This document shows, in pieces, positions 1 through 64,000 of a stretch of DNA of 64,000 bases. The notes under the pieces are model-generated. The model saw only the letters and a list, made by a program, of their open reading frames with translations, searched no databases and was not told the origin of the DNA. The position numbers and the translations under genes are program-made. Numbering within the stretch: position 1 is the stretch's first letter; the number at the start of each line of letters is the position of its first letter. This stretch comes from Candidatus Adlerbacteria bacterium (GTDB lineage: Bacteria; Patescibacteriota; Minisyncoccia; Phycocordibacterales; SBAW01). The stretch spans positions 239,825 to 303,824 of the forward strand of contig JAPLUW010000001.1 of the NCBI GenBank assembly GCA_026397405.1. The letters run 5' to 3'.

Positions 1-1
1 A

Positions 2-187
2 CCAAAACCAGAAGGAGGGATTCCTTCAACTGTAGTATTTATTGTAGGACTGTTAGCTGTTCTCGGGGCACTCTGGTGGGTGCAAGGCGGCCCAAACCGG
101 CCACAGCCAGGGGCAGACACTACAAACACACCACCATCCGACTACACTAATGTCGACGCAAACGCACAAGTAGACTCGCAGTACTAG
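2..187 (+). CDS. C-terminal fragment of a membrane protein; the ORF runs off the window start
   Basis: Frame 2 is open from the window edge to TAG at 184-186. It contains one hydrophobic helix (IPSTVVFIVGLLAVLGALWWV). Confidence 0.3.
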   Translation, partial: PKPEGGIPSTVVFIVGLLAVLGALWWVQGGPNRPQPGADTTNTPPSDYTNVDANAQVDSQY

Positions 188-188
188 T

Positions 189-590
189 ATGCTCAACCCT
201 TTCCCTCAACTACTGTTCCTTGGGTTTTTTGTACCTACATTGTTGCGCCTTGCTGTTGCTATTGCACTTGGCTACAGCGCGTACCAGATTTTGAAACATC
301 GGGACGTTATTTCAAACATGTCACTTCCCATACTCGGCAAGCCACATGTGGCACTCGTATGGGTTTCGACATCAGCCACAGCACTTGTCGCGGCTGCATT
401 ACTTTTTGGATACGGTACACAATATGCGGCAGTCCTTGGTGCTGTTATCTCACTCAAATATTCGTTCATCCCAAGTCGCTTGCACGCTTTGTCCCCTCTC
501 TCACGCTCTGCATACCTACTTATGTTTGTAATATCTCTTTCCCTTTTGATAAGTGGGGCTGGTGCGTTTGCGATGGACTTGCCGCTATAG
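189..590 (+). CDS. DoxX-family small integral membrane protein
   Basis: 133 aa with about 4 predicted TM helices. The N-terminal LLRLAVAIALGYSAYQILKH pattern is typical of DoxX. Confidence 0.5.
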   Translation: MLNPFPQLLFLGFFVPTLLRLAVAIALGYSAYQILKHRDVISNMSLPILGKPHVALVWVSTSATALVAAALLFGYGTQYAAVLGAVISLKYSFIPSRLHALSPLSRSAYLLMFVISLSLLISGAGAFAMDLPL

Positions 591-591
591 G

Positions 592-1140
592 ATGGCGGGT
601 ACAAAAAAGCTCCACCTCGAAAAGGTCCTCGGATCTCCTGCCCCCGGCAGGCCAGACCATTTTCTCACTGGCCTTTTTTGTACCCTAGTGCTTCACAACA
701 TCCGGAGCGTGCATAACGTTGGTTCTATATTTCGCACGGCGGATGCCGCCGGCGTTACAAAAATTATCTTGGTCGGATACACCCCTACTCCTCTCGACCG
801 TTTTGGCCGAGCGCGTAAAGACTTTGCAAAAGTGTCGCTTGGAGCAGAAAACACTGTAGTCTGGGAGCAGGTAGAGACATTTGCAGAGGCGGTAACAAAA
901 GTAAAAGAAGCAGGTTGTACAGTTGTTGCCCTAGAGCAAGACGCAGCCTCTGTCCCCCTGTTTGAATATAAAACACCCACAAAAAATATTGCTTTGGTAT
1001 TGGGGAGTGAAGTAGAGGGTATTTTAAAAAGCGAACTGGCTCTGTGCGATGCAGTGGTCGAGATCCCCATGCACGGTACAAAAGAGTCGTTAAATGTCTC
1101 TGTTGCTGCGGGTATTGCGCTGTTTTCACTACTAAAATAA
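592..1140 (+). CDS. SpoU/TrmH-family RNA 2'-O-methyltransferase
   Basis: SPOUT-fold motifs are present (LVLGSEVEGI...VEIPMHG...SLNVSVAAGIALF). The ORF-track start at 553 is probably extended; Met at 592 follows the upstream stop. Confidence 0.75.
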   Translation: MAGTKKLHLEKVLGSPAPGRPDHFLTGLFCTLVLHNIRSVHNVGSIFRTADAAGVTKIILVGYTPTPLDRFGRARKDFAKVSLGAENTVVWEQVETFAEAVTKVKEAGCTVVALEQDAASVPLFEYKTPTKNIALVLGSEVEGILKSELALCDAVVEIPMHGTKESLNVSVAAGIALFSLLK

Positions 1141-1282
1141 AAATACGCCGGAGAGGCCATCTCTAACTTAATAGAAGACGACCTCTCCGGCTTATGACAT
1201 CTTCGACATAGAAGAATTTGTTTATGTGTACACTTTTTGTAACTCTACAAGTATAGAAAAGTCACCGTGAAGAAACGTTGAA

Positions 1283-1313
1283 GGGCGGCGTTGGTTTTCA
1301 CCAAACGCCGCCC
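1283..1313. terminator. Stem-loop, probable terminator of the minus-strand small membrane gene
   Basis: GGGCGGCGTTGG-TTTTCA-CCAAACGCCGCCC forms a perfect 12-bp stem directly 3' of the minus-strand gene that ends at 1321. Confidence 0.45.
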
Positions 1314-1320
1314 TTGTGAA

Positions 1321-1518
1321 CTACTTGTGACTCCTCCTGAGGATAAAGCCCAAGGTCGCGAGAATCACCGCGACACAGAGGAAGGCAGTGCCTCCAACTG
1401 CCCCGAAGACAACCCCCACGAAGATCACGATGATCTTCGCTTGCCAGGGCAACCCGCCGAACCAGCGGATGAAGCCCTTCATCATGCTGAGGCAGAGTAA
1501 CTCAAAAGCCTTTTTCAT
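1321..1518 (-). CDS. small membrane protein (hypothetical)
   Basis: 65 aa with one long hydrophobic helix, followed by a stem-loop. Confidence 0.45.
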   Translation of the reverse strand: MKKAFELLCLSMMKGFIRWFGGLPWQAKIIVIFVGVVFGAVGGTAFLCVAVILATLGFILRRSHK

Positions 1519-1639
1519 CTTTTTTCCCCAAGAAAATATATGGTGTACGTTCTCTTATATTATATACTATTTGGGAGTGTTTGTCAAGGGATTAAAAAGG
1601 TTGAGAAATAAAGAGACTTTATGCTACAGTGCGTGCAAT

Positions 1640-1712
1640 GCGCCCATAGCTCAGTTGGTAGAGCGGCTCCCTTTTAAGGAGATGGTCCTTGGTTCGAATC
1701 CAAGTGGGCGCA
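1640..1712 (+). tRNA. tRNA-Lys (anticodon UUU)
   Basis: Cloverleaf by hand: acceptor GCGCCCA/TGGGCGC, D-arm GCTC..GAGC, anticodon loop CTTTTAA, T-arm CCTTG-GTTCGAATC-CAAGG, discriminator A. No CCA is encoded. Confidence 0.9.
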
Positions 1713-1713
1713 C

Positions 1714-1757
1714 AAAAGACAGAAACACCTCCCCTACGGGAGGTTTTTCTGTCTTTT
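1714..1757. terminator. Bidirectional rho-independent terminator after tRNA-Lys
   Basis: AAAAGACAGAAACACCTCCC-CTAC-GGGAGGTTTTTCTGTCTTTT is a stem of about 16 bp with one mismatch. It is flanked by an A-run and a T-run. Confidence 0.6.
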
Positions 1758-1853
1758 GTGCGAGGCAGAGCGTTGCTGTGCAATTGCACAGCCGCGAGCT
1801 GGGGTCGAGAAAATTCTGAGCGACGGCGAAGAATTATTCGTGACCACAAAAAT

Positions 1854-2417
1854 CTATAGCGTGAGCACAAACTGCTCGAGCAGCAGTTCCAAGTCCCCTG
1901 CTCCGCGGTGCGAGTCGTGGTACAAAGTTACGATTTCGCGAGAAAGCGCCGCATCTTTCATGTTCCGCGCTTTCCATGCCAAGAGGCCGGCAATTGCTTC
2001 GGGTTTTTCTCCGGCGCGGAGCGACTTTGCAACGCCGAGCCATAACTTTTTTTTATCGCGGTTCCCGAGCGCTGCAGCAACTCCAAACTGGTCAAACTTC
2101 CATTCAGCTGCTTTCTTTTTTTCTTGGACTTCGGCTTTCACTCCAGCTTTTGCCAGTGCATCGCTTGGTTTTTTAAGCAGTTTCTCTTCTTCAAAAATAA
2201 ATGTATGTGGCGAAAGGACAAGACCCTTTGCGAGCGAAATAAATTCATCTCCCCGCTCGCCACTAAGCGCGCCGGTTAGTACGAATGTTTGCGTGTCACC
2301 AAGGAGTGACGCAGTCGAGGCAAGCGTGCCAAGCTCCTCTGCAGTTATGTCTTCCCACCGCAGCTCTTCTGCACCCACCCCTACTCCAGCACTTTTCCCT
2401 ACAACAACGCGCATCAT
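1854..2417 (-). CDS. hypothetical protein, operonic with polA; possibly a DNA polymerase III delta-like helical domain
   Basis: 187 aa, stop/start overlap with polA. No diagnostic motif was recognised; the HolA-like call rests on weak resemblance only. Confidence 0.4.
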   Translation of the reverse strand: MMRVVVGKSAGVGVGAEELRWEDITAEELGTLASTASLLGDTQTFVLTGALSGERGDEFISLAKGLVLSPHTFIFEEEKLLKKPSDALAKAGVKAEVQEKKKAAEWKFDQFGVAAALGNRDKKKLWLGVAKSLRAGEKPEAIAGLLAWKARNMKDAALSREIVTLYHDSHRGAGDLELLLEQFVLTL

Positions 2418-4873
2418 ATTTTTAATTCCTTCATCTCGCCCCAGTTAGTTCCCACCTTACCTTCCGCAGTAAACGGGATGCCGTGCGCGTCTTTCGCGTC
2501 TACCACCTGCTCCATTAGTTTCTTTATATGTGCGGCGGCACCTTGTACAGCGTCTTTTTTAATTTCAAACACCAACTCGTCATGCACCTGCAACAACATA
2601 TGTACGCCTTCTGCTGTTTTCCCCTCGGCGAGCCATTGCCCTATATGGACCATTGCAAGCTTGAGCATGTCGGCCGCACTACCCTGGAACGGTGCATTTA
2701 CCGCAGCACGCTCCGCTGCAGCACGCACAAAAGGAATAGACGATTTAATTCCTTCCACGTAGCGTTTGCGACCAAAAAAAGTTTCGGTGTAGCCCACTCG
2801 TGTGGCATCTCCTTTTATTTCATCTAAGTAGGCGGCCAAACGTGGGAACGCTTCAAAGTATTGGTTATAAAATTCCTGCGCTTCGCTACGTGTCGTACCC
2901 AAAGACTCGCGCAGCGCATTTACACCCATACCGTAGAGGATGCCGAAGTTAATAACCTTCGCACGGCGACGCTGCTCGTATGAAACATCTTCCGGCTGCA
3001 CGTGGAACACGCGTGTCGCAACTTCTGTATGGACATCGCGACCATTTTTAAAAATATCTATAAGCGACTCGTCTTTTGAAAGGAGCGCCGCAATGCGCAG
3101 TTCAATTTGCGAATAGTCGAACGACACCAACTCCATCCCCTCGCTTGCAACAAACGCGTGGCGTATTGCCCGGCCAAGTTCTGTTTTAATAGGAATGTTT
3201 TGGAGGTTCGGGTTTTTAGACGCCATGCGCCCGGTTGATGCACCAATTTGTACATACGACGTATGCAAACGGTCGCCACTGTCGAGCAGTTGCGGAATGG
3301 TGTCTATGTAGGTCGAAAGCAGTTTTTGCAATTCGCGATGATGCAAAATGTCGCCGACAATCGGGTGCAGGTCGCGCATTTTCTCCAACTCCGACTCACG
3401 TGTGGAACGCTGTCCCCCTGCTGTCTTTTTTTGGTTTTTTACCGCAAGCCCAAGCGTGTCAAACAATATGTCGCCCAACTGTTTGGGCGAATTGATATTA
3501 AACTCCTGCCCTGCTGCTGCGAAAATGCGCTTTGCAATTAAGTTAAGTTCGGTGTGATATTTCTTTGAAAGATCTTGTAGAAACTTCCTGTCTACCAACA
3601 CGCCGCGCGCTTCCATCGTGCGTAGCACGGGCGAAAGCGGGAGTTCCATTTTTTCGTATATAAACTCTAACTTTTCTTTTTTGATTTCTGCCAAAATATT
3701 GGCTCCGGCTTCAGCAAATTTCTCTGCCCGTCCCACACGATACATGTCGTCTAAAGTTGGCTCTGTAATTGTTGGGTCAAGTACCGACACTGCCAATGCT
3801 ATTTTTGCAAATTCATCTTTTGGCACATCTTCGACAGGAGCCATATCTGCAAACATATCAACCTGCCCAGAAACGGAGAGTAAATTGTCCTGAGAAAAAG
3901 TCTGGCCGTGCGTAGCAAGGAGATCCGAGGACTTTTTCGAAGGAGCTATTTGCTCGGAGCCCCCAGCATTAAATAGCTTATTCACTCGCGGCAACAACGA
4001 GCGGAAATCAAACTCTGCAAACATTGCCAGTACTTTTTCGCGTGAGATACTCTCCTGCCATTCGTGTTCGGGCATTACAAAATTGATAGGCGCATCGAGG
4101 CGAATTTGCGCCAACCCTTTTGAAAATAGCGCGTCTTCCTCCCCTCCCTTCAACTTCTCCATCATGCCATCTTTTATCCCCGCTTCTACCAGTTTCTCTG
4201 GATTCTTTTTTAGCGTCTTATATATGTTCTCGACACTACCAAATTGCGAAATTAAAATGCCTGCAGTTTTTTCGCCAATGCCTTTAACACCTGGAATGTT
4301 GTCCGACGGGTCGCCACGCAAACCTTTGTAGTCAGGGATTAATTCCGGCCCAAATTGGAACCTCTCAAACACTGCTGCTTCGTTATACAAAATTGTATCG
4401 GCTATGCCCTTTTTAAACGTAAACACACGCACGCGGTCGTCATCAACTAATTGCAGCATGTCCATGTCACCCGAGGCAATAACCAGGTCGACCTTGGTCT
4501 TTTTCATCTCTTCTGCAACCGTACCTATAACATCATCGGCTTCGAAGCCTTCACACTCATACAAAGGGATCCCAAAAGCCGCCAACACATCGCGGCTACG
4601 TATTATTTGCGCTACCAGCGCGTCGTCGGTTTCTTTCCGCTGTGCTTTATATTTTTCATACGCCAAGTGGCGGTGTGTGGGGCCCGGCAGGTCGAAGGCT
4701 GCAACGACATAGTCGGGCTTTAAATCTGTAGCAATTTTTAAGAGCATCGACACCAACCCATACAGAGCGCCTGTAGGCTCGCCTTTTTTGGATACAAAGT
4801 CGGGCAGCGCGTGGTACCCGCGATGCAAGATCGCATGGGTGTCGAGTATAACAAGCCGCTTTTTTTCCTTCAT
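2414..4873 (-). CDS. polA: DNA polymerase I
   Basis: 5'-nuclease N-domain and polymerase motifs A (DYSQIELR), B (RRRAKVINFGILYGMG) and C (QVHDELVFE) are present. At 819 aa the 3'-5' exonuclease domain is probably reduced. Confidence 0.95.
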   Translation of the reverse strand: MKEKKRLVILDTHAILHRGYHALPDFVSKKGEPTGALYGLVSMLLKIATDLKPDYVVAAFDLPGPTHRHLAYEKYKAQRKETDDALVAQIIRSRDVLAAFGIPLYECEGFEADDVIGTVAEEMKKTKVDLVIASGDMDMLQLVDDDRVRVFTFKKGIADTILYNEAAVFERFQFGPELIPDYKGLRGDPSDNIPGVKGIGEKTAGILISQFGSVENIYKTLKKNPEKLVEAGIKDGMMEKLKGGEEDALFSKGLAQIRLDAPINFVMPEHEWQESISREKVLAMFAEFDFRSLLPRVNKLFNAGGSEQIAPSKKSSDLLATHGQTFSQDNLLSVSGQVDMFADMAPVEDVPKDEFAKIALAVSVLDPTITEPTLDDMYRVGRAEKFAEAGANILAEIKKEKLEFIYEKMELPLSPVLRTMEARGVLVDRKFLQDLSKKYHTELNLIAKRIFAAAGQEFNINSPKQLGDILFDTLGLAVKNQKKTAGGQRSTRESELEKMRDLHPIVGDILHHRELQKLLSTYIDTIPQLLDSGDRLHTSYVQIGASTGRMASKNPNLQNIPIKTELGRAIRHAFVASEGMELVSFDYSQIELRIAALLSKDESLIDIFKNGRDVHTEVATRVFHVQPEDVSYEQRRRAKVINFGILYGMGVNALRESLGTTRSEAQEFYNQYFEAFPRLAAYLDEIKGDATRVGYTETFFGRKRYVEGIKSSIPFVRAAAERAAVNAPFQGSAADMLKLAMVHIGQWLAEGKTAEGVHMLLQVHDELVFEIKKDAVQGAAAHIKKLMEQVVDAKDAHGIPFTAEGKVGTNWGEMKELKI

Positions 4874-5301
4874 GCTACTTCAATATACCGCTCTTCCTCA
4901 CTTGCGCCATCAGCGGAAAAATTTAACACAATGTCGGGCATGGGGAGCTGCCCTTCGACACGCTCGGGCCATTCAATAACGACCAGTGCTTCTTTGTCGG
5001 AAAGAAACTGCTCGGGCAGGAGTGCACTAAATTGCTCGGGCGCATCCAGCCGGTATGCGTCTATGTGCACTAATTTTTTAAAACGACCGAATGAGATTGG
5101 ATACGACTTCATTAACACATACGTTGGGCTCTGCACTACTTCCACGACGCCTACTGCACAAGCAAGTTCTTGCGTAAATGTTGTCTTGCCTGCACCCAAG
5201 TTCCCGCGCAGTGCAATAACAGCCGCACGCTCCCCCACCACGGGGATGCGTTGCAACACTTCCTGCACAAAGTTGGGCAATTCTTCTTTCTGTACTTTCA
5301 T
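4870..5301 (-). CDS. tsaE: tRNA threonylcarbamoyladenosine biosynthesis ATPase TsaE
   Basis: P-loop GNLGAGKTTFTQ and a size of 143 aa fit the YjeE/TsaE family. Confidence 0.9.
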   Translation of the reverse strand: MKVQKEELPNFVQEVLQRIPVVGERAAVIALRGNLGAGKTTFTQELACAVGVVEVVQSPTYVLMKSYPISFGRFKKLVHIDAYRLDAPEQFSALLPEQFLSDKEALVVIEWPERVEGQLPMPDIVLNFSADGASEEERYIEVA

Positions 5302-5334
5302 ACGGGCAGTCTAGCAAATTTCTAGAGAAATGCG

Positions 5335-7035
5335 TTGTATGATGTATATATGACTGTAGTCTTTGGAGATGATGAACAAGAAAAGCACGTCGACTTCCTC
5401 AAACGCCGCGAGGAAGAAGAGTTGTCGCAAATGTTGTCACACAAATATGGCGTCGACTATATCGACCTTTCACTTGTTGCAGTTAACAGCGATGCACTGC
5501 GCCTAATACCCGACGCTGTAGCGCGCGCTGCAGAAATGGCAGCGTTCGGGCTTGTCGGCAAGCGCATAAGTCTTGCCGTGCGCGCCCCGCTTAACCCAAA
5601 AGTGCAGGAAGAAGTTAAGCGGCTTACAGAAGCTGGTTACACACCAGTACTTTTTATGGCATCGAAGGAAAGTTTAAAGCGTGCTTACGACCACTACTCG
5701 GAACTCTCCTACGCAACCGAGTCAAAAGCTGGTGTGTTTAATCTTTCCAATACTGAACTTGAAGAAATTCTTGTAAAAGTAAAAAGCCTCGCAGACATCG
5801 GTGCACTTATAGACGAAGCAGTTAAGTCCATGAAGCACACATACCGCATTACCCGCATATTGGAAGTTATTTTGGCAGGAGGCCTTTCAACTGGTGCGTC
5901 CGACATCCACTTTGAGCCAGAAGAAGCTGCTGTGCGCTTGCGCTACCGCCTAGACGGTGTGCTTATCGACGTACTGACGTTTGACCACGAAACATATCGC
6001 TTGGTGTTGTCTCGCCTCAAACTCCTTTCGGGTTTGAAATTAAATATTGTTGCCGACGCGCAAGACGGGCGTTTTAGTATCAAAGTAAAAGGCGACGAAA
6101 TAGAATTGCGCACCTCTATTTTGCCTGGCAACTATGCCGAGACGATGGTCTTGCGTATTTTGAACCCAAAGTCTATTGCCGTACCCCTGGAAGAACTCGG
6201 TATCGAACCAAAGCTGCTCGAGAAAATTGCAAAAGAAATTGCAAAACCAAACGGTATGATTTTGACAACCGGCCCCACCGGTAGCGGTAAGACAACAACG
6301 CTCTACGCGTTTATGCGTAAGGTCAACAGCACCGAAACAAAAATAATTACTATTGAAGACCCAGTCGAATATCACCTAAACGGCATCGTGCAAACGCAGG
6401 TCGACAAAAAAAACTACACCTTTGCTGCGGGTTTGCGTTCTGCTTTGCGGCAGGACCCTGACATTATTATGGTCGGCGAAATCCGCGACGCTGAAGTGGC
6501 AGAAGTTGCGATTAACGCAGCGCTCACGGGCCACTTGGTGTTTTCAACTCTGCACACCAACGACGCAGCGGGTTCGTTCCCCCGCCTTATAGACCTCGGC
6601 GTCAGCGAAAAAGTCTTGAGCTCTGCGGTGAGTGTTGCGATGGCACAGCGCTTGTTGCGCAAACTCTGTACTGCGTGCAAAACAACCCGCCCAGCAAATA
6701 CTGAAGAGGCCGCGACGTTAAAAAAATATCTAGATAGTATTGTCGACAAGTCACTGGTGCCCGAAAATACGTCGCAAATATCTGTGGCAAACGAAGCAGG
6801 GTGCGAACAATGTCACGGCCGTGGATACAAAGGCCGCATTGGCATTTATGAAGCTATTTTTATGGACCGCGCTGTTGAAGAAATTTTACGCAGTAAACCG
6901 AGTGAGCGCGAGATAGCAACCACCTCTCGCTCGCAAGGTGTCCCAACAATGCAAGAAGACGGTATTTTAAAATGTTTGCGTGGTATCACTAGTTTGGAAG
7001 AGCTGCGACGCGTCGTTGATTTGGACGCTGTATAA
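5335..7035 (+). CDS. GspE/PilB-family secretion/type IV pilus assembly ATPase
   Basis: Walker A GPTGSGKTTT, Walker B IMVGEIRD, a tetracysteine CTAC...CEQCHG and an N-terminal GspII_E_N-like domain are all present. Confidence 0.9.
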   Translation: MYDVYMTVVFGDDEQEKHVDFLKRREEEELSQMLSHKYGVDYIDLSLVAVNSDALRLIPDAVARAAEMAAFGLVGKRISLAVRAPLNPKVQEEVKRLTEAGYTPVLFMASKESLKRAYDHYSELSYATESKAGVFNLSNTELEEILVKVKSLADIGALIDEAVKSMKHTYRITRILEVILAGGLSTGASDIHFEPEEAAVRLRYRLDGVLIDVLTFDHETYRLVLSRLKLLSGLKLNIVADAQDGRFSIKVKGDEIELRTSILPGNYAETMVLRILNPKSIAVPLEELGIEPKLLEKIAKEIAKPNGMILTTGPTGSGKTTTLYAFMRKVNSTETKIITIEDPVEYHLNGIVQTQVDKKNYTFAAGLRSALRQDPDIIMVGEIRDAEVAEVAINAALTGHLVFSTLHTNDAAGSFPRLIDLGVSEKVLSSAVSVAMAQRLLRKLCTACKTTRPANTEEAATLKKYLDSIVDKSLVPENTSQISVANEAGCEQCHGRGYKGRIGIYEAIFMDRAVEEILRSKPSEREIATTSRSQGVPTMQEDGILKCLRGITSLEELRRVVDLDAV

Positions 7036-7374
7036 AAAGCACAAAAAACCGCACGGTCAACGTTGCGGGAACTCGGGGTAGGAGTACAGTAGAGACAGGC
7101 CCGCCTGCCGGCGGGCAGGTTCTCGAAGTGTGTCGAGAGCGCGTACCTCTAAGCAATAATCTTTTTTGACCAGCAAAAAAGCGGAGGACCAGTTCTGAGG
7201 ATAATCCCCGCATTCCACCGTTAAGTGGGTGCCGAAACGTCCTTGTAATGGCTCCAAAACCCTTGCAGGCTCATTGCTTAGAGATATGCACGCTCGAAAG
7301 TCGTTTTCCGAATGAGGTAATAAAAAACTCGCGCCATGCGAGATCTGAAACAAGGTTAGCATAGTATCGATTTT

Positions 7375-8397
7375 ATGTCAAGTACCTCTGAGGAAGAAAA
7401 ATTTATACCAAGGAACGATACCTTTCTTGACCAAACCTTGCGGCCATCGTCGTTTGACGAATATATTGGGCAAGACACTGTTAAAAGCAATTTACATATT
7501 TTACTTTCTGCAGCAAAAGAGCGCGGCAACCCTCCCGAACACATTCTTTTTTATGGGCCGCCGGGTTTAGGTAAAACAACACTCGCCCACTTAATTGCAA
7601 AAGAACTGGGCGGCAACTTACGCTCTACGTCCGGCCCCGCAATTGAACGTGTCGGCGACTTGGCCGCATTGCTCACTAACCTTGTCCCTGGCGACGTGCT
7701 GTTTATCGACGAAATCCATCGTCTCTCGCGCACTATCGAGGAAGTACTCTACCCTGCTATGGAGTCGGGTGCACTTAATATAATCATCGGCAAAGGCCCC
7801 TCTGCTCGTACGCTTGAGTTGCCGCTACCGCCGTTTACACTTATCGCTGCCACAACCCGCGTTGCCGACCTTTCGGCCCCACTGCGTTCGCGTTTTTCTG
7901 GGGGCGTATTTCGACTCGAATTTTATTCGGAAGACAATATTGCCGACATCGTACGGCGCTCGGCGGGCATTTTAGGTGTTGATATTGAAGAAGGGGGCGT
8001 GCGTGAAATCGCCAAACGCAGCCGCGCGACACCACGCACTGCAAACTACCTGCTTAAACGCGCGCGCGACTTTGCACAACTTAAACGCCTTCCCCTTTCA
8101 GAAACCATAGTTGCCGACGCGCTAGGTCTTTTGGAAGTAGACGCGCTAGGTCTCACACCTATAGACCGCAAACTTCTTATTGCATTAATTGAGCGTTTTA
8201 ACGGCGGCCCTGCAGGCGTTGCAGCACTTGGCGCGGCGCTGTCAGAAGAGCCTACGACAATTTCTGAAGTACACGAACCGTTTCTTTTACAACTTGGGCT
8301 TATTGAACGCACACCACGCGGCCGCGTTGCAACTGCCGCTGCCTATGCACACGTGGGCCGTACACCACCTGCAAACTTGAACGAGAAATTATTGTAA
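7375..8397 (+). CDS. ruvB: Holliday junction branch migration helicase RuvB
   Basis: [11 protein letters not shown] and [15 protein letters not shown] match RuvB. The C-terminal winged-helix region also matches. Confidence 0.95.
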
Positions 8398-8409
8398 TAT
8401 TGTCTGCAT

Positions 8410-8934
8410 ATGTCAGGACACAGCAAGTGGGCGAAATTAAAACACACCAAAGGAAAAACCGATACACAAAAATCGAAGCTTTTTAGTAAGTTGGTTAAAA
8501 TTATTGGAGGCGAACTTAAAAAAGCGAAAGGCGACAAAACAGCTCCAGGTGTACGCCAAGCAGTCGAAAAAGCAAAAGCTGCAAACATGCCTGCGAACAA
8601 CATCGAGCGCGCACTAAGTAAATCGGACGGAAAAGAACTTGAACAGGTTGTATACGAAGCCTATGGTCCAGGCGGCTGTGCACTTATTATCGAAGGCTAC
8701 ACTGACTCGCGTAACCGCACCTCGCAGGAATTGAAACATCTCCTGAGCCTGCATGGCGGAAGTATCGCGACACCCGGTGCCGCACTATGGGCTTTCCAAA
8801 AAAATGCTGCGGGCAACCTTGAACCTCTTTCTGCTATCGAACTTTCGGACGAGGACTCACAAAAAATGGCCGACCTCTCCGACGCACTTGAAGAACACGA
8901 CGACGTGAGTGAGGTTTACTCAAATGCAGCCTAA
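8410..8934 (+). CDS. YebC/PmpR-family transcriptional regulator, shortened form
   Basis: The N-terminus MSGHSKWAKLKH and the C-terminus LEEHDDVSEVYSNAA match YebC. It is only 174 aa against about 245 aa for typical YebC. Confidence 0.75.
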   Translation: MSGHSKWAKLKHTKGKTDTQKSKLFSKLVKIIGGELKKAKGDKTAPGVRQAVEKAKAANMPANNIERALSKSDGKELEQVVYEAYGPGGCALIIEGYTDSRNRTSQELKHLLSLHGGSIATPGAALWAFQKNAAGNLEPLSAIELSDEDSQKMADLSDALEEHDDVSEVYSNAA

Positions 8935-9418
8935 TAAAAATCGAGTGCTTGCGTTTGACCCCGGCTTTGAGAGGCTCGGGGTTGCCGTAGTTGAAAAAGT
9001 CCAAGGTAAAGAACAGCTGATACATTCCGACTGCATACGTACCTCTGCTTCCCTGCCGTTTGCAGAACGTCTATTGATACTAGGCCGCGCAGTAGAAGAA
9101 CTCATCGCACAGTGGGGTCCGAGTTGCGCCGCACTTGAGAATGTTTTTTTTGAAAAGAACGCAAAAACCGCGATGGACGTTGCGGCTGTGCGCGGCATGC
9201 TGCTCTACCTTGCTGCCGAGGCCGGGCTTGTGGTGTACGAATACACGCCACTACAAGTAAAGGTTGCAATTACCGGCTACGGCCAGAGCAACAAGTCGGC
9301 TGTGGGCATGATGGTGCCACGACTTGTATCGATCCCTGCCAAAAAACGTCTTGACGACGAAATAGACGCAATTGCCGTAGGTCTTACGTGTTTGGCGTCT
9401 GTCCGGAGTACCCTGTAG
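8924..9418 (+). CDS. ruvC: crossover junction endodeoxyribonuclease RuvC
   Basis: RVLAFDPGFERLGVAVVE matches the RuvC N-terminal catalytic Asp region. The start was chosen at the internal Met of the ORF-track ORF 8909..9418. Confidence 0.8.
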   Translation: MQPNKNRVLAFDPGFERLGVAVVEKVQGKEQLIHSDCIRTSASLPFAERLLILGRAVEELIAQWGPSCAALENVFFEKNAKTAMDVAAVRGMLLYLAAEAGLVVYEYTPLQVKVAITGYGQSNKSAVGMMVPRLVSIPAKKRLDDEIDAIAVGLTCLASVRSTL

Positions 9419-9520
9419 CTGTTTATCCACAGAGTTTTTTTAGTGGACTTGCAAAGAATACTGGTTTTGGTACAACTCTAGGATATTGCTGTGTAAATTA
9501 TTAAGTTAGCAACGCATATA

Positions 9521-9667
9521 TGCCAGAAGAATTTAAGTTAGATGAGTTTTTGCTCGATGGAGATGAGGAAGAAGTAGATACTGACGACTCCGAACTCGAT
9601 GACGATGGAGAAAAGGAAGATGACGTAGATCCTACTGACCCTAATGGGCTTAGAGACCCCGAATAAT
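9521..9667 (+). CDS. possible 48-aa highly acidic peptide (low confidence)
   Basis: ATG...TAA ORF MPEEFKLDEFLLDGDEEEVDTDDSELDDDGEKEDDVDPTDPNGLRDPE. It ends right at a strong terminator and I see no convincing RBS. Confidence 0.25.
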
Positions 9668-9696
9668 AAAAAAACCGCCACATGGCGGTTTTTTTA
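9668..9696. terminator. Bidirectional rho-independent terminator (tyrS 3' end)
   Basis: AAAAAAACCGCC-ACAT-GGCGGTTTTTTT. Confidence 0.7.
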
Positions 9697-10896
9697 TTTG
9701 ATCTTTATAAACCGGTGCTTGCCGATACGTATCACCTCTTCGCCTTGAGCTTGGTACCCTGAGTCTGTAATTTTTTCGCCACTGGCCACAGAAGAAATTG
9801 CGCCGTTTGCCAGAAGCTGACGGAATTCGTTATTGGACTTTACAACACCCGCAGAAACAACCGACACCATCAACCCTTCAGGCTTTTTTTCTACAACTAA
9901 GACCTCTTCGGGCACCTCACCTTTTGAAAAAGTTTTTTCCCACTCTTGTTCTGCTTTTTCTGCCAACTCCTTACTGTGGTACATCGTCACAATTTCTCGC
10001 GCCAAACACATCTTTGCTTCTTTGGGGTGACCTGCCAAAATTTCTTTTACTTCGAGTAAGGGTACGCTGGTTGTACATTCAAAATAGGTCTCTACCAGCT
10101 CGTCTTTGACCGCCATCAGTTTGCCGTACATATCGCTCGGCGCATCGTCTAAGTAAATGCAATTGTTAAATGACTTGCTCATTTTGCGGCCATCGATGCC
10201 TTCAATAAGCTTAGTTGTGAGCACAAACTTGTCGCGTTTGCCGAGCGCCTGTTGCAGGTGTCGGCCGGCAAGCATGTTAAATTCTTGGTCGCTGCCACCA
10301 AGTTCGCAGTCTACGTCGAGCACAGCCGAATCGTAGCCAACCATAAGCGGATACAAAAATTCGTGAAGTGAAATAGGCTTATCTTCCTCTATACGGCGCT
10401 GGAACATGTCGCGTTTGAGCATCTGCCCTACCGTAAAGTTGCTGGCGAGTTTTACAATGTCGGAAAAATTTAGTGGTGCGAGCCATTCGCCGTTTTTGCG
10501 CACTTCTATCTTCGAGAAGTCGAGTATTTTTTGTGCCTGACGTTTATAGTCTTTAAAGTTTGCTTCTACTTGTTCCTTAGTGAGCGGTGCGCGTGCAGCG
10601 TCACGGCCGGTTGGGTCGCCTATCATGGCAGTAAAACTACCGATCACTAAAATAACTTCGTGCCCCAAGTCACAAAAAGCTTTTAATTTACGGAGCGACA
10701 GTGTGTGTCCAAGGTGGATCTGTGCACCTGTCGGGTCTATACCCCAATACACACGCAAACGTTCGCCCGAACGCAATTTTTTTACTGCCAATTCACGAGG
10801 GATAACAGTAGCGACACCTCGAGTAAGCAACTCGTCTACCGCTTTTTCATCAGTTGAAACTGCCGGAGTGCGTGAAAAAAGTGACATACAAAACAC
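9694..10896 (-). CDS. tyrS: tyrosine--tRNA ligase
   Basis: The class I HIGH-like motif (IHLGHTLSL) and KMSKS are present, together with a C-terminal S4-like domain. Confidence 0.95.
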   Translation of the reverse strand: MFCMSLFSRTPAVSTDEKAVDELLTRGVATVIPRELAVKKLRSGERLRVYWGIDPTGAQIHLGHTLSLRKLKAFCDLGHEVILVIGSFTAMIGDPTGRDAARAPLTKEQVEANFKDYKRQAQKILDFSKIEVRKNGEWLAPLNFSDIVKLASNFTVGQMLKRDMFQRRIEEDKPISLHEFLYPLMVGYDSAVLDVDCELGGSDQEFNMLAGRHLQQALGKRDKFVLTTKLIEGIDGRKMSKSFNNCIYLDDAPSDMYGKLMAVKDELVETYFECTTSVPLLEVKEILAGHPKEAKMCLAREIVTMYHSKELAEKAEQEWEKTFSKGEVPEEVLVVEKKPEGLMVSVVSAGVVKSNNEFRQLLANGAISSVASGEKITDSGYQAQGEEVIRIGKHRFIKIK

Positions 10897-10914
10897 TGTA
10901 ACACGGGCGGTCGC

Positions 10915-13095
10915 GTGTTAGAATGGGGGCTCATGAGGCAACTCCTGAAATGGGTGCGTATACATATTCGGCGACTACGCCGTTTTATACGTCGACATTG
11001 GCGAGCGGTCATTATATGGGGCCTGTGTTTGGGCTTTGTAACAGCAGGGGTACTACTTGTATGGGCTGCGACGCTACGTATCCCCGACTTGGCATCTATC
11101 CAAACACGCAAAGTCCAACAGTCGACAAAAATATATGACCGCACCGGCACCGTATTGTTGTACAACCTCAACAGCGACGCACAACGGACGGTTGTGCCTC
11201 TCACCCAGATCTCTCAAAATATTCAAAACGCAACTATCGCAATAGAAGACCCAGGCTTTTACCAACATGGCGGTATACAGGTCACTGCCATTGCCCGCGC
11301 TATTTTTATCGACATCACTACCCTCTCTGCGTCGCAAGGAGGCTCAACCATTACCCAGCAGGTGGTTAAAAACACACTTCTCACAAGTACTAAAAGTATC
11401 GCCCGTAAGTTTGAAGAATGGATTTTATCACTCAAACTTGAACGCGTACTCACAAAGTCGCAAATTCTTGAACTGTATTTAAACCAGTCACCGTACGGGG
11501 GTAGTATCTACGGGGTCGAGCAAGCGTCCGAAACATTTTTTGGCAAACATGCGTCGGACGTGGACGTTGCAGAAGCGGCGTACCTTGCCGCTGTACTCCC
11601 CGCCCCAAGCCGCTATTCCCCCTACGGTTACCACAAAGCAGAACTTGATGCCCGCAAAAACCTTGTCATTCGGGAAATGCAGCAACACGGCTACCTAACA
11701 GCGGAAGAAGCTACGAAGGCAAAAGCCGAACAGGTGACCTTTGTGCCACAACGCACAAGCTCCATCACCGCGCCGCACTTTGTATTTTATGTCCAGCAAT
11801 ATTTGGAAAATAAATATGGAGAAGATGCACTACAACACGGAGGCTGGACAATAACTTCCTCGCTAGATGCAGACTTGCAAGCAAAAGCCGAAGAAGTTGT
11901 CCAAGGGCACGCCGCAAGCAACGAAAAAAATTTTAATGCATCGAACACCGGGATGATAGCCCTCGACCCCACCAATGGCCAAATTTTGGTAATGGTAGGC
12001 TCCCGGAACTACTTCGACACAAAAATTGGTGGAAATTTCAACGTCACACTAGCAGAACGCCAGCCAGGTTCTGCATTTAAACCGTTCGTCTATGCTGAAG
12101 CGTTTGAAAAAGGCTACACTCCCGACACTGTTGTGTTTGACGTGCGAACGCAATTTTCTACCTCGTGCTCTGCCGGGGACACCACCAACAGCACTTCACC
12201 ATGTTATTCGCCGGTTAACTACGACGGGCTCTTCCGCGGCCCTATGACTCTCCGCGATGCGCTAGCGCAGTCTATAAACGTGCCCGCTATTAAAGCTCTG
12301 TACTTGGCAGGTATCGCCAACTCGCTTGAATTGGCAAAGTCTATGGGTATTTCAACCTTAGGTAAGGCGGGCCAGTACGGCTTAACGTTGGTGCTTGGTG
12401 GTGGCGAAGTAACTCTGCTCGACATGTCGAGCGCGTACGGCGTATTTGCGCAAGACGGCATGAAGTATCAACCTCAGGCAATATTAAAAATTCAAGACGC
12501 GAGCGGAAGTATCATTGAAGACAATACACAAACTGCAGGCACACAGGTGTTGCAGCCAGACATTGCACAAAAAATAAATGACATTCTCTCCGACCCGGTT
12601 GCCCGCGCACCGCTTGGCGAAAACGACCTGCTGCAGTTCCCTGGCCACGACGTAGCGGTTAAAACCGGTACAACAAACGACTATAAAGACGCGTGGACTA
12701 TCGGGTACACCCCTAACCTGGTTGTAGGTATTTGGGCTGGGAACAACGACAACACCCCCATGGTTAAAAAGGTCTCAGGCTTTATTGTGGGCCCTATGTG
12801 GCACGAATTTATGGCCTATGCGTTAGGTAAAATACCGAACCAAGCCTTTACACGCAGCGAGCCAGACTACAGCACTACCAAACCTGCCCTGCGAGGGGCA
12901 TGGCAAGTGCCAGGGAGCGACGGGCAGTATCACGAAATACTGTACTGGGTAGATACCGACAACCCGACCGGCCCCCCACCAAGCAACCCAGGTGCCGACC
13001 CGCAGTTTGCCCGTTGGGATATCCCTGTGCAAAACTGGCTCGCACAAAATAGCGCACCTGCACAACCAACAGCTCATGCTGCTCCCATTCAATAA
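10915..13095 (+). CDS. class A penicillin-binding protein (glycosyltransferase + transpeptidase)
   Basis: GT51 motif IAIEDPGFYQHGG, transpeptidase motifs SAFKP, SIN and KTGTTND, and an N-terminal TM anchor are present. Confidence 0.9.
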   Translation: MLEWGLMRQLLKWVRIHIRRLRRFIRRHWRAVIIWGLCLGFVTAGVLLVWAATLRIPDLASIQTRKVQQSTKIYDRTGTVLLYNLNSDAQRTVVPLTQISQNIQNATIAIEDPGFYQHGGIQVTAIARAIFIDITTLSASQGGSTITQQVVKNTLLTSTKSIARKFEEWILSLKLERVLTKSQILELYLNQSPYGGSIYGVEQASETFFGKHASDVDVAEAAYLAAVLPAPSRYSPYGYHKAELDARKNLVIREMQQHGYLTAEEATKAKAEQVTFVPQRTSSITAPHFVFYVQQYLENKYGEDALQHGGWTITSSLDADLQAKAEEVVQGHAASNEKNFNASNTGMIALDPTNGQILVMVGSRNYFDTKIGGNFNVTLAERQPGSAFKPFVYAEAFEKGYTPDTVVFDVRTQFSTSCSAGDTTNSTSPCYSPVNYDGLFRGPMTLRDALAQSINVPAIKALYLAGIANSLELAKSMGISTLGKAGQYGLTLVLGGGEVTLLDMSSAYGVFAQDGMKYQPQAILKIQDASGSIIEDNTQTAGTQVLQPDIAQKINDILSDPVARAPLGENDLLQFPGHDVAVKTGTTNDYKDAWTIGYTPNLVVGIWAGNNDNTPMVKKVSGFIVGPMWHEFMAYALGKIPNQAFTRSEPDYSTTKPALRGAWQVPGSDGQYHEILYWVDTDNPTGPPPSNPGADPQFARWDIPVQNWLAQNSAPAQPTAHAAPIQ

Positions 13096-13124
13096 AACGT
13101 ATACCTTCTAGAAAACAACAGAGG

Positions 13125-14222
13125 CTACCTGTTCATCGGCATTGCGAGGTAGAAGAATGACTCGTCTCCTGCATCTTTAATAAGCATAGGCTTCCCTGGG
13201 CCGTTGGCGTGCAGGCGCACACTGTCACCCGAAATAGACTGCAGGCTATCTGCTAGGTAGCGGCCATTAAACGACATAGTTAGTTCGTCGCCAGAAATTG
13301 TTGCGCGCACGGTTGATGTTTGCTCGCCCACGTCGGGGTTGCGGGACGAAAGCAGTACTGACTTTTTTGCCGGCTCTATCGCAAGCGACACCTGAGAAAA
13401 TTTGTCCGCAAAAATAGAAAGAGACTTCAAGGCAGTTGAGACATCTTCACGCAGTACAACTGCCTCGGTTGAAAATGTCTTTGGAACAATTTGTCTATAG
13501 TTTGGAAACGCCGCGTCTATGATGCGGCTCGTGTAGTACACATTGCCCACATGGGTCGAGAGCTGGTTTTCATTAAAATATACTTCTGCCTCCCCACCCA
13601 CACTGTCGAGGATGCGCATCAACTCTGCTGCGTTGCGTGCAGGTACAAGCAACTGCGGTGTACTCCCCCCACCCCGCAGTGGTACGGTTTTTTCCGCAAG
13701 GCGGAACGAGTCTGTAGCAACTGCTGTAAGCTTTCCGCCTTCGCCAAACAACAAAACACTCTGTAATTCCGGTTTTACAGCTGAAAGTGACGCGCAGTAC
13801 GCAACACTGCGAATAGCCTTAGAAAGGTCGCTGCTTTTTGCAGTAAACGACTTCTCTGCCGAAACGCGTGGCAGTACAGGAAAGTCGTCATGCGGAATTG
13901 TTTTTATCGCAGCCGACGCACGCTCAGTTTCAACCTTAAACAATTCACCGACCAGAGACCCCGACACTACTTTGCCGCGCGCATTGTTTAAAAAGCCCGC
14001 AAAAATCGTTGCAGGAAGTGCCGCGATACCGTCTGCACTCACTTTTGCAGGCACGGTTATCTCAACTCCACATTCGAGGTTTGTTGCACGTAATGTAAGA
14101 CGGCCGTTTTCTGCAGCGAGTAGTATTGCAGAAAGTGCCGGTAGGTTTGCGCGGCGTTCAACAAAACGTGCAGCTGTTGCAACTGCCTGGGACAACTCGT
14201 CGGTATTAGTTTCAAATTTCAT
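13125..14222 (-). CDS. dnaN: DNA polymerase III beta sliding clamp
   Basis: 365 aa with a three-domain clamp-like sequence. It sits immediately downstream of dnaA. Confidence 0.9.
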   Translation of the reverse strand: MKFETNTDELSQAVATAARFVERRANLPALSAILLAAENGRLTLRATNLECGVEITVPAKVSADGIAALPATIFAGFLNNARGKVVSGSLVGELFKVETERASAAIKTIPHDDFPVLPRVSAEKSFTAKSSDLSKAIRSVAYCASLSAVKPELQSVLLFGEGGKLTAVATDSFRLAEKTVPLRGGGSTPQLLVPARNAAELMRILDSVGGEAEVYFNENQLSTHVGNVYYTSRIIDAAFPNYRQIVPKTFSTEAVVLREDVSTALKSLSIFADKFSQVSLAIEPAKKSVLLSSRNPDVGEQTSTVRATISGDELTMSFNGRYLADSLQSISGDSVRLHANGPGKPMLIKDAGDESFFYLAMPMNR

Positions 14223-14420
14223 ATATTTAAATAAAAGTTTTACCTACTACTAAGGGTGTGTATAGGTCGAACAAGTCTAATACATGTTGTCCTGCAAAGG
14301 TAGAAGTAGAATTTAAAAAACGAAATACGTGTTGGTATGTGGTAACAACTTCTGTTGATAACTTTATTTGTGCGTAGTTGTTCATGGTGTTTTCAGGTGT
14401 TGTTAGGTGTGTTATCCACA
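14223..14420. other. candidate oriC (dnaA-dnaN spacer)
   Basis: An AT-rich tract ATATATTTAAATAAAAG at the dnaN-proximal end and a perfect DnaA box TTATCCACA at 14412-14420. Weaker box-like 9-mers are also present. Confidence 0.55.
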
Positions 14421-15764
14421 TCATTTCAACATAAGGCGAATCTGGTTTAACTCGCTTGTGAGCACGCTGTCGCTACGTAGGTCGTTTTTTATTTTTTCGC
14501 ACGAGTGGATAACTGTTGTATGGTCGCGGCCGCCAAGCTTCTCCCCTATTGTGGGGAATGATATCTTAAAATCTTCGCGTAACAAAAACATAATCATCTG
14601 GCGAGGGCGCACCACTTCTTTACGGCGTGTTTTTTCGTAAATACTGTGTTCTTCGACCCCGTAGAAGGCAGAAATTGTGCGCACTACCTCCTGCACAGAG
14701 ACCGCCTTTTTTGTAGCGTTAGATGCGCCACGCAACAACATTTTTGCGTCGTTTATTGTTAGCGGCTCGCTGCCGCGTAGCTCGAATTGTATAAGGAGTA
14801 GATTTAATGCACCCTCCAGTTCACGGACGTTACCCTCAACCGCAGTTGCTAAGTATTCGAGCACTTCGTCGGGCAAAATAACGTTGTGTGCAGAGGCTTT
14901 TGTGCGGACAATAGCCAGACGTGACTCATGGTCGGGCGGGGTTACGGAAAGTATCATCCCCGCGCTAAAGCGCGACTTTAAGCGGTCTTCCAAGTTTTGT
15001 ATAACGTTTGGATGTTGGTCGGAAGAAAAAATCAGCTGTTTGTTACTGTCATGGAGGAAGTTAAACAAATGGAAAAATTCTTCTTTTGTTTTTTCCATCT
15101 TCGCCAAAAATTGCACGTCGTCCATGATAAGCAAGTCGTACTGGCGGTACTTTTCTTTAAACGACTGCACCTTCCCTGCTTGTAGTGATGACACATAGTC
15201 CATGGAAAACTTTTCCGAGGTTACGTACTGTACTTTTCGCTCAGGTGCGTTAACGCGGAAGTGGTTCCCTATCGCCTGTATAAGGTGTGTTTTACCCAAA
15301 CCGGTGGGGCCGTAGATAAGTAATGGGTTGTACGCGCTACCTGGCTTGCGTATAACGGCTTGTGCGGCTGCGTGCGCAAGTTCGTTAAAGGGCCCTACAA
15401 CAAACGACTGTAGGGTAAAACGCGGGTTCAGGTTTGTTTTTGCATGAACGTTTTCAAGCGGCAACTCCGACGGTGCTGCTGGTACGGTACGTGCATCTTC
15501 TACATTTTTTTTAGGTCCGCGTGAGATTATATATTCGACTGTGCGTACCGTGTCGGAAAGTCCGCGCAGTGAGCGTAAGATATCTTTATGAAATTTAGTC
15601 GAAAGCCAGTCGCGAGCAAATTGTGATGGTACACCAAGGTAGACTGTCCCCTCTTCGACTCGTACTACGTGTGTGTCTTTAAACCAGGTATTAAAATTTG
15701 GCTTGGAGATAGTAAGTTCAAGCTCAACAAGTGCGTTTTCCCAAAGTTCTTTCGTGGTGGTCAT
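14421..15764 (-). CDS. dnaA: chromosomal replication initiator DnaA
   Basis: AAA+ GPTGLGKTHL and the C-terminal DnaA signature (GGRDHTTVIHS) are present. The start was trimmed to MTTTKELWENA; the ORF-track start at 15911 would overlap rpmH. Confidence 0.95.
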   Translation of the reverse strand: MTTTKELWENALVELELTISKPNFNTWFKDTHVVRVEEGTVYLGVPSQFARDWLSTKFHKDILRSLRGLSDTVRTVEYIISRGPKKNVEDARTVPAAPSELPLENVHAKTNLNPRFTLQSFVVGPFNELAHAAAQAVIRKPGSAYNPLLIYGPTGLGKTHLIQAIGNHFRVNAPERKVQYVTSEKFSMDYVSSLQAGKVQSFKEKYRQYDLLIMDDVQFLAKMEKTKEEFFHLFNFLHDSNKQLIFSSDQHPNVIQNLEDRLKSRFSAGMILSVTPPDHESRLAIVRTKASAHNVILPDEVLEYLATAVEGNVRELEGALNLLLIQFELRGSEPLTINDAKMLLRGASNATKKAVSVQEVVRTISAFYGVEEHSIYEKTRRKEVVRPRQMIMFLLREDFKISFPTIGEKLGGRDHTTVIHSCEKIKNDLRSDSVLTSELNQIRLMLK

Positions 15765-15865
15765 GGAGGAGGTGGCCTTAAGGATACGCGGGATAGTCTG
15801 GCCCGTCAAAAAACGCGCTTTGTGCACAAGTTGTGGAGAAACTGGGTATAGAGTATATTTGACAC

Positions 15866-16000
15866 ATGTCGCAAACCTACCAGCCAAAAAAGCGTAAGCG
15901 CGCACGTGCACACGGGTTCCTTAAGCGTGCCCGCACCCCAGGGGGTCAGAAAACCGTTGCCCGCAGACGCCACAAAGGCCGCGCTCGTGTAACAGTCTAA
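15866..16000 (+). CDS. rpmH: 50S ribosomal protein L34
   Basis: A 44-aa [47 protein letters not shown], found by reading the sequence. It is below the ORF-track size cutoff. Confidence 0.85.
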
Positions 16001-16008
16001 TACCAGCC

Positions 16009-16323
16009 ATGCTTCCAAAACGGAGGCGGCTTAGCGCTGCAGAAGTGAGGAATATCATTACGGCAGGCCGCTCTGGCCGGGCCGGATTCCTTTCTGTAAA
16101 ACATATACCTAGCACCCAGCAACTCCGTGCTGCGGTAGTAGTGTCTAAAAAGGTGGCAAGGGGTGCTGTCGAGCGCAACCGCCTGCGCCGGGCAGTGTAC
16201 CGGGCGCTTGTACCCTTTTTGAGTACAGGAGACGTGGTTATATTCGTGCAAAAAGTTCCAACCGCCCCCTTGGCTCCGATCTTTCGAGAAGAATTAATGG
16301 TATTGTTGAAGAAGAACGGCTAA
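16009..16323 (+). CDS. rnpA: RNase P protein component
   Basis: 104 aa and basic. It occupies the rpmH-rnpA-yidC-jag synteny position. Confidence 0.85.
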   Translation: MLPKRRRLSAAEVRNIITAGRSGRAGFLSVKHIPSTQQLRAAVVVSKKVARGAVERNRLRRAVYRALVPFLSTGDVVIFVQKVPTAPLAPIFREELMVLLKKNG

Positions 16324-16325
16324 TT

Positions 16326-17042
16326 ATGTTTCATACTTTTCTTATAAACCCCATATACAACGCGTTTATTTACCTTATTGGTGTTATGCCAGGAGGAGAC
16401 GTGGGTCTGGCAATTATCGCGATGACGCTGCTTATACGTATAGTGTTTTACCCGCTGTTTGCATCCAACATCCGTACCCAGATGGGCATGCAGGCAGCGC
16501 AGGTGGAGTTGAACGAGATAAATAAAAAATACAAAGACAACGCAGACGAACGTGCAAAGCGCACGATGGAGTTATTTAAGCAACATAAAGTGCGGCCACT
16601 CAGCGCTTTTTTCGCACTACTTGTGCAGATACCAGTATTTTTAGCCCTCTACTACGCGTTCTTCCGCGAAGATCTGCCTAAAATAGCTACAGAACTGCTC
16701 TATTCGTTTGTGTCGGTACCCACGGTAGTAAGTACCAACTTTTTTGGTTTAATCGACCTGTTACTCAAACACAATATTTTCCTTGCTGTGGTGGTTGCCT
16801 TGCTGCAGTACGCAGTTATTAAACTTTCTTTGTTTCGCACAACCGCTGTTGCGACTGGCGTAGACCCAGAAAAAGAAATGAGCCAAAAGCTCCAGCAGGG
16901 CATGATGCTGTACTTCCTGCCCGGGCTTATGGGCGTTGTATCTTACACGCTCCCTGCGGCAGTTGGCATATACTTTGCCGCAGGTAGCGTAATTTCATTA
17001 GGGCAAGAATGGATAATCCAGCGCCAGATGCAGAAAAAATAG
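16326..17042 (+). CDS. yidC: membrane protein insertase YidC (short form)
   Basis: 238 aa with 5 TM and the conserved YidC/Oxa1 core. Confidence 0.9.
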   Translation: MFHTFLINPIYNAFIYLIGVMPGGDVGLAIIAMTLLIRIVFYPLFASNIRTQMGMQAAQVELNEINKKYKDNADERAKRTMELFKQHKVRPLSAFFALLVQIPVFLALYYAFFREDLPKIATELLYSFVSVPTVVSTNFFGLIDLLLKHNIFLAVVVALLQYAVIKLSLFRTTAVATGVDPEKEMSQKLQQGMMLYFLPGLMGVVSYTLPAAVGIYFAAGSVISLGQEWIIQRQMQKK

Positions 17043-17105
17043 CAACCTAGCCTGTCCGCCGCCGCCGGGTTGCGCGGCACGGGGCACCTAGAGTATTGTG
17101 GCTCT

Positions 17106-17573
17106 ATGACTCCCGAGCTTCTCCAAAATACAGTTTCTACACTGGTTGGGTTGCTCGGCCTTTCGGTTACAAATGTTGCAGTTTCTTCAGGCCACCGCAC
17201 TGTTGTTGCTGTCACCTCCCCCGATGCAGAGCTGCTTATAGGCCAGGATGGCGAACATCTGCGTGCATTAAATGCAGTTGCGCGGAGGTTAGTTGAAAAA
17301 AAGTATGGTGTAGAGGCTGCGAGCTTTCTTATTGATGTAAACGGCTACCACGAACAGCAGATGGAAACAGTTCGCGCAAACGCACGCTTGTTGGCCCAGA
17401 GGGTGCGACTTTTTAAACACGACGTAGAGATGCCACCGCTCAGTTCGTACGAACGCTTAGTGGTGCACGAGTTATTTGCTAACGATGCAGAAGTCGGAAC
17501 CCGCTCCGAAGGCGAAGGTAAATTCCGCCATATTGTGCTTGCAGCCCGTGGTACCGACAAAGCCTCTTTATAA
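17106..17573 (+). CDS. Jag/KhpB-family RNA-binding protein (KH + R3H)
   Basis: C-terminal R3H-like motif (ERLVVHELF). Start chosen at the internal Met. Confidence 0.8.
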   Translation: MTPELLQNTVSTLVGLLGLSVTNVAVSSGHRTVVAVTSPDAELLIGQDGEHLRALNAVARRLVEKKYGVEAASFLIDVNGYHEQQMETVRANARLLAQRVRLFKHDVEMPPLSSYERLVVHELFANDAEVGTRSEGEGKFRHIVLAARGTDKASL

Positions 17574-17581
17574 TTTTTATA

Positions 17582-18790
17582 CTAGAGTCGCACACCCCAG
17601 AGCGAATGGTCTCCGCGAGTGATAAATAGTAGATACTTTCCGTCTGGCGACACCCCAAGTTGGTCAATGGGCGCGCTTGGTCCCCCATTGCCCGGCAACG
17701 TTACCACAACTCCTCCTCCACTATTTGCATCAAATTCTACAATACTGTCCGCCGTTTGTACGAGCCCTTGGTGCCACAAGTCTATGTAGTTTTGGGGTTG
17801 GGTATCGAGCGGCAGTGCGCAGTACAACGTATCGGCTGCAGTGCTGGCCCAAACACATTTTTCGGGCAGTGGTGTTTTTAAAATGTTAGCGTCTCTGCCT
17901 GCTTCAATGTCGTGTATATAGGTGTGCGGTGCGCTGCCGCTACCTGCGTTTGTTTGGTACACAACTTTTGTAAAGGTATTGTTTGCAATCGCCGACAACC
18001 CCGGGGTGTAGAGCAGTGGTGAAAGCCCGCCAGTTTTTGCGTTTATAGAAAATGCGATACCTGGCACCCCTGCGGCACTCTTTGTTTGTGCAATAAGTGC
18101 ATTTTGTGCAGGCCAGGAGAGTAACATTTGTGAAAGCGGCAGAGAAAATAGTTTTTTGCTACCTGTGCCGTCTATGTTTGCTGTAAATGCATTTGCACCA
18201 GTGGCAGTCGTAACTAGATACGCAAGGCTATGTTTGTCAGGCGACACCGTAAGTGACTCCATGCCGTTTGGCAAAAATTGCATACGGGGAGGTATGGCGG
18301 CGTTGGTTGAGGTTGCGGGCGTAAACGTTACGTACACACTTTTTATTACACCCAGCTCCACATACTGGAGTATCGTAGAAGTGCCGTGGTTACCCCACAA
18401 CACTTCGGTAAGGCCCGGTATGGTTACGTTAGAAATAGGGCGCACTGCGGCACCAGGCACGTCGACTGCGAGGTCGGATATATGCCCCGTATCCTGCATA
18501 ACGTAGCGGGCAATGGTTGTTGTTGGGTTAGATGTTTGTACAAACGTGGCACCAGCAACTGGCCCGTCGGCAATTTTAAACACACGCTGGAGAACCTGGT
18601 TCCCTACTTGTCCCGGAGTCGTCGAGTCCCCGACATTTGTTTGTGTTGTTGATACATTACCCCCAATGCCAAAAAAACCAGTCGACGGCGTTCCTGTGCT
18701 TGTGTTTGAGTGGAAAAAGAAAAACAGTAACAATAAAATTATTGCTAGAAAAACGAGCCCTCCTACTATGTAAATGGTTTTATTTTTCAT
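17582..18790 (-). CDS. membrane-anchored extracytoplasmic protein, last gene of the T4SS-like operon
   Basis: N-terminal TM (IYIVGGLVFLAIILLLLFFFF) and a Thr/Gly-rich ectodomain. A beta-propeller-like fold is only guessed. Confidence 0.45.
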   Translation of the reverse strand: MKNKTIYIVGGLVFLAIILLLLFFFFHSNTSTGTPSTGFFGIGGNVSTTQTNVGDSTTPGQVGNQVLQRVFKIADGPVAGATFVQTSNPTTTIARYVMQDTGHISDLAVDVPGAAVRPISNVTIPGLTEVLWGNHGTSTILQYVELGVIKSVYVTFTPATSTNAAIPPRMQFLPNGMESLTVSPDKHSLAYLVTTATGANAFTANIDGTGSKKLFSLPLSQMLLSWPAQNALIAQTKSAAGVPGIAFSINAKTGGLSPLLYTPGLSAIANNTFTKVVYQTNAGSGSAPHTYIHDIEAGRDANILKTPLPEKCVWASTAADTLYCALPLDTQPQNYIDLWHQGLVQTADSIVEFDANSGGGVVVTLPGNGGPSAPIDQLGVSPDGKYLLFITRGDHSLWGVRL

Positions 18791-19845
18791 TCAGTTTGTC
18801 CTAATACAGGCACTCCCCACACAGGATTATTTATAGGAAGCAAACATAATTCTCCTGGCGCGATATCCTTACAAGTATAGGCCCCTGAGTTTGCAAGATA
18901 ACTGCCTGCACACGTTGCTGGTACATTATCGAGCGGGTTAACACTTGTCAAAATGTCTTTGCCAAGTAGTTTGAGAGTAGCTGCGTACAACGGGCCAATT
19001 GGTGAAACTAGAAGACTAAGGCCCAGAACCCCAGTGCCAACTTGTATGTTGGTGCCAGTTTCGTACACCACTCCGTTTTTTCCATTTGCTGTTTGGCAGG
19101 CATTTCGCAGTGCTGCGGTTTGATCTTGTGCTGGGGCTGTCGCTATTCCTACCGCTGTTGAAGGATTTAATATGTTGCATGCAGTCACCAACTGGGGGTT
19201 GATGGTATTTAAAATAATATATGAACTTAACAACAGCAACAGCCCCCACACAGCCGCTTGTATACGTCGGCGAGCAAAGTCTTTTTTGTTTACCACCTCC
19301 GAAATCATGTAGGTAATACCTCCAAGTACTAAAAACAGCACTGCAACCATACCACCTAGGTAGATAAGTAGCTTAAAAATCAAATTTATCAGCTGGCAAA
19401 AATTTGTTTGCCCGTTGGTATTTTGGCCAGGGAGTGGTTCAAGCGGAACGTACGTTAAGTTTGGAGAAGAAGCTGAGCAAGCTCTTCCGCCTACAACACA
19501 ACTTGAACCCTCTGGGCATTTGCCTGCAGAATCAGGCATCCCAACAGGAGTTGCTTTTTCGTCGCTAACACACGTAGGTGTTGAAGCGGATATTGTTGAC
19601 TGTGTAGGTGCGGCTGGTTGATTTGTTGCTGCGGGCGCAGGGTTCGCTGGCGGTGTTGTATTTATTTTTGAGACACACTTTCCTGCGCAATCTGCAGCCG
19701 AATTAAATAAAGATGATACACCTGAACGACAACTAGTTACACATGCATTGTATGCCCCGATATCCACACCAGATTGTGAGTCAGCGAACGTGACGTAAGG
19801 TGTCAGTAATGCAAAAAATAGGAAAAAAATTATTGTTTTTTTCAT
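18787..19845 (-). CDS. secreted Cys-rich protein with a central two-helix pilin-like hairpin (TrbC/VirB2-like?)
   Basis: Signal peptide, many Cys. The central LINLIFKLLIYLGGMVAVLFLVLGGITYMI-basic loop-AAVWGLLLLLSSYIIL resembles T4SS pilin topology. Confidence 0.45.
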   Translation of the reverse strand: MKKTIIFFLFFALLTPYVTFADSQSGVDIGAYNACVTSCRSGVSSLFNSAADCAGKCVSKINTTPPANPAPAATNQPAAPTQSTISASTPTCVSDEKATPVGMPDSAGKCPEGSSCVVGGRACSASSPNLTYVPLEPLPGQNTNGQTNFCQLINLIFKLLIYLGGMVAVLFLVLGGITYMISEVVNKKDFARRRIQAAVWGLLLLLSSYIILNTINPQLVTACNILNPSTAVGIATAPAQDQTAALRNACQTANGKNGVVYETGTNIQVGTGVLGLSLLVSPIGPLYAATLKLLGKDILTSVNPLDNVPATCAGSYLANSGAYTCKDIAPGELCLLPINNPVWGVPVLGQTE

Positions 19846-20927
19846 AAGCCAAAGAATGATGAAATTGCCGAACCTGCACTTTGTCCAAATACAAGCTGCA
19901 GCCGTGTGTCTGCAGCTTGTATAAGTTGGGTGGTGTTGGTATTTTGCACAGTCACACCAATGTCAGCCGCGCCACTCCCACTCCCCGTCTGGCGCAGTGT
20001 AAGCATACCCTGTGCCGCTGCAGGGCCGGTAGTTTCTTGGTCGTTTAACTGCCATGTATAGACAAGCGTTTTATTTTTTACACTGTTAGTTGCAAAAAAA
20101 TACGGCTCTGCTTGCAGCGTAATTTCTTTTTGTGCAAGTGATGCCTTGTCCCTCAACCCTTCTTCCAACAACTCTCCGCGCAGAGGGTCGCGTGCGTACA
20201 GCACCACCTGTGGCGCACTTGCAGGTATGACAATGTCCCCTCTTCCGACCGCCGAGTTGCCCGAGTATATAGTTACCGAAATATCCTCCTCTGTTTGTAG
20301 TTGGTCACCTTGGAAGGAAAATGCCGTTTTTCCCAACCCCGACGCGCTTGTGTCCGGGGTGTCGTTTCGCTTCCATTGGAAGGAAAGCTTGGCAGGGTCT
20401 ACCAGTTTGCCTCCGAGCATTACTGTAGGGAACGCTACAACGCGTAGGTTGGAACCTGCGCTGTAGAGTGGTTTGCCTACGTACAAAAGGGGTGTGTAGG
20501 TGTCTGCTTCCCATACTAGGTTGACAACCGACGGGTTAAACACAAAGTCGCGTGTCATCACCCCAAGTGTCGGCGAGTTAATGACAAGGTGGATGTACGT
20601 TACAGCACCCACCCCGCCTGTCGTAAACGTAAACGACTGTTGCCCTGCGAATGCCTCAACCACCTTGCCGTTTTCCTGCCAGGTAAGGCTGGAGTTGCCC
20701 AAAAATTGCCCAACGCCGTTTACTTCTATATTTACTAATTGGTTTGGTCCTGGGTTTTCGGGCGAGATAATAAACTGCAACGGGTCAGGCACCGCCGACT
20801 GCGCATGTGCAAGTGACGTAGTTACAAAAAAAAGTGCGAATATGCCAATGAGTAATTTATGCCGCATGTGGAATTGGAGTAGCCTCAGTAGTGTTGAAAG
20901 ATTGTCTAGGATGTCGGATACCATCAA
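19842..20927 (-). CDS. secreted protein, unknown function (T4SS-like operon)
   Basis: The signal peptide begins at the internal Met (MRHKLLIGIFALFFVTTSLAHA), so the true start is probably 20867. Overlapping start/stop with neighbours. Confidence 0.45.
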   Translation of the reverse strand: MMVSDILDNLSTLLRLLQFHMRHKLLIGIFALFFVTTSLAHAQSAVPDPLQFIISPENPGPNQLVNIEVNGVGQFLGNSSLTWQENGKVVEAFAGQQSFTFTTGGVGAVTYIHLVINSPTLGVMTRDFVFNPSVVNLVWEADTYTPLLYVGKPLYSAGSNLRVVAFPTVMLGGKLVDPAKLSFQWKRNDTPDTSASGLGKTAFSFQGDQLQTEEDISVTIYSGNSAVGRGDIVIPASAPQVVLYARDPLRGELLEEGLRDKASLAQKEITLQAEPYFFATNSVKNKTLVYTWQLNDQETTGPAAAQGMLTLRQTGSGSGAADIGVTVQNTNTTQLIQAADTRLQLVFGQSAGSAISSFFGL

Positions 20928-21564
20928 TATTTTTTAATTCGGCAGAGACCGCAGACCCTTGTCTGTCGCTTGCTGCGTTTTGTTGTACTTGCGTAGACGC
21001 ACCCTTGTCTCGCGCCATCTGCGCGGTCGCTTGGTTTATGCCCACAATGCCAAGCGCTGTGGCACCAAACACAGTTCCTGGTGCTAGTATTTTTGTAAAC
21101 GCCCCTTGTGCACCCCCTTCCAATTTTCTTTGTTCGGCTTTTTTGCGGACAACAGACATCACTGTCATCAAAGTCCACCCAGGTGCGTTGTTGAGGCCAG
21201 GTACAAGTTCCATAATTGCGCCAAAACCTGCATACCGCCCGTAAAACATGCCGCACAAACGGAGCAGTGCAACAAGGAGCAACCCTAGCGTAACGTCAAT
21301 GCACAGGTTTACGGCAATCCCAAGCCCTACACCAATAGGAATTGTATAGACTGCAAGTGCGTCAGCTGGGGTCGCCACTAACGCACCAGCAGCACCTCCT
21401 ATAAAACAACCAACCCGGTCTGCAATAGCTGCACCTAATGCGCACCCCGCAGCACCTCCTGCAAATGTCCCCGGGAATGCGCCAAATAGGAAAAAAGCAA
21501 ACGCCATAAATGCCTGTGCGCCGTCTATAAGAAGTGCAAAAGCTATAAGTGCCGCTCCCTTCAT
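20857..21564 (-). CDS. Gly/Ala-rich polytopic membrane protein (T4SS-like operon)
   Basis: Multiple TM segments and GxxxG-rich. Confidence 0.45.
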   Translation of the reverse strand: MKGAALIAFALLIDGAQAFMAFAFFLFGAFPGTFAGGAAGCALGAAIADRVGCFIGGAAGALVATPADALAVYTIPIGVGLGIAVNLCIDVTLGLLLVALLRLCGMFYGRYAGFGAIMELVPGLNNAPGWTLMTVMSVVRKKAEQRKLEGGAQGAFTKILAPGTVFGATALGIVGINQATAQMARDKGASTQVQQNAASDRQGSAVSAELKNIDGIRHPRQSFNTTEATPIPHAA

Positions 21565-21598
21565 ACGTTCTATTGTACCGCGTTTATTTTTCTACTCG

Positions 21599-23419
21599 CT
21601 ATGCTTGTGCAGCAGCATCGGCTTTTTGTTTGCGAATAGCCAGCACTTGCGAAGGGTCGGAGGTAATTATTTGGTCTTCAGTGTATGAGGCTATCACTTT
21701 TATAGCTACGTGTTTTAAGCCCGCAAAAAATATTCCCTCCCCCACGTCCGACTCGAGCAACAAGTATTTTTCTTCGTCCGAGAGGTTAAACGTTTTTTGT
21801 AAATTGTCTATGGTTGTAGGCGACTGCTTAAGAAGCAACTGTATAGACGAGTTGGTTATCATGGGTAGCCCGTAGGGTGACTTTAAAAAGTCGTCCACGT
21901 CTTGAGTAATGGTTGCAAGCCCCAAGTAATATTTGCGGCCGCGCTTTGCCATACTGTACAAAAACGAGGCGGTGTCTTCCGACTTCATCATCCACCAGGC
22001 TTCGTCTATAACCAACAAGCGTTTTTTGAGGTTTTTGCGTACCGTGTTCCATATATAGTGGGTAATAAGGTACATGGCGACGGGCTTTAGGTCGTCTTCC
22101 ATGTCGCGGACAGAAAATACAACAAACTTTTTGTTGATGTCGACGTTGGTTGGCTGGTTTATAAACCCCGACCATGTTCCTTTGGTGTACTTTGACAAGC
22201 GCTGTCCCAAAGACTCGCTGCCGTCCATGCCGGCCAACACTGTTTCAAAGTCGGAAAGCAACGGAGGTTCTATTTCTGCGAAATTTGAGTCTATAGTGAT
22301 GTCTTTAAGTGCATACGTTTCAGTAATTGCCTTGTCGATAATAGCGTCTTCTTCGGGCGAAAGGCCTCCAAGCATAATGCGGAAGAGCCCTACCAAGGCA
22401 ACAATGTTGGAGCGCAAAATGTCTGCAGGGTTTTCGTCTTCGCGGGGTATCGGCAGGTCAAAGGGGTTGATATGGTGCTCGGACGAAAGGGAGATATTAA
22501 AGTACCGCCCGCCCACTGTCTGGCTCAAAAATTCGTACTCGCGTTCGGGGTCTATGACGATAACTTCGGTGTCAAACATGAGTGTGCGTAAAATTTCGAG
22601 CTTGGTGGTGTAGCTCTTGCCCGAACCCGACTTGGCAAAAATAACTGAGTTGTAGTTTTCGAGGCTAAAGCGGTCAAAGAGCACAAGCGATGCGTTGTGG
22701 CGGTTAACGCCATACAAAATACCTTTGTCGGAGGTAAGGTCGAACGAAACAAAGGGGAAAATTGATGAAAGCGGGGACGAATTGAGTTTGGAATGTACCT
22801 GCAACTCGTCGCGACCAATAGGCAGGGTGCTTTTAAAGCCCTGCTCTTGCTGGAAGAGCGCGGGTTTTACATATATAAGGCGCGACTCGAGCATTGACTT
22901 AATCTCCGACTCGGTTTTGTCGAGCTCTTCGACTGTTTTGCCGTAGACCGTAATGTACACACCCACGTCAAATATCTTTTCCTCTGCTTGCTGCAGTTGG
23001 TCGCGCAGGTCTTCTAGGTCTTTATATGCAGTGTCTAAAATAGGGTCACGCACCAAGCCTTTTTCTTCCCGCGACATAATTTGGCTCTGTACCTCGGCCA
23101 CCTTTTTTTGGAATTTTTTCAAAATGTCTGCGGAGTCTATAGGGTGCACAAAAATAGATATGTCTAAAACGCGGTCGAGGTTAATGACCGGCGCAAACCA
23201 CGAGTCTGTTAGTGTGCGCGGGTACGACATGACAAAAAATGTGCGGGCAATTTTGTCGCCTAAGTTAATTTCCCGCGGGGTGATTTTTAAAGCACTCGGT
23301 GCAATGACATCTTGCAGTTCAAGCACGCCCTGCTTGTAAATTTGCTCGGGCATAATAGGTGCCAGAGACGATGTGCGAGGGTCGTCAGTTTTTGTTTTTA
23401 AAAAATCAAGGAGTGCCAT
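21599..23419 (-). CDS. VirB4/TrbE/CagE-family T4SS ATPase (major fragment)
   Basis: Walker A FAKSGSGKS and Walker B LLVIDEAWWMM. N-terminal FFVMSYPRTLTDSWF motif region. Confidence 0.85.
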   Translation of the reverse strand: MALLDFLKTKTDDPRTSSLAPIMPEQIYKQGVLELQDVIAPSALKITPREINLGDKIARTFFVMSYPRTLTDSWFAPVINLDRVLDISIFVHPIDSADILKKFQKKVAEVQSQIMSREEKGLVRDPILDTAYKDLEDLRDQLQQAEEKIFDVGVYITVYGKTVEELDKTESEIKSMLESRLIYVKPALFQQEQGFKSTLPIGRDELQVHSKLNSSPLSSIFPFVSFDLTSDKGILYGVNRHNASLVLFDRFSLENYNSVIFAKSGSGKSYTTKLEILRTLMFDTEVIVIDPEREYEFLSQTVGGRYFNISLSSEHHINPFDLPIPREDENPADILRSNIVALVGLFRIMLGGLSPEEDAIIDKAITETYALKDITIDSNFAEIEPPLLSDFETVLAGMDGSESLGQRLSKYTKGTWSGFINQPTNVDINKKFVVFSVRDMEDDLKPVAMYLITHYIWNTVRKNLKKRLLVIDEAWWMMKSEDTASFLYSMAKRGRKYYLGLATITQDVDDFLKSPYGLPMITNSSIQLLLKQSPTTIDNLQKTFNLSDEEKYLLLESDVGEGIFFAGLKHVAIKVIASYTEDQIITSDPSQVLAIRKQKADAAAQA

Positions 23420-23438
23420 AAGAAGTTTCTCTATACTA

Positions 23439-24107
23439 TCATTTTGCTACTTGTGTTACCTGCAGGGGTTTTTCAAGTTCGCCTGGGTTAAAGAGTTTGT
23501 AGAAGAGTTCAATAATTTCCTCTGTCCCCAACCCCACCACACGCACCCCGGTACGTATCAACCCTTGTTCTATAACCGAGACGCGTTGTTCAAGCTGGAC
23601 ACGATACTCTTCAAACTGCTCGTCTGTCAGTGCCCCACCCCCGCTCGTACCCTTTGATGGCAACAGCGCGTTTACTATGCCGGTAATACCACTGCCGCGT
23701 GCAACAAGTGCTGGGTCGTAGGGCACTACTATAAAAAAGTTTTTGGTCATAATGTTTGACCGTGCCGTAAAGTCTTTAATGAAGGCAATGTATTCTTGTA
23801 TTTGGATCTTCATCAGGTCGTCCAGTTCAGCCTTGTAACGAGCCTCCAATAAACCAATATATGGCCGGATATCGAGGTCTCGTGACTGTATAAAAAATTG
23901 TGCGCTAAATTCGAGTGAGTTAAGGAAGTTTTGGAACTGCCCAATTATCGCCGCCTGCTCATCCTGCGACTTTAAGGCTAGGTTGATAGACGATGCCATA
24001 AGCAACGACCGTAAACTGCCATCTTTTAAAATAATAATGCCGCCACGTACCTCTTGTATGGGTACAAATTCTTGTGTTGCCTGCGCTTTTACTGTGTTGT
24101 CAGCCAT
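23439..24107 (-). CDS. possible N-terminal segment of a Gram-positive-type VirB4 encoded as a separate ORF
   Basis: VPIQEVRGGIIILKDGSLRSLLMASSINLALKSQDEQAAI resembles the extreme N-terminus of PrgJ/TcpF-type VirB4, from my memory of the family. It is 19 nt and one frame away from the 606-aa ORF. Confidence 0.45.
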   Translation of the reverse strand: MADNTVKAQATQEFVPIQEVRGGIIILKDGSLRSLLMASSINLALKSQDEQAAIIGQFQNFLNSLEFSAQFFIQSRDLDIRPYIGLLEARYKAELDDLMKIQIQEYIAFIKDFTARSNIMTKNFFIVVPYDPALVARGSGITGIVNALLPSKGTSGGGALTDEQFEEYRVQLEQRVSVIEQGLIRTGVRVVGLGTEEIIELFYKLFNPGELEKPLQVTQVAK

Positions 24108-24109
24108 AA

Positions 24110-24541
24110 TTATACGTTATTTGTCTCCTTTAGAGCGGCGTGTTCTTTAATATTGAGCGACCAGGCAAGGTCTTTAAGGCGACTATCGGAAAGTTTAGGT
24201 ACGATGATAGCTGCAGGGGTACTACTTGCCGGAGTTACTACCTGCCCTTCCCCAGCAGAAGGGAGGCGTTGTTTCCACAAATACAATTTGCTGCCGACAA
24301 AATACCCAAACGCATGTTCTATGGCGTGCACAAACGGGCGGCCGTTCACTTCATAAAATGCGAGCGCCAAAGAAAAACCAACCACAGGCAATGAGAGCGT
24401 GATAGTTATATACAGTGGCAATAGGCTAAAAAAAACAAGGCAGAGTCCCCCGCCCCCGGCCAAGTAGATAAATTGCTTCAGCGTAAGAGGGCCGAATATT
24501 TTATCTTCAACTTCGATAAATTGAGGAACTTGGTAGCGCAT
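24110..24541 (-). CDS. PrgI/VirB3-like small T4SS membrane protein
   Basis: MRYQVPQFIEVEDKIFGPLTLKQFIYL is followed by two TM helices. It sits between the VirB6-like gene and VirB4, as prgI does. Confidence 0.5.
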   Translation of the reverse strand: MRYQVPQFIEVEDKIFGPLTLKQFIYLAGGGGLCLVFFSLLPLYITITLSLPVVGFSLALAFYEVNGRPFVHAIEHAFGYFVGSKLYLWKQRLPSAGEGQVVTPASSTPAAIIVPKLSDSRLKDLAWSLNIKEHAALKETNNV

Positions 24542-24584
24542 TCCCCATTAGTATATATCAGTTTCCGCATGCAGTGCGGAGTAA

Positions 24585-25157
24585 TTACTCAACCGGTTCG
24601 CGATACGGGTCGGTTTTGTATATAGGACGAGGTGCGGCAGTCGCAACTGTTTTTTCTGTGAGCATTTTTTCTGCTGTAGGCATAGAAATTGCGGGTATGA
24701 CAGGGGTAGGTGTCGGAGCACTAGGTCCATCCAGGGGAGCGGCTGTTGCAGGAATGATAGTAGGAAGTGCTGGAGCTGTGGTGACCATAGGTAAGGAAGT
24801 ACGGGGCTCTTCGGGTATGGCTTGAATTTTTTTTGTATCGGTAAAGTGTTTGAGAGCTTCACGTATAGGGGCAAACACTTCAGCACTTATCTCGCCGGCA
24901 ATTACTGCAGCATCTGCGGCTGGTATGGCAAGCTGCTCGGCAATTTGTTGGTTAAATGTGTCGGGGTCAAAAAAACCAAGCATGACAAGCATTGTTTCGT
25001 CTTCCAATTTTCCTACCTGGTCGATATGCAGGCCATGCTTTTGCCCAATAGCGCGAATATGTGTACCCATGTCAGCCGAAAGCACTGCGTCACGCACCTC
25101 TTGCGGTAATTCCGCGAGCCTTTCCTCTATTTGTGTTTTTGTTGAATTCTCTTCCAT
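24585..25157 (-). CDS. hypothetical protein with a Pro/Thr-rich C-terminus (T4SS-like operon)
   Basis: 190 aa, sits in the operon gap. Confidence 0.4.
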   Translation of the reverse strand: MEENSTKTQIEERLAELPQEVRDAVLSADMGTHIRAIGQKHGLHIDQVGKLEDETMLVMLGFFDPDTFNQQIAEQLAIPAADAAVIAGEISAEVFAPIREALKHFTDTKKIQAIPEEPRTSLPMVTTAPALPTIIPATAAPLDGPSAPTPTPVIPAISMPTAEKMLTEKTVATAAPRPIYKTDPYREPVE

Positions 25158-25180
25158 ACTGTGTCCAGATAATTTAATAA

Positions 25181-27652
25181 TTATGCCTTAGGAATATCTT
25201 TTGGCGTTGGGGGTTTTGTTGGTCCGGTCCGGCGTATTCTCTCAAGAGTGCTTCTCATTGCGGGGACATCAGCTCGATTAATTGTAGGTCTTTCATTTTG
25301 CACAGGTGCTAGGCCATTGGAATTGGTGACGAACCCTGTTCCAGCCCGGCTCTTGTCTACCGGAGTCTGGGGCCTCGTTGGATTTTTTTGTGGTTCTACT
25401 ATGGTTTGTTGCTGGGTAGACTCTCTAGATTTTTGAGTTTGTATTGAAGAGAGAGTCTTTTTCCCTTCTCTTGCCAGCCGGGTCTGTTCCTGTTCTTCAG
25501 TGAGTTGAGCTTTTTCAAGCCTGTTGGTTTCTCGCAACCTCGATGCTATTTCTCTAAAGATTGGGCTGTCTGTTATTTCAGTATTTGCTGCTGTCCCAAG
25601 GCCTCCTGGTCTTTGTGCATCTTGCCGAATAGCAGCTTTGGTTAGAGGGCTGCCTACAATTGGAGGAGTAACTACAGGAGGAGGGGTAGGGATTAATTTT
25701 TTCATGGCATCAATGGCTTCTTCTACGTCACTTTTGCCCTTTGCCATCTTGCGGACCTTTAAGGCTCCTTCAATACTACCCAGTGACGGCCCTACTGCCC
25801 TGCCCAGAATAGGGATATCTCTCGCGAAGCCCAGGTTGCCAAGGCTGTCTTCACCTATTCTCTTCTCATATCGTCCCAATCGCGCATTATCAAGTCGTTC
25901 TATTTTCTTCTTTCCGCCTTCTAAATATGGTCCCAATTGAATTTGTATGGCTTTCAGATCCGCTGCCGCTTTGTTTTTTTCCTCCGGACTAGAGGCTTGT
26001 TTAAAGAGTTCTTTGTTCATAAGTTCTGCAAGCTCCAGAGATTTCTTTTGAGTCTCAAACCCAGCTTCTCCGCCTTTGTGATTTTTCTTTAATTTCGCAA
26101 ATTCTCTCTCCGCTTTTTCTTTTTCAGCCGCAGTACTGTTCATATCCTTTGCGTTAGCCTCAACGGTTTTGGCACGGTCTGCAAATTGTTTTGCAATACC
26201 TCCCTTTCCACCGGCCTTGCCAGCATCAATGCCAACTTTGCCTAGTACTGATTTTAGGCCGGACACTCCTCGCACATCCATGCTTGCACCCGCAACCCCT
26301 TTCAGTGCTGCCATGGTCGGTCGCCCAAACACACTATTTGCCGCAAAGTCGCGCATAGTCTGGCTCCGTGCAAGAGCATTTGCGGCACGTCCCGCGGTGT
26401 TGCGTGCAGCCCAGGCCGACGTGCCCGCGCCCATTTGCGCCGCTTTGCCACCTGCCCAGCTGGCGATATTTTGCCCAGCAAGGCTGGTATGTGAGCTAAA
26501 CGAGTTCGAAAATTTAAGCGCAGCAAACATCATAATAGTAATCAACCCCACGCGCACGCCAACGCCCGCAATTATCAAGATAATAGCCTCAAAACCTTTT
26601 CCTCCTAATGCAGTATAAAAAATAGACGGTATAACCCCACCTGTTCCCGCAAGTTCTTTTAGGAACAAGGTAATTATCAAGAACATAAACAGGAATATTG
26701 CCGGGTAAAATGTTGACTCTATAAGGTGCTTTTGCCAAATCACGTACCCTTCCTTTGCGTACTTAACATGCGGCAATGCTTTTGCTGCAAACGCCAGCGG
26801 TGCAAAAATAATTACAAACCATAGCGTGATAATGCGTATCAAAAACTGTATACCAACAGAGAAAAAGACAAATGCTATCAACGCAAACATAATAGCCACA
26901 GCCGTGTATACAAGTATTTGTATACCTACAGTAGCCAAGAAACCACTAAATCCTGTTTGCTGGTTGGTAAAATTTTGAAACGATTTGTCACTGAGGAGAT
27001 TTTGTACCTGTACTGCGTTCATAATCCCAGCGCTCAAGTCTTTTATAAGTGGGTTGCCGCCCGCAAGTGGCGAGGCTCTGGTTGCGGCAATCTTTGGGTT
27101 GTTTGGGTCGCGTACATCTATAGCGTTATAAAACTGTATGGCTAAAATGTTGCCTGCGTCTATGACAATACGCGTTATAAAAAAGCTAAAGTTAATAAGC
27201 AGCGCCATAGTTACCACCATAGCCAGGGTCTTCATGGTGCCAGAGGTTTCTGCTTCGACAATTATTGTATAGGCAATGTATATAAGGATAAACACAAAGA
27301 CCAAGTTGGCTATGTCACGGACCATTGCCCACCCCTGGGAAAGGAAGTCGAGTGCATACGAGGTGCTGTTGAGCCCCAGCTGCACACCAAAATTAAATAC
27401 ATACGCACCGACATACACGAGGCCGCTTGTCCACGACACCGTAAAGATATACACAATAGATCCGATACATGTATCAACGGAGTTGCAAAAACTAGTACTG
27501 GCAGGAGGTGCACCAGCGCCTTGTGCATGCGCCACTGCCGGTGTCCCAAGCACGGCCAGTGCAGGCGAAAACACAACCACAAGCAACACAAAAGCGGTTG
27601 CAATACGTAATGCAATTTTTAGCTTTGATGAATGTAGAAATTTAGAAAGCAT
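25181..27652 (-). CDS. VirB6/TrbL/PrgH-like polytopic T4SS membrane protein with a long charged C-terminal tail
   Basis: Signal peptide, at least 6 TM in the first 400 aa, then an approx. 420-aa hydrophilic Lys/Ala/Gly-rich region. Confidence 0.55.
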   Translation of the reverse strand: MLSKFLHSSKLKIALRIATAFVLLVVVFSPALAVLGTPAVAHAQGAGAPPASTSFCNSVDTCIGSIVYIFTVSWTSGLVYVGAYVFNFGVQLGLNSTSYALDFLSQGWAMVRDIANLVFVFILIYIAYTIIVEAETSGTMKTLAMVVTMALLINFSFFITRIVIDAGNILAIQFYNAIDVRDPNNPKIAATRASPLAGGNPLIKDLSAGIMNAVQVQNLLSDKSFQNFTNQQTGFSGFLATVGIQILVYTAVAIMFALIAFVFFSVGIQFLIRIITLWFVIIFAPLAFAAKALPHVKYAKEGYVIWQKHLIESTFYPAIFLFMFLIITLFLKELAGTGGVIPSIFYTALGGKGFEAIILIIAGVGVRVGLITIMMFAALKFSNSFSSHTSLAGQNIASWAGGKAAQMGAGTSAWAARNTAGRAANALARSQTMRDFAANSVFGRPTMAALKGVAGASMDVRGVSGLKSVLGKVGIDAGKAGGKGGIAKQFADRAKTVEANAKDMNSTAAEKEKAEREFAKLKKNHKGGEAGFETQKKSLELAELMNKELFKQASSPEEKNKAAADLKAIQIQLGPYLEGGKKKIERLDNARLGRYEKRIGEDSLGNLGFARDIPILGRAVGPSLGSIEGALKVRKMAKGKSDVEEAIDAMKKLIPTPPPVVTPPIVGSPLTKAAIRQDAQRPGGLGTAANTEITDSPIFREIASRLRETNRLEKAQLTEEQEQTRLAREGKKTLSSIQTQKSRESTQQQTIVEPQKNPTRPQTPVDKSRAGTGFVTNSNGLAPVQNERPTINRADVPAMRSTLERIRRTGPTKPPTPKDIPKA

Positions 27653-29747
27653 TACATTGTTGGAGCTTTACGGCAGTTTGCTGGTTTAAGGCGTTCATTT
27701 GGCTCTGGAGTGTTGTGCGGTTTTGCTGTGCGTTGACCACGTCATTTTGTGTCGGGATTTTGCCAGAATTCCGCGTCGTGTTGTAGGTAGCCGTTACTGA
27801 ATTTACGTCTGCTGTAGAGCCTGCCGAAAGCGCCTGGCTCTGGAGTTGTTGCATAACAATAATACTATTGTTTGCTGCGGTTATGCGGTCGTTGTAGGCG
27901 TTAATTGTAACGTTCAGCGCATCAATGGTGCTCGACGCTTGTGCGGCGTTTGACTGTGCCAGGCCATATTTTGGTGATGTGCTTGCAACATTGTTCCAAC
28001 AATCAACAAGGTTGTGGAGCTGCTGTTGTGAATTTTCAATATCGCTAATGCTCCCCTGTTGTATTGATGCGTACTGTTGTATGTATGACACATCGCCTTG
28101 CATTTGTGTTAGGAGTGCCTGCCCCAGGTCTTGGGCTTGCAGTTGGTCGGGGCTGTAGAAGTTGCTGCTGTAGCCGCCTGCGCCGCTCAAGTTTGAAAGG
28201 CCCGACTGCAATGTGCGTGTAAGGAGTTGGGTAATGAGCGCACCAAGGATTTCGTCGAAGCTTTTTGCCAAGTTAAGTCCGTCGAGAGAACCATCTAAAG
28301 TTTTTGACAGAGAACTCTCGATTATCTTGCCCGGGGTTGTAGTTTTAAGGTCACAGACTCTATAGTGAGTACCTGCAGGCACTTCTATTGGTTTAACAGA
28401 TTTACCTGGTGAAGTTGCAGGTGCAGAAGTACCCACGTCTTTACAGTTGCTTTCTTCTTTAAAGTCTAAGAACCCCCCGGCTTGTAATAGGTTTGTTTGT
28501 GTTTGGCCTTTTGCCTGCGAGGTTGCCGCATTGAGGCTGACTGACGCAAACATAAATGCGCCGTAGGGGTTGTTGGTCGGCATGGTGGTAAAAGCAATCA
28601 TCCCCGCCCAGTTGCCTGAAAGGAAGTTCCCGGCCATAAAGTTGTTTATGTTTTTTATAATGCCCGTTAAGGTACAAGAGTTGGCATTACGTTGGGCGTA
28701 ACTGCTGGCTATGGCTATTTTTATCTGCAACTGGAAGGGGCTGCACAAAAACGACAATGCACTGCTTTGTATAAATGTGCCCGCTGCGTTGTCGGCAACG
28801 TTAGTAAGGAATTTGCTTGGGTCCTGTACAAACGATGGCGAGCCCTTGAAACCGGAGTTGATCCAGTTCACCACGCTGTTGGTTATTTGCTGGATAGCTA
28901 TTTTTGCAATAGTGCGGGCAATACAACCAAGAAAAGTGTTAACAGAAAATGCTCCGTTTTCGGCACCTACTCCTGCGCCTGCCGTTCCTGCAAGGGCAGT
29001 TGTTCCAGCTACTTCCGCAATCACTTGGCCAACATTTACTTCCATAACGCTAAAGGGCATAAGCGTCGCCATAGTAACTACTCCTGGAGCTTGTGCGGCA
29101 GCTGCGGTTCCGGCTGCAGTTGTAAGGCCGAGCGCTTGCATTGCAAGACTAATACCAGTCGAGGCACCGCAGACAAGTGCGCCGGCGCCAACTGCTATGG
29201 CTGCAGTGCCCGCAAGCCCAAGCCCCCCGCCACCTCCAGCCCCTTGTTGCCCATTGCCGCTGATGCCAATGTCGGGGATAACGCCCCCACCCGTTGGGTT
29301 TGAGTCGAGAATGTTGTTTATTCCTATAGGGTTAAAGACAGTGCCAGGGAAGCCACTGTTTGTAGGAGTAGCTGTTCCTGGGGCAACACCAGAAAGCCAG
29401 ATAACACCCGGCACACCGTTTACACCACCAACCACCCCACCGCCGCCGGTTGCAGTGCCAACGTTCCCAAGTTGTACGTTGGTTTGAGTTTCGGTACCTC
29501 CGTTTTGAGGAAGCGTAGTGCCTACATTGTTTGCCCCGGTAGCCCTGGTACCATTTGTACTACCTGAGTTTGCTGCCGTACCGAAGGTTCCATTTGTGGG
29601 TATTTGTGTGGGTGCCTGGCGGAAAAACCACCACCACGCAAGTAGTACGAGTGCTAGTACTGCGAGTGCGGTGAGGATGATATAAATTACTTTTCGCATG
29701 TGGTTTCTTCCCGCAGTATTTATTGTGGGGTTCCAAACAAAGCCCAC
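27642..29747 (-). CDS. large secreted Gly/Thr/Ala-rich protein with a C-terminal Gln/Asn-rich coiled region
   Basis: TM/signal at MRKVIYIILTALAVLALVLLAWWWF, so the likely start is 29699. Long low-complexity Gly tracts. Confidence 0.5.
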   Translation of the reverse strand: MGFVWNPTINTAGRNHMRKVIYIILTALAVLALVLLAWWWFFRQAPTQIPTNGTFGTAANSGSTNGTRATGANNVGTTLPQNGGTETQTNVQLGNVGTATGGGGVVGGVNGVPGVIWLSGVAPGTATPTNSGFPGTVFNPIGINNILDSNPTGGGVIPDIGISGNGQQGAGGGGGLGLAGTAAIAVGAGALVCGASTGISLAMQALGLTTAAGTAAAAQAPGVVTMATLMPFSVMEVNVGQVIAEVAGTTALAGTAGAGVGAENGAFSVNTFLGCIARTIAKIAIQQITNSVVNWINSGFKGSPSFVQDPSKFLTNVADNAAGTFIQSSALSFLCSPFQLQIKIAIASSYAQRNANSCTLTGIIKNINNFMAGNFLSGNWAGMIAFTTMPTNNPYGAFMFASVSLNAATSQAKGQTQTNLLQAGGFLDFKEESNCKDVGTSAPATSPGKSVKPIEVPAGTHYRVCDLKTTTPGKIIESSLSKTLDGSLDGLNLAKSFDEILGALITQLLTRTLQSGLSNLSGAGGYSSNFYSPDQLQAQDLGQALLTQMQGDVSYIQQYASIQQGSISDIENSQQQLHNLVDCWNNVASTSPKYGLAQSNAAQASSTIDALNVTINAYNDRITAANNSIIVMQQLQSQALSAGSTADVNSVTATYNTTRNSGKIPTQNDVVNAQQNRTTLQSQMNALNQQTAVKLQQCNAF

Positions 29748-30613
29748 GACGCTCCCGGCTCGTCCTTAGTAAAAAGTATACCGTTTTTCCCAAGTGCTTG
29801 CGCGATATTTATAAACATTTTGCCACCATCTTGGGCGAATGAGTTGTATTGCTGGATACCCGAGAGGCCGCGCAGTGGGTCCGACAGCACAGTTTGCATG
29901 TCTGCATATGTTGCAATCATTTTTGCAAAGTCGTTCAACAGCCCTAAGTGAAAAGGAAGAAGTGTTTTCGGTACGTCTATAGCAAGCATGCCCTTTATAA
30001 ACACAGCATACTTTTTTTGGATGGCCGGGAACTCTTTAAATTGGATTGGGTCGTTGGTTGCGGTAACAGTGTCAATAATCGCCAGCGTTTTAAGGAATTC
30101 TCCGTTTGCATTTTTCTTAAAAACAGTCATCAACGCATTGCCATAGTCGTGCAAACTCGTGGGTGAATTGTCAGTAGCCGTAATATCAGCCTCACTATAT
30201 TGTTTTGTAGGCTGCGTCGTTCCAATTTGGGCAAGTGCGCCATTAATAAGTTCGTTTTGTGTTGGGATGTCGTCTCCGAGGCCTTGGGTTTTTGCATTGC
30301 TTAAGTTAACAAGCAAGGTACGTGAAAGGCGGTCGGTAATATTTGAGCTTTGCGCCGCTTGTAAAAGGTTGTTGACATCATTTTGGTCGGCCGGGGTTGG
30401 GAGGTTGGTTCCCGACTCTGCCTGTACCGTGTCGAGCGTCGTTTGCCAATTTGGGTCGGTAGTACCTGCATGCGGTGTCTGCGCAACTGTAATAGTGGGC
30501 GCCGGAGCATGTGTTGTAAATGCATTCGCTGCAAATACGAGCCCTACTGAAAGTAATATAGAGCCAAAAATAACGGAAAATTGCGTACTGGGGAAATATT
30601 TTGGTACCTTCAT
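29720..30613 (-). CDS. secreted protein, first gene of the T4SS-like operon
   Basis: Signal peptide MKVPKYFPSTQFSVIFGSILLSVGLVFAANA, 297 aa. Confidence 0.5.
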   Translation of the reverse strand: MKVPKYFPSTQFSVIFGSILLSVGLVFAANAFTTHAPAPTITVAQTPHAGTTDPNWQTTLDTVQAESGTNLPTPADQNDVNNLLQAAQSSNITDRLSRTLLVNLSNAKTQGLGDDIPTQNELINGALAQIGTTQPTKQYSEADITATDNSPTSLHDYGNALMTVFKKNANGEFLKTLAIIDTVTATNDPIQFKEFPAIQKKYAVFIKGMLAIDVPKTLLPFHLGLLNDFAKMIATYADMQTVLSDPLRGLSGIQQYNSFAQDGGKMFINIAQALGKNGILFTKDEPGASWALFGTPQ

Positions 30614-30620
30614 TTACCTA

Positions 30621-30651
30621 TAAGTATACCGTTGTTTTTGGAGTATACTTA
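30621..30651. promoter_or_regulatory. Inverted repeat TAAGTATAC-N13-GTATACTTA in the divergent promoter region upstream of the T4SS-like operon
   Basis: Perfect 9-bp arms, read directly from the sequence. Confidence 0.35.
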
Positions 30652-30659
30652 TTTTATAT

Positions 30660-31097
30660 ATGAAAGGCATAGTGCGTTTTACAGCCGGTATTGTCCTCGC
30701 CGCAACATTGCTCGCACCTTTTTCCGCTTCTGCGCAGGCTCAGGCGGGGCTTTCCTTTGGTGGGAGGATTACTTTTGTACTTCCTTGTCTTAGTTTGCTT
30801 GGTCCTTCTGTATGGACTGTTATTGTGCCTGCCCCATTTACTAAATTTCCTGCCTATGTGTGGACTGTGGCAACGCTGCGCGGAGGGCCCCCGTCTTTTA
30901 TAATGCCTGACCTTCCCCCACCTTTTCATCCTGGACAAGAAATTGCAGGCATTGCAGACATCCCTTTCTGGTGCTGTGCTCCCGGGTCAGTTCCAACTCC
31001 AGTACCATTTAGTTGCATCTCCAGTACCTTCCCATTTGTGGTATGGCCTCCACTTCCGGGGCAGCGTATGCAATGGGCAAACCAGAGCGTAATATAA
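30660..31097 (+). CDS. small secreted Pro/Cys-rich protein
   Basis: Signal peptide MKGIVRFTAGIVLAATLLAPFSASAQA. It diverges from the T4SS-like operon. Confidence 0.4.
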   Translation: MKGIVRFTAGIVLAATLLAPFSASAQAQAGLSFGGRITFVLPCLSLLGPSVWTVIVPAPFTKFPAYVWTVATLRGGPPSFIMPDLPPPFHPGQEIAGIADIPFWCCAPGSVPTPVPFSCISSTFPFVVWPPLPGQRMQWANQSVI

Positions 31098-31130
31098 GGT
31101 TAAATCTATCGATAGCGTCTCGGCACTCAT

Positions 31131-31916
31131 TTAGTGTGAAGAGAGTTCTAGCCACTTCTCTAGCGCTATATCTTCTGCGCGACTGTTTTCTGCAATACTC
31201 GCATTCTGCATAGCAGCTTCAGTTCCGTTTCCAAAAATTCCTGTAATATTTTTCTTTAGCATTTTTCGTTTTTGTGCGAAGCCGCTCTTTAGTACAGCAA
31301 AAAACTTTTTTTCATGCGCTGCGTCCTTAAAATTATTCCGCGAGATATTTGTTACTGCTAAAATTGCAGAGTCGACATCTGGCGGCGGGGAAAATGCTCC
31401 GCGTGGAACAGTCTTTATATATTTCACCTCGCCGTATACTTTGATCGAAAGTGAGAGAATACTTTCCTTTGTGCTTTTTGCAACTCGCTCGGCAACTTCT
31501 TTTTGTACTAAAAATACAAGCGTGCTTGGTTGTTTTTTTTCCTCAGACAAAAATTTTCGTAGCAGTGCGCCCGTGATGTAATACGGAATATTTGCAACAA
31601 GTTTAAAATCTTTCTTCCCTACTATTTCTCCGGCATCAATTTCTAGCGCATCACCTTCGTGTATAAAAAGTTTTTTACTTTGTATCTCGTCCGCAAACGT
31701 TTCTTCCAACACTGAAATTAAGCGGTGGTCTTTTTCAACGGCAACTACTGTCGCTCCGCGCACGAGCAGCTCTCTTGTGAGCGCGCCTTCGCCGGGCCCA
31801 ATTTCTAGCACACACTCCCCTTTTTGTATGCCAGCCGCATCCGCCATCGCACGCAAATATACGGGTGCGTTCAAAAAATGTTGCCCGAGTGATTTCTTTT
31901 TTATAATTTTCTCCAT
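31131..31916 (-). CDS. rsmA: 16S rRNA (adenine1518/1519-N6)-dimethyltransferase
   Basis: LGQHFL and EIGPGEGALT motifs match KsgA. Confidence 0.9.
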   Translation of the reverse strand: MEKIIKKKSLGQHFLNAPVYLRAMADAAGIQKGECVLEIGPGEGALTRELLVRGATVVAVEKDHRLISVLEETFADEIQSKKLFIHEGDALEIDAGEIVGKKDFKLVANIPYYITGALLRKFLSEEKKQPSTLVFLVQKEVAERVAKSTKESILSLSIKVYGEVKYIKTVPRGAFSPPPDVDSAILAVTNISRNNFKDAAHEKKFFAVLKSGFAQKRKMLKKNITGIFGNGTEAAMQNASIAENSRAEDIALEKWLELSSH

Positions 31917-31919
31917 ACG

Positions 31920-33869
31920 CTAGTCCAAATATATCGTTCTTCCAATCCGCTCAGGTGTTTCCCAATTCAACAAATGGTCAGAAATGTCAGAGAGAAATTG
32001 CGAAGGAATGGTCGCGTTTTTAGAACCAAAGACTGTCCGGTACGACGCAAAGGTGAGAAATAATTTTTTTTCAGCACGCGTAATTGCTACGTACATCAAA
32101 CGGCGCTCTTCTTCTTTGTCGGAGTTTTCTTCGCCCATACGCTCATATGGGAAGAGTCCTTCTTCAAGCCCGGTGATAAACACAAACGGGAATTCAAGAC
32201 CTTTTGATGCATGTACGGTCATAAGACGCACGGCGTTTGCGTTTTCTTTCAGCTCGTCTTGGTCGCTCTGCAACGCTGCGTTTTCAAGTAGTTGGTCCAG
32301 TCCTTCGCCCGGGCCAAGTGGGTCGTAGCGTACCGCGAGCGAAACAAGTTCGCGCAAGTTCTCTAACCGTTCAGGTCCTTCTATTTTATCTTCGCGGAAC
32401 ATACGTTCGAGCCCTGACTCGACAATGACAAATTTCAAAAATTCAGACGGTATCATCTGTGTTGCTTGCAGATGTATTTTTGAAAGTAGGAGGCGTAAGT
32501 TTTTTACTTTGTCTCCTACGGCGCCGCCGAGCGCATCTTCTTGTCCGCTTAATATTTTAAGCAATGTAACTTTGCCGATGCCGCGCGGTGGCACGTTTGC
32601 AATGCGGGCCAAGTCCCCCGGTGTTCCGTGTATCGCTGCTTTTATAAACGAAAGTACGTCTTTTATTTCTTTGCGTTCATAAAATTTTGTTCCAAGCAGC
32701 TGGTAGTCGAGCCCGGAATTGAGGAGCTGTTCTTCAATAGCGCGCGACTGAAAGTTTGCCCGGTAGAGTACACAAAAATCTCTTGGCTGTTTCCCGTCAC
32801 GCACCTGCTCTTTTATTTTTCGTACGATAAAGCCAGCCTCGTCAGTTTCGTCAAACGCTTGGTACAGGCCAAGCTGCTCGCCGTCATTATTTTTTGTGTA
32901 CAGGTTTTTTTCGCGGCGGTTGGTGTTTTTTGCAATAACTTCGTTGGCCGCTGCCAAAATATTTTTGGTCGAGCGGTAGTTTTCTTCCAACAAAATAATT
33001 TTTGCCCCGGGGTACTTTTTTTCGAACGAAAGTATGTTGGCAATTTCAGCGCCACGCCACCCATAAATTGTTTGGTCGATGTCGCCCACGGCGCAAATAT
33101 TTTTCTCTGGTCCTACGAGCAGCTCGGCCATTTTTGCTTGCACCGAGTTGGTGTCTTGATATTCGTCTATATGTATATAGCGCCAGCGCTTTTGGTAGGA
33201 AAGGCGCACCGCTTCGTTGTTTTGCAGCAGGCGCATCGCTTTAACGAGTAGGTCGTCAAAGTCCACGGCGCCGTCTTTTTTAAGTGCTGCGTCGTAGGCA
33301 AGCCATACTTGTCCGACCACGCGGTCGACGGGCATCTCGGCTTTTTCTACAAACGAAGTTGCCTCGCGCCCCTGCCCTTTTTGTTTGGAAATTATTCCCA
33401 AGGCCGTACGAGGTTCGATTTCTTCGTTACCTAATGCCTTCAACGCCGCTTTTACTTCGCGCATAGAGTCGGCGCGGTCGTATATGGTTGGGGTGCGCTT
33501 GTACCCCAGCAAGACATGATTTTCTTTAATTATCTGCAGGCCAAGCGAATGGAAGGTAGAAACAAAGGGTACGCCAGAGATGTGTGGGCCGGAGCGGGAC
33601 CCGGTTGCGGAGCCGGAGATCGACGCAGAGGGTCCCGCGGAGGCTTTTAGTAATTGGGTAACCCGCTCCCGCATCTCGGCCGCCGCTTTGTTGGTAAACG
33701 TAATAGCCAGAATTTGCTCGGGGGCTACTCCTCCCCGCACAATTTCCAAAATCCGGTGGGCAATAACTCGTGTTTTGCCCGCGCCAGCACCCGCAATAAC
33801 CAAAAGCGGCCCCTCAGTCGAGAGCACCGCTTCCTTCTGCGCGTCGTTCAACCCTGCATCTGCGGTCAT
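31920..33869 (-). CDS. uvrD: UvrD/PcrA-family ATP-dependent DNA helicase
   Basis: Walker A AGAGAGKTRV and the SF1 helicase motifs are present. 649 aa. Confidence 0.9.
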   Translation of the reverse strand: MTADAGLNDAQKEAVLSTEGPLLVIAGAGAGKTRVIAHRILEIVRGGVAPEQILAITFTNKAAAEMRERVTQLLKASAGPSASISGSATGSRSGPHISGVPFVSTFHSLGLQIIKENHVLLGYKRTPTIYDRADSMREVKAALKALGNEEIEPRTALGIISKQKGQGREATSFVEKAEMPVDRVVGQVWLAYDAALKKDGAVDFDDLLVKAMRLLQNNEAVRLSYQKRWRYIHIDEYQDTNSVQAKMAELLVGPEKNICAVGDIDQTIYGWRGAEIANILSFEKKYPGAKIILLEENYRSTKNILAAANEVIAKNTNRREKNLYTKNNDGEQLGLYQAFDETDEAGFIVRKIKEQVRDGKQPRDFCVLYRANFQSRAIEEQLLNSGLDYQLLGTKFYERKEIKDVLSFIKAAIHGTPGDLARIANVPPRGIGKVTLLKILSGQEDALGGAVGDKVKNLRLLLSKIHLQATQMIPSEFLKFVIVESGLERMFREDKIEGPERLENLRELVSLAVRYDPLGPGEGLDQLLENAALQSDQDELKENANAVRLMTVHASKGLEFPFVFITGLEEGLFPYERMGEENSDKEEERRLMYVAITRAEKKLFLTFASYRTVFGSKNATIPSQFLSDISDHLLNWETPERIGRTIYLD

Positions 33870-34143
33870 CTATATAAAGTAGCGCACAATGGTATATTTA
33901 CATAATTAGATATAACTCAATGTGTATTTAATTCCGTCAATATCTCCTCCTTCATCTTATATACACCTAGAAATAAGGCTATTTTGGGGCCAAAATATAG
34001 TTGTCCACAGTTCCCCGCTCGTCAAGTTGACCACCCGGGCTCATTTACTATAGTTAAGGTACGGGGTGAAGAATATATGAAATGGCTCTGTTGAGCCGTT
34101 TTATTGCAGAAATAGCTAAGCGAGCGCTTAAAATAGGCTTATT

Positions 34144-35310
34144 TTGTTTCACAATACAGACCCTGCCCAGACGGAACGTGCGTATTCCTCAGGGCGGGCA
34201 AAAAAATCGCTGGTACTTGCTCTTGTGTTAGGAGGAGCGTCTTTTGTATTTTCTATACCACTGCTTGCATCTGCAAGTATTTTTGCGTCTTTGCTACAAA
34301 CAACCGCTGCACAGACCAGCGCAGCGGGCTCTACTTCGAACTCGCAGACCATGGTGCTTTTGGCACCAGCAGTAAACCTCGACCCCCACCCTGCTGTGGG
34401 TGGCGGCGACATTAGTTTGGTGGACGGCTCTGCACTGTTGGCACAAGAAGGTCCGTCGGGTACCGCTGCCGATATTGAAAGTAAGCCGACCAACCCGCAG
34501 GTAAGTGTCTACACTGTCCACGAAGGTGACACACTGTCGGGTATCGCAAAAATGTTCGATGTGACGGCAGGGACCATCCTTGGTGCAAACGACATCAAGG
34601 GTGGCATAGTGCACCCGGGCCAGACACTTATTATTTTGCCAATCCCTGGTATTCAACACACGGTGCTTAAAGGCGAGACACTCGCGTCGTTGGCAAAGAA
34701 ATATAATTCCGACGCAGGCGACATTGCTAAATACAATGCACTCGCACTAGGTGACTCGCTTGTTATTGGTGACACTATTCTTATCCCAGGAGGAGAAGTT
34801 TCTGCACCGGTACAAACTCCTGCTAAGACTCCTACCAAAACAAAGACGCCGACAAATTCGCACTCAAAACTTATCGCGAATATTAAAAACGGTTCAAAGA
34901 CCGAACCATACTTGGGCGGCTCGGGCCCTTCACTTGGCTCGTACTTTACCTGGCCAGTTGCGGGCGGCATCATCACGCAAGGTCTCCACGGATGGAACGG
35001 TGTCGACATTGGCGCAGCAAAAGGTACTGCAATTTATGCAGCTGCAGGAGGCACGGTGATTGTTGCACAGGCGGGCGGCGGGTGGAACGGTGGCTACGGA
35101 AGTTATGTCGTCGTACAACATGGCAACGGCACACAAACTTTGTATGCGCACATGAGCAAAGTGTTGGTTTCTGCCGGTGACAGTGTTGACCAAGGTGACA
35201 CACTCGGCAAAGTTGGTGCCACTGGCGAAGCTACCGGCCCGCACTTGCACTTCGAAGTTCGCGGTGCCGAAAACCCATTTGCCGACATGCCGCTCGGGAG
35301 CAGTAATTAA
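34144..35310 (+). CDS. LysM-domain M23 family peptidoglycan metalloendopeptidase
   Basis: Two LysM repeats (VHEGDTLSGIA, VLKGETLASLA) and M23 motifs HxxxD and HLHFEV. Confidence 0.85.
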   Translation: MFHNTDPAQTERAYSSGRAKKSLVLALVLGGASFVFSIPLLASASIFASLLQTTAAQTSAAGSTSNSQTMVLLAPAVNLDPHPAVGGGDISLVDGSALLAQEGPSGTAADIESKPTNPQVSVYTVHEGDTLSGIAKMFDVTAGTILGANDIKGGIVHPGQTLIILPIPGIQHTVLKGETLASLAKKYNSDAGDIAKYNALALGDSLVIGDTILIPGGEVSAPVQTPAKTPTKTKTPTNSHSKLIANIKNGSKTEPYLGGSGPSLGSYFTWPVAGGIITQGLHGWNGVDIGAAKGTAIYAAAGGTVIVAQAGGGWNGGYGSYVVVQHGNGTQTLYAHMSKVLVSAGDSVDQGDTLGKVGATGEATGPHLHFEVRGAENPFADMPLGSSN

Positions 35311-36875
35311 TTTTTTCGTTGACGGTATTGGAGCGCTTCCAAAACGTGCGACTCATTGATGTCGGGAGCACCGTCCAGGTCGGCGACGGTGCGTGCAACT
35401 TTTATCACACGATGAAATGCACGTGGAGAAAGCGAAAGTCGCTGCCCTGCTTTTTCGAGTGTGGTGCGAACTTTCTCGCTGAGTGGCACGAGGTCTTCTA
35501 GTTCGCGCGGCGAAAGGTCGCTGTTTGTTTTTGTAAAATTCTTCCCCTCTTTTTCTTTTTTAAAACGTGCAAACCGCGCTTGCTGCATGGCGCGTGCATC
35601 TAAAACTTTTTTGCGTGCAACCGTAGTCTCACTTCCACGGACTGTTTTTTTACCGAGCTCGGGCAGGTCGACCGGCCCCATCACCATCCACAGGTCAATG
35701 CGGTCAGCAATGGGCCCGGAAATTTTTCTGCGGTATCGCTCGAGTGTCACGGGGCTGCAGGTGCACGCGACAGTTGGGTGGCCCCAGTTGCCGCAGGGGC
35801 ACGGGTTCATTGCCGCAACGAGTGTGAAACGCGCGGGGAAAAGTGCCGTACCTTTTGCGCGTGCAACAGCAATAACGCGGTCTTCCAAAGGTTGGCGCAG
35901 TGCTTCTATCACACGACGTTCAAATTCGGGGAACTCATCTAAAAATAAAACACCGCGGTGTGCGAGCGTTGCTTCGCCCGGCCGTGGTGTTGCACCACCT
36001 CCAACTATAGAAACATAGGAAGACGTGTGATGCGGCGCGCGGAACGGCGGCATCGTAATTAGTTCGCTCCGCAATACTCCCGCGACAGAATGTATGCCGT
36101 TTACTTCAAGCACTTCGTCAAACAACAGTGGCGGCAAAATTGACGCAAGTGCGCGTGCCAACATTGTCTTGCCAGTGCCGGGTGGGCCGCTTAAACCTAA
36201 ATTGTGTCCACCCGCGGCTGCAATTATTGCGGCGCGTTTTGCACTTTCTTGCCCGCGAATATCTTCAAATGCAAACTGAGTTTCTGCGAGCGACGGTTCG
36301 AGTTTGGTTTGCGGCGCAGCTACTAACTTCTGTGTTTCTTTTTTGGTCGCGTTTCTCTTTTCATTTAAATGGTCAATAACTTCTCCCAAACTTGTTGCTC
36401 CGTAAATTTCTATACCGCCTACAAGTGCGGCTTCCACTTCGTTTGCTTTGGGGACAAACACAGCACGCTTCCCTTTTCGTTTTGCTTCGGCAACAAGTGG
36501 CAAAATTCCGCGTACTGGTTGCAGCATGCCGTCGAGCGAAAGTTCTCCTACAAACAACAAATGCTCTGGGTCAAAACGAATGTCGTCTGCAGCAAGTAAA
36601 TATGAAAGTGCGATGGGTAGGTCAAACATCGGACCTTCCTTTTTTAAATCGGCCGGTGCGAGCGAGATGACAATTTTTTGGTTCCGACTTTTTGGCGACT
36701 CAAACCCCGAATGTTTTATCGCGGCAGCAACACGGTCGCGACTTTCTTCCACTGCTTTGTCGGGGAGGCCGACAACCGTAAAAGAATGTAACCCTCGCGA
36801 GAGGTCAGTTTCAATAGAAACAATATGTGGAGTTAGAAGAGAAGTTTGCGCACCGTACACACGAGCGTACTGCAT
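35307..36875 (-). CDS. comM: YifB/ComM-family Mg-chelatase-like AAA+ ATPase
   Basis: GPPGTGKTMLARALASILPPL together with Lon-like N-terminal and C-terminal ComM domains. Confidence 0.9.
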   Translation of the reverse strand: MQYARVYGAQTSLLTPHIVSIETDLSRGLHSFTVVGLPDKAVEESRDRVAAAIKHSGFESPKSRNQKIVISLAPADLKKEGPMFDLPIALSYLLAADDIRFDPEHLLFVGELSLDGMLQPVRGILPLVAEAKRKGKRAVFVPKANEVEAALVGGIEIYGATSLGEVIDHLNEKRNATKKETQKLVAAPQTKLEPSLAETQFAFEDIRGQESAKRAAIIAAAGGHNLGLSGPPGTGKTMLARALASILPPLLFDEVLEVNGIHSVAGVLRSELITMPPFRAPHHTSSYVSIVGGGATPRPGEATLAHRGVLFLDEFPEFERRVIEALRQPLEDRVIAVARAKGTALFPARFTLVAAMNPCPCGNWGHPTVACTCSPVTLERYRRKISGPIADRIDLWMVMGPVDLPELGKKTVRGSETTVARKKVLDARAMQQARFARFKKEKEGKNFTKTNSDLSPRELEDLVPLSEKVRTTLEKAGQRLSLSPRAFHRVIKVARTVADLDGAPDINESHVLEALQYRQRKN

Positions 36876-36899
36876 ACATATATTGTATAGCAGAATTTT

Positions 36900-37271
36900 T
36901 TACGACAAGTTTTTTTCTTCGTCGATATGGGTTTTGCAGGTACGTGCTGAAGGGTTTGCTTCGAGACGATCTTCTTCAATTGCTTCTCCACAAATTTCGC
37001 ACAAGCCGTAGGTACCTTCTTCTATTTTTGCTAGTGCGCGTTTGATGTCGTGCCAATGCACTTGTATCTCGGCAATTTCTGTTTGGTTTTCTTCAAACTC
37101 TTCAATGCGGTCGGCAACTTCGTCTGCTTCTGTCGCGCTTTGGTCAATATCTTTTACTGCAGCGTCCCACTCCCCTGCATCGTTCTTCCACCCCAAGTTT
37201 TTCAACTCTTCTTCAACTGTGTGCAACTGCTCGGTCAGTACTTTTTTAAAGTGTGTAGTTTCGTGTATCAT
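36900..37271 (-). CDS. DksA/TraR-family C4-type zinc-finger protein
   Basis: An acidic coiled-coil plus CEICGEAIEE...RTCKTH. Confidence 0.7.
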   Translation of the reverse strand: MIHETTHFKKVLTEQLHTVEEELKNLGWKNDAGEWDAAVKDIDQSATEADEVADRIEEFEENQTEIAEIQVHWHDIKRALAKIEEGTYGLCEICGEAIEEDRLEANPSARTCKTHIDEEKNLS

Positions 37272-37313
37272 GCCTGCATCATACCAGCCTAAAAAATGTA
37301 CGGCAACGCAGGG

Positions 37314-38489
37314 CTACTTGCCCGGCAGCGGCAGTATAGGTGCTTGCAACAAGCGAGAAATAATTTCACGCAATGTGCCAGCGTTGGTTGTTATAACAAT
37401 TGTCTGTCGGTCTAGAAAGGTCCAGAGGAAATTAAGCGACCCGTCCGCGCTTGTAAGTATCCGTGCGTTGTGGTTTTCGACAATTACGTCAAAAAAGTTA
37501 GTCTGCAAAAATTGTGCCGACCCAGCACTTTGCTGCGCGCGCACACCAGGGGCTGGAGTGTACGCAAACAAAGGCGAGAGGTCGGCCTTCATGCTTGTTT
37601 CCCACGCTAACATTCCTGCATACGCTTGTTCGTATGAGTCGACTTTAATAATCAAAAACGGCTGGTTCAGTCCAAACGAATGTACACCAAGCAAGTACAC
37701 CGGCTGCACCGCACGCAATAAATTACCCGGGATGTCGGGTGCAAGCGCCGCAAGTAATGTGGGTGCATCGACATACTGCGTTACAGAGTCGCTGCTTGTG
37801 GCAGGAGTTTGTATATACAATTGCGCAATCAACCCAAGAGAGAGGTTTACAGATTTTTTTGCCTGCACGAGCTGGTTCATCACCGCGCTTGGTGTTGTGT
37901 TTTGAGACATCGACACGAGGGTTGTGCCGTCGACGGCAATAAACGGCGCAGCATTTGGTGACCCTGCCGGGAGCGGTGCGTTAAATACATACACGTAGTG
38001 CACCAGTACCCCTGCGGCAATAACCAGCAACACACTCGCTGCAATAAGTACGACAGTACGGAGTGTGTGTTTTGGCTGGGTGGCCTCTATGAGTTCGTGT
38101 ATTTCGAGGCTCTTCTTGCTGCGCCTCTCTGCCTCTGCTGCGGCGATGGAAACAACTGAAACATGCTTTCCTTGGACGACACGTTCCACATCGCCTTGGT
38201 ATGTCTGTAAATTACGCACATCAGACGACTCCGCTTCTACAAGAGGTTCTGGTGTCAGAGCAGAAGCTAATACAGGGACCACCTCTGGTTTTGGTTCTGC
38301 AAGCGTTGCCCCCAGTTCTTGCGCCAAAAGTGCGCCCGCGTTTATGCGCTGCGCAGAGTCGACGGACGGGCCGTCTTTTTTTGGTAGGAGGATTTTACCT
38401 AGGTCTATCTCCCCCGCCCCCGAGTGTTGGTCCTGTGGTTCTGGTGGCATTGTTTTGTGTAGACGGCGCGAGACCCTTACGTGCAGCAA
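37314..38489 (-). CDS. membrane-anchored hypothetical protein
   Basis: One central TM (LRTVVLIAASVLLVIAAGVLV) with no recognised domain. Confidence 0.45.
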   Translation of the reverse strand: MLHVRVSRRLHKTMPPEPQDQHSGAGEIDLGKILLPKKDGPSVDSAQRINAGALLAQELGATLAEPKPEVVPVLASALTPEPLVEAESSDVRNLQTYQGDVERVVQGKHVSVVSIAAAEAERRSKKSLEIHELIEATQPKHTLRTVVLIAASVLLVIAAGVLVHYVYVFNAPLPAGSPNAAPFIAVDGTTLVSMSQNTTPSAVMNQLVQAKKSVNLSLGLIAQLYIQTPATSSDSVTQYVDAPTLLAALAPDIPGNLLRAVQPVYLLGVHSFGLNQPFLIIKVDSYEQAYAGMLAWETSMKADLSPLFAYTPAPGVRAQQSAGSAQFLQTNFFDVIVENHNARILTSADGSLNFLWTFLDRQTIVITTNAGTLREIISRLLQAPILPLPGK

Positions 38490-40650
38490 ACTCTGGGTCA
38501 GCTCCTTTTATAGAGAGGTTGATGCGGCCTTTTTCGTCTATCTCTTTAATCATAACCCGTACTTTCTCTCCAACAGTTACGACACCTGCAATTTTCTCAA
38601 TTCTGAACGGCGCAATTTCAGACACGTGCACCAACCCTTCGGCATCTTTGCCGGGGCCAATACGCACGAATGCACCGAAGTCCATCAAACGAGTTACTTC
38701 ACCTTCGTATACTTCGCCCGGTTTATATTCTTTGACGAGCGCCTCGATCATGCCTTTTGCTTTTTCGGCGCTTCCGTTTTTGCCGGTGATAAAGATAGAG
38801 CCATCGTCTTCTATAGTAATATCTGAAACAGCAGTGACATCTTTAATGCCGTTGATAGTCTTTCCTCCCCCGCCAATGACCAAACCAATTTGGTCGGGGC
38901 GTACGTGCATCGTAATAATTTCCGGTGCGCGCGGGTTTATGTGTGCACGTGGTGCGGCAATTTCTTTTTCAATGACATCAAGGATATGCATGCGCGCTGC
39001 TTTTGCGCCGGCCAGTGCTTCAACCAAAATAGGTACCGGCACGCCGTCGAGTTTAATGTCCATCTGTATCGCAGTCACACCAGTGCGCGTACCTGCAACT
39101 TTAAAGTCCATGTCGCCGAACTCGTCTTCAGGACCTTGGATGTCGGTCAATACTTTGTAGCGTCCGTCGCCATTCATCGAAAGCATCAACCCCATGGCGA
39201 TACCTGCAACCGGTGCCTTCAGCGGCACGCCGCCGTCCATCAGTGCAAGAGTTGATGCACAGACTGAACCCATCGATGTCGAGCCGTTGCTTGCCAAACA
39301 TTCCGACACTAGGCGAATGGTGTAGGGAAATTCTGCAACAGACGGTATCACTGCTTCGAGCGCTTTTTCTGCAAGTGCACCGTGCCCTGTTGCGCGGCGG
39401 TTAATGCCGCCAACACGACCTGTCTCCCCTGCCGAGTACGGCGGGAAGTTGTAATGATGCATGAAACGTTTTTTAACGTCGTGCTCTTCCATCGAGTCAA
39501 TAACCTGTGAATCACCGGGCCCACCGAGTGTGAGTGCAGAAAAGACGTGTGTACCGCCACGGTAAAAAATACCCGAGCCGTGCAAGATGTCCGACACCCC
39601 ACCTGCTTTTGCAAACAGTGGGCGCACCTCTGTGAAACTGCGGTTGTCTGCACGCATGTCGCGTTCAACTGCGCCGTGGTGGATTTCTTCATCTACTTTG
39701 TCTTCCAAGAAACGTTTTGCTATGGCTAATGGAACCGAATATTCCTGAAGAAAAGTCTGGCCGTGCGAAGCAAGGGAGTCCGAGGACTTTTCGGAAGGAA
39801 CATTCGGTGTAGTGAGACGCTTCATCCATTCATGTTGTACTTCGTGGATAGCGTCTTTGCTTGGGACTCCACAGAAAACTGCATCACTTAATTTTTGTTT
39901 AAATTCTGTTTCAAAAAGTTCTGTGAGCGCTGCAGGAACTTCCGGTTTCGGTGCTTCGCGTTTTACTTTGCCGACTTCTGCAATTATTTTTTTCTGCCAT
40001 TCTAAAATTTTATCGTGCTCGGCTGTTGCGCGTACAAAGCCGGCAGCAACATCGTCTTCACTCGCCTGTTTGGCAGCAACTTCAATCATGTTTATTGTGC
40101 CGTCTTTACCGCACGCCAAAATGTCGAGCACTGTCTCTGCACGCTGTGCGTATGTTGGGTTTACTATAAAATCTCCCGTTGCATTTTTCCCAATGCGCAC
40201 CGCAGCAACTGGCCCACCCCATGGGATGTCCGATGTTGCCAATGCAAGTGACGCTGCGTTTACGGCAATAGAGGCAGGGTCCTCTTCATCAAGCGCAAGC
40301 ATAGTGATGATCACCTGCATCTCGTTCCGCATATGGTGCGAAAACAACGGGCGTATGGTGCGGTCAACAACGCGGCCTGTCAGTATTGCTTGCTCGCTTG
40401 GTCTGCCTTCGCGACGTACAAAACGGCTGCCGCCAATGGTGCCGGCTGCATAAAAACGTTCTTCGTATTCGACAGAGAGCGGAAAGTAGTCGATATCGTC
40501 ACGTGTGCGGTGCGACATCACAGCTGTAGCCAACAGTGCCGTGTTGCCGTAGCGGACAATAACCGACCCGTTTGCCTGCTCGGCTAGGTCGGTAAATTCG
40601 GCCGAAAGTACCTTCCCGCCTATGGTTGTTTCAAATTTTTTCGATTTCAT
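38395..40650 (-). CDS. pnp: polyribonucleotide nucleotidyltransferase (PNPase)
   Basis: Two RNase PH domains followed by KH and S1. Start chosen at MKSKKFETTIGG. Confidence 0.95.
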   Translation of the reverse strand: MKSKKFETTIGGKVLSAEFTDLAEQANGSVIVRYGNTALLATAVMSHRTRDDIDYFPLSVEYEERFYAAGTIGGSRFVRREGRPSEQAILTGRVVDRTIRPLFSHHMRNEMQVIITMLALDEEDPASIAVNAASLALATSDIPWGGPVAAVRIGKNATGDFIVNPTYAQRAETVLDILACGKDGTINMIEVAAKQASEDDVAAGFVRATAEHDKILEWQKKIIAEVGKVKREAPKPEVPAALTELFETEFKQKLSDAVFCGVPSKDAIHEVQHEWMKRLTTPNVPSEKSSDSLASHGQTFLQEYSVPLAIAKRFLEDKVDEEIHHGAVERDMRADNRSFTEVRPLFAKAGGVSDILHGSGIFYRGGTHVFSALTLGGPGDSQVIDSMEEHDVKKRFMHHYNFPPYSAGETGRVGGINRRATGHGALAEKALEAVIPSVAEFPYTIRLVSECLASNGSTSMGSVCASTLALMDGGVPLKAPVAGIAMGLMLSMNGDGRYKVLTDIQGPEDEFGDMDFKVAGTRTGVTAIQMDIKLDGVPVPILVEALAGAKAARMHILDVIEKEIAAPRAHINPRAPEIITMHVRPDQIGLVIGGGGKTINGIKDVTAVSDITIEDDGSIFITGKNGSAEKAKGMIEALVKEYKPGEVYEGEVTRLMDFGAFVRIGPGKDAEGLVHVSEIAPFRIEKIAGVVTVGEKVRVMIKEIDEKGRINLSIKGADPEFAARKGLAPSTQNNATRTTGPTLGGGGDRPR

Positions 40651-40689
40651 GCATACACTGTAAGCCAAAAACACCCTCCCGCCTATTAC

Positions 40690-40718
40690 TTGACAAATAT
40701 GCCGATATGCGGTATAAT
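40690..40718 (+). promoter_or_regulatory. Consensus sigma70-type promoter TTGACA-N17-TATAAT
   Basis: TTGACA at 40690-40695 and TATAAT at 40713-40718 with exactly 17 nt between them. It lies 60 nt upstream of a TTG-start ORF with an AAGGGGA Shine-Dalgarno. Confidence 0.6.
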
Positions 40719-40777
40719 AGAGGGTAGGAGTCAGCTTAGGGGAATTAGCCCCAAAAGCCTTTGAAAAGGGGAAAAAG

Positions 40778-41272
40778 TTGAAGATTAAGCGCCTACCGCT
40801 CTATAAGTACGAGCTAACCAAGCTCGTACTTTACTGGTCTCTCCTGCCGCTGTCCTTCTGGGCATTCAGCATGATGGTCCAGTACTGCCCCCAAGCTGTG
40901 CTGGCGGTGACGAGCGTCGTCAAGCCGGTCTTGGCTTGGCTGAGCCACTACTTCTTGGACTTGCTTTGGAACCTCACCGTTCCCGAGCCTGTCCGACAGC
41001 AGGTGAACCAGCTAGGTGGGTTCCTGGCTCCGCTGGCCAAGCCCCTCGCTAAGGGCATTGCCTGGGGCAGCCAGAAAGTGGCGGAGGTAATGGATGACCG
41101 AGCTAAGGCTGCTCTAAGCCTTGCGTTCGGCGGGTTCATCCTGATCTCGCTGCTCCCCAGGCTGCTGCGCTTGGCAGTAATGCCCTGGGTCTATGCCAGG
41201 CTGGTGAAGGACATTCTCTCCAACACCAGCCAAGAAGAGCTCCTCGCGGAGCTCGAACGCAGGAAGAGCTAA
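40778..41272 (+). CDS. GC-rich small membrane protein, unknown function (TTG start)
   Basis: 164 aa with 3 predicted TM. Codon third positions are visibly GC-rich compared with neighbours. It has its own promoter and terminator. Confidence 0.5.
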   Translation: MKIKRLPLYKYELTKLVLYWSLLPLSFWAFSMMVQYCPQAVLAVTSVVKPVLAWLSHYFLDLLWNLTVPEPVRQQVNQLGGFLAPLAKPLAKGIAWGSQKVAEVMDDRAKAALSLAFGGFILISLLPRLLRLAVMPWVYARLVKDILSNTSQEELLAELERRKS

Positions 41273-41301
41273 CCCCTCTCCTCCGTTCACAACATCGCGA
41301 C

Positions 41302-41337
41302 CGCCGTCCCTTAAACAAGGACGGCGTTTCTATTTCT
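41302..41337 (+). terminator. rho-independent terminator
   Basis: CGCCGTCC-CTTAAACAA-GGACGGCG followed by TTTCTATTTCT. Confidence 0.6.
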
Positions 41338-41347
41338 ACTAATTTCC

Positions 41348-41376
41348 ATTGACGCACATCTATTTCAAATATATGG
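41348..41376 (+). promoter_or_regulatory. promoter-like element TTGACG-N17-TATGGT
   Basis: Good -35 and a weaker -10 upstream of a GTG-start mini-ORF that carries the same leader module. Confidence 0.4.
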
Positions 41377-41433
41377 TTATGGTGAAATTGTTACCCAAGG
41401 GATTTTCCGAGGGTGGTTGAAAAGGGAGGAAAA

Positions 41434-41571
41434 AGTGAAGTTTATTCTCTCGTGGGTTAAGAGCCTCTGGTCCCGTTACCAGATTTTTAGACTCCAAAGA
41501 GAAGCTTCTGGGTTCGGCTCGGCTGCCGAGCCTTGGGCAGATCCGCCGCCTCAAATTCTGAGGCCTGAATA
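41434..41571 (+). CDS. 45-aa peptide ORF (GTG start) with an amphipathic N-terminus and a Pro-rich C-terminus
   Basis: VKFILSWVKSLWSRYQIFRLQREASGFGSAAEPWADPPPQILRPE. It is preceded by the AGGGAGG Shine-Dalgarno and followed by a strong terminator. Confidence 0.35.
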
Positions 41572-41596
41572 GACTTTGCCCCCCCCCAATAGCAAA

Positions 41597-41634
41597 ACCG
41601 CCGACCTTTCGGGGCCGGCGGTTTTTTCTTTTTG
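41597..41634. terminator. strong rho-independent terminator (convergent with the NYN gene 3' end)
   Basis: AACCGCCGACC-TTTC-GGGGCCGGCGGTT followed by TTTTTTCTTTTT. Confidence 0.7.
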
Positions 41635-41637
41635 TAA

Positions 41638-42285
41638 TTAGATATTTTCTGAATCGCTGTCGTCGTAGACTTCTTGGCCGACATCGACTCCTTCGTCTTC
41701 GATGGGAGTGGGGCCTGGTTTTGCTCCGCCGCCAAAGCCAGGGATTGAAAATCCGCGGCCTGCTCCCCCGCCACCTTTGTAGTTAATAAGGTAGTTGCGT
41801 GGGTTGTCGCACATGTCTATAAAGTCGTCGGTCACTTCGCGCAGTTGGCTCGACGACGACTTACCAAAGGAAATAACTTCCACTTGGCAGCCGCGTGCGT
41901 AGCGCAAATATTCAACAAGCGGGACAAAGTCGCCGTCGCCGGTACCAAGGACTATGGTGTCGAGCTTTTCGGCCATTGCAATGGCGTCAATTGCCATGCC
42001 CATGTCCCAGTCGGCTTTTTTAGCGCCGCCGGCAAAGATTTTAATATCCTTTACTTTTGTCTCGATGCCGAGCTTGTTTAATGCATCAAAAAAGCTCTTT
42101 TCTTCTTCGCTTTCGGTGCGGATAACATATGCCACTGCGCGTACAAGTACGCGGCCTGCAAGAGCTTCCTTAACGACGTTACCGAAGTTAACTTTAGCTT
42201 TGTAAAGGTTTTTTGCGCTGTGGTAGAGGTTTTGCGTGTCTATAAAAATGCCGACGCGCTGGCTTTTGTGTTTAATGATTGCCAT
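41638..42285 (-). CDS. NYN/LabA-like PIN-fold domain protein with a Gly-rich acidic tail
   Basis: RVGIFIDTQNLYHSA and GDGDFVPLVEYLR match the NYN domain. Confidence 0.8.
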   Translation of the reverse strand: MAIIKHKSQRVGIFIDTQNLYHSAKNLYKAKVNFGNVVKEALAGRVLVRAVAYVIRTESEEEKSFFDALNKLGIETKVKDIKIFAGGAKKADWDMGMAIDAIAMAEKLDTIVLGTGDGDFVPLVEYLRYARGCQVEVISFGKSSSSQLREVTDDFIDMCDNPRNYLINYKGGGGAGRGFSIPGFGGGAKPGPTPIEDEGVDVGQEVYDDSDSENI

Positions 42286-42413
42286 ATAAATATGAACTGC
42301 TTAAAAAATGAACGGTTATTAAAATACGAACTGACTAAATAAAAGGCCTTACTCTATTGTATACGAACAAAAAAGAAGCACTGGTGCCCTACTGCGTAAA
42401 AAAATGAAGAAGA

Positions 42414-42680
42414 TTATTTCTTCAAACCCAACTTTTTAACAATAGCGGTGTGGCGCTTTTTGTCACTGTTTTCCAAATACTTCAAATGTGTGCGGCGGTC
42501 TGCAACCATCTGCAAAAGGCCACGGCGTGAGTGCTTGTCCTTCAAGTGTTTTTTCAAATGGTTGGCGAGTTCTTCAATGCGTTCGCTCAACACGGCAATT
42601 TGCACCTCGGCAGAGCCGGTGTCGGTGGCATGGATGCCTGTTTCTTTGATTATTTTGGCCTTTTTCTTCGTAGTCAGCAT
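42414..42680 (-). CDS. rpsO: 30S ribosomal protein S15
   Basis: 88 aa; HSRRGLLQMV and a C-terminal LGLKK. Start chosen at the internal Met. Confidence 0.9.
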   Translation of the reverse strand: MLTTKKKAKIIKETGIHATDTGSAEVQIAVLSERIEELANHLKKHLKDKHSRRGLLQMVADRRTHLKYLENSDKKRHTAIVKKLGLKK

Positions 42681-42733
42681 GGCCCATATGGTAGCACAGG
42701 CTCGTGTTTTTTGCAAGAGGGTCTATATAAAGT

Positions 42734-42785
42734 AGAAAACCCGGCAGCTTCCCTTCCCTGGTTGAATAGGGAGAGGAAAGCTACC
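42734..42785. other. long imperfect hairpin upstream of rpsO and downstream of the GC-rich minus-strand ORF
   Basis: CCCGGCAGCTTCCCTTCCC-loop-GGGAGAGGAAAGCTACCGGG. Confidence 0.4.
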
Positions 42786-42815
42786 GGGTCGCCTGCGCTA
42801 ACCACAGACAGGCTG

Positions 42816-43226
42816 CTAGAACCGTACGACGAAAGTGAGGGGTGGATTGCGCCGACGCCGCCACCATCGCCGCCACCCGATCCTTCCTGGAGGAGGGTGA
42901 GAGCCCACTATTTCCGCGTCCTCTCTGTTCAGAAAGGGTCGCAGCACCCAGCTCCAAATCACTTTGTAGGCCACGAAGATCGTGGCAGTGATCGCGGAAC
43001 CGGCGATGGCGGATGTTGCCAGCTCATTGGACCCCATCCAGAGAGGGAGTCCGAGCGTCCTCATGTAGATGTACATAAGCACGTTAACGACAGCCAAGAG
43101 GGCTGTCCAATGGAGTAATTTTCGCACGAGAGGGTACTCCTTATTGGCTTGGCAGCAACGCTTAATGCGCGCCATTTGAGGTGAACAAGCCGGTATAAAT
43201 CTATACATCTTTTGTATTTTTGTCAA
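42816..43226 (-). CDS. GC-rich small membrane protein (hypothetical)
   Basis: Two TM helices and an Arg/Trp-rich C-terminus. Codon usage is atypical. Confidence 0.4.
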   Translation of the reverse strand: MTKIQKMYRFIPACSPQMARIKRCCQANKEYPLVRKLLHWTALLAVVNVLMYIYMRTLGLPLWMGSNELATSAIAGSAITATIFVAYKVIWSWVLRPFLNREDAEIVGSHPPPGRIGWRRWWRRRRNPPLTFVVRF

Positions 43227-43259
43227 GTACGTCTAAGCCCCATAATATAAAGGTACAAT

Positions 43260-44174
43260 GTGTTTATGGCAGCAGACTTAAAAGACCTCAAAACTCAGTT
43301 TTTAGAATATTTGGAAATTGAAAAAGGCCGCTCTATTAAAACGGTCGAAAACTACGACCGCTACCTTTCGCGTTTTTTGGCATATAGCAAAATTACCTCC
43401 CCTGCCAATTTGACCGAAAGCGCCGTGCGCGAGTTCCGCTTGCACTTAAACCGCCAGGCAGGTACTGCGGGTACGATGAAGCACAAAACACAGAACTACT
43501 ACATGATCTCGCTACGGGCGTTTTTAAAGTTTTTGCGCAAACGCGACATAGAGTCGTTAAATCCAGAACGGATTGAACTTGCCAAAGTGGGTGCGCGCGA
43601 CTTGGATCTTATTACCTCCGCCGAACTAGAGCGGTTAATGGCGGGACCCAAAGGTTCGGGGCTTTCAGAATTACGCGACCGGGCAATTTTAGAATTATTT
43701 TTCTCCACCGGGCTGCGCGTGTCGGAACTGTGTTCGCTTAACCGCGACTTGGACTTAACGCGCGACGAATTTTCTATCCGCGGCAAAGGCGAAAAAATTC
43801 GCGTTGTCTTTCTCTCCCCTGCTGCCAAACGCGTTATAAAGGAATATCTAGACAAACGCGGCGATGTAGACGAGGCGTTGTTTATACAAATGGGTAAAGG
43901 TTCAAAAAATGCTAAAGAGCTGCGGCTCACTCCCCGCTCGGTCGAGAGGTTGGTTAAAAAGTACGCTATTAAAGCGGGTATTACGCGCAAAGTAACGCCG
44001 CACGTTATCCGCCACTCCTTTGCGACCGACCTTTTACAAAACGGCGCCGACCTGCGCAGTGTGCAGGCTTTGCTTGGGCACGCAAACATCGCAACCACGC
44101 AGGTCTACACCCACGTCACCGATAAACACCTGCACGAAGTCCACAAAAAATTCCACGGAACGGGCAGGAAATAA
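43260..44174 (+). CDS. tyrosine recombinase XerC/XerD family
   Basis: RHSFAT and LLGH...TTQVYTHV with the catalytic Tyr. The N-terminal core-binding domain and host-like composition fit a chromosomal Xer. Confidence 0.85.
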   Translation: MFMAADLKDLKTQFLEYLEIEKGRSIKTVENYDRYLSRFLAYSKITSPANLTESAVREFRLHLNRQAGTAGTMKHKTQNYYMISLRAFLKFLRKRDIESLNPERIELAKVGARDLDLITSAELERLMAGPKGSGLSELRDRAILELFFSTGLRVSELCSLNRDLDLTRDEFSIRGKGEKIRVVFLSPAAKRVIKEYLDKRGDVDEALFIQMGKGSKNAKELRLTPRSVERLVKKYAIKAGITRKVTPHVIRHSFATDLLQNGADLRSVQALLGHANIATTQVYTHVTDKHLHEVHKKFHGTGRK

Positions 44175-44179
44175 ACCTT

Positions 44180-44862
44180 TTATTTTTTACTGCCAAAAAT
44201 TGCAACAAAAAGCCGTGTATTTGGGTCGCGGGATATTTTCCCTAAGGTTTCTATTTTCTCAACTTCCAAACCTGCGTGTTGCAATGCTTCCACCATTTCT
44301 TTCTGTGAATGTTGATACATGGTGTTTCGAGAAAGAGGATTAACTGGAATTTTTACTTTTCCGATAAGCAGCTTTCCTACCCTTTCAGTATCTGAGTACA
44401 TACTTTCCCATGCATCGTAGGCTTCTGGATTTGTGGTAATAATAAGAAATTTTCCGTCCGATTTAAGCACTCTATATAGTTCTTGAGAAGCGATACCCAA
44501 ATTTCTAAGTGGAACCATACAGTTATCGAAAAACAGCCGGCCATCGAATTACTCTCAATTGGCAGTTGATAAGCATTCCCTGTTAAGAATTTCCTATCAG
44601 AACGTGAGTAACGTTCTATTGCACGTTCAGTAAGCACCACTGAAGGTTCTATTCCAACGTAGTTTGTGTCTTTCTGATATGAAATTTGTTCTGACGCTAC
44701 TCCTTGTCCGGAGCCAATATCAAGAATTGTTCCGTTTATTCCTTCGCTCCATCTTTTTAGTAGTGGATAAATTTCATTATCGCGGATAAGTCCTTTCTCT
44801 CCTTCTACACTTCTAATCCATTCTCGGGCTACCTTTTCATCTTCAAAGGGATTCTCTTCCAT
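44180..44862 (-). pseudogene. class I SAM-dependent methyltransferase disrupted by a frameshift (two overlapping ORFs)
   Basis: ORF 44377..44862 carries motif I ILDIGSGQG and ends in out-of-frame junk. ORF 44180..44518 carries the C-terminal half. The region is AT-rich. Confidence 0.5.
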
Positions 44863-44942
44863 GCGTGAAGTTTACATTATTTAAAAAATTCTTCGACATG
44901 CTCTGGAACATGGCGGAATAACCCAGCAGGCGATTCTGCTGA

Positions 44943-44974
44943 ATTGAAAAGAAAAACGCTCCAGTTACGGAGCG
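44943..44974 (-). terminator. rho-independent terminator of the 191-aa gene
   Basis: CGCTCC-AGTTAC-GGAGCG followed on the minus strand by a TTTTTCTTTT run. Confidence 0.55.
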
Positions 44975-44983
44975 CTTCGGTTT

Positions 44984-45559
44984 CTATTGCCAGACCCCTT
45001 CGGGCGAGGGCAGGTTTACTGCTTCGGCAAGTGCGAGCAGCGCGGCGTTGAACCTACTCTTCCATTCGTTATGCTCGTCTTTGTATCCGTTTCTTCTGTT
45101 GAACGGCAAGGAGAGCGCTGTGGTTCCGCCACCACCGAGAAGTTTTACTAACTCGTTGTTTTTGTGGTCGGCGTAGACCGGCAGAGAAATACCTTCGTTT
45201 GGGTACTCTGTCCGTACAGCCAGCAGTGAATCCCTTTCGCTGTCTATTCCGTGCGTATAGGTGTAGACGATGCCGTCGGCCACCAGACGAATGTCGAAAC
45301 GAAGTAGCTCATGCTTTTTCCGGCGGTCGTTCCACGGGGCCACCTTCCAGACGCCGAGAACTATCCCACTCTTTTGTTTAATTTCGTGCAGTGTCGCCTT
45401 CTCGAAGAGTTCCTGTACCCACGCTGTGGGCAGCGCATCTACCTGGGGTGCCTGGTCAACGAACACAGGTGTGTTTGTCGGAACAAAGTACGTTATAGAA
45501 AGGAATGCTCCAACCAGGGTGGCAATTCCCACAGCAAGACGTTTTCCGTAACGTGACAT
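44984..45559 (-). CDS. GC-rich membrane-anchored hypothetical protein
   Basis: N-terminal TM (LAVGIATLVGAFLSITYFV) with no recognised domain. Confidence 0.45.
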   Translation of the reverse strand: MSRYGKRLAVGIATLVGAFLSITYFVPTNTPVFVDQAPQVDALPTAWVQELFEKATLHEIKQKSGIVLGVWKVAPWNDRRKKHELLRFDIRLVADGIVYTYTHGIDSERDSLLAVRTEYPNEGISLPVYADHKNNELVKLLGGGGTTALSLPFNRRNGYKDEHNEWKSRFNAALLALAEAVNLPSPEGVWQ

Positions 45560-45692
45560 CGATACCTCCTGGGTCTATCCGCTCTTTTTATACTTGGTTT
45601 TGTACATCTCCACAAGGAAGATATTGCCCAGGGTGTCTACATTGACTTGTGGGCAGTAAAAAATTAGTGTTACGCGCAGAAGTCCACCAACA

Positions 45693-46445
45693 TTGGGGAG
45701 TCCCATGCAAAAAGTTTGTCTAGTAACGGGCGGTTCGCGGGGTATTGGCGCAGCGACTGCGCTACTCTTGGCAGGCAAGGGCTACAATATCTGCGTCAAT
45801 TATCGAACCAACAAAACAAAGGCGCAGGTCCTTGTTGAGAAGATTAGAAATAAGGGGGTAAAAGCCATTGCGGCGAAGGCGGATGTTTCCGACCCACGCC
45901 AGGTCGATAGACTTTTCCGTACCATAGACGATAATCTCGGCAGGCTAACGGCTTTGGTCAATAACGCGGGGGTTGCAGGGAGCCGCAAAAAATTTCTCGA
46001 GGTTTCCGACGCTGACTTTGATGCGGTGCTGGACGTGAATTTTAAAGGTACTGTCCACTGCACGCGACATGCATTGCAGAGAATGGCTCTGTCTCGCGGA
46101 GGTTCGGGCGGGGCTATCGTCAACATATCATCTACGGTAACGACGACGGGTGGCATCGATCTCGTTGCCTACGTTGCGAGCAAGGGGGCAGTAGAGGCCT
46201 TCAGCTTGGCTGTTGCAAAAGATTATGCCAAGGAAGGAGTTCGCATAAACGTGGTGCGACCGAGCATCGTTGCAACTGAACAGCAGCCCCTCGAAGACCT
46301 GGCTTGGTTGGAGAGAACAAAGGCTTCCATTCCTGTGCGCCGATTAGGAGAACCTGAAGATATTGCGAAGGTTATAGCGATGCTTCTCTCCGACGAAGCC
46401 GCGTTCATGGTTGGTTCGGTTGTCGATGTAACAGGCGGCCGATAA
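45693..46445 (+). CDS. short-chain dehydrogenase/reductase (SDR), 3-oxoacyl-ACP reductase-like
   Basis: TGGSRGIG, NNAG and YVASKGAV are present. Fairly GC-rich. Confidence 0.85.
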   Translation: MGSPMQKVCLVTGGSRGIGAATALLLAGKGYNICVNYRTNKTKAQVLVEKIRNKGVKAIAAKADVSDPRQVDRLFRTIDDNLGRLTALVNNAGVAGSRKKFLEVSDADFDAVLDVNFKGTVHCTRHALQRMALSRGGSGGAIVNISSTVTTTGGIDLVAYVASKGAVEAFSLAVAKDYAKEGVRINVVRPSIVATEQQPLEDLAWLERTKASIPVRRLGEPEDIAKVIAMLLSDEAAFMVGSVVDVTGGR

Positions 46446-46455
46446 CTACTCTACG

Positions 46456-46489
46456 CAGCCACCTCACACGGGTGGCTGTTTTTCTTTTC
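46456..46489 (+). terminator. rho-independent terminator after the SDR gene
   Basis: CAGCCACC-TCACACG-GGTGGCTG followed by TTTTTCTTTT. Confidence 0.7.
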
Positions 46490-46512
46490 ATTCAGCAGAA
46501 TCGCCTACGGGG

Positions 46513-47025
46513 TTAAAATTCTACTTCTGTATATTCAAACTTCTCAACCGCAAAAGGTTTTTCGATGCCGCTAAAGTAACACGTGCCCTCTATTGTTTTG
46601 CCTTGCTGCAACACCAGCGGCACCCAGTGCGTGTCCGATGGCCACATGTCGTCTATGGGTAAATTTTTTAATTCATGCCACGCCGGCAGCGACATCTCGC
46701 GTGTTTCAATAGGCTCGCCAGAGAATTTGTTTGCAATAAATACGTGCACGTCGTGGTCGTACGCTGGAACATCTTTAAAACGGAAGAGTACATGTGCGAC
46801 TTTTTTCAAATCTTCCTGCCGTACGTCTAAACCGCATTCTTCTTTTGCTTCGCGACACGCACTTGCTTCAACGGTTTCCCCTTCTTCTACTCCTCCGCCA
46901 AACCCGTTCCAATATCCCGCTCCAAATGTTTTGCCGGGCCGTTCCTTCTTTTTTCCAAGCAACACTTTACTTCCTTTGTGGATATATAAGAGATTCACGA
47001 GCCTCATATATAAAGTGTACTCCAA
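46513..47025 (-). CDS. NUDIX hydrolase
   Basis: Nudix box GGGVEEGETVEASACREAKEECGL. Confidence 0.8.
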   Translation of the reverse strand: MEYTLYMRLVNLLYIHKGSKVLLGKKKERPGKTFGAGYWNGFGGGVEEGETVEASACREAKEECGLDVRQEDLKKVAHVLFRFKDVPAYDHDVHVFIANKFSGEPIETREMSLPAWHELKNLPIDDMWPSDTHWVPLVLQQGKTIEGTCYFSGIEKPFAVEKFEYTEVEF

Positions 47026-47048
47026 AAAGAAAAGCCCCTTCCTTTCAG

Positions 47049-47384
47049 TTAGGGCTTCTGCTGCGCGGCGAACCAGGTGTCGAGCACGGTCTGGGCCTGT
47101 TCCAGAGTGTCGTAGTAGCCGGTGGGGCTACCATCGACGACTGCACTTTCGTGCAAGGTGCCGTCCGAGTGGAGATACTGGGACTTCCCCCGCTCGGGTT
47201 TTTCAGGCGCCGCTACTAAGCGGTGGATGAAAAACTTGTCGAAGTATGGGGAATCCCTCCCCGTCCCTTGTGTACCGACCCTGAAAGGGCTTGGAAGTTT
47301 TGATTTCGTCTCGAGCATACTTCCCTCCCGTGAAGACCAAATTGGTATCAAGGGCAATTCTAGACGTCGCGGTCTATTTGTCAA
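47049..47384 (-). CDS. GC-rich hypothetical protein
   Basis: 111 aa with no recognised domain. It overlaps the ORF-track extension of xth only. Confidence 0.35.
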   Translation of the reverse strand: MTNRPRRLELPLIPIWSSREGSMLETKSKLPSPFRVGTQGTGRDSPYFDKFFIHRLVAAPEKPERGKSQYLHSDGTLHESAVVDGSPTGYYDTLEQAQTVLDTWFAAQQKP

Positions 47385-47413
47385 AGCATGTGCTCACGGC
47401 ATACTATTGGGAC

Positions 47414-48241
47414 ATGAAGTTAATTTCTTGGAACGTAAACGGCATCCGCGCAGTACATAATAAAAATTTGTTTGTGCCGTTTATCGAAGAGTACAAACCC
47501 GACATTTTGTGCCTGCAAGAAACAAAGGCGCAGCAAGCACAGAGCGAAGTTGATCTGCCTGACTATGAAGAATATTGGAACTCAGCGGTAAAAAAGGGCT
47601 ACAGCGGCACGGCCATCTTTGTGCGAACAAAGATAAATAAAGAGATTACCAAACACAAACCACTTGCGGTGTTGCTGGGTCTGCCAGAAGATATTGCAAA
47701 AAAATATAAGCTCGACGGTGATGAATATGGCGACCCAAATGCCGAAGGCCGCGTGCTTGCCGCAGAGTTTGAAAAATATTATGTAGTAACTGTATACACG
47801 CCAAATTCCAAAGAAGATCTTTCGCGCCTCTCATTGCGCCACACACAATGGGACCCAGCCTTTTTGGAATATATGAAACGTCTCGAAGAAAAAAAGCCTG
47901 TAATGTTTTGCGGCGACTTAAATGTTGCCCACCAGGAAATCGACTTGGCCAACCCAAAAGCAAATGTTGGCAAGCATGGTTTCACAGCAGAAGAGCGCGA
48001 AGGAATAGACAAAGTAGTTGCGGCCGGGTTTGTAGATACTTTTCGCCATCTGCACCCCACTACTGAGAAGGCCTACAGCTGGTGGAGCCACTTTGCTAAC
48101 TCGCGTGCACGTAACGTTGGCTGGCGTATCGACTACTGGTTTGCCTCAAAGTCCCTCACGAAACACCTGAAAAACGCTGAAGTCCTGCCTGCCGTGATGG
48201 GTTCCGACCACTGTCCTGTCTTATTGGAGGTTGATATATAA
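47414..48241 (+). CDS. xth: exodeoxyribonuclease III (AP endonuclease)
   Basis: MKLISWNVNG, CLQETK and C-terminal SDHCPV match ExoIII. Start trimmed to the internal Met. Confidence 0.9.
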   Translation: MKLISWNVNGIRAVHNKNLFVPFIEEYKPDILCLQETKAQQAQSEVDLPDYEEYWNSAVKKGYSGTAIFVRTKINKEITKHKPLAVLLGLPEDIAKKYKLDGDEYGDPNAEGRVLAAEFEKYYVVTVYTPNSKEDLSRLSLRHTQWDPAFLEYMKRLEEKKPVMFCGDLNVAHQEIDLANPKANVGKHGFTAEEREGIDKVVAAGFVDTFRHLHPTTEKAYSWWSHFANSRARNVGWRIDYWFASKSLTKHLKNAEVLPAVMGSDHCPVLLEVDI

Positions 48242-48253
48242 CTTAAACCTCGC

Positions 48254-48964
48254 CTACTTATTTAGAGCAAAAGGATTGAAGTTGGTTCCGTGGTCGTACG
48301 TATCGAGCCCTTCTTTGTGTTTAATAATACGTATAACTTTTCGTGTTACGGGAAGCGCGAGTATTTCCCACAGAGTACAAAAGACAACGGTTGTTGTGAT
48401 AAGTGGCACAAGTTCGCTAAAGGTAAACCATCCGGCAAAATAAAACGCGATAAAGAATGCCAGCCCATTGTCGACTATCTGTCCAAAGAACGTCGATATA
48501 GTGAGTCGCGCACTAATATATCTGCCTTCGTTCCAGAGTTTCATCTTGGCAACAATATACGAATTTGTAAGTTCTCCACAGAAAAACGCAAAAATAAAAC
48601 CGATGGCGACGACGGGTGCAGACCTGAAGATTAAATTATACGAGTCGTTATATTCGAACGAGGGGTTTGGGATATAGGTATAGATAGATGCAAGCGTGCC
48701 TGCGAGCAACATGCAGCTAAATCCGGTCCACACAATTTTCCGAGTGACTCGGTAGCCATACACTTCAGTGTAAATATCCGCGAAGATGTAGACCAATGGG
48801 TATGCAAGTGCCCCGACCGAAAAGACAAGATGGCCTACGTAGAATGTTTTGAGTGCTGTAAACATGCCCACCACTAAAATGGTGACCCAGACCATGCCGA
48901 ATATTCCCAAGTATTTATGGGGCTGGATTGCCGAAACAACGGGTTCGGTGATTAAATTTTTCAT
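48254..48964 (-). CDS. YhhQ/VUT-family queuosine-precursor transporter
   Basis: 236 aa with 6 TM. AYPLVYIFADIYTEVYGY matches DUF165/YhhQ. Confidence 0.8.
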   Translation of the reverse strand: MKNLITEPVVSAIQPHKYLGIFGMVWVTILVVGMFTALKTFYVGHLVFSVGALAYPLVYIFADIYTEVYGYRVTRKIVWTGFSCMLLAGTLASIYTYIPNPSFEYNDSYNLIFRSAPVVAIGFIFAFFCGELTNSYIVAKMKLWNEGRYISARLTISTFFGQIVDNGLAFFIAFYFAGWFTFSELVPLITTTVVFCTLWEILALPVTRKVIRIIKHKEGLDTYDHGTNFNPFALNK

Positions 48965-49125
48965 GGCCTCAGTAATTTCAAGTGTAGAGGAATTCCAAGA
49001 TTCCGCTGTTTTTATTTAAATTTCTCACCAGTTCTAATTTTGCTTTTATTTCCAATAGTATTTACACGCCCATATGTCCAAAAAATGGACACAAGAGCGG
49101 AAGTTTTGTATTATGTACGGTACGT

Positions 49126-49887
49126 ATGTTGTGGAATGAAGAACAGCGGCAGGCACTTGGGTTGAAGAAAAAAGAGCAGCGGTTGTTGGACGCGCTGCAT
49201 AAAAAAGGAGTACTCAACACTATGGAGTTGGCGTTTGAAGCTAAGCTCCCTCGTGTTACGGCCATGCGGTTGCTCAAAATTTTGCGCGAGCGTGGATTTG
49301 TTGCCCGGCAAACATTGTTAAACGAAGTGCGTTGGTCGCTGGTGCGGCCGGAGCTCCACATAAAACGTTTGCAAAAAATTTTTGCCGACATGCCCGGGAG
49401 TTCTGGAAAGACCACACTCCCCCTCTCTGACGTTGCACAGGTCACTGTGTTTCGTGGAGCAGACGAGATGTACCAAACTAACGTGAAATTTCTTGCGGCT
49501 CACGCAGGCGAGCGTTTGTATGCAATAGAGCCCAGCGGTATGTGGCGACACATAGTGCAGGTGCCTGTCGAAAAGTGGTTGCATGTAAACCATCTTATCG
49601 GGCAAAAGAAAATTGTTGTGGAGGCTATTGTGGAAGAAGATTTTGAAATACAGATATACAAATACGCGAATAAATATCTTTTAGAAAGTCTGACCGGGCT
49701 TACAAGCGAACTCCATAGTATTCCCAAGGGATATTTAAAATCTTCAACCGAAGTGCTTATATTCCGTGACCAAGCACTCTTCCTCGACTGGGAACAATTG
49801 GTTGGTGTTGAAATAAAAAACTCAAGCACCGTGCATTTGCTTAAAGGGATGTTTACACTTTTAAAATCACAGAGTCGACGAATTTAG
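49126..49887 (+). CDS. TrmB-like winged-helix transcriptional regulator
   Basis: N-terminal wHTH (LLDALHKKGVLNTMELAFEAKLPRVTAMRLLKILRERGFV). Confidence 0.5.
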   Translation: MLWNEEQRQALGLKKKEQRLLDALHKKGVLNTMELAFEAKLPRVTAMRLLKILRERGFVARQTLLNEVRWSLVRPELHIKRLQKIFADMPGSSGKTTLPLSDVAQVTVFRGADEMYQTNVKFLAAHAGERLYAIEPSGMWRHIVQVPVEKWLHVNHLIGQKKIVVEAIVEEDFEIQIYKYANKYLLESLTGLTSELHSIPKGYLKSSTEVLIFRDQALFLDWEQLVGVEIKNSSTVHLLKGMFTLLKSQSRRI

Positions 49888-50126
49888 AAATTTTTATAGG
49901 TGTCCTCATTTCGGCGACTTATTTCTATTATCTGAATAGTGTCCGCACGTTTCTGGTAGATAATTCGTATACTCTGCACGCGCACGCGGAAGATATCATC
50001 AAAACCTTTCAATTTTTTAATATCAAGGTCCTGGGTATTTCCTGAAAGTACTATTTGAATCGTTTCCCGGACAGTTCCCCGCTCTTTTGGCGAGAGTCTC
50101 GCTAGAAATTTTTGAATTTTATCCAT
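49884..50126 (-). CDS. type II toxin, RelE/ParE family
   Basis: 80 aa; KKLKGFDDIFRVRVQSIRIIYQ. It overlaps the antitoxin gene by 8 nt. Confidence 0.7.
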   Translation of the reverse strand: MDKIQKFLARLSPKERGTVRETIQIVLSGNTQDLDIKKLKGFDDIFRVRVQSIRIIYQKRADTIQIIEISRRNEDTYKNF

Positions 50127-50370
50127 CCAATTTCTTCAGGGCAGCAAGAACATCCCTTCCAGAGACGCCGTTTTTGTTGATTTCTGTAAAGTCTATGACT
50201 GTTTCCCAGCCCATCTCTTCACTGTCTACAGGCATAAGACGGAAGATTGGTGTCGAGCGGCGAAAGACAGTTATAGAGTCGCCTTTGTCTACAGCATCAA
50301 TATACTTCTCCATATTTTCACGGAGTTCTTTCAAACCAACCGTAGTTTGTTTTGTAGACTTGGTATTCAT
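50119..50370 (-). CDS. type II antitoxin, Phd/YefM-like
   Basis: 83 aa, placed directly upstream of the toxin. Central VFRRSTPIFRLMPVDSEE motif. Confidence 0.65.
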   Translation of the reverse strand: MNTKSTKQTTVGLKELRENMEKYIDAVDKGDSITVFRRSTPIFRLMPVDSEEMGWETVIDFTEINKNGVSGRDVLAALKKLDG

Positions 50371-50376
50371 AGATAT

Positions 50377-50398
50377 AAGTTTATCTTAAGGTAAACTT
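50377..50398. promoter_or_regulatory. Palindrome AAGTTTA-N8-TAAACTT directly upstream of the antitoxin start, a candidate TA operator
   Basis: Perfect 7-bp inverted repeat, 7-28 nt upstream of the start codon. Confidence 0.4.
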
Positions 50399-50418
50399 TG
50401 TGTCAATTAGGTGAATAG

Positions 50419-50454
50419 ATAAAAAGAAAAACGCCGAGACAAGAAGTCCGGCGT
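50419..50454 (-). terminator. rho-independent terminator of the small membrane gene
   Basis: ACGCCG-N12-CGGCGT followed on the minus strand by TTTTCTTTTT. Confidence 0.5.
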
Positions 50455-50479
50455 TTGGAGTGAAAACTGAGAGGTTATT

Positions 50480-50743
50480 TTAATTCCAGTACTTCTCATT
50501 CATATAGCCCCACAGATATAAGTTCAAAAGGGGCACAATAATGGCAAGCACCAGACCAACGAGGAGGAAAATCGACCTTCTCCTTCCACCGTTTGCCGTG
50601 GTGCCTCTCATGACCCATGGAATAAGAGGATTCATAAGAAGGGTACTGATGAACGCTGGTAGAATAATTAGCTTAAGCAGCAACATAGCGCACTCCTCTG
50701 CCTTGCTGGGCGATTGTTTCGACGAACTCGGTACTGCATACAT
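50480..50743 (-). CDS. small membrane protein (hypothetical)
   Basis: Two TM helices. Confidence 0.4.
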   Translation of the reverse strand: MYAVPSSSKQSPSKAEECAMLLLKLIILPAFISTLLMNPLIPWVMRGTTANGGRRRSIFLLVGLVLAIIVPLLNLYLWGYMNEKYWN

Positions 50744-50830
50744 AATAGCACTTTAAAACCTTGATGTCAATAAATACTGATGATAAAAAATTGACACAAA
50801 AGCATTATAAATGCTAGAGTTTTAAGGAAG

Positions 50831-51595
50831 ATGTCAAAAAATATTGATGAAAATACAAATAAGGAGCTTTTAAGCAATTTGGAGGCTCTGGGCCTGTCCG
50901 ACAAGGAAGCTCGGGTGTATTTGGCCTTACTTCCCCGCCAAGATACGGGTACTTCCAACTTAATTAGGGCAACGGGGCTGCACGGGCAGTTTGTATACCA
51001 AGCCTTGGAGCGGCTGGAAGAGTTGGGGCTGGCCAAGCATGTCGTGCAAAGCGGCCGCAAGAAATTTAGCGCTGGCTCGCCCGAGCGAATACTCTCACTT
51101 GTTGAAGAAAAAAAGTTGGCGGCCCAGGCAGTGGTGCGGCAGCTCAAAGAGCAGTTTGCCGGCAAGCACGAACAGAGCTTCGAGGTCTTTCAAGGTGACT
51201 CGGCGTTTGTCGCCCACGAGTTTGCGTTGCTTGAAGCAATGCCTGAGGGGGGCGTTATTGATGTGCTCGGGGGCGGAGGTGACAAATATGTGGGGTTGAT
51301 GGGTCACGAGATGAACGAGTACGAAAAACTGCGTGTAAGCAAAAAAGTAGCTGTGCGGTACATCAGCACAGCTGGGAACCATAATTATTTGAAGATAATG
51401 GCTCAAACACGTGAGTTTTTTGACTACCGTGTTCTGCCCGACGCCGCGTCAGGCGTAGACACTGACATTTTGATGGATAAAATAATCTTCCATCTCTTTG
51501 GAGAGCCGGTTGTCTCTTTTACCTTTACAAACAAAGTGATATCGGACGGATACCGGAGGTTTTTTGAGGTGTTGTGGAACCTTTCGAGTAAGTAA
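50831..51595 (+). CDS. TrmB-family transcriptional regulator
   Basis: LGLSDKEARVYLALL N-terminal TrmB signature. Confidence 0.75.
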   Translation: MSKNIDENTNKELLSNLEALGLSDKEARVYLALLPRQDTGTSNLIRATGLHGQFVYQALERLEELGLAKHVVQSGRKKFSAGSPERILSLVEEKKLAAQAVVRQLKEQFAGKHEQSFEVFQGDSAFVAHEFALLEAMPEGGVIDVLGGGGDKYVGLMGHEMNEYEKLRVSKKVAVRYISTAGNHNYLKIMAQTREFFDYRVLPDAASGVDTDILMDKIIFHLFGEPVVSFTFTNKVISDGYRRFFEVLWNLSSK

Positions 51596-51997
51596 ATTTG
51601 GGCACAATTAAACCCGCAACGCCGGAGTAGGTGGTTGCGGGCTCTGTGCCTGCTTCTGAAGTGACTTCTTCAAAAAGAACTAAAGAACTAACTTATTGGG
51701 TCGAAAAACGTAATACCTCGTAATCCAAAATTATTTAAGAATTTGTGAATATACGTACTCGGCTCAACATCAGCTACGAACACTGCTGAAGTTTCTTCGG
51801 AAACGGGAACACATTTGTGCGCTGCAGCGCAAGATTATGTATCGAAAGAACTTGTGCTCAAAAATTTAATCTAGTACAACCGCAGGGCAGTGGTTGCAAA
51901 ACATTTCCTTAATAAGCTCTGAGACAACTGTATGTTTTATAAAGGACAGTGTAAAGGACATATAAAAGACAAACTGGGGATAACCCAGTTTCTAGCC

Positions 51998-53473
51998 TTA
52001 ATTAACAAAGTATTTCTTCTGAATTTCTTTAATACTCTCTTCCTCTAACTCCTCTTTTTTCTCTTTTCCTGCGTCCCCTATTGCACGTAAATCTTTATCT
52101 GAAAGTTTAACGAGTTCCAGTATTTTTGCTTCTAAATATTCTTTTGTATTTAACTTCGGGTCTTCCAACACCTCTTCAAGCAGTGCATGCAGGAGCCAAC
52201 CAATACGCGGGCCGGCTTTCTCCCCCGTTACCTCCATAATCCTCTTCCCGTCTATAGCGAGCATACCAACAGAAATTGGGTCACGCAGAGCCTCTTCTAT
52301 CATTGCCTGGTATTTGCGCAGACGGAAGGGCTGTTCTTTAGGCCTGCCAGTGCCTATACGGTCGCATATGCGTAGTTCGATGAGCTTTTCGATGTTATCC
52401 CTACCTACGTTGGTTATGATGCGTCTGACGGCAGATAACGTGATTTTATCGGGGTCAGAAAAGAACATGTGCCACCGGACCATCCGTTCGGCATTTTCTA
52501 TAGTTTCACGTGAAAATTTAAGCGCTTCCAAGGCCTTTTTTGTGATGCGCGCACCTACGACGTCGTGGCCGTGGAAGGTCCAGTCGTGCTTTTCGTCTGA
52601 CCAACGACGGCTCGCAGGCTTGCCTATGTCATGAAACAAGGCGGCTAGGCGTACTTCGAAGCTCCAGTTTTTGTCAGCTGCGTGCTGCAGAGCGCGTATG
52701 TTGTGTTCAAACACGTCAAAGCTGTGGGCCTGGTTTTGCTCTACCCCTATCCCCTTTTCCAAGTCTGGAGCGATATATCCTAAAATTCCTATACTTTGAG
52801 CCAAAATAATAGCGTTCATCGGCTTGGCTGAGTTTAAAATACGCACAAATTCGTCGCGGATACGTTCTTTTGAAATTTTGCCCAGCTGGGAGGCACATTT
52901 TTGCATTGCGGCCTTTGTTTCAGCCTCAATTGTAAAGCCTAACTCTGCCGAAATACGTATTGCACGCATAATACGCAACGCATCTTCGGCAAAACGCTCC
53001 TCTGGCTCCCCTACGGCGCGCACCACGCCTGCGGCTGTGTCCTTTATGCCGCCATAAAGGTCAAGAAGCTTTTTTTTAGCTGGGTCGTACGCCATCGCAT
53101 TGATGGTAAAGTCGCGGCGCTTAAGGTCATCTTCGATATGTTTGCTAAAAATAACGTTGTCAGGCCTGCGAGCGTCGCTATACTTCCCTTCTAGGCGGTA
53201 CGGCGTTGCTTCGACAATCTTTACATTTTCGTTTGTAGCGTCGTCATTTACGATACCGACAGTGCCAAATTCGTTGGTATAGAAGGTGTTTTCGAACAAA
53301 CTCTGGATTTCTTCCGGGTTGGCGTTGGTAGTTATGTCCCAGTCTTTAGGCGTGCGGCCAAGCAACAGGTCGCGCACGCACCCTCCTACTATCCAGACCT
53401 CGAAGCCGGCCTTGGTAAACGTTTCGGTTATTCGTGAAACCTCCGCGGGTATTTGGTCTTCGAGGAGTTGCAT
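51998..53473 (-). CDS. cca: CCA tRNA nucleotidyltransferase with HD domain
   Basis: GGCVRDLLLG, DxD and the HD motif FHDIGK. Confidence 0.9.
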   Translation of the reverse strand: MQLLEDQIPAEVSRITETFTKAGFEVWIVGGCVRDLLLGRTPKDWDITTNANPEEIQSLFENTFYTNEFGTVGIVNDDATNENVKIVEATPYRLEGKYSDARRPDNVIFSKHIEDDLKRRDFTINAMAYDPAKKKLLDLYGGIKDTAAGVVRAVGEPEERFAEDALRIMRAIRISAELGFTIEAETKAAMQKCASQLGKISKERIRDEFVRILNSAKPMNAIILAQSIGILGYIAPDLEKGIGVEQNQAHSFDVFEHNIRALQHAADKNWSFEVRLAALFHDIGKPASRRWSDEKHDWTFHGHDVVGARITKKALEALKFSRETIENAERMVRWHMFFSDPDKITLSAVRRIITNVGRDNIEKLIELRICDRIGTGRPKEQPFRLRKYQAMIEEALRDPISVGMLAIDGKRIMEVTGEKAGPRIGWLLHALLEEVLEDPKLNTKEYLEAKILELVKLSDKDLRAIGDAGKEKKEELEEESIKEIQKKYFVN

Positions 53474-53499
53474 GGCAGAATTCTAACACGCCAGTAGGA

Positions 53500-53571
53500 G
53501 CTCCCGTGGTGAAATGGATATCATGTCTGCCTTCGAAGCAGCTGTTCCAGGTTCGAATCCTGGCGGGAGCA
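53500..53571 (+). tRNA. tRNA-Arg (anticodon TCG)
   Basis: Acceptor GCTCCCG/CGGGAGC, T-arm CCAGG-TTCGAAT-CCTGG, anticodon loop CTTCGAA, 4-nt variable loop. Confidence 0.85.
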
Positions 53572-53626
53572 CACGCGACGTGTGCCTAGACAAAAGTTTG
53601 TGATATAGTCTTCAGTGTTTGCGGAT

Positions 53627-53697
53627 GCGGATATGGTTTAGTGGTAGAACACATCCTTGCCAAGGATGAGACGGGAGTTCGATTCTCCCTATCCGCA
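53627..53697 (+). tRNA. tRNA-Gly (anticodon GCC)
   Basis: Acceptor GCGGATA/TATCCGC, anticodon stem CATCC/GGATG, loop TTGCCAA, T-arm GGGAG-TTCGATT-CTCCC. Confidence 0.9.
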
Positions 53698-53974
53698 CTA
53701 GGAACGACCAAAATGAAAGATTTCTTTCATTTTTAAGAGACGACGTGCGAAACAAGCTCTGCTTATCCGCACTAAGTACGATATAAGATAAAAGACGTCT
53801 ATGGTGTGGACAATAGATCTCTTGAAAAATAAAGACATATCCACTTTTCTGGGGATAACTATGGGGACAGGTGTATTAAAGACGTGTCTTTAAGTGGGTT
53901 TTATGGCTTATAATGGCATGTAGTGTTTCTAAGATGACACTTTATAGGTTATTTGGTTCACATGAAACAGTTTC

Positions 53975-54388
53975 ATGGAAAAGACTAAAAAGAGAGAAAT
54001 AGGCGACTTAGGCGAGGATATAGCCTCGAAATATCTTGAAAAGAGGGGATATATTGTCTTGGATAGGAACTACCTCAAACCCTGGGGCGAATTGGACATT
54101 GTTGCTCGTAAGGACAAAAAGCTCCATTTTATTGAGGTTAAGACCGTCCGCCGTGAGTCGGGACAGGTTTCACGTGAAGCAGGTGGGGATGTTACACGTG
54201 GCACAGTTAGGCCGGAAGAGAATATGCACAAAAAGAAAGTTATGAGGTTACACAGGGCCTTGCAGACGTATATGATGGAAAAGAAGGTGGGCGGGGAAGT
54301 AGAGTGGCAAATAGACCTTGCCTGCGTTTACTTGGATTTTTCGTCCAGGCGCGCTACAGTGGAGCTGTTCGAGAATATTATTCTATAA
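53975..54388 (+). CDS. YraN-family (UPF0102) putative endonuclease
   Basis: GDLGEDIASKYLEKRGYIVLDRNY...GELDIVARKD...HFIEVKT. Confidence 0.8.
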   Translation: MEKTKKREIGDLGEDIASKYLEKRGYIVLDRNYLKPWGELDIVARKDKKLHFIEVKTVRRESGQVSREAGGDVTRGTVRPEENMHKKKVMRLHRALQTYMMEKKVGGEVEWQIDLACVYLDFSSRRATVELFENIIL

Positions 54389-54439
54389 GTAGGGAAGCGG
54401 GGTATCGTATATCGGTAGTACGCTTGCTTTGGGAGCAAG

Positions 54440-55348
54440 ATGGCTCAGTTCGATTCTGAGTACCCCGACAAAATTAATCGTATGGAACGGCTAACTCTTG
54501 TAACAAAACCGTCCGACGGGTATGAACTACTCGACTCGGGTGGGGAAGAGAAGCTTGAGCGATTTGGCGATGTTGTGCTTCGCAGACCGGACCCGCAGGC
54601 GTTGTGGCCTAAAAAGTTAGGAGAGAGCGAATGGAATAAAGCCACAGGCACGTATGTGCGTGAGGGTGGGGAAGGTGGCAAATGGGTGGGGAAGCTGCCT
54701 ACAGAGTGGAAAATAAGTTTTGGAGGATTGCAATTTCTGGTCAAACCAACCTCGTTTAAGCACACAGGGTTGTTTCCTGAGCAGGAGTCAAATTGGGTTT
54801 GGACTGCTGAACAAATTTCTAAAGTTGGTAGGGAAGTCTCCGTTCTCAATCTCTTTGGTTACACAGGTGGTGCAACGCTTGCTGCGGCAAAAGCTGGAGC
54901 GCAGGTGACGCATGTAGATGCATCAAAGACAGCAGTTGCGTGGGCACGCGAAAATGCACAAGCGTCGGGGTTGGAAGAAGCACCTATACGGTGGATTACT
55001 GAAGACGTGCTGTTGTTTGTCCGCCGCGAAATTGCACGTGGGAAGAAGTATGACGGCATTATCATGGACCCGCCAGCATTTGGGCACGGGCCAAAAAACG
55101 AAATTTGGAAGATAGAAGAGAATTTGATTGAACTTATAGACCTCTGCGGCCAACTTTTGTCGGACCAACCACTCTTCTTTTTGGTAAACGGCTACGCGGC
55201 AGGATATTCGCCTTTGGCGTTTGCATACAACTTGGAGCAATTTGAAAAAAAGTACGGCGGGGCACTAGAATATGGCGATTTAGGGATTGAGGAGCAGGGA
55301 AGTGGCCGCATACTTCCTGCTGGTATTTTTGCTCGGTGGAAAAAGTAG
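54440..55348 (+). CDS. class I SAM-dependent RNA methyltransferase (RlmI/RlmK-like)
   Basis: LNLFGYTGGATLAAAKAGA and DPPAFG motifs. Confidence 0.75.
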   Translation: MAQFDSEYPDKINRMERLTLVTKPSDGYELLDSGGEEKLERFGDVVLRRPDPQALWPKKLGESEWNKATGTYVREGGEGGKWVGKLPTEWKISFGGLQFLVKPTSFKHTGLFPEQESNWVWTAEQISKVGREVSVLNLFGYTGGATLAAAKAGAQVTHVDASKTAVAWARENAQASGLEEAPIRWITEDVLLFVRREIARGKKYDGIIMDPPAFGHGPKNEIWKIEENLIELIDLCGQLLSDQPLFFLVNGYAAGYSPLAFAYNLEQFEKKYGGALEYGDLGIEEQGSGRILPAGIFARWKK

Positions 55349-55481
55349 CTTGACAGGTTTTACACTCGGCAGTACGGTGGACATATGGAACGTTCGCAAG
55401 CCCTCTTCGTCTGGATGATTTACCTTCTTACACGAGGGGTTTTTGCAACGCGGTAATCCAACTAAGATACCAAAAAAGATG

Positions 55482-55515
55482 CAAGGACCTCCACAAGGGG
55501 TCCTTGTTTCGTTTC
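55482..55515 (+). terminator. rho-independent terminator after the methyltransferase gene
   Basis: CAAGGACC-N9-GGTCCTTG followed by TTTCGTTTC. Confidence 0.5.
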
Positions 55516-55558
55516 GGGAGACTATTTTAGAGTTCGTTCAAACGCGCTAAGGCGCACA

Positions 55559-56932
55559 ATGGGAGAGAAGATAATGGCTGAATTGGAACAGTTGGCAAAA
55601 GGCCAAGAGACATCGTTCGATGTGCTCGATGCCCACCTTGGGCAGCCGACGCCCGTCTCGTTCGGACCGATGGTGGTCAATGACACCATTCGGTCCGATA
55701 TGGGGCCGTTCAAGAGCTTGCCCGAATACCGGGTGGTCTATCCGCAAACGGTCGTTCAAGCTCTGGCTGTGCTGGTTGCGGAATACAACGCGGCATTCGC
55801 GCCACTTGTGGCTGCTAACCAGGAAACGGACGCCGACTACAGGCACTGCTTCGTCAATGGGGCGCCGATCAACTTCGGCGTTCAGATCGACATGCCGGCC
55901 TTGCCCGAGGCGTTTCTCGCGCTTGCCGTTAGTATGTCGGTGGAACAGGTTGTCGAGATCTTACGGAGACGAATCTTCGAGATCGAAAACTCGCTGGCGA
56001 TGTACCAGCTGCTTAGGAGGCAATTTGCCAGGGGAGGAATTTCCTTCTTTGAAAGTCGCTTCGCCGACTTCATGGACACTCTTCGGCGACATACCGGCAA
56101 GCCAGTTGCTCTGCTGGCTGTCACCGACCAGAAGTACGAGGCGATGCGTAGCTCGGAATTCGGGAAGTCTCTACACGACAAGCTTCCCAAGGAAGAGTTG
56201 CTCGATATATCAGGGTTTGACGCGATGTTCAGCCCTGACGGCTTTTCCCGGCATCTTAGGCAAAACGGCGGGGAAAGTGCATACGCGCTGTATGCACGTA
56301 CGTCCGACCCTGTTGCGGTCTTGAGGGATCCCACGGTTCGTGTGGGACATGAACTTCTTGGCAACAATGAGGTTCGGCACAAGGTGCGGCGGGATGCACT
56401 GACCTTCAATGTTGATACGCCGACTGCAGAACCCTGGCATCGGCTGAATGACACCAAGATGTACATGCCCGCTATGGGTATGGGCGTCTTGCTCCCAGGT
56501 CACGTCGACCTTACAACGTTCCTGAAACGCAGCGCGACGAAGGAGTATTTCGAAGCGTGTGGGGTCGACCCTGAGGCCGTAATCGGAGGGCAAGCTGCTC
56601 TGCGAGCAAAGCCCGCACTCGGAACGTATGGCTGCTATGGCCATATCCACGGCCGTATCGGTGTGAACAAATTTGAGGGCAACCTTAATCGCGAACGGCA
56701 GCGCAGGGGCTCCTACATCCTGCAACCCGAACTGCCTCTTCTCAAGTTGGTCAATGAGCTCGACGAAGAGGACTCCTACATTGCTATCGACCGGAACTTC
56801 CTCGGTTGGAACGGCAATGGATACGACTTCCTTGGTGGATTCCGGTCACTTATGCCGGACAAAACCATGGAAGCGCGTAAGGGTCGAAATCACGGCAGCA
56901 AAGAGACCCTCTGGGCCGAAGTGGTGACCTAA
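55559..56932 (+). CDS. GC-rich 457-aa hypothetical protein, possibly a ligase-like enzyme
   Basis: A long ORF with clearly higher GC than its neighbours. I could not assign a family by eye. Confidence 0.55.
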   Translation: MGEKIMAELEQLAKGQETSFDVLDAHLGQPTPVSFGPMVVNDTIRSDMGPFKSLPEYRVVYPQTVVQALAVLVAEYNAAFAPLVAANQETDADYRHCFVNGAPINFGVQIDMPALPEAFLALAVSMSVEQVVEILRRRIFEIENSLAMYQLLRRQFARGGISFFESRFADFMDTLRRHTGKPVALLAVTDQKYEAMRSSEFGKSLHDKLPKEELLDISGFDAMFSPDGFSRHLRQNGGESAYALYARTSDPVAVLRDPTVRVGHELLGNNEVRHKVRRDALTFNVDTPTAEPWHRLNDTKMYMPAMGMGVLLPGHVDLTTFLKRSATKEYFEACGVDPEAVIGGQAALRAKPALGTYGCYGHIHGRIGVNKFEGNLNRERQRRGSYILQPELPLLKLVNELDEEDSYIAIDRNFLGWNGNGYDFLGGFRSLMPDKTMEARKGRNHGSKETLWAEVVT

Positions 56933-57027
56933 AACCCATTTCGATCGTTTGTACCGGACATTGGTTAGAAGAGGAAACTCTTTCTGCCAATGTCCGGTAT
57001 TTTTTTACCCGCATAGGCAAACATGGT

Positions 57028-58137
57028 ATGAATAGAGACATGAAAGAAGATATTTTAAATTTGGCACAAGAATTTGTGTCTATTCCATCTAACCCGGACA
57101 ATACAGAGGCACTCGCTACTATTTTAAATCTTGCCCTTTCAAAACTTTCTAATTTCACTATTGAGCGTTTTGAACGAAACGGTGCTACAAGCGCACTAGT
57201 ATATGTAGGTCCTGTACGGCCAAAAAAGTTTAAAGTATTGCTTAACGGCCATTTGGACATAATCCCGGGTAAGCCGGAGCAGTACACCCCAGTGGTAAAA
57301 GGTAAACGGTTGTACGGCGTTGGAGTTATGGATATGAAGGCAAACCTCGCCAGTATGTTGTATGCCTTTGCGGAAACTGCACATAAAGTCTCGTACCCAC
57401 TAGGGCTTCAACTCGTTACAGACGAGGAGCTCGGTGGTTTTGACGGAACAAAATATCAAGTCGAACAAGGCGTGAGAGCGGATTTTGTTTTAACCAGCGA
57501 ACCAACTAACTTTGATATTGTGTACAAAGCACGTGGAATTATATGGTTAAAAATCTCCTCTCGTGGCAAAACAGCACACGGGGCATACCCATGGCGCGGA
57601 GAAAATGCCATTTGGACGATGCACGAGTTTCTTGCTGCGTTGAAAAAACAATATCCTATTCCTACTAAAGAAAAATGGGTAACGACGGTCAACGTTGCAA
57701 AAATTGAAACGAACAATCAGTCGCTTAATAAAATTCCTGACGATTGTACTGTTTCTTTAGATATTCGATACATCCCGGAAGATACAAACGTACTACAAAA
57801 AATCAAAAAGCTTTTACCAAAAGGTTTTTCTATGGAAGTACTTACGGACGAGCCAGCGCTTGATACTGATTCCAATAATTCCTACATACAAGCGCTTCAA
57901 GGCGTAAGTTCGAAAATTCTTAAGAAAAAAATTACCAAACGAGGTGCGTTCGGGTCGTCAGACGCAAGACATTTTGGACGATACAAATGTCCTGGTATCG
58001 AATTTGGCCCAATAGGGGAGGGTATCGGTAGCGACAATGAGTGGGTAGATATCCCAAGTTTAGAAAAATTTAATACTATACTCACAACGTTCCTTTTGGA
58101 ATTAGATATATCATCTGTTCCAGTAAAAAAGCGCTAA
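57028..58137 (+). CDS. M20-family metallopeptidase (ArgE/DapE-like)
   Basis: LLNGHLDIIPG, GVGVMDMKANLAS, and a stop/start overlap with the downstream gene. AT-rich codon usage. Confidence 0.85.
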   Translation: MNRDMKEDILNLAQEFVSIPSNPDNTEALATILNLALSKLSNFTIERFERNGATSALVYVGPVRPKKFKVLLNGHLDIIPGKPEQYTPVVKGKRLYGVGVMDMKANLASMLYAFAETAHKVSYPLGLQLVTDEELGGFDGTKYQVEQGVRADFVLTSEPTNFDIVYKARGIIWLKISSRGKTAHGAYPWRGENAIWTMHEFLAALKKQYPIPTKEKWVTTVNVAKIETNNQSLNKIPDDCTVSLDIRYIPEDTNVLQKIKKLLPKGFSMEVLTDEPALDTDSNNSYIQALQGVSSKILKKKITKRGAFGSSDARHFGRYKCPGIEFGPIGEGIGSDNEWVDIPSLEKFNTILTTFLLELDISSVPVKKR

Positions 58138-59282
58138 TGTGCCAGGGCGTTAACTAATTTTTGGCGCAAAATGGGGGCGATGGTGCTGGCAAAGTGGTCG
58201 GCTTTTTGTTGCATGTTGCCTGTAAGGAGCGCGACAACTCCTCCCATGCCTGCTGTGGCAAGGCTCTGGTTAATGTGGCTCAGGGTTATGCCACGCAGGT
58301 CGCGTGTGGCAGTAGTGTCGCCAAGTGTTGCCGTCGCCACTATTGCCTGCAGTGCGCCGTCGTGTGTGCGGACAATAGCCCCGCCAGAGGAGCCCGCCTG
58401 TGCAACAACACTGCCGCCGACAGACACAACGTCGGGGAGCCCGCGGCTGTCGAAGGCAAAAATATCTTGCACGGTAGTAAAGGCGCTCGACGCATACAAA
58501 TTCATTTCAATAGTAATGCCTTCCAAAAAACCAGCGGGGTAGGCGGCAAGTAGCACTGGCTCTTGCCTCTGCGGTTCGTCGAGCGTGACAGGGATGGTGG
58601 GGAAGTGTGCGGGGAGTGTGGCAGCCGGGTCGGTGCGCGAGGTTATGAGTAAAAATGCGTAGTCGTTTTCGCCCGTGCCAACAGCTTCGTCTGACGTTAT
58701 TTGCTTTGCGTTTGCATCGACCCACGCAGGCGGTAGGTACAGCAGTGTCGCCTGATATTTACGCGCGGCAGGGCTGCCAGTGCGCACGACGCAGTCGATA
58801 TTGCCCGGTACTATGTAGTCGCGGAGCAAAAAGTATTGGCCCACGTGTGCGTTGGTTACAATAACGCCGCTGTCGCTGACAATAACCCCGCTACCAGAAA
58901 TCGGGTGGAAGTAGCCGCCGCTTTTTGTTGTGCAGAGGATGTTAACAAGCGCAGCACGCGTCCCGTCATTTACAACGCCTGGGGGCACTGTTGGTGCAGG
59001 AGGAGGTGGTGGAGTAGGCAAAGACACTGTCTCTGCGTCGATCTTCGGCTCCGCAACCGACAGTGTCTTTGCCTTAGTAGTTTTTACTGGCAGCAGTTTT
59101 TGAGCAGTGGTGCTTGTCGCAACTGGTTTGCTTTGTGTGGCTACTACTGCCCCTGTAGATGTTGCTACAGGTAGCGGGGAAGCCGTTACGGGCGCGTGTG
59201 CAGTGACAGCCCCAAAAAGTGAGTGGAAGGTGATAAATACACTTGCAATAATGTTAGAGAAAAAGGAAAGAAGCGCAGACAT
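58134..59282 (-). CDS. secreted trypsin-like (S1) serine protease with a Pro/Thr-rich linker
   Basis: Signal peptide, catalytic His in TNAHV and Ser in GSSGGAIV. Confidence 0.75.
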   Translation of the reverse strand: MSALLSFFSNIIASVFITFHSLFGAVTAHAPVTASPLPVATSTGAVVATQSKPVATSTTAQKLLPVKTTKAKTLSVAEPKIDAETVSLPTPPPPPAPTVPPGVVNDGTRAALVNILCTTKSGGYFHPISGSGVIVSDSGVIVTNAHVGQYFLLRDYIVPGNIDCVVRTGSPAARKYQATLLYLPPAWVDANAKQITSDEAVGTGENDYAFLLITSRTDPAATLPAHFPTIPVTLDEPQRQEPVLLAAYPAGFLEGITIEMNLYASSAFTTVQDIFAFDSRGLPDVVSVGGSVVAQAGSSGGAIVRTHDGALQAIVATATLGDTTATRDLRGITLSHINQSLATAGMGGVVALLTGNMQQKADHFASTIAPILRQKLVNALAH

Positions 59283-59311
59283 GTACTAAAGTATACCAAT
59301 TTGGACTTTTG

Positions 59312-59382
59312 TGCGGGATGGGAGAATCGAACTCCCGCCATCAGTTTGGAAAACTGATGTTCTACCATTAAACTAATCCCGC
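59312..59382 (-). tRNA. tRNA-Gly (anticodon TCC)
   Basis: Reverse complement GCGGGAT..TCAGT-TTTCCAA-ACTGA..GGGAG-TTCGATT-CTCCC-ATCCCGC-A. Confidence 0.9.
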
Positions 59383-59467
59383 TTTTCTATATAAATCTTA
59401 TCCTACAACGCCTTTTGCTTTTCAGCTAGCAATTTGTTCGAGCTATGTTTAGCGCATTGATATGGTC

Positions 59468-59531
59468 AAAACCGTGAAAATGTAAGAAAAAAAGACATTT
59501 TTCACGATTATAGTTGATAAAACCGTGAAAA
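59468..59531. repeat. Repeat array: AAAACCGTGAAAA twice in direct orientation, plus an 11-bp palindrome CGTGAAAATGT / ACATTTTTCACG
   Basis: Read directly from the sequence: copies at 59468-59480 and 59519-59531, inverted copy at 59495-59506. Confidence 0.5.
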
Positions 59532-59672
59532 AAGCATCTGCTGGTGTAGCTGGCAATTCTCCCATCCCGCATATGAATGATTTCACTTGACCTTCACTTG
59601 GTTGGGTATATACTATATCTACATTCGGCATTTGGCCGCGACCCCCGCCCGCAAGGGCGGGGGAACATGTTT

Positions 59673-60059
59673 TTATAGGTACAATTTCTGAAATCCTTCT
59701 TTTACTTTTGCAAAATTATCGGTATCGATCTGTCCCAACTTTGAATGTAGGCGCCGGTAGTCGATAGTACGTATCTGATTAAGACAGATGTATTCATCTT
59801 GTTCGCCAAATTGGACATGTACGTACCAGCTCCCGTCTCGTTTTTGAGTAGTAGTTGGAGCGATAAGATAAAATCCGTGTGCTAACTTTTTGATAATTAA
59901 TACAGGTCGTGAAAAACGTTCGCTTTTCCCGTTCATTTCCGAACCCACATTTTCGCCAAGGCTTGCCCACCACAAATCTCTTTCTGAAACAAACGGAGCG
60001 CGATGTTCATTATTGTGGAGTTTTTCTTTGAGCCCTATCCACTCAAAAAACCGTTTCAT
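59673..60059 (-). CDS. MazF/PemK-family endoribonuclease toxin with no adjacent antitoxin
   Basis: RDLWWASLGENVGSEMNGK..RPVLII...APTTT...YICLNQIRTIDYRRL matches the MazF fold motifs. Confidence 0.7.
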   Translation of the reverse strand: MKRFFEWIGLKEKLHNNEHRAPFVSERDLWWASLGENVGSEMNGKSERFSRPVLIIKKLAHGFYLIAPTTTQKRDGSWYVHVQFGEQDEYICLNQIRTIDYRRLHSKLGQIDTDNFAKVKEGFQKLYL

Positions 60060-60099
60060 ATAAAATTATTGTAGCACCCTGCTAATCCGCACCAGAGTT

Positions 60100-61533
60100 T
60101 TAAAATGTTGGATAGAGAACAAACGAAGGCTGGTAGTTAATTGCCTGAATATACGGCTTGCCTGTGTAGACGGCATGAACTTTTGCCATTGCAAATGTTT
60201 CTTTATACAAAAGATTGGAATGTAGCCACCCGTGCGACGCAACGTTGATAAGAATTGTGACACCTGCGTTAGACGCTTCTTTATATCCAAAAGGAGCAAA
60301 AACTTCTGAACACGCAAAAACAGCAAGGTTGGCAGATTTCCACGTAAATGTGCGAGAAGAAAAAGACTCCTCCGAAGGGACATATTCTTTATTCGCGACA
60401 ATGTCACGGATCTCTTTTCCAAATCCAAGAGATTTCAGAATAAAAATAAGTGATTGAGGGAGATATTCGCCAAATGGCATAAGGTAGTGTTTCTCCTGGC
60501 GAGCAACCACAGTGCCACTTGTTCCGTCAAAAAATACTATAGTTCCTTGTCCGCCTGGTGTTGCTTCAGAGTCGACAAGAAGAGTATTAGTTTTTTTCAA
60601 CCCTTCTAACAATGTAGTACGGAGAGCGGGTGGAAGTAACATCTGGTTTCTAAGGAAGTGGAAATATTCTGGGAGGATAATAATATCGGGTTTTTGCTCT
60701 AAAGCTGTATTTATTTTACTTGCGAGAGATTTTTCACTGGCGAGAAGTTGTGCCTGAGTGTAATAAAGACTTGGATCGAGATGTGTAGAAATAGGCACAA
60801 TCCGGAGCCCATCAACCACTACCACCTTCGGATCGATCTCGACTTTTAAGGGGTTTGGGAGCCCAAACCCTACGGCAAATATGCATATGTATATGCCAAC
60901 AAAACTGTACGAGCGGGCTCTAGAAGATATTTTTGTGTGAGTTGCGGCTATATATAGGAAAGTGCCCAAAGTTGCCGCAAGCCAGCTCAAGGCATATACA
61001 CCACCTACCTGTGCAAACCACAAAAGGCCTGGCGACGCTGCAAAGGTGTAGCCAATAAAACCAAAAGAGAAGTCAGTTCCAAATGTAGACCCCGACCCCC
61101 ACATAACAAGAGAAAAGAGTGCGGCTCGCATAAGTTCGCCGGCTATCCACAAAAAAGGGGCGATACACAAAATCCAAAAAGTTTTTATGTAGGTGCGAAC
61201 CTGCAGCGCAAAAAGGCCGACCGTGGCTGCGAGTACGAGTGCGGACAAAAACCATACTCCAAATACAGCACAAACAGAAAATACTTGGTTATATATACCC
61301 ATTCGATCGAGAGGAAGCAGGGTTAGCACCCAACCTAAGGAAGAACCAATTATACAAAACCCAAAAATTGTCCCTAGGGTAAATGACTCACGTGCAGTGG
61401 AACGAGAGAGTATATATAAAAATAACGCAAACGCCGCTGGTACCACTGGCCACCCATAGGGAAAGTAAAAACTTAATCCAATGAAGGAGCCTGCAATTGC
61501 AGCAAGAAGAAGACGAAGTAGAAAAGTTTTCAT
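60100..61533 (-). CDS. lnt: apolipoprotein N-acyltransferase-like (polytopic N-domain + C-N hydrolase domain)
   Basis: C-terminal nitrilase-fold with Glu (IILPE) and Cys (FACSE) triad residues. Start trimmed to MKTFLLRLLLAAIAG; the upstream ORF extension is implausible. Confidence 0.75.
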   Translation of the reverse strand: MKTFLLRLLLAAIAGSFIGLSFYFPYGWPVVPAAFALFLYILSRSTARESFTLGTIFGFCIIGSSLGWVLTLLPLDRMGIYNQVFSVCAVFGVWFLSALVLAATVGLFALQVRTYIKTFWILCIAPFLWIAGELMRAALFSLVMWGSGSTFGTDFSFGFIGYTFAASPGLLWFAQVGGVYALSWLAATLGTFLYIAATHTKISSRARSYSFVGIYICIFAVGFGLPNPLKVEIDPKVVVVDGLRIVPISTHLDPSLYYTQAQLLASEKSLASKINTALEQKPDIIILPEYFHFLRNQMLLPPALRTTLLEGLKKTNTLLVDSEATPGGQGTIVFFDGTSGTVVARQEKHYLMPFGEYLPQSLIFILKSLGFGKEIRDIVANKEYVPSEESFSSRTFTWKSANLAVFACSEVFAPFGYKEASNAGVTILINVASHGWLHSNLLYKETFAMAKVHAVYTGKPYIQAINYQPSFVLYPTF

Positions 61534-61720
61534 CTGATAGTTTGTATGGAATACGATAGCAGATAATTCTAGGGCGAGAGAAAATTCAAAATATTTTTTA
61601 TTTTCGAAGCCTTCGAGGGCTGTCAACAGCAGTATATTGACAAAAATGCTAAAAACTGAATAATGATAGGTACTGTCCGGGATGTCCCTGGGCTTCGGAT
61701 ACTCCGAAAGGGAGAAGATC

Positions 61721-62239
61721 ATGTACCTCAAGAACCGCCTTTGTGTCCTTCTGGCCCTCGTGAGTGCGTTCCTCGTGAGCCCGATCATTGCGCAGGCGCA
61801 GCCCCCCGTGCAACAGGCTGCTGTCCCCGACAGCGCGCCGGCATCGATACTTCCAGCGGCTCCTGGCCTTGCTCTGGCACAGGTCCAGCAGCAGTGCCTG
61901 GCGTTCTTTGGCAAGAAGGTCACCTACACTGGCAGGACCCCCGAAGACGGCAAGGACTATACGCTCGTTCTCAGTTCCGAAGGGGAGATGCTCGTGCGAT
62001 ACGACCGTCCTGTGTGCAAGGTCGCATACGAATGGCGGAACGCTAGGCAAGAAGGTCGAAATGTCACCGTCGTCTTCGACGGGCGGGCTATCCTGGATGT
62101 CTGGCCCAAGGAGCCTGCTCTGGGCATGACGATGGTCATGAGCAACGACGGGAGCAGCCTGGTCTTTCTCAGGCGATTCGCCGACTACTACGGCAACAAG
62201 AAGATAGGCACTCAGTCGGGGACCTTCCTGCGGAAGTAG
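61721..62239 (+). CDS. GC-rich secreted hypothetical protein
   Basis: RBS AAGGGAGAAG, signal peptide MYLKNRLCVLLALVSAFLVSPIIAQA, and a strong terminator downstream. Confidence 0.5.
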   Translation: MYLKNRLCVLLALVSAFLVSPIIAQAQPPVQQAAVPDSAPASILPAAPGLALAQVQQQCLAFFGKKVTYTGRTPEDGKDYTLVLSSEGEMLVRYDRPVCKVAYEWRNARQEGRNVTVVFDGRAILDVWPKEPALGMTMVMSNDGSSLVFLRRFADYYGNKKIGTQSGTFLRK

Positions 62240-62271
62240 TCCTCGAAACGAGAAGTCAGCAACGTTCAGAG

Positions 62272-62303
62272 GGGTCGCATTACGCGACCCTTTTTCTTTT
62301 TTT
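62272..62303 (+). terminator. rho-independent terminator
   Basis: GGGTCGC-ATTAC-GCGACCC followed by TTTTTCTTTTTTT. Confidence 0.7.
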
Positions 62304-63588
62304 ACCAACCGAGGATTGTGAGTAATCCTGAAGCGGATTTACTTTCTTTAGCAGTAAGGTTTTTTAGAGCAGCGACTTCTTGCGCAGAGCGAATATTTTT
62401 ATATGCACGCAGGAAGCTAAAGAATCTATTTTGAGGCTCTTCTGCGTATAGTTTTACTATTGGCGCAAACAAGTCTTTAACAAGAATCGTTGCAGCTGCT
62501 TCAGACACGTGAGGATCTTTTTTACTTACAGCAAACGCAGTTGTCAGGGCAAGAGAAACACGTAAGCCGTTCGCGTTAAAAGACCCTAGTTCAGATGTTG
62601 TACTTGCGTTTGCATATAGCTTTTCAATATAGGTAATGGCATTAAGGGTTGTATTGCGTACAAGGTCGAAAGGGACAGTATCTTGTACTGCAAAGTCTTT
62701 TCCCGCGATATGATTTTGTTGCCAAAAATATATTAAACCGAAGTTCCATGACTTTTTGACCGAATATATACTTGTGAAGTACCTACTTTTTATAAGTAAC
62801 TTATATTCCGGGATTATATCGAGACCGTCGGGTGAGCTTGTGCGGAAGAGCTCGGTTACTTTATTTTTGTATGTCCTAAAAGCAGGATCATTGTTTAAAG
62901 TGCCTGAATTGAGAAATGAGAACAGTGCCATGGTTTGGGTCATGTCTTGCTTAAGTCCGTCAGAATACGATGGGTTACGGGCAATTATTGTGTAGAGCTC
63001 TTCTAGTTGCCTACCAACAAAATACAGTATTACATCTTGTTTTGTTGATGCAGAATTTGTGTCAAGACCATATTCCGCAAGTGTCTTTTGGTATGAAGTT
63101 GCAAGAGCTGCAATTGCAGAATTATTTGGCAGTACATAGGTAGTAAATGCATCTGTTCCAACACCGACGCGGCGTAGTTTTTCGGCCAAGACAACCCACG
63201 CAAGTACATCAGCCACGCTCGGGTTTTTGTTGTCTAGGGTGAGTACCTTAGCGATGTTTACAAGCCCTGCAGCGTCGGAGGCATTAACTTCTTGGAGTGT
63301 GCGTGTGTCTTTGTTTGGATCAATTGAAGGGCTTAAAAATGGCTCGTCTGCAACAAACAAGTTCGCTAACACCCAGTTGTCGCGCCCTACTATTGCTGGG
63401 TCGCTGCTCGCGATTGCATGTAACTGCACACTTTGATTAGTTGCTATGAGTTTTTGTATGTCGGCCGCACCAAGTTTAGATGAAGGGAGTAAAACATGTG
63501 CATAGTAGTATCCTCCTATGGCAGCAACAATAATCAGTAAAGTGCTAATAATGAAGAAAATTTTCTTTTTTGAAGTAGTGTTAGGCAT
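62302..63588 (-). CDS. membrane-anchored extracytoplasmic hypothetical protein
   Basis: N-terminal TM KKIFFIISTLLIIVAAIGGYYYA. 428 aa. Confidence 0.45.
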   Translation of the reverse strand: MPNTTSKKKIFFIISTLLIIVAAIGGYYYAHVLLPSSKLGAADIQKLIATNQSVQLHAIASSDPAIVGRDNWVLANLFVADEPFLSPSIDPNKDTRTLQEVNASDAAGLVNIAKVLTLDNKNPSVADVLAWVVLAEKLRRVGVGTDAFTTYVLPNNSAIAALATSYQKTLAEYGLDTNSASTKQDVILYFVGRQLEELYTIIARNPSYSDGLKQDMTQTMALFSFLNSGTLNNDPAFRTYKNKVTELFRTSSPDGLDIIPEYKLLIKSRYFTSIYSVKKSWNFGLIYFWQQNHIAGKDFAVQDTVPFDLVRNTTLNAITYIEKLYANASTTSELGSFNANGLRVSLALTTAFAVSKKDPHVSEAAATILVKDLFAPIVKLYAEEPQNRFFSFLRAYKNIRSAQEVAALKNLTAKESKSASGLLTILGW

Positions 63589-63596
63589 GATTTATA

Positions 63597-63986
63597 TCAT
63601 GAACCACCAGAGCTGCCACCCCCACCACTTCCAGAGGTACCATCAGAAGAAGCATTGCCAGCGCCAGCACCAACACCCGCATCGGAAGAAGTAGAGGCGG
63701 CAGCAGCACCAGGACCGCCGTCAGTACCTTCACCGTTACCACAAGAACCACATGCCGTACCGCCGCCAGCAGAGCCTGAAGAACCGTTCTGCGCTGGGTC
63801 AGAAGGGCTTCCTCCGCCAGCTCCACCTGCAGGAGCATCTGCACTCGCTATAGGAGTTGAAAAAATTTCAATAAGCGAACCTTGTTTTGTGTGGACCGCG
63901 AAACCTAAGAAGAGAGCAAGTTGTGTAAGAAGCAACATGCTTTTTCCAAAAAGATGTGCTGTTTTTCTGCGAGCTTTTTGTACCAT
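63597..63986 (-). CDS. small secreted Gly/Ser-rich protein
   Basis: Signal-like MLLLTQLALFLGFAV followed by a long Gly/Ser/Ala low-complexity tail. Confidence 0.4.
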   Translation of the reverse strand: MVQKARRKTAHLFGKSMLLLTQLALFLGFAVHTKQGSLIEIFSTPIASADAPAGGAGGGSPSDPAQNGSSGSAGGGTACGSCGNGEGTDGGPGAAAASTSSDAGVGAGAGNASSDGTSGSGGGGSSGGS

Positions 63987-64000
63987 GTATCCATTGTAAC

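Follow-up and report, generated by a model that had tools for sequence, protein, structure and literature searches.

The interval between rpsO and pnp in this Adlerbacteria genome is best explained as part of a conserved gene cluster with two variable slots. In the reading that we consider probable, the cluster, with xerC divergent from rpsO-NYN and pnp after them, would belong to the Adlerbacteria and related Paceibacteria, and the slot between the NYN terminator and the pnp promoter would hold two autonomous monocistronic units here. One of these, ORF1, would be a resident of the slot, and unit 2 a young addition confined to this genome and its sister, with a body that has been replaced or has diverged beyond recognition. 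An earlier reading of the same DNA (the original prediction) had proposed an rpsO-pnp operon interrupted by an NYN-domain gene and by a horizontally acquired, GC-rich cassette of two small membrane-active proteins. We compared the locus with those of 80 related species-representative genomes, and promoters, terminators and start sites were called from consensus and conservation. The window is the whole stretch of DNA that was analysed, 64,000 nt in length.

Results

The minus strand carries pnp (polynucleotide phosphorylase, 751 aa, 38395..40650, with two RNase_PH domains, RNase_PH_C, KH_1 and S1 in Pfam), an NYN-domain (LabA-like) gene of 215 aa (41638..42285; PF01936, E = 8.9e-36) and rpsO (ribosomal protein S15, 88 aa, 42414..42680; Ribosomal_S15, PF00312, E = 1.4e-29). 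An XerC/D-type tyrosine recombinase with Phage_integrase and SAM-like domains is encoded on the plus strand, divergently from rpsO (43266..44174). The NYN protein matches PF01936 at 124 bits (cut-off 24.2) over model positions 1-144 of 145, a full-length match, and also fits the PADLOC NYN model (8.9e-15). The end of the rpsO region originally given as 42716 is the upstream TTG of the longest rpsO ORF; the likely start is the ATG at 42680. In the sister genome the layout of this interval is the same as in the window, with amino acid identities of 99% for pnp and 100% for rpsO.

As predicted, rpsO and pnp share the minus strand about 1.7 kb apart, the distance from the rpsO stop to the pnp start being 1763 bp; they are not adjacent in the way of E. 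coli, as NYN intervenes. The interval was compared among relatives as the original prediction had proposed, and it shows a fixed NYN gene and a variable NYN-pnp slot. Wherever the two genes can be evaluated (79 of the 80 species, one contig stopping before rpsO), rpsO is followed by NYN on the same strand (79/79). The pnp gene lies downstream of NYN, also on the same strand, in 66 of 80 species, and NYN stands between rpsO and pnp in all of these (66/66). Since NYN comes after rpsO in every readable locus, with pnp next in 66 species, the NYN gene is ancestral in the interval and no interruption, and the idea that it breaks an operon here has to be given up. The NYN-pnp gap ranges from 46 to 4154 bp and the xerC-rpsO gap from 58 to 3293 bp. 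The recombinase gene, whose adjacency raises the idea of Xer/dif-mediated integration, occupies the same position in nearly all 80 loci and is a conserved neighbour, not a marker of a mobile element.

Relatives that lack an insert have a terminator after NYN and then TACAGT. In the window the terminator is T2 (41594..41631), a predicted bidirectional intrinsic terminator common to the ORF2 unit on the plus strand and NYN on the minus strand. Its folding energy is -19.3 kcal/mol on the plus strand, with UUUUUUCUUUUU, and reaches -23.7 kcal/mol (z -3.6) with UUUUG on the minus strand, where the NYN stop codon lies at 41638. T2 would end both the ORF2 unit and the rpsO-NYN transcript. At the other edge of the slot, conservation points to a putative pnp promoter (40657..40671, minus strand) made up of a T-tract and TACAGT, with the -10 element at 40662-40657. 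The motif TTTTTGyTACAGT stands upstream of pnp in 36/66 species, at one of two distances from the ATG (6-10 nt or about 84-105 nt), whatever the size of the insert. Because the NYN terminator and pnp's own conserved promoter flank the slot, the insert is predicted to sit between a pre-existing terminator and a pre-existing promoter and to split no transcript, contrary to the original prediction. Transcription of pnp would start from its own conserved TGyTACAGT promoter and, since the promoter-like element lies 6 nt before the ATG, the mRNA is apparently leaderless in this genome. The rpsO mRNA probably looks leaderless as well. In sister lineages with the same promoter motif both genes would have leaders, and the pnp leader in other species of the clade is about 90 nt. 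No specific account of leaderless transcripts or small proteins in Patescibacteria came up in a literature search.

Both plus-strand units have a promoter and a terminator of their own, in line with the predicted autonomy. The first opens with P1 (40690..40718), a perfect sigma-70 consensus TTGACA-17-TATAAT (12/12) and one of only 2 perfect matches in the 64 kb, where shuffled sequence gives an expectation of 0. A small predicted 5'-UTR hairpin, GGGG-aattag-CCCC (40739..40752, plus strand), has a stem that is kept as GGGA/TCCC in loci L007 and L087; the fold of the whole ORF1 5' UTR has a z-score that is not significant. The leader and Shine-Dalgarno motif TTGAAAAGGGGAAAAAG (40761..40777, plus strand) contains TTTGAAA(A)GGGG, which is conserved in the leaders of ORF1-family genes, the remote subfamily included, and is repeated before ORF2. 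ORF1 (NT019_01445, a hypothetical protein; 40778..41272, plus strand) encodes 164 aa from a TTG start at 40778; the sister genome supports this start by having ATG there. The unit ends in the intrinsic terminator T1 (41302..41335, plus strand), whose 8-bp GC stem (-15 kcal/mol, z -3.1) precedes UUUCUAUUU and is kept, with changes, in L001, L007 and L086. The textbook promoter, the TTG-initiated ORF and the terminator of the original prediction are thus all borne out.

The ORF1 product is predicted to be a small alpha-helical membrane protein. Hydropathy gives two clear transmembrane segments at residues 16-34 and 112-130, which upholds this part of a three-segment prediction, and one only moderately hydrophobic helix at 37-59, so that three transmembrane segments are plausible but not certain. 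The AF2 model is all-helical (pLDDT 69.9). The protein would have an N-terminal transmembrane helix, a variable amphipathic middle, a C-terminal transmembrane helix starting from an invariant Gly, and a basic tail, and we infer that it is a strongly and constitutively expressed accessory envelope or membrane protein.

Unit 2 begins with P2 (41349..41377, plus strand), a promoter-like TTGACG-17-TATGGT that scores 9/12. The sister genome shares it and the next ~35 nt, beyond which the two sequences no longer align. A 5' stem-loop of its transcript (41392..41415) is predicted in the window and in L001 with different outer-stem bases (ACCC/GGGU and GCCG/CGGC, respectively), and the hairpins at the 5' ends of the ORF1 and P2 transcripts may act as stabilisers. 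The copy of the ORF1-type leader before ORF2 (41417..41434, plus strand) has 24/26 bases in common with the original, with two small indels, and the local alignment scores 18-20, where 20 shuffled windows reach 15 at most, in support of the duplicated leader module that had been noticed. ORF2 follows (45 aa, GTG start, 41435..41572, plus strand, from the ORF listing) and then T2, so that the second half of the insert is also organised as first described. The coding status of ORF2 is uncertain. It has no transmembrane segment, as no 19-residue window reaches a Kyte-Doolittle mean of 1.2, and the view that both products are membrane-active does not extend to it. The ORF found at this place in the sister genome does not resemble ORF2, the searched protein collection does not contain it, and Rfam gives only sub-threshold, terminator-like matches in the region.

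The sister genome has ORF1 in the corresponding position, with 84% amino acid identity, dN/dS of 0.16 and dS of 0.60, compared with a dS of 0.55 for NYN, 0.65 for xerC and 0.18-0.65 over the neighbours. Because its dS is like that of its neighbours and dN/dS is 0.16, ORF1 appears to have been inherited vertically. An exhaustive HMMER search of 1.84 billion (1.84e9) representative proteins matched only P0002, P0003 and P0004, a profile word-index search added P0007-P0014, all of them hypothetical proteins from the Adlerbacteria context, and hhalign joined the two ORF1 subfamilies at 93.7% probability. At least 11 lineages, with pnp proteins that are 70-80% identical, have diverged homologues in this slot and in this orientation. 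Wherever a member's genomic surroundings are available, its gene is flanked by pnp and NYN and read from the other strand, and no homologue outside this context was found among the 1.84 billion proteins. Alignments, HMMER and profile matches, hhalign and genomic context all place ORF1 in this family. No relatives were found in 2.9 million viral contigs, and a search of JGI metagenome contigs returned only the sister contig. ORF1, ORF2 and unit B (described below) have no match in Pfam, NCBIfam or PADLOC, ORF1 and ORF2 have none in PHROGs, and a Pfam search with diverged family members gave none either. The BLAST- and HMM-type searches proposed for both products have therefore yielded clade homologues only for ORF1 and nothing for ORF2.

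Members of the ORF1 family are helical membrane proteins, about 130-225 aa long, in which Y-x-P closes the first transmembrane segment; two residues are invariant, the Pro P69 and the Gly G119 at the start of the C-terminal transmembrane helix. All members examined (11/11) have a 12/12 promoter (TTGACA-N17/18-TATAAT) and a terminator, and in every lineage examined the gene would be transcribed divergently from pnp. Across 923 kb from 81 genomes there are 17 perfect promoters, at least 11 of them in the NYN-pnp slot, and 15/38 occupied slots combine a promoter of at least 11/12 with a transmembrane ORF on that strand. Comparison of slot occupants with the family profile by hhalign marks L052 as a probable member and L044 as a weak one; the occupants of L046, L053 and L063, which have perfect promoters, show no homology detectable by hhalign. 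On the pnp tree the members are scattered through the crown clade beside insert-less sisters and are absent from deep branches, a patchy distribution that could come from lateral exchange among relatives rather than from repeated loss. The family is uncharacterised and appears to be restricted to Adlerbacteria and long resident in the slot. Its protein would be rapidly evolving, accessory and, because it was lost repeatedly, dispensable.

The conspicuously GC-rich codons reported for ORF1 are confirmed by the per-ORF measurement, with a GC3 of 0.776 against 0.49 +/- 0.07 (maximum 0.64-0.66) for the long ORFs of the window; the description does not fit ORF2, in which GC3 is 0.54 and not elevated. 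GC3 exceeds the host background in 9/9 family members measured, all nine of which prefer AAG and TTC. The codon dialect of ORF1 uses the host's rarer synonyms AAG, TTC, ATC and AGG, within a general shift from A/T to G/C at third positions. Such a dialect of host-rare synonyms is how foreign DNA looks, and the comparison with expression concerns one ribosomal-protein gene. That comparison did not favour expression-linked codon bias: in 62 species rpsO exceeds pnp by only 0.05 in GC3 and prefers other codons. All five promoters of at least 11/12 in the window drive small ORFan ORFs, four of which have a GC3 of 0.72-0.78. High GC3 is thus a maintained trait of the ORF1 family and of other small ORFs with strong promoters, and no mark of recent import.

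Beyond the insert, the xerC-rpsO gap holds unit B, a module of the same kind (42734..43226, minus strand), with promoter, ORF and terminator. Its promoter, TTGACA-17-TAGATT at 43226-43198, scores 10/12, AAGGAG precedes a GTG-initiated ORF (43127-42816) of 103 aa with 2 transmembrane segments and a GC3 of 0.68, and the 21-bp terminator at 42794-42734 has a folding energy of -41 kcal/mol (z -6.9). The protein is an ORFan for which the collection search gave a single near-identical match, and comparison with PHROGs gave only E >= 0.06. It is 36% identical to the corresponding sister-genome ORF, between flanking genes that are 96-100% identical. Amino acid identity to the sister genome therefore falls from 96-100% in housekeeping genes to 84% in ORF1 and 36% in unit B, with none for ORF2.

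The original prediction ascribed the insert to recent horizontal acquisition of a foreign cassette into the rpsO-pnp interval. The raised GC3 and host-rare codons of ORF1 would suit this, as would a unit with its own promoter and terminators in a slot that varies between species. Of the features of a genomic islet, atypical base and codon composition is indeed present, but the sister species has ORF1 with a dS equal to that of its neighbours and a dN/dS of 0.16, and the same slot and orientation recur in at least 11 lineages. The gene is not absent from close relatives, only patchy on the pnp tree. No homologue was found outside the clade or in viral data, no mobility genes flank the unit, and a repeat search of the whole window shows neither a repeated mobile element nor repeats beside the insert. 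Related genomes carrying the same genes with host-like composition had been named as evidence against import; the family is indeed present in relatives, but with raised GC3, an excess still seen at divergences that should have allowed full amelioration. Recent acquisition is thus largely refuted, and we regard it as very improbable. A joint toxin/immunity, bacteriocin-like, type I toxin or holin-like module is scarcely credible at all. The small size of both products, the membrane nature of ORF1 and the strong expression signals of both would suit it, but with T1 and P2 between them the ORFs form separate transcription units, most lineages with ORF1 lack ORF2 (L007, L086, L087 and others), and ORF2 is unrelated between the two sister genomes and has no hydrophobic segment. 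There is accordingly no co-transcribed, conserved pairing of the toxin-antitoxin or immunity kind. For a type I toxin, ORF2 lacks the transmembrane helix, and the promoter scan predicts no antisense promoter for an antisense RNA. Neither ORF matches a family in Pfam, NCBIfam, PHROGs or PADLOC, none of the 2.9 million viral contigs searched holds a relative that would suggest phage derivation, and the neighbours are housekeeping genes with no transporter, lysin or phage gene nearby.

A different reading treats the slot as a recombination hot spot, in which the ORF1 family and its neighbours are exchanged among Adlerbacteria through the pnp and NYN flanks and GC-biased gene conversion keeps GC3 high and inflates divergence. 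We think this rather unlikely as a whole. It is compatible with the residency of ORF1 and alters the cause of its composition and patchy distribution. The extreme variability of the gap content, the scatter of the family on the pnp tree, the gradient of divergence from the sister genome and the general third-position shift towards G/C all speak for it, but the dS of ORF1 is no higher than that of NYN or xerC, and other GC3-rich small ORFs are located at unrelated loci. For unit 2, a possibility that we hold to be somewhat short of probable is that P2-T2 gives a small RNA of ~245 nt or is a decaying remnant, the 45-codon ORF2 being incidental. ORF2 has neither the GC3 signal nor a homologue even in the sister genome, in the window the P2-T2 transcript has a more stable fold than shuffled sequence (z -3.8), and only the promoter and 5' hairpin of the unit are conserved between the sister genomes. 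On the other side, both sister genomes have a Shine-Dalgarno and start codon about 50 nt past the -10 with an ORF running almost to the terminator, ORF2 of the window carries the translation-initiation motif of ORF1, the structure of the transcript in L001 is unremarkable (z -1.1) and Rfam gives nothing beyond weak terminator-like hits. Under our preferred reading, a conserved cluster with a resident ORF1 and a young unit 2, the latter would yield a small non-membrane peptide or a small RNA.

Discussion

On its own, an uncharacterised gene for a small membrane protein that sits in a variable intergenic slot is nothing unusual among candidate-phyla genomes, and atypical composition with autonomous expression signals does not alone imply recent horizontal transfer. 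Perfect-consensus promoters are rare in these genomes and concentrate on small, GC3-rich, fast-evolving ORFans, and the perfect-promoter rule provides a simple sequence finder of probably highly expressed, lineage-specific proteins in hard-to-culture organisms. A broader and still doubtful suggestion is that the Adlerbacteria, of the candidate phyla radiation (CPR), have a class of small membrane, secreted or ORFan genes with perfect or near-perfect sigma-70 promoters and a maintained GC3-rich dialect unlike that of the remaining genome, which evolve far faster than their neighbours. Within this proposed class the ORF1 family is the positionally fixed archetype. If real and selected, the class would mark a compact, recognisable 'interaction genome' in hard-to-culture organisms. 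A candidate role would be to supply an episymbiont with rapidly diversifying proteins for its surface or for host interaction, and the codon bias could be upheld either by biased gene conversion or through selection for translating tiny membrane proteins slowly. The constant place of NYN between rpsO and pnp hints at a function in RNA turnover, and the nuclease is a candidate PNPase partner in these bacteria, whose set of RNases is reduced; a literature search found no description of the NYN-pnp linkage.

In the rpsO-pnp operon of E. coli, rpsO lies upstream of pnp on the same strand with an intrinsic terminator before pnp, and pnp has a separate promoter directly upstream and a long leader processed by RNase III. 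The gene order, the strand, a predicted terminator before pnp and a predicted promoter right upstream of it are common to both systems. In contrast to E. coli, this clade has a conserved NYN gene between rpsO and pnp, the terminator comes after NYN and not after rpsO, a variable slot with unrelated genes separates the terminator from the pnp promoter, and the promoter-like element here abuts the start codon, so no long RNase III-processed leader is predicted. The NYN product resembles NYN/LabA-like PIN-fold nucleases in its full-length domain match and differs from typical ones in a Gly-rich, acidic C-terminal tail.

ORF1 resembles type I toxins, holins and small bacteriocins in its small size, membrane helices, charged C-terminus and strong expression signals, but has no family match, antisense RNA partner, lysin, transporter or phage context, and its pairing with the non-hydrophobic ORF2 is not conserved. 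The closer likeness is to the lineage-specific small membrane and ORFan proteins of flexible intergenic islets, since ORF1 is short, helical, monocistronic, clade-restricted, fast-evolving, dispensable and without a domain-family match. It differs from such genes in a position kept over deep divergence, a promoter that is always of perfect consensus, and a persistently raised GC3 with a codon dialect common to other small ORFs with strong promoters.

Results

On the minus strand of the window, which comes from a Candidatus Adlerbacteria MAG, rpsO (S15; 42414-42680), a NYN-domain gene (PF01936, 124 bits; 41638-42285) and pnp (two RNase_PH domains, KH and S1; 38395-40650) lie in this order, and the plus strand between NYN and pnp carries two compact units. 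Checks of the genes, promoters, ORFs, terminators and leaders showed that the original prediction had described this interval accurately. Unit 1 begins with a 12/12 promoter (P1, TTGACA-17-TATAAT, 40690-40718, plus strand), a perfect match seen only twice in the 64-kb window, where chance predicts none. Its 5' UTR of approximately 55 nt has a small GGGG/CCCC hairpin and the leader TTGAAAAGGGGAAAAAG, and the TTG-started ORF1 (40778-41272, plus strand, 164 aa) is 100% identical to the NCBI hypothetical protein NT019_01445; the plus-strand terminator has an 8-bp GC stem (-15 kcal/mol). ORF1 had been read as a three-TM protein, and by hydropathy two of the segments are firm, but the third helix is only moderately hydrophobic. 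Unit 2 has a weaker promoter (P2, TTGACG-17-TATGGT, 41349-41377, plus strand, 9/12), then a 5' hairpin and a near-copy of the ORF1 leader, and the GTG-started ORF2 (41435-41572, plus strand, 45 aa), in which hydropathy finds no TM segment. The proposed leader duplication is real: the two leaders have 24 of 26 bases in common and align with a score of 18-20, whereas shuffled windows reach 15 at most. The unit 2 terminator (T2) folds well on both strands (-19.3 and -23.7 kcal/mol) and lies 6 nt past the NYN stop, and hence serves NYN too.

The NYN gene had been taken to interrupt an rpsO-pnp operon. A scan with the NYN protein, using one genome per GTDB species, retrieved 80 related loci from Adlerbacteria and related Paceibacteria; every one of the 79 evaluable loci has rpsO immediately upstream of NYN, pnp follows on the same strand in 66, and nearly all have a XerC/D-type recombinase gene upstream of rpsO in divergent orientation. 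NYN thus belongs to the cluster ancestrally rather than interrupting it. The NYN-pnp gap spans 46-4154 bp, is empty in 28 of the 66 loci and occupied in 38, and its contents vary greatly by species (among them TrmB-like regulators, numerous small ORFs and a multi-pass membrane protein). In relatives lacking an insert, the short gap keeps an intrinsic terminator followed by TTTTTGyTACAGT, and 36 of 66 species have an exact TACAGT with a T-tract ahead of pnp, whatever the insert size. Judging from this conservation, the inserts would sit between an existing terminator and pnp's own promoter and would not split a transcript, which speaks against the suggested operon disruption. The distance from TACAGT to the ATG falls into two classes: 6-10 nt, in nine species that include the window lineage, and approximately 84-105 nt, the latter with a conserved structured leader (cgcgaagcg...ggataggtag...ctaaaatc). 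In the window the motif spans 40657-40671 on the minus strand, with TACAGT at 40662-40657 and the ATG (40650) 6 nt further on; a leaderless pnp mRNA is therefore predicted. On the same strand, TTGCAA-17-TACCAT (42684-42716) ends 7 nt before the rpsO ATG, although it scores only 8/12 against the consensus, and relative L007 has TTGCGT-17-TAGTAT 8 nt before its rpsO ATG; rpsO looks leaderless too.

The sister genome L001 (GCA_037135035.1) has the same layout as the window. Amino acid identity and dS between the two are 99% and 0.25 for pnp, 100% and 0.18 for rpsO, 96% and 0.55 for NYN, and 97% and 0.65 for xerC. ORF1 (84%, dN/dS 0.16, dS 0.60) is under purifying selection, and a dS inside its neighbours' range points to vertical inheritance since the two genomes shared an ancestor. 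For unit 2, conservation is limited to the promoter and approximately 35 nt; the bodies are unalignable, and the window ORF2 has no similarity to the L001 unit 2 ORF. Just outside the interval first described, upstream of rpsO and on its strand, we found a further promoter-SD-ORF-terminator module, unit B, with a 10/12 promoter (TTGACA-17-TAGATT, 43226-43198), a 103-aa ORF with two TM segments and a GC3 of 0.68 (43127-42816), and a terminator with a 21-bp stem (-41 kcal/mol), all on the minus strand. Its product is only 36% identical between the window and L001. The xerC-rpsO gap varies from 58 to 3293 bp across related species, and L001 has between unit B and xerC an extra gene of approximately 890 aa without a Pfam domain (12425-15118, minus strand) that is missing from the window, so this slot is dynamic too.

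Exhaustive HMMER searches of 1.84 billion representative proteins returned only three ORF1 relatives, and a profile built from nine diverged members matched ten clusters, all hypothetical and without a Pfam domain; hhalign joins the two subfamilies at 93.7% probability. In every member with retrievable context (window, L001, L007, L031, L059, L062, L066, L086, L087, L089-L091 and L092) pnp and NYN flank the gene, which is encoded on the opposite strand and divergent from pnp. Each of the eleven members examined has a 12/12 TTGACA-N17/18-TATAAT promoter and an intrinsic terminator, and in most of them the SD follows TTTGAAA(A)GGGG. Perfect promoters are rare in these genomes, with only 17 in the 923 kb scanned across 81 genomes, of which the NYN-pnp slot holds at least 11. 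A promoter of at least 11/12 with a TM ORF on its strand is present in 15 of the 38 occupied slots, in some of which homology of the ORF to ORF1 is not detectable. Conserved residues comprise a Y-x-P ending TM1, an invariant Pro and an invariant Gly opening the C-terminal TM helix. Also conserved is a basic tail; the middle of the protein varies, and one family protein, P0004, carries a 50-residue amphipathic insertion there. On a neighbour-joining tree of pnp the family is scattered in the crown clade beside insert-less sisters (for example L018, the sister of the window lineage, whose gap measures 56 bp) and is missing from deep branches, which fits a single origin with repeated loss, or exchange among relatives.

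The conspicuously GC-rich codons of ORF1 were borne out, with a GC3 of 0.776 compared with 0.49 +/- 0.07 in the 57 long ORFs of the window (maximum approximately 0.65). All nine family members measured show an excess over the long ORFs of their host (for example, 0.78 versus 0.49 in the window, 0.87 versus 0.56 in L007, 0.71 versus 0.57 in L062 and 0.61 versus 0.51 in L031) and share the AAG and TTC preference relative to their own host loci. Five promoters in the window score at least 11/12, each driving a small ORFan ORF of 65-172 aa without a Pfam domain, and four of these five ORFs have a GC3 of 0.72-0.78. Besides ORF1 they are 1518-1321 (promoter 1559-1587, minus strand, with the ORF1-like leader GGGGAAAAAAGATGAAAAAG), 61721-62239 (61637-61664, plus), 47318-47049 (47384-47357, minus) and 50686-50480 (50770-50742, minus); three of these four are in that GC3 range, two encode proteins with two TM segments, and the product of one has an N-terminus resembling a signal peptide. 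The small strong-promoter ORFs and the bulk genes diverge sharply in codon use: AAG (Lys) 79% versus 27%, TTC (Phe) 79% versus 24%, ATC (Ile) 62% versus 21%, CTC plus CTG (Leu) 68% versus 31% and AGG (Arg) 32% versus 6%. Ordinary expression bias is no obvious explanation, given that rpsO, the sole ribosomal-protein gene compared, exceeds pnp in GC3 by only 0.05 (62 species) and favours other codons (TTG, CGC and GCC). A 457-aa ORF without a Pfam domain (55559-56932, plus strand) has the top GC3 among the long ORFs (0.655) and may belong to the same compositional class.

Elsewhere in the window, a repeat of approximately 62 nt whose ends are palindromic (GAAAAGTC...GACTTTTC) lies within coding sequences, always oriented the same way with respect to the gene: in pnp (39738-39799, encoding PSEKSSDSLASHGQTFLQE), in the minus-strand ORF 2414-4873 (3883-3944, encoding PSKKSSDLLATHGQTFSQD) and in the 5' part of a SpoU-methylase ORF (617-662 in 553-1140). 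In pnp it falls in a variable loop, and the pnp genes of L007, L009, L014 and L018 lack this copy; the repeat looks like a small in-frame insertion element. On the minus strand at 24110-29747, a PrgI-family protein gene (24110-24541) adjoins two very large ORFs (25181-27652 and 27642-29747), which suggests a type IV secretion or conjugation-like cluster.

Discussion

The original prediction saw a foreign cassette in these units, and its autonomy and odd composition stand. A recent arrival by horizontal transfer would explain the composition, but we consider it very improbable: ORF1 is present in L001 with a dS in its neighbours' range, the family occupies the same slot across lineages, and synonymous divergence between these lineages is saturated, which makes an unameliorated foreign relic unlikely. 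The GC3 bias instead appears to be maintained; biased gene conversion, selection favouring codons that are rare in the host, and exchange with a pool richer in GC are candidate causes. The suggestion of a toxin/immunity pair, bacteriocin or phage module is harder still to credit, given that searches of Pfam, NCBIfam, PHROGs, PADLOC and viral contigs gave no match for the family. If the slot were a recombination hot spot subject to biased gene conversion, both the composition and the patchy distribution would be accounted for; this view is compatible with a resident gene, and we regard it as rather unlikely.

Our preferred reading, which we hold as a whole to be probable, is that unit 1 is a resident, vertically inherited monocistronic gene with strong constitutive transcription, whose product would be a small accessory protein of the membrane or envelope. 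Unit 2 would be a young add-on with fast turnover that in the window genome gained the ORF1 translation-initiation motif, T2 would insulate the convergent rpsO-NYN transcript, and pnp would be transcribed independently. The product of unit 2 could be a peptide or a small RNA, and we give a non-coding ORF2 a substantial chance, while leaning slightly the other way.

For work on candidate phyla, the conserved rpsO-NYN-pnp cluster, the apparently leaderless pnp and the association of perfect promoters with GC3-rich ORFans may be of modest interest. A literature search found no description of the NYN-pnp linkage, and PNPase and the NYN nuclease may be functional partners. The ORF1 family is new and unnamed, and in kind it is ordinary: a lineage-specific small membrane protein.

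Follow-up and report, generated by a model that had tools for sequence, protein, structure and literature searches.

Genes of unusual base composition are scattered through the later part of a 64,000-nucleotide stretch (hereafter the window) of a Candidatus Adlerbacteria chromosome (CPR/Patescibacteria; 48.2% GC, oriC included), and the question they raise is whether they record repeated small horizontal acquisitions, as a preliminary description had proposed. We find that the patchy composition is real but fairly ordinary, and that it amounts to a flexible-genome mosaic. Its sole mildly unusual feature is the presence of persistently GC-rich orphan genes with promoter-like sites of their own. 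The features under discussion are collected in Table 1.

Table 1. Genes and sequence elements discussed in the text, in window coordinates; z refers to GC3.
Feature	Position	Strand	Description
Sigma-70 promoter-like site	40690..40718	+	Perfect consensus TTGACA-17-TATAAT (12/12 matches), upstream of orf164
orf164	40778..41272	+	Lineage-restricted membrane protein, 2-3 TM-like segments; GC 0.584, GC3 0.776, z +5.5
orf136m	42816..43226	-	Small membrane protein; GC3 0.628, z +2.65
Methyltransferase pseudogene	44180..44862	-	Class I SAM methyltransferase, frameshifted; AT-rich (GC 0.39), strain-specific
37-nt inverted repeat, left arm	44919..44955		Chance expectation 0 matches; also kept in ELA416
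orf191 terminator	44978-44953		3' of orf191
orf191	44984..45559	-	N-terminally anchored protein; GC3 0.589, z +2.15 (marginal)
SDR	45693..46445	+	SDR-family oxidoreductase (FabG-like); GC3 0.538, z +1.3, not an outlier
SDR terminator	46455-46479		
37-nt inverted repeat, right arm	46479..46515		Ends with the NUDIX stop codon (last 3 nt)
orf111	47049..47384	-	Soluble small protein; GC3 0.643, z +2.75
Vut1-TrmB1-RelE-Phd-orf87	48254..50743		Strain-specific replacement block
orf457	55559..56932	+	Predicted ATP-grasp-like enzyme, unannotated CPR-wide family; GC 0.559, GC3 0.655, z +4.0
Intrinsic terminator-like hairpin	56952..57006	+	22-bp stem and T7 run, between orf457 and M20
M20	57028..58137	+	ArgE/DapE-family deacylase, partner of orf457; AT-rich, GC 0.408, GC3 0.357, z -2.5
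tRNA-Gly(TCC)	59311..59382	-	Putative attachment site of the PemK insertion; orientation reversed in ELA416
16-nt inverted copy of tRNA-Gly(TCC) 3' end	59556..59571	+	Perfect copy; att-like scar
PemK/MazF-like toxin gene	59673..60059	-	AT-rich (GC 0.40); absent from ELA416
Promoter-like site	61637..61664	+	TTGACA-16-AATAAT, upstream of orf185
orf185	61721..62239	+	Secreted orphan, predicted signal-peptide-like N-terminus; GC 0.60, GC3 0.75-0.76, z +5.3
Intrinsic terminator-like hairpin	62268..62294	+	3' of orf185

Composition was surveyed in 64 window genes and 7 just outside, about 70 genes of a 0.5+ Mb genome (495-kb MAG contig), with the 35 genes in 1-40.7 kb as a length-corrected reference (mean GC3 0.475, between-gene SD 0.039). 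The spread of GC3 is 2.5 times larger after 40.7 kb than before (SD 0.127 versus 0.050; Levene p = 8e-5). An absolute z of at least 2.5 is reached by 8 of the 28 genes after this point, against 0.35 expected (binomial p = 1.4e-9), and by 1 of the 35 before it (before versus after, Fisher p = 0.008). GC3 is uniform inside genes and shifts abruptly where one gene gives way to the next. All ORFs flagged in the preliminary description are present where it placed them. Five of its seven GC-rich ORFs (orf164, orf185, orf457, orf111 and orf136m) fall outside the reference GC3 distribution, while orf191 is marginal and SDR lies within range. Among its AT-rich candidates, the methyltransferase pseudogene and M20 are outliers; RelE (GC3 0.383, z -1.4) and Phd (GC3 0.429, z -0.7) do not reach significance, given how short they are. 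Beyond its list, Lnt, orf428 and orf129 also count as AT-rich outliers, and low GC3 occurs in the "core" half too (ksgA, 0.370; a T4SS pilin-like gene, 0.340). Among 1.5-kb stretches of the window, 55501-57000, which holds orf457, deviates most in GC-normalised tetranucleotide usage. The description of the GC-rich ORFs as small membrane or secreted proteins suits orf164, orf136m, orf191 and orf185, and does not suit orf111, SDR and orf457. Terminators of their own were found for orf191, SDR, orf457 and orf185; a search at orf136m and orf111 found none.

The designation of this region as an accessory half proved overstated: after 40.7 kb the window consists mostly of core genes with small variable slots. 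The backbone from 40.7 to 64 kb runs pnp, NYN, rpsO, xerC, NUDIX, exoIII, TrmB2, cca and tRNAs, followed by an rRNA methyltransferase, the ATP-grasp/M20 pair, a trypsin-like protease and Lnt, and short variable slots lie between these genes. Related Adlerbacteria keep the order cca-TrmB2-exoIII-NUDIX-xerC-rpsO-NYN-pnp and carry differing small genes in the same slots, which bears out the absence of a single island. Synonymous divergence (dS) from the sister genome ELA416 ranges from 0.13 to 1.7 among adjacent genes, indicating mosaic recombination. In a comparison of 49 related loci, the mean GC of variable segments was 3.7% below that of core genes; GC-rich fillers are thus untypical of the clade, which counts against the reading favoured below.

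We consider it probable that the region is a conserved backbone whose slots hold long-resident genes of odd composition together with real piecemeal gains and replacements. The long residents, each with a stable, gene-specific composition, would comprise the GC-rich orf164, orf136m, orf185 and orf457 and the AT-rich M20, Lnt and orf428. Purifying selection acts on these genes, their positions are shared with ELA416, and the small ones among them carry promoter-like sites of their own. The strongest outliers (orf164, orf185, orf457 and M20) are not readable as recent imports, because they are syntenic in ELA416, have the same GC3 there and show dN/dS values of 0.06-0.40. Repeated small acquisition holds for the piecemeal insertions, but unusual composition is not a sign of recent arrival in these four genes.

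The orf164 orthologue in ELA416 lies at the same position (83% amino acid identity, GC3 0.747, dN/dS 0.16). The family has only 2 further representatives among 1.84 billion proteins, and its members conserve their length and the C-terminal TM segment. A homologue in the related locus L094 (44% identity, GC3 0.74) lies next to NYN and keeps the TTGACA...TATAAT site upstream; in L004 and L005 the NYN-pnp interval lacks the gene. Across three lineages GC3 is ~0.74-0.78, and fourfold sites, although saturated (p4 0.64-0.71), are still 0.65-0.77 GC. For orf185, a search of 5.8 billion proteins recovered itself alone, and the positional homologue in ELA416 (43-48% amino acid identity, GC3 0.757, dN/dS 0.40) is likewise saturated at fourfold sites (p4 0.63). 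GC3 held at saturated sites indicates that the composition of orf164 and orf185 is not a decaying relic. Neither has a Pfam, PHROG or NCBIfam match, and best-hit searches, which among the atypical genes covered these two, leave both as orphans. The counterpart of orf136m in ELA416 is a 95-aa ORF with 2 TM segments and its own promoter (35% identity, GC3 0.66, dN/dS 0.34), and the flanking rpsO is 100% identical between the two genomes. The true start of orf136m is likely the ATG at 43175, and a promoter-like site (43226-43198) overlaps the TTG start. A rival plus-strand ORF here (42531-43118) was rejected as merely the antisense of rpsO.

orf457 and M20 deviate in opposite directions within one pair that is conserved across CPR: orf457 is always followed by the M20 gene, and the pair is kept in four other CPR contigs. 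Both orthologues are syntenic in ELA416 (orf457, 96% amino acid identity, GC3 0.672, dN/dS 0.10; M20, 93.5%, GC3 0.385, dN/dS 0.06), as is the hairpin between them, with 98 of 101 nt the same.

Strain-specific gains would comprise the methyltransferase pseudogene, orf111, the Vut1 block and PemK at tRNA-Gly. The pseudogene consists of two overlapping ORFs (GC3 0.29-0.34; z -3.0 and -2.45), of which the N-terminal one matches Pfam Methyltransf_25/11; neither ELA416 nor any of 80 related loci carries a counterpart of the pseudogene. orf111, absent from ELA416, has a 35-36% identical homologue in the same slot of L004 (GC3 0.67); its true start is likely the ATG at 47318 (89 aa), and a promoter-like site (47384-47357) overlaps the TTG start. 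The block encodes Vut1 (a queuosine-precursor transporter), a TrmB-like regulator, a RelE-like toxin, a Phd antitoxin and the membrane protein orf87, as identified by Pfam, NCBIfam and PHROG matches. Its composition is near normal, with RelE leaning towards AT, and the corresponding slot in ELA416 is occupied by a 236-aa methyltransferase. The orf191-SDR cassette, bounded by inverted repeats, would represent a single gain in the common ancestor of the window organism and ELA416, where the copies are 65% (orf191, dN/dS 0.17) and 54% (SDR, dN/dS 0.24) identical at the amino acid level. SDR forms a single-member 90% cluster.

That the atypical ORFs were all acquired separately and fairly recently, each with a composition that has not yet drifted from that of a donor of different GC to the host value, would fit the GC3 and tetranucleotide outliers and the lack of these genes in most related Adlerbacteria loci. 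It would also fit the raised C3 and G3 and the A3 of ~0.10, as in a genome of ~60% GC, since the native pattern in rpsO, HU, NYN and RNase Y is C3 up and G3 down. We nevertheless judge it quite unlikely, given the synteny and equal GC3 of the strongest outliers in ELA416, the GC3 held at saturated sites and the CPR-wide conservation of orf457-M20. Moreover, no donor or close relative appeared in 1.8-5.8 billion proteins or IMG/VR, no donor was identified for any gene, and the 90% clusters have either one member or members from these Adlerbacteria MAGs alone. An origin without transfer, in which selection on synonymous sites (expression, mRNA structure) or amino-acid content maintains an intrinsic composition, would account for GC3 conserved across lineages despite synonymous turnover, and the consensus promoters upstream of orf164 and orf185 may point to high expression. 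Yet the codon pattern is unlike that of native genes with probable high expression, the GC3 of orf457 homologues in two other genomes is not raised over that of their neighbours, orf457 is also atypical in GC-normalised tetranucleotide usage, and the patchy distribution in relatives requires gain or loss; we regard this origin as unlikely.

GC3 in the slot genes could be both raised and maintained by GC-biased gene conversion, or by alleles being replaced recurrently at recombination hot spots. The very uneven dS is in line with this, as are the variability of the slots in all relatives and the 35-48% identity of orf136m and orf185 beside flanking core genes at 69-100%, as expected for swapped alleles. 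We consider it distinctly improbable as the explanation, however, because the AT-rich outliers M20, Lnt and orf428 share the neighbourhood and the dS of orf164 (0.60) does not exceed that of its neighbour NYN (0.55). Finally, the GC-rich genes might be chance ORFs in non-coding DNA, or the contig a metagenomic chimera. Stop codons are AT-rich, so long chance ORFs arise in GC-rich DNA; several ORFs overlap at 61.6-62.3 kb, and the Logan gene caller left orf164 and orf136m uncalled. Against this stand strong GC1 > GC2 < GC3 periodicity in the annotated frames, intact orthologues with dN/dS of 0.10-0.40, and the length and TM segment shared by family members. Identical sequence also recurs in separate assemblies of three sequencing runs, and an independent MAG has the same gene order. 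An artefact is therefore already largely refuted, and we hold it to be extremely improbable.

Returning to a backbone with long residents and piecemeal gains, we infer that the long-resident genes most likely either are old arrivals or undergo recurrent allele exchange, in both cases through recombination in the CPR gene pool. Horizontal transfer mostly among Patescibacteria, and genomic islands, have already been documented (PMC12455944). The genomes of the CPR pool span ~36% to 60% GC.

Pairs of an ATP-grasp ligase and an M20 deacylase are known, for example LysX/LysK of the amino-group carrier protein pathway. At the sequence level orf457 matches no Pfam, NCBIfam or PDB family; its AlphaFold2 model (pLDDT 92.8) suggests an ATP-grasp-like fold, with best Foldseek matches to 3n6x, glutathione synthetase, DcsG and Ddl, glutathionylspermidine-synthase-like structures being among the hits, and an ArgE/DapE-type M20 gene follows, as in LysX/LysK. 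Unlike that system, no carrier protein gene is seen, and the TM-scores are only 0.35-0.41.

The 1.6-kb orf191-SDR unit resembles MITE-like, TIR-bounded non-autonomous cassettes in that the 37-nt inverted repeats bracket it exactly, are better conserved than the cargo (89-95% with ELA416, against 73% for the interior) and are missing downstream of NUDIX at the empty sites of L004, L005, L007 and L010. It differs in having neither target-site duplication nor transposase, in its one known insertion site and in arms that abut terminators and stop codons. The one other occurrence of the motif, 27 nt of the right arm in a different gene context in L098, is likewise flanked by a terminator and a stop codon, and the arm motif could therefore be a terminator-associated element rather than a mobility end. 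Like tRNA-targeting integrative elements, PemK adjoins tRNA-Gly(TCC), with the copy of the 3' end 228 nt away, and is absent from the sister genome; in contrast to them, the copy is inverted rather than direct, no integrase is present and the tRNA gene has the opposite orientation in ELA416.

Bacterial pangenomes generally show integration hot spots and flexible islets that are flanked by conserved core genes. The window shares with such islets the same flanking genes with differing slot content among relatives, toxin-antitoxin modules, tRNA-adjacent insertion and the within-phylum exchange reported for Patescibacteria (PMC12455944). It departs from them in that its units are one to five genes long and encode neither an integrase nor a transposase, and in that its most deviant genes are GC-rich rather than AT-rich, and old residents. 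Bacterial ORFans, in the account of Daubin and Ochman from 2004, are reportedly short, lineage-restricted and usually AT-rich. orf164 and orf185 resemble them in being short, confined to a narrow lineage and unmatched in the family databases, but are far GC-richer than the genome (GC3 ~0.75 versus 0.48), are under purifying selection and have held their composition over saturating synonymous divergence.

By its PNPase, DnaN, and other proteins, the window belongs to the chromosome of a Candidatus Adlerbacteria bacterium (Patescibacteria/CPR). We modeled the window as 64 genes, combining open reading frames, Pfam matches, and public gene calls, and computed third-position GC content (GC3) gene by gene. 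Each gene was assigned a z-score against a length-corrected reference built from the genes before 40.7 kb. Against an overall GC content of 48.2%, mean GC3 is 0.467 (SD 0.050) in the 35 genes that precede 40.7 kb and 0.503 (SD 0.127) in the 29 that follow it (Levene p = 8e-5 between the two parts). Absolute z-scores above 2.5 occur in 8 of 28 genes of the latter part, compared with 0.35 expected (p = 1.4e-9). The z-scores reach +5.5 and −3.4. GC3 is uniform inside genes and shifts at gene borders. After GC normalization, the most atypical tetranucleotide profile coincides with orf457.

The compositional pattern is real and statistically strong, and largely as the preliminary description had seen it, with two over-calls. 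Among the ORFs listed there as GC-rich, orf164, orf185, orf457, orf111, and orf136m have z-scores of at least +2.65, orf191 is marginal, and the FabG-like oxidoreductase gene (SDR) is no outlier. On the AT-rich side, the methyltransferase fragments and the ArgE/DapE-type deacylase gene (M20) deviate, and the RelE/Phd toxin–antitoxin pair does not. Lnt, orf428, and orf129 are additional AT-rich outliers that were absent from that list, and ksgA and a pilin-like gene, both in the “core” half, likewise have low GC3.

Coordinates of features in the window, with GC3, z-score, and GC3 of the counterpart in the sister genome ELA416 where available
Feature	Position (strand)	GC3	z	GC3 in ELA416
tyrS/trpS-type synthetase	9694–10896 (−)			
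rnpA-yidC-jag/dnaA-dnaN origin region	13–17.5 kb			
T4SS-like cluster	17582–31097			
701-aa ORF	27642–29747 (−)			
48-bp indel	29417			
orf164	40778–41272	0.776	+5.5	0.747
Logan-called ORF, antisense at orf164	41114–41290 (−)			
rpsO (S15)	42414–42716			
Logan-called ORF, antisense of rpsO	42531–43118 (+); 42558–43118 (+) in the precomputed calls			
orf136m	42816–43226	0.628	+2.65	
Methyltransferase fragments		0.29–0.34	−3.0 and −2.45	
37-nt inverted repeat, arms	44919–44955, 46479–46515			
orf191	44984–45559	0.589	+2.15, marginal	
SDR	45693–46445	0.538	+1.26, no outlier	
orf111	47049–47384	0.643	+2.75	
RelE		0.383	−1.4, not significant	
Phd		0.429	−0.7, not significant	
RelE/Phd overlap	50119–50126			
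TrmB2 first 8 codons, upstream copy and gene	50763–50786, 50830–50853			
tRNA-Gly(GCC)	53627–53698			
24-nt direct partial copy of tRNA-Gly 3′ end	53758–53781			
Most atypical tetranucleotide profile	55501–57000			
orf457	55559–56932	0.655	+4.0	0.672
M20	57028–58137	0.357	−2.5	0.385
tRNA-Gly(TCC)	59311–59382			
16-nt inverted copy of tRNA 3′ end	59556–59571			
orf185	61721–62239	0.75–0.76 (0.758)	+5.3	0.757
orf129	63597–63986 (−)	0.28		
Lnt		0.371		0.377

As judged from their sequences, the flagged GC-rich ORFs are real protein-coding genes. They show coding periodicity (GC1 > GC2 < GC3) in their assigned frames. The closest sampled genome is the metagenome-assembled ELA416 (JBAXLB010000002.1; approximately 60 kb recovered, as L003, L083, and L088), whose core DNA is approximately 84–92% identical, and comparison with its intact counterparts yields dN/dS values of 0.10 for orf457, 0.16 for orf164, 0.17 for orf191, 0.24 for SDR, 0.34 for orf136m, and 0.40 for orf185. 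The orf164 protein aligns with two more family members of equal length, with an invariant C-terminal TM segment, and the orf136m homologue in ELA416 is a 95-aa, 2-TM protein, whose gene has a promoter and a ribosome-binding site of its own. Promoter-like consensus sites lie immediately upstream of orf164 (12/12 match), orf185, orf111, and orf136m; those of orf111 and orf136m shift the likely starts to downstream ATGs. The earlier characterization of most GC-rich ORFs as small membrane or secreted proteins with their own terminators holds for part of the set: TM or signal-like segments are present in orf164, orf136m, orf191, and orf185 and were not found in orf111, SDR, and orf457, while terminator-like hairpins follow orf191, SDR, orf457, and orf185.

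In the public Logan gene calls, orf164, orf136m, and rpsO are missing, with antisense ORFs called there instead; we rejected the one overlapping rpsO as its antisense. Except for a single in-frame indel of 48 bp, the window is identical to Logan contig SRR20698643_4948; it is also identical to an NCBI MAG with NT019_ locus tags. Because the assemblies are independent and the genes are under purifying selection, we regard an artefact as very unlikely. The indel lies inside the 701-aa ORF, which encodes a large T4SS-cluster protein, and represents population variation.

The preliminary description had read the atypical composition as a sign of repeated small horizontal acquisitions. Recent arrival is contradicted by the strongest outliers, which occupy the same positions in ELA416 with similar composition, under purifying selection. 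A third orf164 homologue, 44% identical, adjoins NYN, has the consensus promoter, and shows a GC3 of 0.741. Among the orf164 lineages, shared fourfold sites differ at 64–71% and are still 65–77% GC, with a saturation level of about 0.70 calculated for this base composition; orf185 behaves in the same way, with saturated fourfold sites and retained GC. Foreign composition that survived as a relic should have faded by now, since these sites are saturated in both genes. Both genes are protein-coding and of narrow lineage, as expected of ORFans: the orf164 family has only 2 further representatives in a set of 1.84 billion proteins, and orf185 matches only itself among 5.8 billion proteins in a word-indexed search, in addition to its positional homologue in ELA416, so that no donor can be named for either. 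Neither has a Pfam, PHROG, or NCBIfam match, and a homology search with five small orphan proteins as one concatenated query gave no matches. Identity to ELA416 is 35% for orf136m and 43–48% for orf185, compared with 69–100% for adjacent core genes; the small envelope proteins are the fastest to evolve or to be swapped.

The other part of that reading, in which genes are gained and replaced piece by piece at many small sites, is supported by strain-specific genes, by differences in the slots between conserved genes, and by a tRNA scar and an inverted-repeat-bounded gene pair. We compared 80 loci around pnp from related genomes. NYN, rpsO, and xerC are kept in 64–72 of them, exoIII in 36, TrmB2 in 16, and NUDIX in 6, and the order cca-TrmB2-exoIII-NUDIX-xerC-rpsO-NYN-pnp is kept in the four closest relatives (L004, L005, L007, and L010). 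Each flagged ORF is carried by at most one other genome among these loci. In the four relatives, these slots are occupied by different small genes unrelated to those of the window, several of which are GC-rich too, and in L004 and L005 pnp directly adjoins NYN. Relative to ELA416, the methyltransferase pseudogene, orf111, PemK, and a 2.45-kb block (Vut1, a TrmB-like regulator, RelE, Phd, and orf87) are present in the window only, with a lone methyltransferase at the position of the block in ELA416; orf164, orf185, orf457, M20, and orf191-SDR are present in ELA416 at the same locus. Adjacent genes differ widely in synonymous divergence (dS) from ELA416, with values of 0.13 to 1.7. The tyrS/trpS-type synthetase gene (Pfam tRNA-synt_1b) shares 62% amino acid identity with its ELA416 counterpart (dS 1.6) between neighbors at 96–100%, and is apparently a core gene replaced by a divergent allele. 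Together, the uneven dS and the diverged synthetase show mosaic replacement directly.

Within the 2.45-kb block, RelE (phrog_1213, E 1.2e-9) and Phd (NCBIfam TIGR01552, 30.2 bits against a cut-off of 20.8, with a weak Pfam PhdYeFM match) are encoded by adjacent small genes overlapping by 8 nt and carry the type II toxin–antitoxin signature. At the edge of the block, TrmB2 has a second copy of its first 8 codons, 24 nt long and 88% identical, at 67 nt upstream. This duplication lies in the stretch alignable to ELA416 (50695 onward) and may be common to both genomes. PemK adjoins tRNA-Gly(TCC), which is flipped in ELA416 and has a perfect 16-nt inverted copy of its 3′ end 228 nt away. Both tRNA-Gly genes are inverted between the window and ELA416 (L088 7977–8048 and 13778–13850), the 5.6 kb between them are colinear, and a 24-nt direct partial copy of a tRNA-Gly 3′ end lies nearby.

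The divergent orf191-SDR pair is exactly bracketed by a 37-nt inverted repeat, whose arms are 84% complementary (0 matches expected by chance). The arms are 89–95% conserved in ELA416, the cargo just 73% identical, and four relatives without orf191-SDR lack them in the stretch downstream of NUDIX. The 27-nt arm motif TTCAGCAGARTCRCCTRCNGGRTTA recurs once, as a single arm, in a Hainich groundwater contig found in a JGI metagenome scan (L098 161–192), between the terminator of a cold-shock gene and the stop codon of a SET-domain gene. At each of its occurrences, the terminal TTA/TAA is the stop codon of an adjacent convergent gene. Given this placement between terminator and stop codon, the motif may be either a cassette end or a terminator-associated element.

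The orf457 family (about 450 aa) is large, CPR-wide, and without annotation. In ELA416 and four other contigs, orf457 is always followed by M20, and the GC-rich and the AT-rich gene are thus partners in a conserved pair. A 22-bp terminator-like hairpin with a T7 run separates them in the window, and 98 of 101 nt are identical in ELA416. The AlphaFold2 model of orf457 (pLDDT 92.8) has only ATP-grasp ligases as its best Foldseek matches (probability 0.97–1.0), with TM-scores of 0.26–0.42 and an rmsd above 11 Å; no Pfam, NCBIfam, or PDB-sequence match was found, even with a 40-sequence profile. The fold comparison makes orf457 a likely member of the ATP-grasp superfamily, and the pair looks like a conserved two-enzyme module.

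Several explanations for the high GC3 were weighed. Structured RNA was rejected, as Rfam matched five tRNAs only. Translational selection would be expected to follow the native genes that are likely highly expressed, in which C3 is up and G3 down; in orf164 and orf185 both C3 and G3 are raised and A3 is near 0.10, and we rejected it. A phage origin was likewise dismissed: RelE alone matched PHROG, and orf164, orf185, and the orf457 family have no relatives in IMG/VR. A generally GC-rich accessory pool of the clade is contradicted by 49 related loci, in which the GC of variable segments lies on average 3.7% below that of core genes, and a regression for a shared pool (slope 0.56) supports one weakly. 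High GC3 is also not intrinsic to the orf457 family: it is not elevated in the homologues of two contigs (L095 and L096), and is raised only in L097, the elevated homologue being that of a Jorgensenbacteria genome (0.754 against a median of 0.555). The closest homologue is P0002. Because GC3 is elevated in some genomes and not in others, replacement of orf457 by alleles from CPR lineages of differing GC is plausible.

For the orphan genes, which are unusual solely for their GC-richness and stable composition, the high GC3 could come from selection acting on silent sites, from biased gene conversion, or from sequence imported repeatedly out of a GC-rich pool that is unsampled. It is an unlikely proposition that orf164, orf185, and perhaps orf136m are promoter-equipped orphans that have held approximately 75% synonymous GC in a 48% GC genome through complete synonymous turnover in several lineages. 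If true, a gene-specific force would act on silent sites, either selection or a continual replacement of alleles out of some unsampled pool of high GC, such as the host organism of the episymbionts or an unknown mobile element.

Beside the rnpA-yidC-jag/dnaA-dnaN origin region lies the T4SS-like cluster, with PrgI, TraC-like, VirB4/TraG-type ATPase, T4SS pilin-like, and several large unknown proteins; for some of these genes, divergence from ELA416 is strong (51–73% amino acid identity). Near the end of the window, orf129 encodes a protein whose N-terminal segment is hydrophobic and whose C-terminus is rich in Gly, Ser, and Cys (GC2 0.69). It immediately adjoins YcaO and nitroreductase-family genes past the window end (L091 12333–14626), with which it may form a thiazole/oxazole-modified peptide (RiPP) cluster as the precursor gene.

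We conclude that this CPR bacterium has a flexible-genome mosaic of an ordinary kind, in which a subset of orphan genes is persistently GC-rich, and that the interpretation first proposed was half right. On balance, we favor a mechanism in which recombination would act in the slots between conserved genes, replacing or inserting genes singly or as very small cassettes that come from a CPR gene pool with a wide range of GC; the acquisitions would be partly recent and strain-specific, the rest old or maintained as divergent alleles. The sole recombinase, xerC, shares 84–96% amino acid identity across 64 related loci. We dropped dif/Xer-mediated integration at its flanking slots, as oriC is approximately 28 kb away and no repeated site was found; a terminus site near xerC is unlikely because dnaA/dnaN lie so close.

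For CPR genomes, this region serves as a worked example of why an atypical GC3 should not be taken to mean recent horizontal transfer, since the genes that deviate most are old and syntenic and evolve under purifying selection, and several truly strain-specific insertions have near-normal composition. It also indicates that Adlerbacteria chromosomes vary via single-gene slot replacement, not large islands, and that automated gene calling failed at these small GC-rich genes. Leads for annotation are the ATP-grasp-like protein that accompanies an M20 deacylase across CPR, and the fast-evolving set of small envelope proteins.

Among known systems, a MITE-like cassette bounded by terminal inverted repeats shares with orf191-SDR the repeats at both ends, but orf191-SDR occupies one insertion site in the window and ELA416, and no target-site duplication was seen at its ends. 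With a classical genomic island the region shares atypical composition (GC3 z up to +5.5/−3.4, and a tetranucleotide signal); it differs in having no integrase or transposase of its own and no direct repeats flanking the slots, the inverted 16-nt tRNA copy being the lone scar. The pattern is that of integration hot spots and of flexible islets, and agrees with the reported prevalence of within-phylum horizontal gene transfer in Patescibacteria (PMC12455944).

What the first reader, a model, noticed from the sequence alone, without database searches (positions are those of the whole stretch)
53689..53892. Duplicated tRNA-Gly(GCC) 3' end and repeated AAAGAC motifs downstream, a possible integration scar
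The last 11 nt of tRNA-Gly (TATCCGCACTA, 53689-53699) recur 52 bp downstream at 53751-53761. This is unlikely by chance in 64 kb. Duplication of a tRNA 3' end is the signature of integrase-mediated insertion at a tRNA attB. The short spacing suggests that the element has since been lost, leaving attL/attR remnants, or that it was tiny. Within the spacer there is a terminator-like hairpin AATGAAAGA-TTTC-TTTCATTT. Further downstream the motif AAAGAC recurs at 53791, 53830 and 53877. The last copy sits inside a perfect 18-bp palindrome TTAAAGACGTGTCTTTAA (53875-53892), about 85 bp upstream of yraN. That palindrome is a candidate operator.
Basis: seen in the sequence. Interest (0 to 1): 0.5.

Follow-up and report, generated by a model that had tools for sequence, protein, structure and literature searches.

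The report
Conserved trailer module after tRNA-Gly
The repeated tRNA-Gly end is real, but it is not a leftover phage attachment site: it is one arm of a roughly 75-base non-coding module that follows tRNA-Gly genes in scattered lineages of these tiny-genome (CPR) bacteria, has not been described, and mimics the tRNA's own acceptor stem.

Summary
The window comes from a Candidatus Adlerbacteria (Paceibacterota, CPR) genome. The repeat extends to 24 nt at 83% identity, or 38 columns with one gap (0 of 2000 shuffles reach its score).

I found no integrase, no occupied site in relatives and no attP in viral contigs. The 74-nt insert is instead a member of a conserved module found after tRNA-Gly genes in about 20 distant Paceibacterota loci. 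Its parts are a TAGGAACGA linker, a covarying hairpin, a GAGNGACGACG box, an inverted copy (X') of the tRNA 3' end and a direct copy (X). X' and X form an acceptor-stem-like hairpin.

The window is the only one of 12 sampled members of its clade that carries the module. Its 97% relative has the tRNA-Gly gene inverted and has no repeat. A recent small insertion is therefore likely, but not an integrase scar. The most likely role is a cis-acting RNA element of the tRNA-Gly transcript. That role is inferred, not shown.

The AAAGAC boxes and the 8+2+8 palindrome belong to a conserved block of DnaA boxes and promoter-like sequence upstream of yraN. A larger structured RNA absent from Rfam follows many tRNA genes in these genomes, including tRNA-Lys at window 1750-1859.

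The parts
53500..53572 (+). tRNA-Arg(TCG). Its last bases form a small hairpin with the trailer: GCACAC 53569-53574, loop GCGAC, GTGTGC 53580-53585.
   Evidence: ARAGORN; Rfam tRNA; sequence
53627..53698 (+). tRNA-Gly(GCC). CCA is not encoded. The leader carries an extra TGCGGAT (53620-53626) just before the 5' acceptor strand.
   Evidence: ARAGORN; Rfam 74.4 bits; repeats I6/I7
53684..53707 (+). Repeat copy 1 (X): the 3' strand of the T stem, the acceptor 3' strand, the discriminator and 10 nt of trailer. The exact core is 53690-53700.
53699..53709 (+). Linker TAGGAACGACC, which matches the family consensus TAGGAACGAG(Y)GA.
   Evidence: alignment A5; metagenome instances
53710..53733 (+). Hairpin Pa: AAAATGAAAGA-TT-TCTTTCATTTT, followed by T. 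It is AU-rich and terminator-like.
   Evidence: I3; -8.2 kcal/mol, z = -4.2; in the family all 11 pairs show compensatory changes and 91% of cells are paired
53737..53749 (+). Conserved box GAGACGACGTGCG (family consensus GAGNGACGACGYGCG). Its last 5 nt begin X'.
53745..53772 (+). Hairpin Pb. X' (GTGCG 53745-53749, a decayed GTGCGGATAAG) pairs with CGCAC (53768-53772) of the repeat copy. An inner stem pairs AAGC 53754-53757 with GCTT 53761-53764. The hairpin mimics the tRNA acceptor stem.
   Evidence: -9.1 kcal/mol, z = -3.0; family pair counts
53758..53781 (+). Repeat copy 2 (X copy). The exact core is 53764-53774. It is followed by TAAGTACGA.
   Evidence: the trailer TAAGT also follows the tRNA in L085 and the X copy in L121
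53791..53836 (+). Two (T)AAAGAC boxes, at 53791-53796 and 53831-53836, flanking a DnaA-box-like TGTGGACAA at 53805-53813.
   Evidence: partly conserved in clade relatives; AARG(G)AC boxes are enriched 5.5-fold upstream of yraN
53850..53858 (-). DnaA-box-like TTATCCCCA. Relatives have a perfect TGTGGATAA at the same place.
53876..53893 (.). 8+2+8 palindrome TTAAAGAC-GT-GTCTTTAA, a candidate protein-binding site overlapping the -35 region of the presumed yraN promoter.
   Evidence: conserved in the clade with an AC centre or no spacer; the window's 18-mer is the exact reverse complement of L085's
53909..53914 (+). TATAAT, the presumed -10 of yraN. This rests on sequence inspection only; the promoter scan did not call it.
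   Evidence: sequence; one search lists no promoter here
53975..54388 (+). yraN (UPF0102) gene.
   Evidence: Pfam PF02021, E = 3e-18

Best explanation
**What it is (shown).** The second TATCCGCACTA is the 3' arm of a conserved non-coding "tRNA-Gly trailer module" of about 75 nt. After the tRNA end (X) the module has these parts, in order:
1. a purine-rich linker, UAGGAACGA;
2. a hairpin, Pa, whose sequence changes freely between lineages while its pairing is kept;
3. a conserved box, GAGNGACGACG;
4. an inverted copy of the tRNA 3' end (X');
5. a short loop;
6. a direct copy of the tRNA 3' end (X copy).

X' and the X copy form a hairpin, Pb, whose lower 7-9 base pairs repeat the tRNA's own acceptor stem plus the discriminator pair.

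**How it got here (inferred by parsimony).** The window's lineage gained the module as a 74-nt insertion exactly at the tRNA 3' boundary, after it split from its closest sampled relative. X' has since partly decayed.

**How it most likely works (inferred, not shown).** It acts in cis on the tRNA-Gly primary transcript. Pa pauses or terminates transcription and defines the 3' end. In read-through transcripts X' could invade the tRNA's acceptor 3' strand. The X copy captures X' in Pb, an acceptor-stem-like microhelix that could also serve as a cleavage signal of the RNase P or RNase Z type. The two folds are nearly isoenergetic in the window.

**How it spreads.** This is not established. Possibilities are recombination anchored on the conserved tRNA, or a copying process templated by the target.
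For: **The repeat is not chance.** It spans 38 columns, and 0 of 2000 shuffles reach its score.

**The architecture and boxes recur in other lineages.**
- A single-sequence nhmmer search from the window finds L068 (E = 2e-7), L025, L012, L060 and L046.
- All 12 of 12 metagenome matches to CCGCACTAGGAACN{15,45}GACGACGYGCG show the whole module after tRNA-Gly(GCC or CCC), or after the X copy of another module.
- An HMM of the family finds about 20 modules.

**The structure is conserved.**
- In Pa all 11 pairs show compensatory changes and 91% of cells are paired.
- For Pa and Pb together 82.7% of cells are paired, against 68.3% in shuffles and 41-56% when partners are slid.

**X' and the X copy follow the resident tRNA.** The tRNA's 5:68 pair is A:U in the window, L125 and L068 and G:C in the others. 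X' and the X copy match it in 15 of 16 instances.

**The module is conserved where other intergenic DNA is not.** Module plus tRNA aligns at 75-79% over 100-157 nt with loci whose coding DNA aligns at only 64-75%.

**It was gained in this lineage.**
- It is absent from L085/L086, L001, L003, L087, L089, L002, L004-L007 and L126.
- The module HMM finds it next to tRNA-Gly(GCC) in 7 of about 66 loci, spread over at least 5 clades. The window is one of the 7, and these seven sequences were part of the alignment the HMM was built from.

**Alternative folds are close in energy.** The canonical fold is -43.2 kcal/mol and the fold with X:X' pairing is -45.5 kcal/mol.

**A parallel exists in the same genomes.** A 115-nt structured core with the same X'...X logic lies downstream of a tRNA gene on the same strand in 35 of 42 hits, and it contains a conserved G.U pair.
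Against: - No expression or RNA-end data exist, so the RNA-level role is inference.
- In Pa the counts of G.U cells (6) and A.C cells (7) are similar. The structure therefore does not identify the transcribed strand. DNA-level palindrome formation could imitate covariation.
- Only about half of the Pa hairpins are followed by a U-rich run, judged by inspection of A5. Termination cannot be the general role.
- Only about 10% of tRNA-Gly(GCC) genes carry the module, so it is dispensable.
- A processing signal would not need to be identical to the neighbouring tRNA. That identity fits target-templated insertion or gene conversion better.
- The window's Pb is weakened, with only 5+4 base pairs.
Confidence: 0.5

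Rival explanations
1. It is a miniature, non-autonomous mobile insertion that targets the 3' end of tRNA-Gly genes. It copies the target end on insertion, which would explain why its arms match the resident tRNA. An enzyme encoded elsewhere would mobilise it.
For: - Its distribution is patchy, and parsimony favours a single gain in the window's lineage.
- Modules occur stacked in tandem (L115/L118, L119, L121, and a large module followed by a small one in L123).
- The repeat flanks the insert exactly at the tRNA boundary. The trailer TAAGT after the X copy equals the trailer of the module-free tRNA in L085.
- In L079 two large cores that are 85% identical sit after two different tRNA-Gly genes. 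Each has arms matched to its own tRNA's T-loop, CGATT in one and CAATT in the other.
Against: - There is only one copy per locus and no multi-copy family within a genome.
- No transposase or integrase is associated with it.
- It has no terminal inverted repeats of its own.
- The repeat length varies from 7 to 21 nt.
- Pa sequences differ completely between lineages while keeping their pairing. That indicates long residence under constraint rather than recent spread.
- Related hosts carry related variants: L041 and L060 share the bulged X', and L021 and L068 share cores. This fits vertical descent.
Confidence: 0.25
2. It is the relic of a tandem second tRNA-Gly gene whose body was deleted. The 5' acceptor strand (X') and the 3' acceptor strand (X) remain as a minihelix pseudogene. 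GACGACG would be the old 5' leader and Pa the old intergenic terminator.
For: - X' has the same sequence as a tRNA-Gly 5' acceptor strand.
- The start-to-start spacing of 74 nt is close to the length of a tRNA.
- In L077 a GAGGATGTGCGGACT leader lies directly before an intact tRNA-Gly.
Against: - No locus shows the intact tandem gene pair with this spacer.
- Pb stems extend to 10-12 base pairs using bases that are not tRNA sequence (AAG/CTT, ATG/CAT), which looks like a maintained hairpin.
- X' also pairs with the discriminator and the first trailer base, which a tRNA 5' end does not do.
- The family is conserved across distant lineages, which is unexpected for a pseudogene.
Confidence: 0.1
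3. It is a classical attL/attR scar of an integrase-mediated element, such as a prophage or an integrative element, whose interior was later deleted.
For: There is a direct repeat of the tRNA 3' end with imperfect flanks, as in attP/attB pairs.
Against: - No relative has an occupied site.
- The 17 viral-contig matches to the junction 15-mer are all chance hits inside ORFs. The 21-mer of the tRNA end matches only whole tRNA genes in jumbo-phage tRNA arrays.
- The same breakpoints and internal boxes recur in about 20 independent loci. Random internal deletions would not reproduce them.
- An inverted copy of the tRNA end is present.
- The Phage_integrase-family genes in the relatives' loci lie about 4-5 kb away, on the far side of cca.
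Confidence: 0.04
4. The second copy is a DnaA box (TTATCCGCA against the consensus TTATCCACA). It would belong to the DnaA-box cluster upstream of yraN and resemble the tRNA end only by coincidence.
For: - Three of the window's 21 DnaA-box-like sites lie within 53763-53858.
- DnaA boxes are enriched 18-fold upstream of yraN across the class.
Against: - The match to the tRNA extends over 24-38 nt.
- In most lineages the X copy is TTACCCGCA, which has 2 mismatches to the DnaA box.
- The X copy is oriented opposite to the conserved boxes.
Confidence: 0.02

Closest known systems
attL/attR duplications made by tyrosine integrases at tRNA gene 3' ends (prophages, genomic islands). Comparison from general knowledge.
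   Same: A direct repeat of the tRNA 3' end brackets inserted DNA, and the tRNA gene stays intact.
   Different: The insert is only 63 nt. There is no integrase, no occupied site and no attP. The repeat length varies. An inverted copy of the tRNA end and conserved internal boxes are present.
t-elements and tRNA-like structures used as RNA-processing signals. Examples are plant mitochondrial t-elements (PMC1920247, listed; only its title and the start of its abstract were read) and mascRNA downstream of MALAT1 (general knowledge).
   Same: An acceptor-stem-like helix lies next to another transcript segment, where RNase P or RNase Z could cut.
   Different: Pb is only a microhelix without a T arm. 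It sits behind a genuine tRNA and copies that tRNA's own acceptor sequence. Cleavage has not been tested.
Intrinsic terminators and functional 3' external transcribed spacers of bacterial tRNA operons, such as 3'ETS-leuZ. Comparison from general knowledge.
   Same: It lies in a tRNA trailer. In the window Pa is a hairpin followed by a run of T.
   Different: The terminator scan did not call Pa, because it has too few G-C pairs. About half of the family's Pa hairpins lack a U tract. The second hairpin and the conserved purine-rich boxes are not parts of a terminator.
MITEs, and REP/BIME-type small palindromic intergenic elements. Comparison from general knowledge.
   Same: It is small, non-coding, hairpin-rich and patchily distributed.
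   Different: It is not multi-copy within a genome, has no terminal inverted repeats of its own, and is strictly tied to tRNA 3' ends on the tRNA strand.
The large tRNA-trailer RNA found here (model R1), for example at window 1750-1859.
   Same: It has the same logic: the tRNA end X, then an inverted copy X', then a direct copy X. It has the same genomic position and strand, and a related GAGCGACGRCG box in the P4 loop.
   Different: It has a conserved core of about 90 nt, with 21 of 21 pairs covarying. The core is absent from the window's Gly trailer.

Membership tests
Integrase att-site scar at a tRNA gene | A direct repeat of the tRNA 3' end flanks the inserted DNA | tested here: met
   53690-53700 and 53764-53774 are identical; 24 nt match at 83%
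Integrase att-site scar at a tRNA gene | An integrase or element genes, or their remnants, lie between or beside the repeats | tested here: not met
   The copies are separated by 63 nt with no ORF. The neighbouring genes are cca, yraN and a methyltransferase.
Integrase att-site scar at a tRNA gene | The same site is occupied by a larger element in some relatives | tested here: not met
   Synteny tRNA-Arg / tRNA-Gly / yraN / tRNA-Pro is conserved. The Gly-to-Pro distance is 599-743 nt in the nearest relatives. In the first 20 loci scanned the only large gaps, 1.2-1.6 kb in L008, L012, L018 and L019, lie between tRNA-Arg and tRNA-Gly, and their content was not examined.
Integrase att-site scar at a tRNA gene | A matching attP exists in phage or element DNA | tested here: not met
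   Viral-contig scans gave only chance hits inside ORFs or complete phage tRNA genes. Plasmids and integrative elements were not searched.
Intrinsic (Rho-independent) terminator | A G+C-rich hairpin followed by a U tract | tested here: inconclusive
   The window's Pa is followed by TTTTT but has only 2 G-C pairs and is not called by the scan. About half of the family members lack a U tract.
Any curated RNA family (Rfam 15) | A match at or above the family's gathering score | tested here: not met
   At gathering score the whole window and five related loci gave only tRNA hits. The permissive E-value scans covered large-module regions only (L080 1540-1800 and window 1700-1900) and gave spurious miRNA-hairpin matches. 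The Gly trailer at 53699-53781 was searched at gathering score only.
MITE | Terminal inverted repeats of its own, a fixed-length target duplication, and many copies per genome | tested here: not met
   There is one copy in 64 kb. The repeat is 7-21 nt long. The arms are target sequence, not element sequence.
tRNA-Gly trailer module (family defined here) | The order X, TAGGAACGA linker, hairpin, GAGNGACGACG box, X', loop, X copy, on the tRNA strand immediately 3' of a tRNA-Gly or of another X copy | tested here: met
   All parts are present at 53684-53781. The HMM scores the window at 47.8 bits, but the window is in the seed alignment. An independent single-sequence search recovers L068, L025 and L012.
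tRNA-like processing element (t-element) | Cleavage by RNase P or RNase Z at the acceptor-like helix | not testable with these tools
   Only the helix itself is shown.

The most novel reading that the evidence does not exclude
Paceibacterota may carry an undescribed class of cis-acting tRNA-trailer RNAs built on a three-partner pairing switch. The partners are the tRNA's own acceptor/T-arm 3' strand, an anti-strand (X') and a decoy copy (X). The switch would gate folding or processing of the upstream tRNA. The window's tRNA-Gly module would be the minimal form. The 115-nt version, with its conserved core, would sense a protein or ligand, giving riboswitch-like control of tRNA maturation. Alternatively, the arms are rewritten from the target at each insertion, which would mean a new target-templated way for small RNA genes to spread.
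Probability: 0.2. Interest if true: 0.85.

Novelty: new variant of a known kind. Interest (0 to 1): 0.55.

Why it matters
**Annotation.** Short duplications of tRNA ends are routinely read as footprints of integrative elements. Here that reading would be wrong, because the duplication is a built-in part of a conserved small module.

**If the module is functional RNA.** CPR bacteria, which have very few regulators and RNases, would be attaching acceptor-stem mimics and anti-acceptor strands to their tRNA genes. That would be an unexplored layer of control or processing of tRNA maturation.

**A lead beyond the finding.** The same analysis revealed a roughly 115-nt structured RNA that is not in Rfam and follows about one in seven of the sampled tRNA genes. 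It is a concrete target for experiments.

**Genome dynamics.** The locus also shows that tRNA genes in these genomes change orientation in place between close relatives. This bears on how such small genomes rearrange.

Tried and rejected
- **Chance.** Rejected by local alignment against shuffles.
- **Decayed tandem tRNA copy in the window.** The 48 nt before the second repeat show no similarity to the tRNA body. The best alignment covers only 53684-53720.
- **Phage attP.** Three viral-contig scans (the junction 15-mer, the 21-mer of the tRNA end, and the large-core 18-mer) gave only chance or irrelevant hits.
- **Known RNA family.** Rfam gave nothing for the whole window at gathering score. 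Permissive scans of two large-module regions gave only spurious hairpin hits.
- **Mini-module as a deletion form of the large core.** The R1 model finds no trace of the core in 53400-54600 with filters off.
- **The yraN-upstream region as oriC.** dnaA (14421-15911) and dnaN (13125-14222) lie 38 kb away. They have their own DnaA boxes at 14353-14512, and the cumulative GC-skew minimum is at 12-14 kb. The yraN cluster is therefore a secondary DnaA-box cluster.
- **Import of the whole tRNA-plus-module cassette by recombination.** The window's tRNA and promoter are of the clade's own type, so only the 74 nt are new.
- **Anti-acceptor sequences as a universal feature of tRNA trailers here.** A 7-mer test shows enrichment (17 inverted and 29 direct hits of 248 tRNAs, against 2 and 6 in control regions), but only 7-12% of tRNA genes have them.
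- **More close relatives.** Two of the four extra look-ups returned no DNA.
- **Literature.** Three full-text searches found no description of such modules, and a fourth query was rejected for syntax. The paper on Patescibacteria tRNA introns concerns group I introns in the anticodon loop.

Full report
**Source and context.** The window comes from a Candidatus Adlerbacteria genome (Paceibacterota/Parcubacteria, CPR). The CCA-adding enzyme at 51998-53473(-) has its best matches in Adlerbacteria MAGs. Identical DNA occurs in four public samples. The gene order at the locus is cca(-), tRNA-Arg(TCG) 53500-53572, tRNA-Gly(GCC) 53627-53698, yraN 53975-54388, tRNA-Pro 54398-54469 and an RlmI-like methyltransferase. 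This order is conserved across the class.

**Observation.**
- TATCCGCACTA lies at 53690-53700 and 53764-53774, 74 nt start to start.
- Recurrence of the 11-mer alone is not impressive when one mismatch is allowed, since 16 of 100 shuffles gave at least two matches.
- The similarity extends further: 24 nt at 83% identity, or 38 columns with one gap. No shuffle out of 2000 reaches that score.
- The spacer hairpin is real, with 11-nt perfect arms at 53710-53720 and 53723-53733. It folds at -8.2 kcal/mol with z = -4.2.
- The palindrome at 53876-53893 has 8-nt arms around a GT centre and is not perfect.
- AAAGAC lies at 53791, 53831 and 53878.

**Relatives.**
- The closest sampled relative has a CCA enzyme 97% identical, and its flanking DNA is 86-91% identical (L085/L086).
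- It carries the same tRNA-Gly, 74 of 74 nt identical, but on the opposite strand together with its promoter. It has no second copy of the tRNA end.
- The other ten sampled clade members, at 70-83% CCA-enzyme identity, all lack the repeat. Those with the window's tRNA-Gly orientation include L001, L003, L087 and L126. In L002 and L089 both tRNA-Arg and tRNA-Gly are inverted.
- No related locus has a larger element at this site.
- Viral contigs hold no attP-like fragment.

**The spacer is a conserved module, not debris.**
- Distant Paceibacterota, about 60% identical in the CCA enzyme, have the same arrangement after tRNA-Gly. After the tRNA end X come TAGGAACGAG(Y)GA, a hairpin, (C)CGAG(N)GACGACG(Y)GCGG, a short loop and (T)TAYCCGCAC. 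This is seen in L012, L025, L041, L046, L060 and L068.
- A metagenome scan for CCGCACTAGGAACN{15,45}GACGACGYGCG returned 12 loci. All 12 show the complete module after tRNA-Gly(GCC or CCC) or after the terminal X copy of another module.
- In a 16-sequence alignment, all 11 pairs of the hairpin Pa show compensatory changes and 91% of cells are paired.
- GTGCGG... is the reverse complement (X') of the tRNA 3' end. It pairs with the downstream copy to form the hairpin Pb, in which 74% of cells are paired. It could equally pair with the tRNA's own end, where 78% of cells are paired.
- X' and the X copy follow the resident tRNA's 5:68 pair. It is A:U in the window, L125 and L068 and G:C elsewhere, and the match holds in 15 of 16 instances.
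- Module plus tRNA aligns at 75-79% with loci whose coding DNA aligns at only 64-75%.
- The window's copy has an intact linker, Pa and box, but a partly decayed X'. Pb keeps 5+4 base pairs and folds at -9.1 kcal/mol.

**Distribution.**
- In the cca-anchored genome set the module HMM finds the module next to tRNA-Gly(GCC) in 7 of about 66 loci, in at least five separate clades. The window is one of the 7, and these seven sequences were in the alignment the HMM was built from.
- The window is the only carrier among the 12 sampled members of its clade. A single gain of 74 nt is therefore more parsimonious than three or more losses.
- The base after the X copy starts TAAGT. The same trailer follows the module-free tRNA in L085 and the X copy in L121. 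This fits an insertion between ...CCGCAC and TAAGT.
- Related hosts carry related module variants, and Pa has diverged while keeping its pairing. The family is therefore old and at least partly inherited vertically.

**A larger relative of the module.**
- Many tRNA genes in these genomes are followed, on the same strand, by a longer element. It consists of X, a long hairpin, X', GGAGAATCGAAAG-SCGGAGC, a hairpin, CGAG-S-CGGGGTCGCGG, a hairpin, GTGACC and an X copy.
- A covariance model built from 16 copies finds 42 good hits in 1.0 Mb. Of these, 35 lie 13-130 nt downstream of a tRNA, or up to 264 nt where modules are stacked. The tRNAs are Gly-GCC (13), Arg-UCG (13), Gly-UCC (8) and Lys (1).
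- All 21 pairs show compensatory changes, and 92.9% of cells are paired against 65% in shuffles. One G.U pair is conserved in 34 of 47 sequences, which marks the tRNA-sense strand as the structured one. The alignment was fitted to the model, so these counts lean towards the structure.
- One copy follows tRNA-Lys at window 1750-1859 (78 bits).
- Rfam has no family for it.
- In L079 two cores that are 85% identical follow two different tRNA-Gly genes, and each has arms matched to its own tRNA's T-loop.
- The core is absent from the window's Gly trailer. The two module types share logic and a GAGCGACGRCG box, but they are distinct.

**Mechanism.**
- Shown: the architecture, its conservation, the covariation in Pa, the mimicry of the acceptor stem, and the lineage-specific presence.
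- Inferred: the module acts on the tRNA-Gly transcript. Pa would be a weak terminator or 3'-end hairpin. X' would be a strand able to invade the tRNA acceptor 3' strand. The X copy would be a decoy that captures X' in a microhelix, which may also be a cleavage site for RNase P or RNase Z.
- In the window the canonical fold (cloverleaf plus Pa plus Pb, -43.2 kcal/mol) and the alternative fold (X:X' paired, and the 5' acceptor strand paired with the distal X; -45.5 kcal/mol) are nearly equal.
- Main rivals: a target-templated miniature mobile insertion, and a collapsed tandem tRNA gene.
- The classical integrase scar is the least supported rival.

**Second half of the finding.**
- The AAAGAC boxes and the palindrome lie in a block conserved upstream of yraN across the class. 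The block holds two or three co-oriented DnaA boxes (TGTGGATAA). Their density is 5.8 per kb, against 0.32 per kb background, and 54 of 56 loci have at least one.
- AARG(G)AC boxes are enriched 5.5-fold in the same region.
- In the Adlerbacteria clade the palindrome AAAGAC-(0 or 2 nt)-GTCTTT is conserved. It lies just upstream of a TATAAT at 53909-53914.
- A protein-binding site is therefore plausible.
- The chromosomal origin is more likely at the dnaA-dnaN spacer near 14.3 kb.

**Verdict.** The integrase-scar interpretation is not supported, although a tiny insertion flanked by copies of the tRNA end is. The feature is a member of an undescribed conserved tRNA-trailer module family whose function is not established.

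Noticed in passing
window 1714-1859 (+), just after tRNA-Lys 1640-1713: A 26-bp hairpin starts inside the tRNA-Lys 3' end (GCGCACAAAAGACAG...CTGTCTTTTGTGCG). A structured core of about 110 nt follows (R1 hit 1750-1859, 78 bits, E = 3e-25). The same element follows tRNA-Gly and tRNA-Arg genes in many Paceibacterota: 35 of 42 hits lie downstream of a tRNA on the same strand, and all 21 pairs covary. It is not in Rfam.
   Followed up: partly
window 53627-53698 compared with L085 3821-3892, L089, L002 and about 20 other loci: tRNA-Gly and tRNA-Arg genes change orientation in place between close relatives, and the gene order is kept. Relative to cca, Gly(GCC) is co-oriented in about 22 sampled loci and divergent in the rest. 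The closest sampled relative (CCA enzyme 97% identical) has the same 74 nt on the other strand, together with the promoter. The mechanism is unknown.
   Followed up: partly
window 53876-53893 compared with L085; L119 compared with L121 (Pa loop): The centres of small palindromes are flipped between relatives. The window has TTAAAGAC-GT-GTCTTTAA and L085 has ...AC..., its exact reverse complement. The Pa loop is GAAGA in L119 and TCTTT in L121. This suggests frequent hairpin-loop inversions in these genomes.
   Followed up: no
window 53800-53975 and the 300 nt upstream of yraN in 56 loci: A conserved cluster of co-oriented DnaA boxes (TGTGGATAA) lies upstream of yraN. Its density is 18 times the background, and it is present in 54 of 56 loci. 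It is followed by AAAGGAC boxes and by GTTTCAYRTGAAAC-type palindromes just before the start codon. It may be a DnaA-controlled promoter or a replication-related site away from dnaA.
   Followed up: partly
window 13125-15911 and 14353-14512: dnaA is at 14421-15911(-) and dnaN at 13125-14222(-). Three DnaA boxes, one perfect at 14412, lie around their junction, and the cumulative GC-skew minimum is at 12-14 kb. This is the probable oriC.
   Followed up: partly
window 53569-53585 and 53620-53626: The last bases of tRNA-Arg form a 6-bp hairpin with its trailer (GCACAC-GCGAC-GTGTGC), and the CGCGACGTGTGC there resembles the GACGACGTGCG box of the Gly module. Separately, the tRNA-Gly leader carries an extra TGCGGAT directly before the 5' acceptor strand GCGGATA. 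L077 has a similar leader, GAGGATGTGCGGACT.
   Followed up: no
L082 position 1 (sample SRR20698644): One assembly contig of the same strain starts inside tRNA-Gly, at AAGGATGAGACG. Co-occurring strains may have different flanks at this tRNA.
   Followed up: no
L087 and L001, about 22 nt after tRNA-Gly: Module-free clade relatives have ...CTCAAAGCCCGCAC... shortly after the tRNA. This may be a decayed X copy from an older module, but the match is weak (a 6-mer).
   Followed up: no
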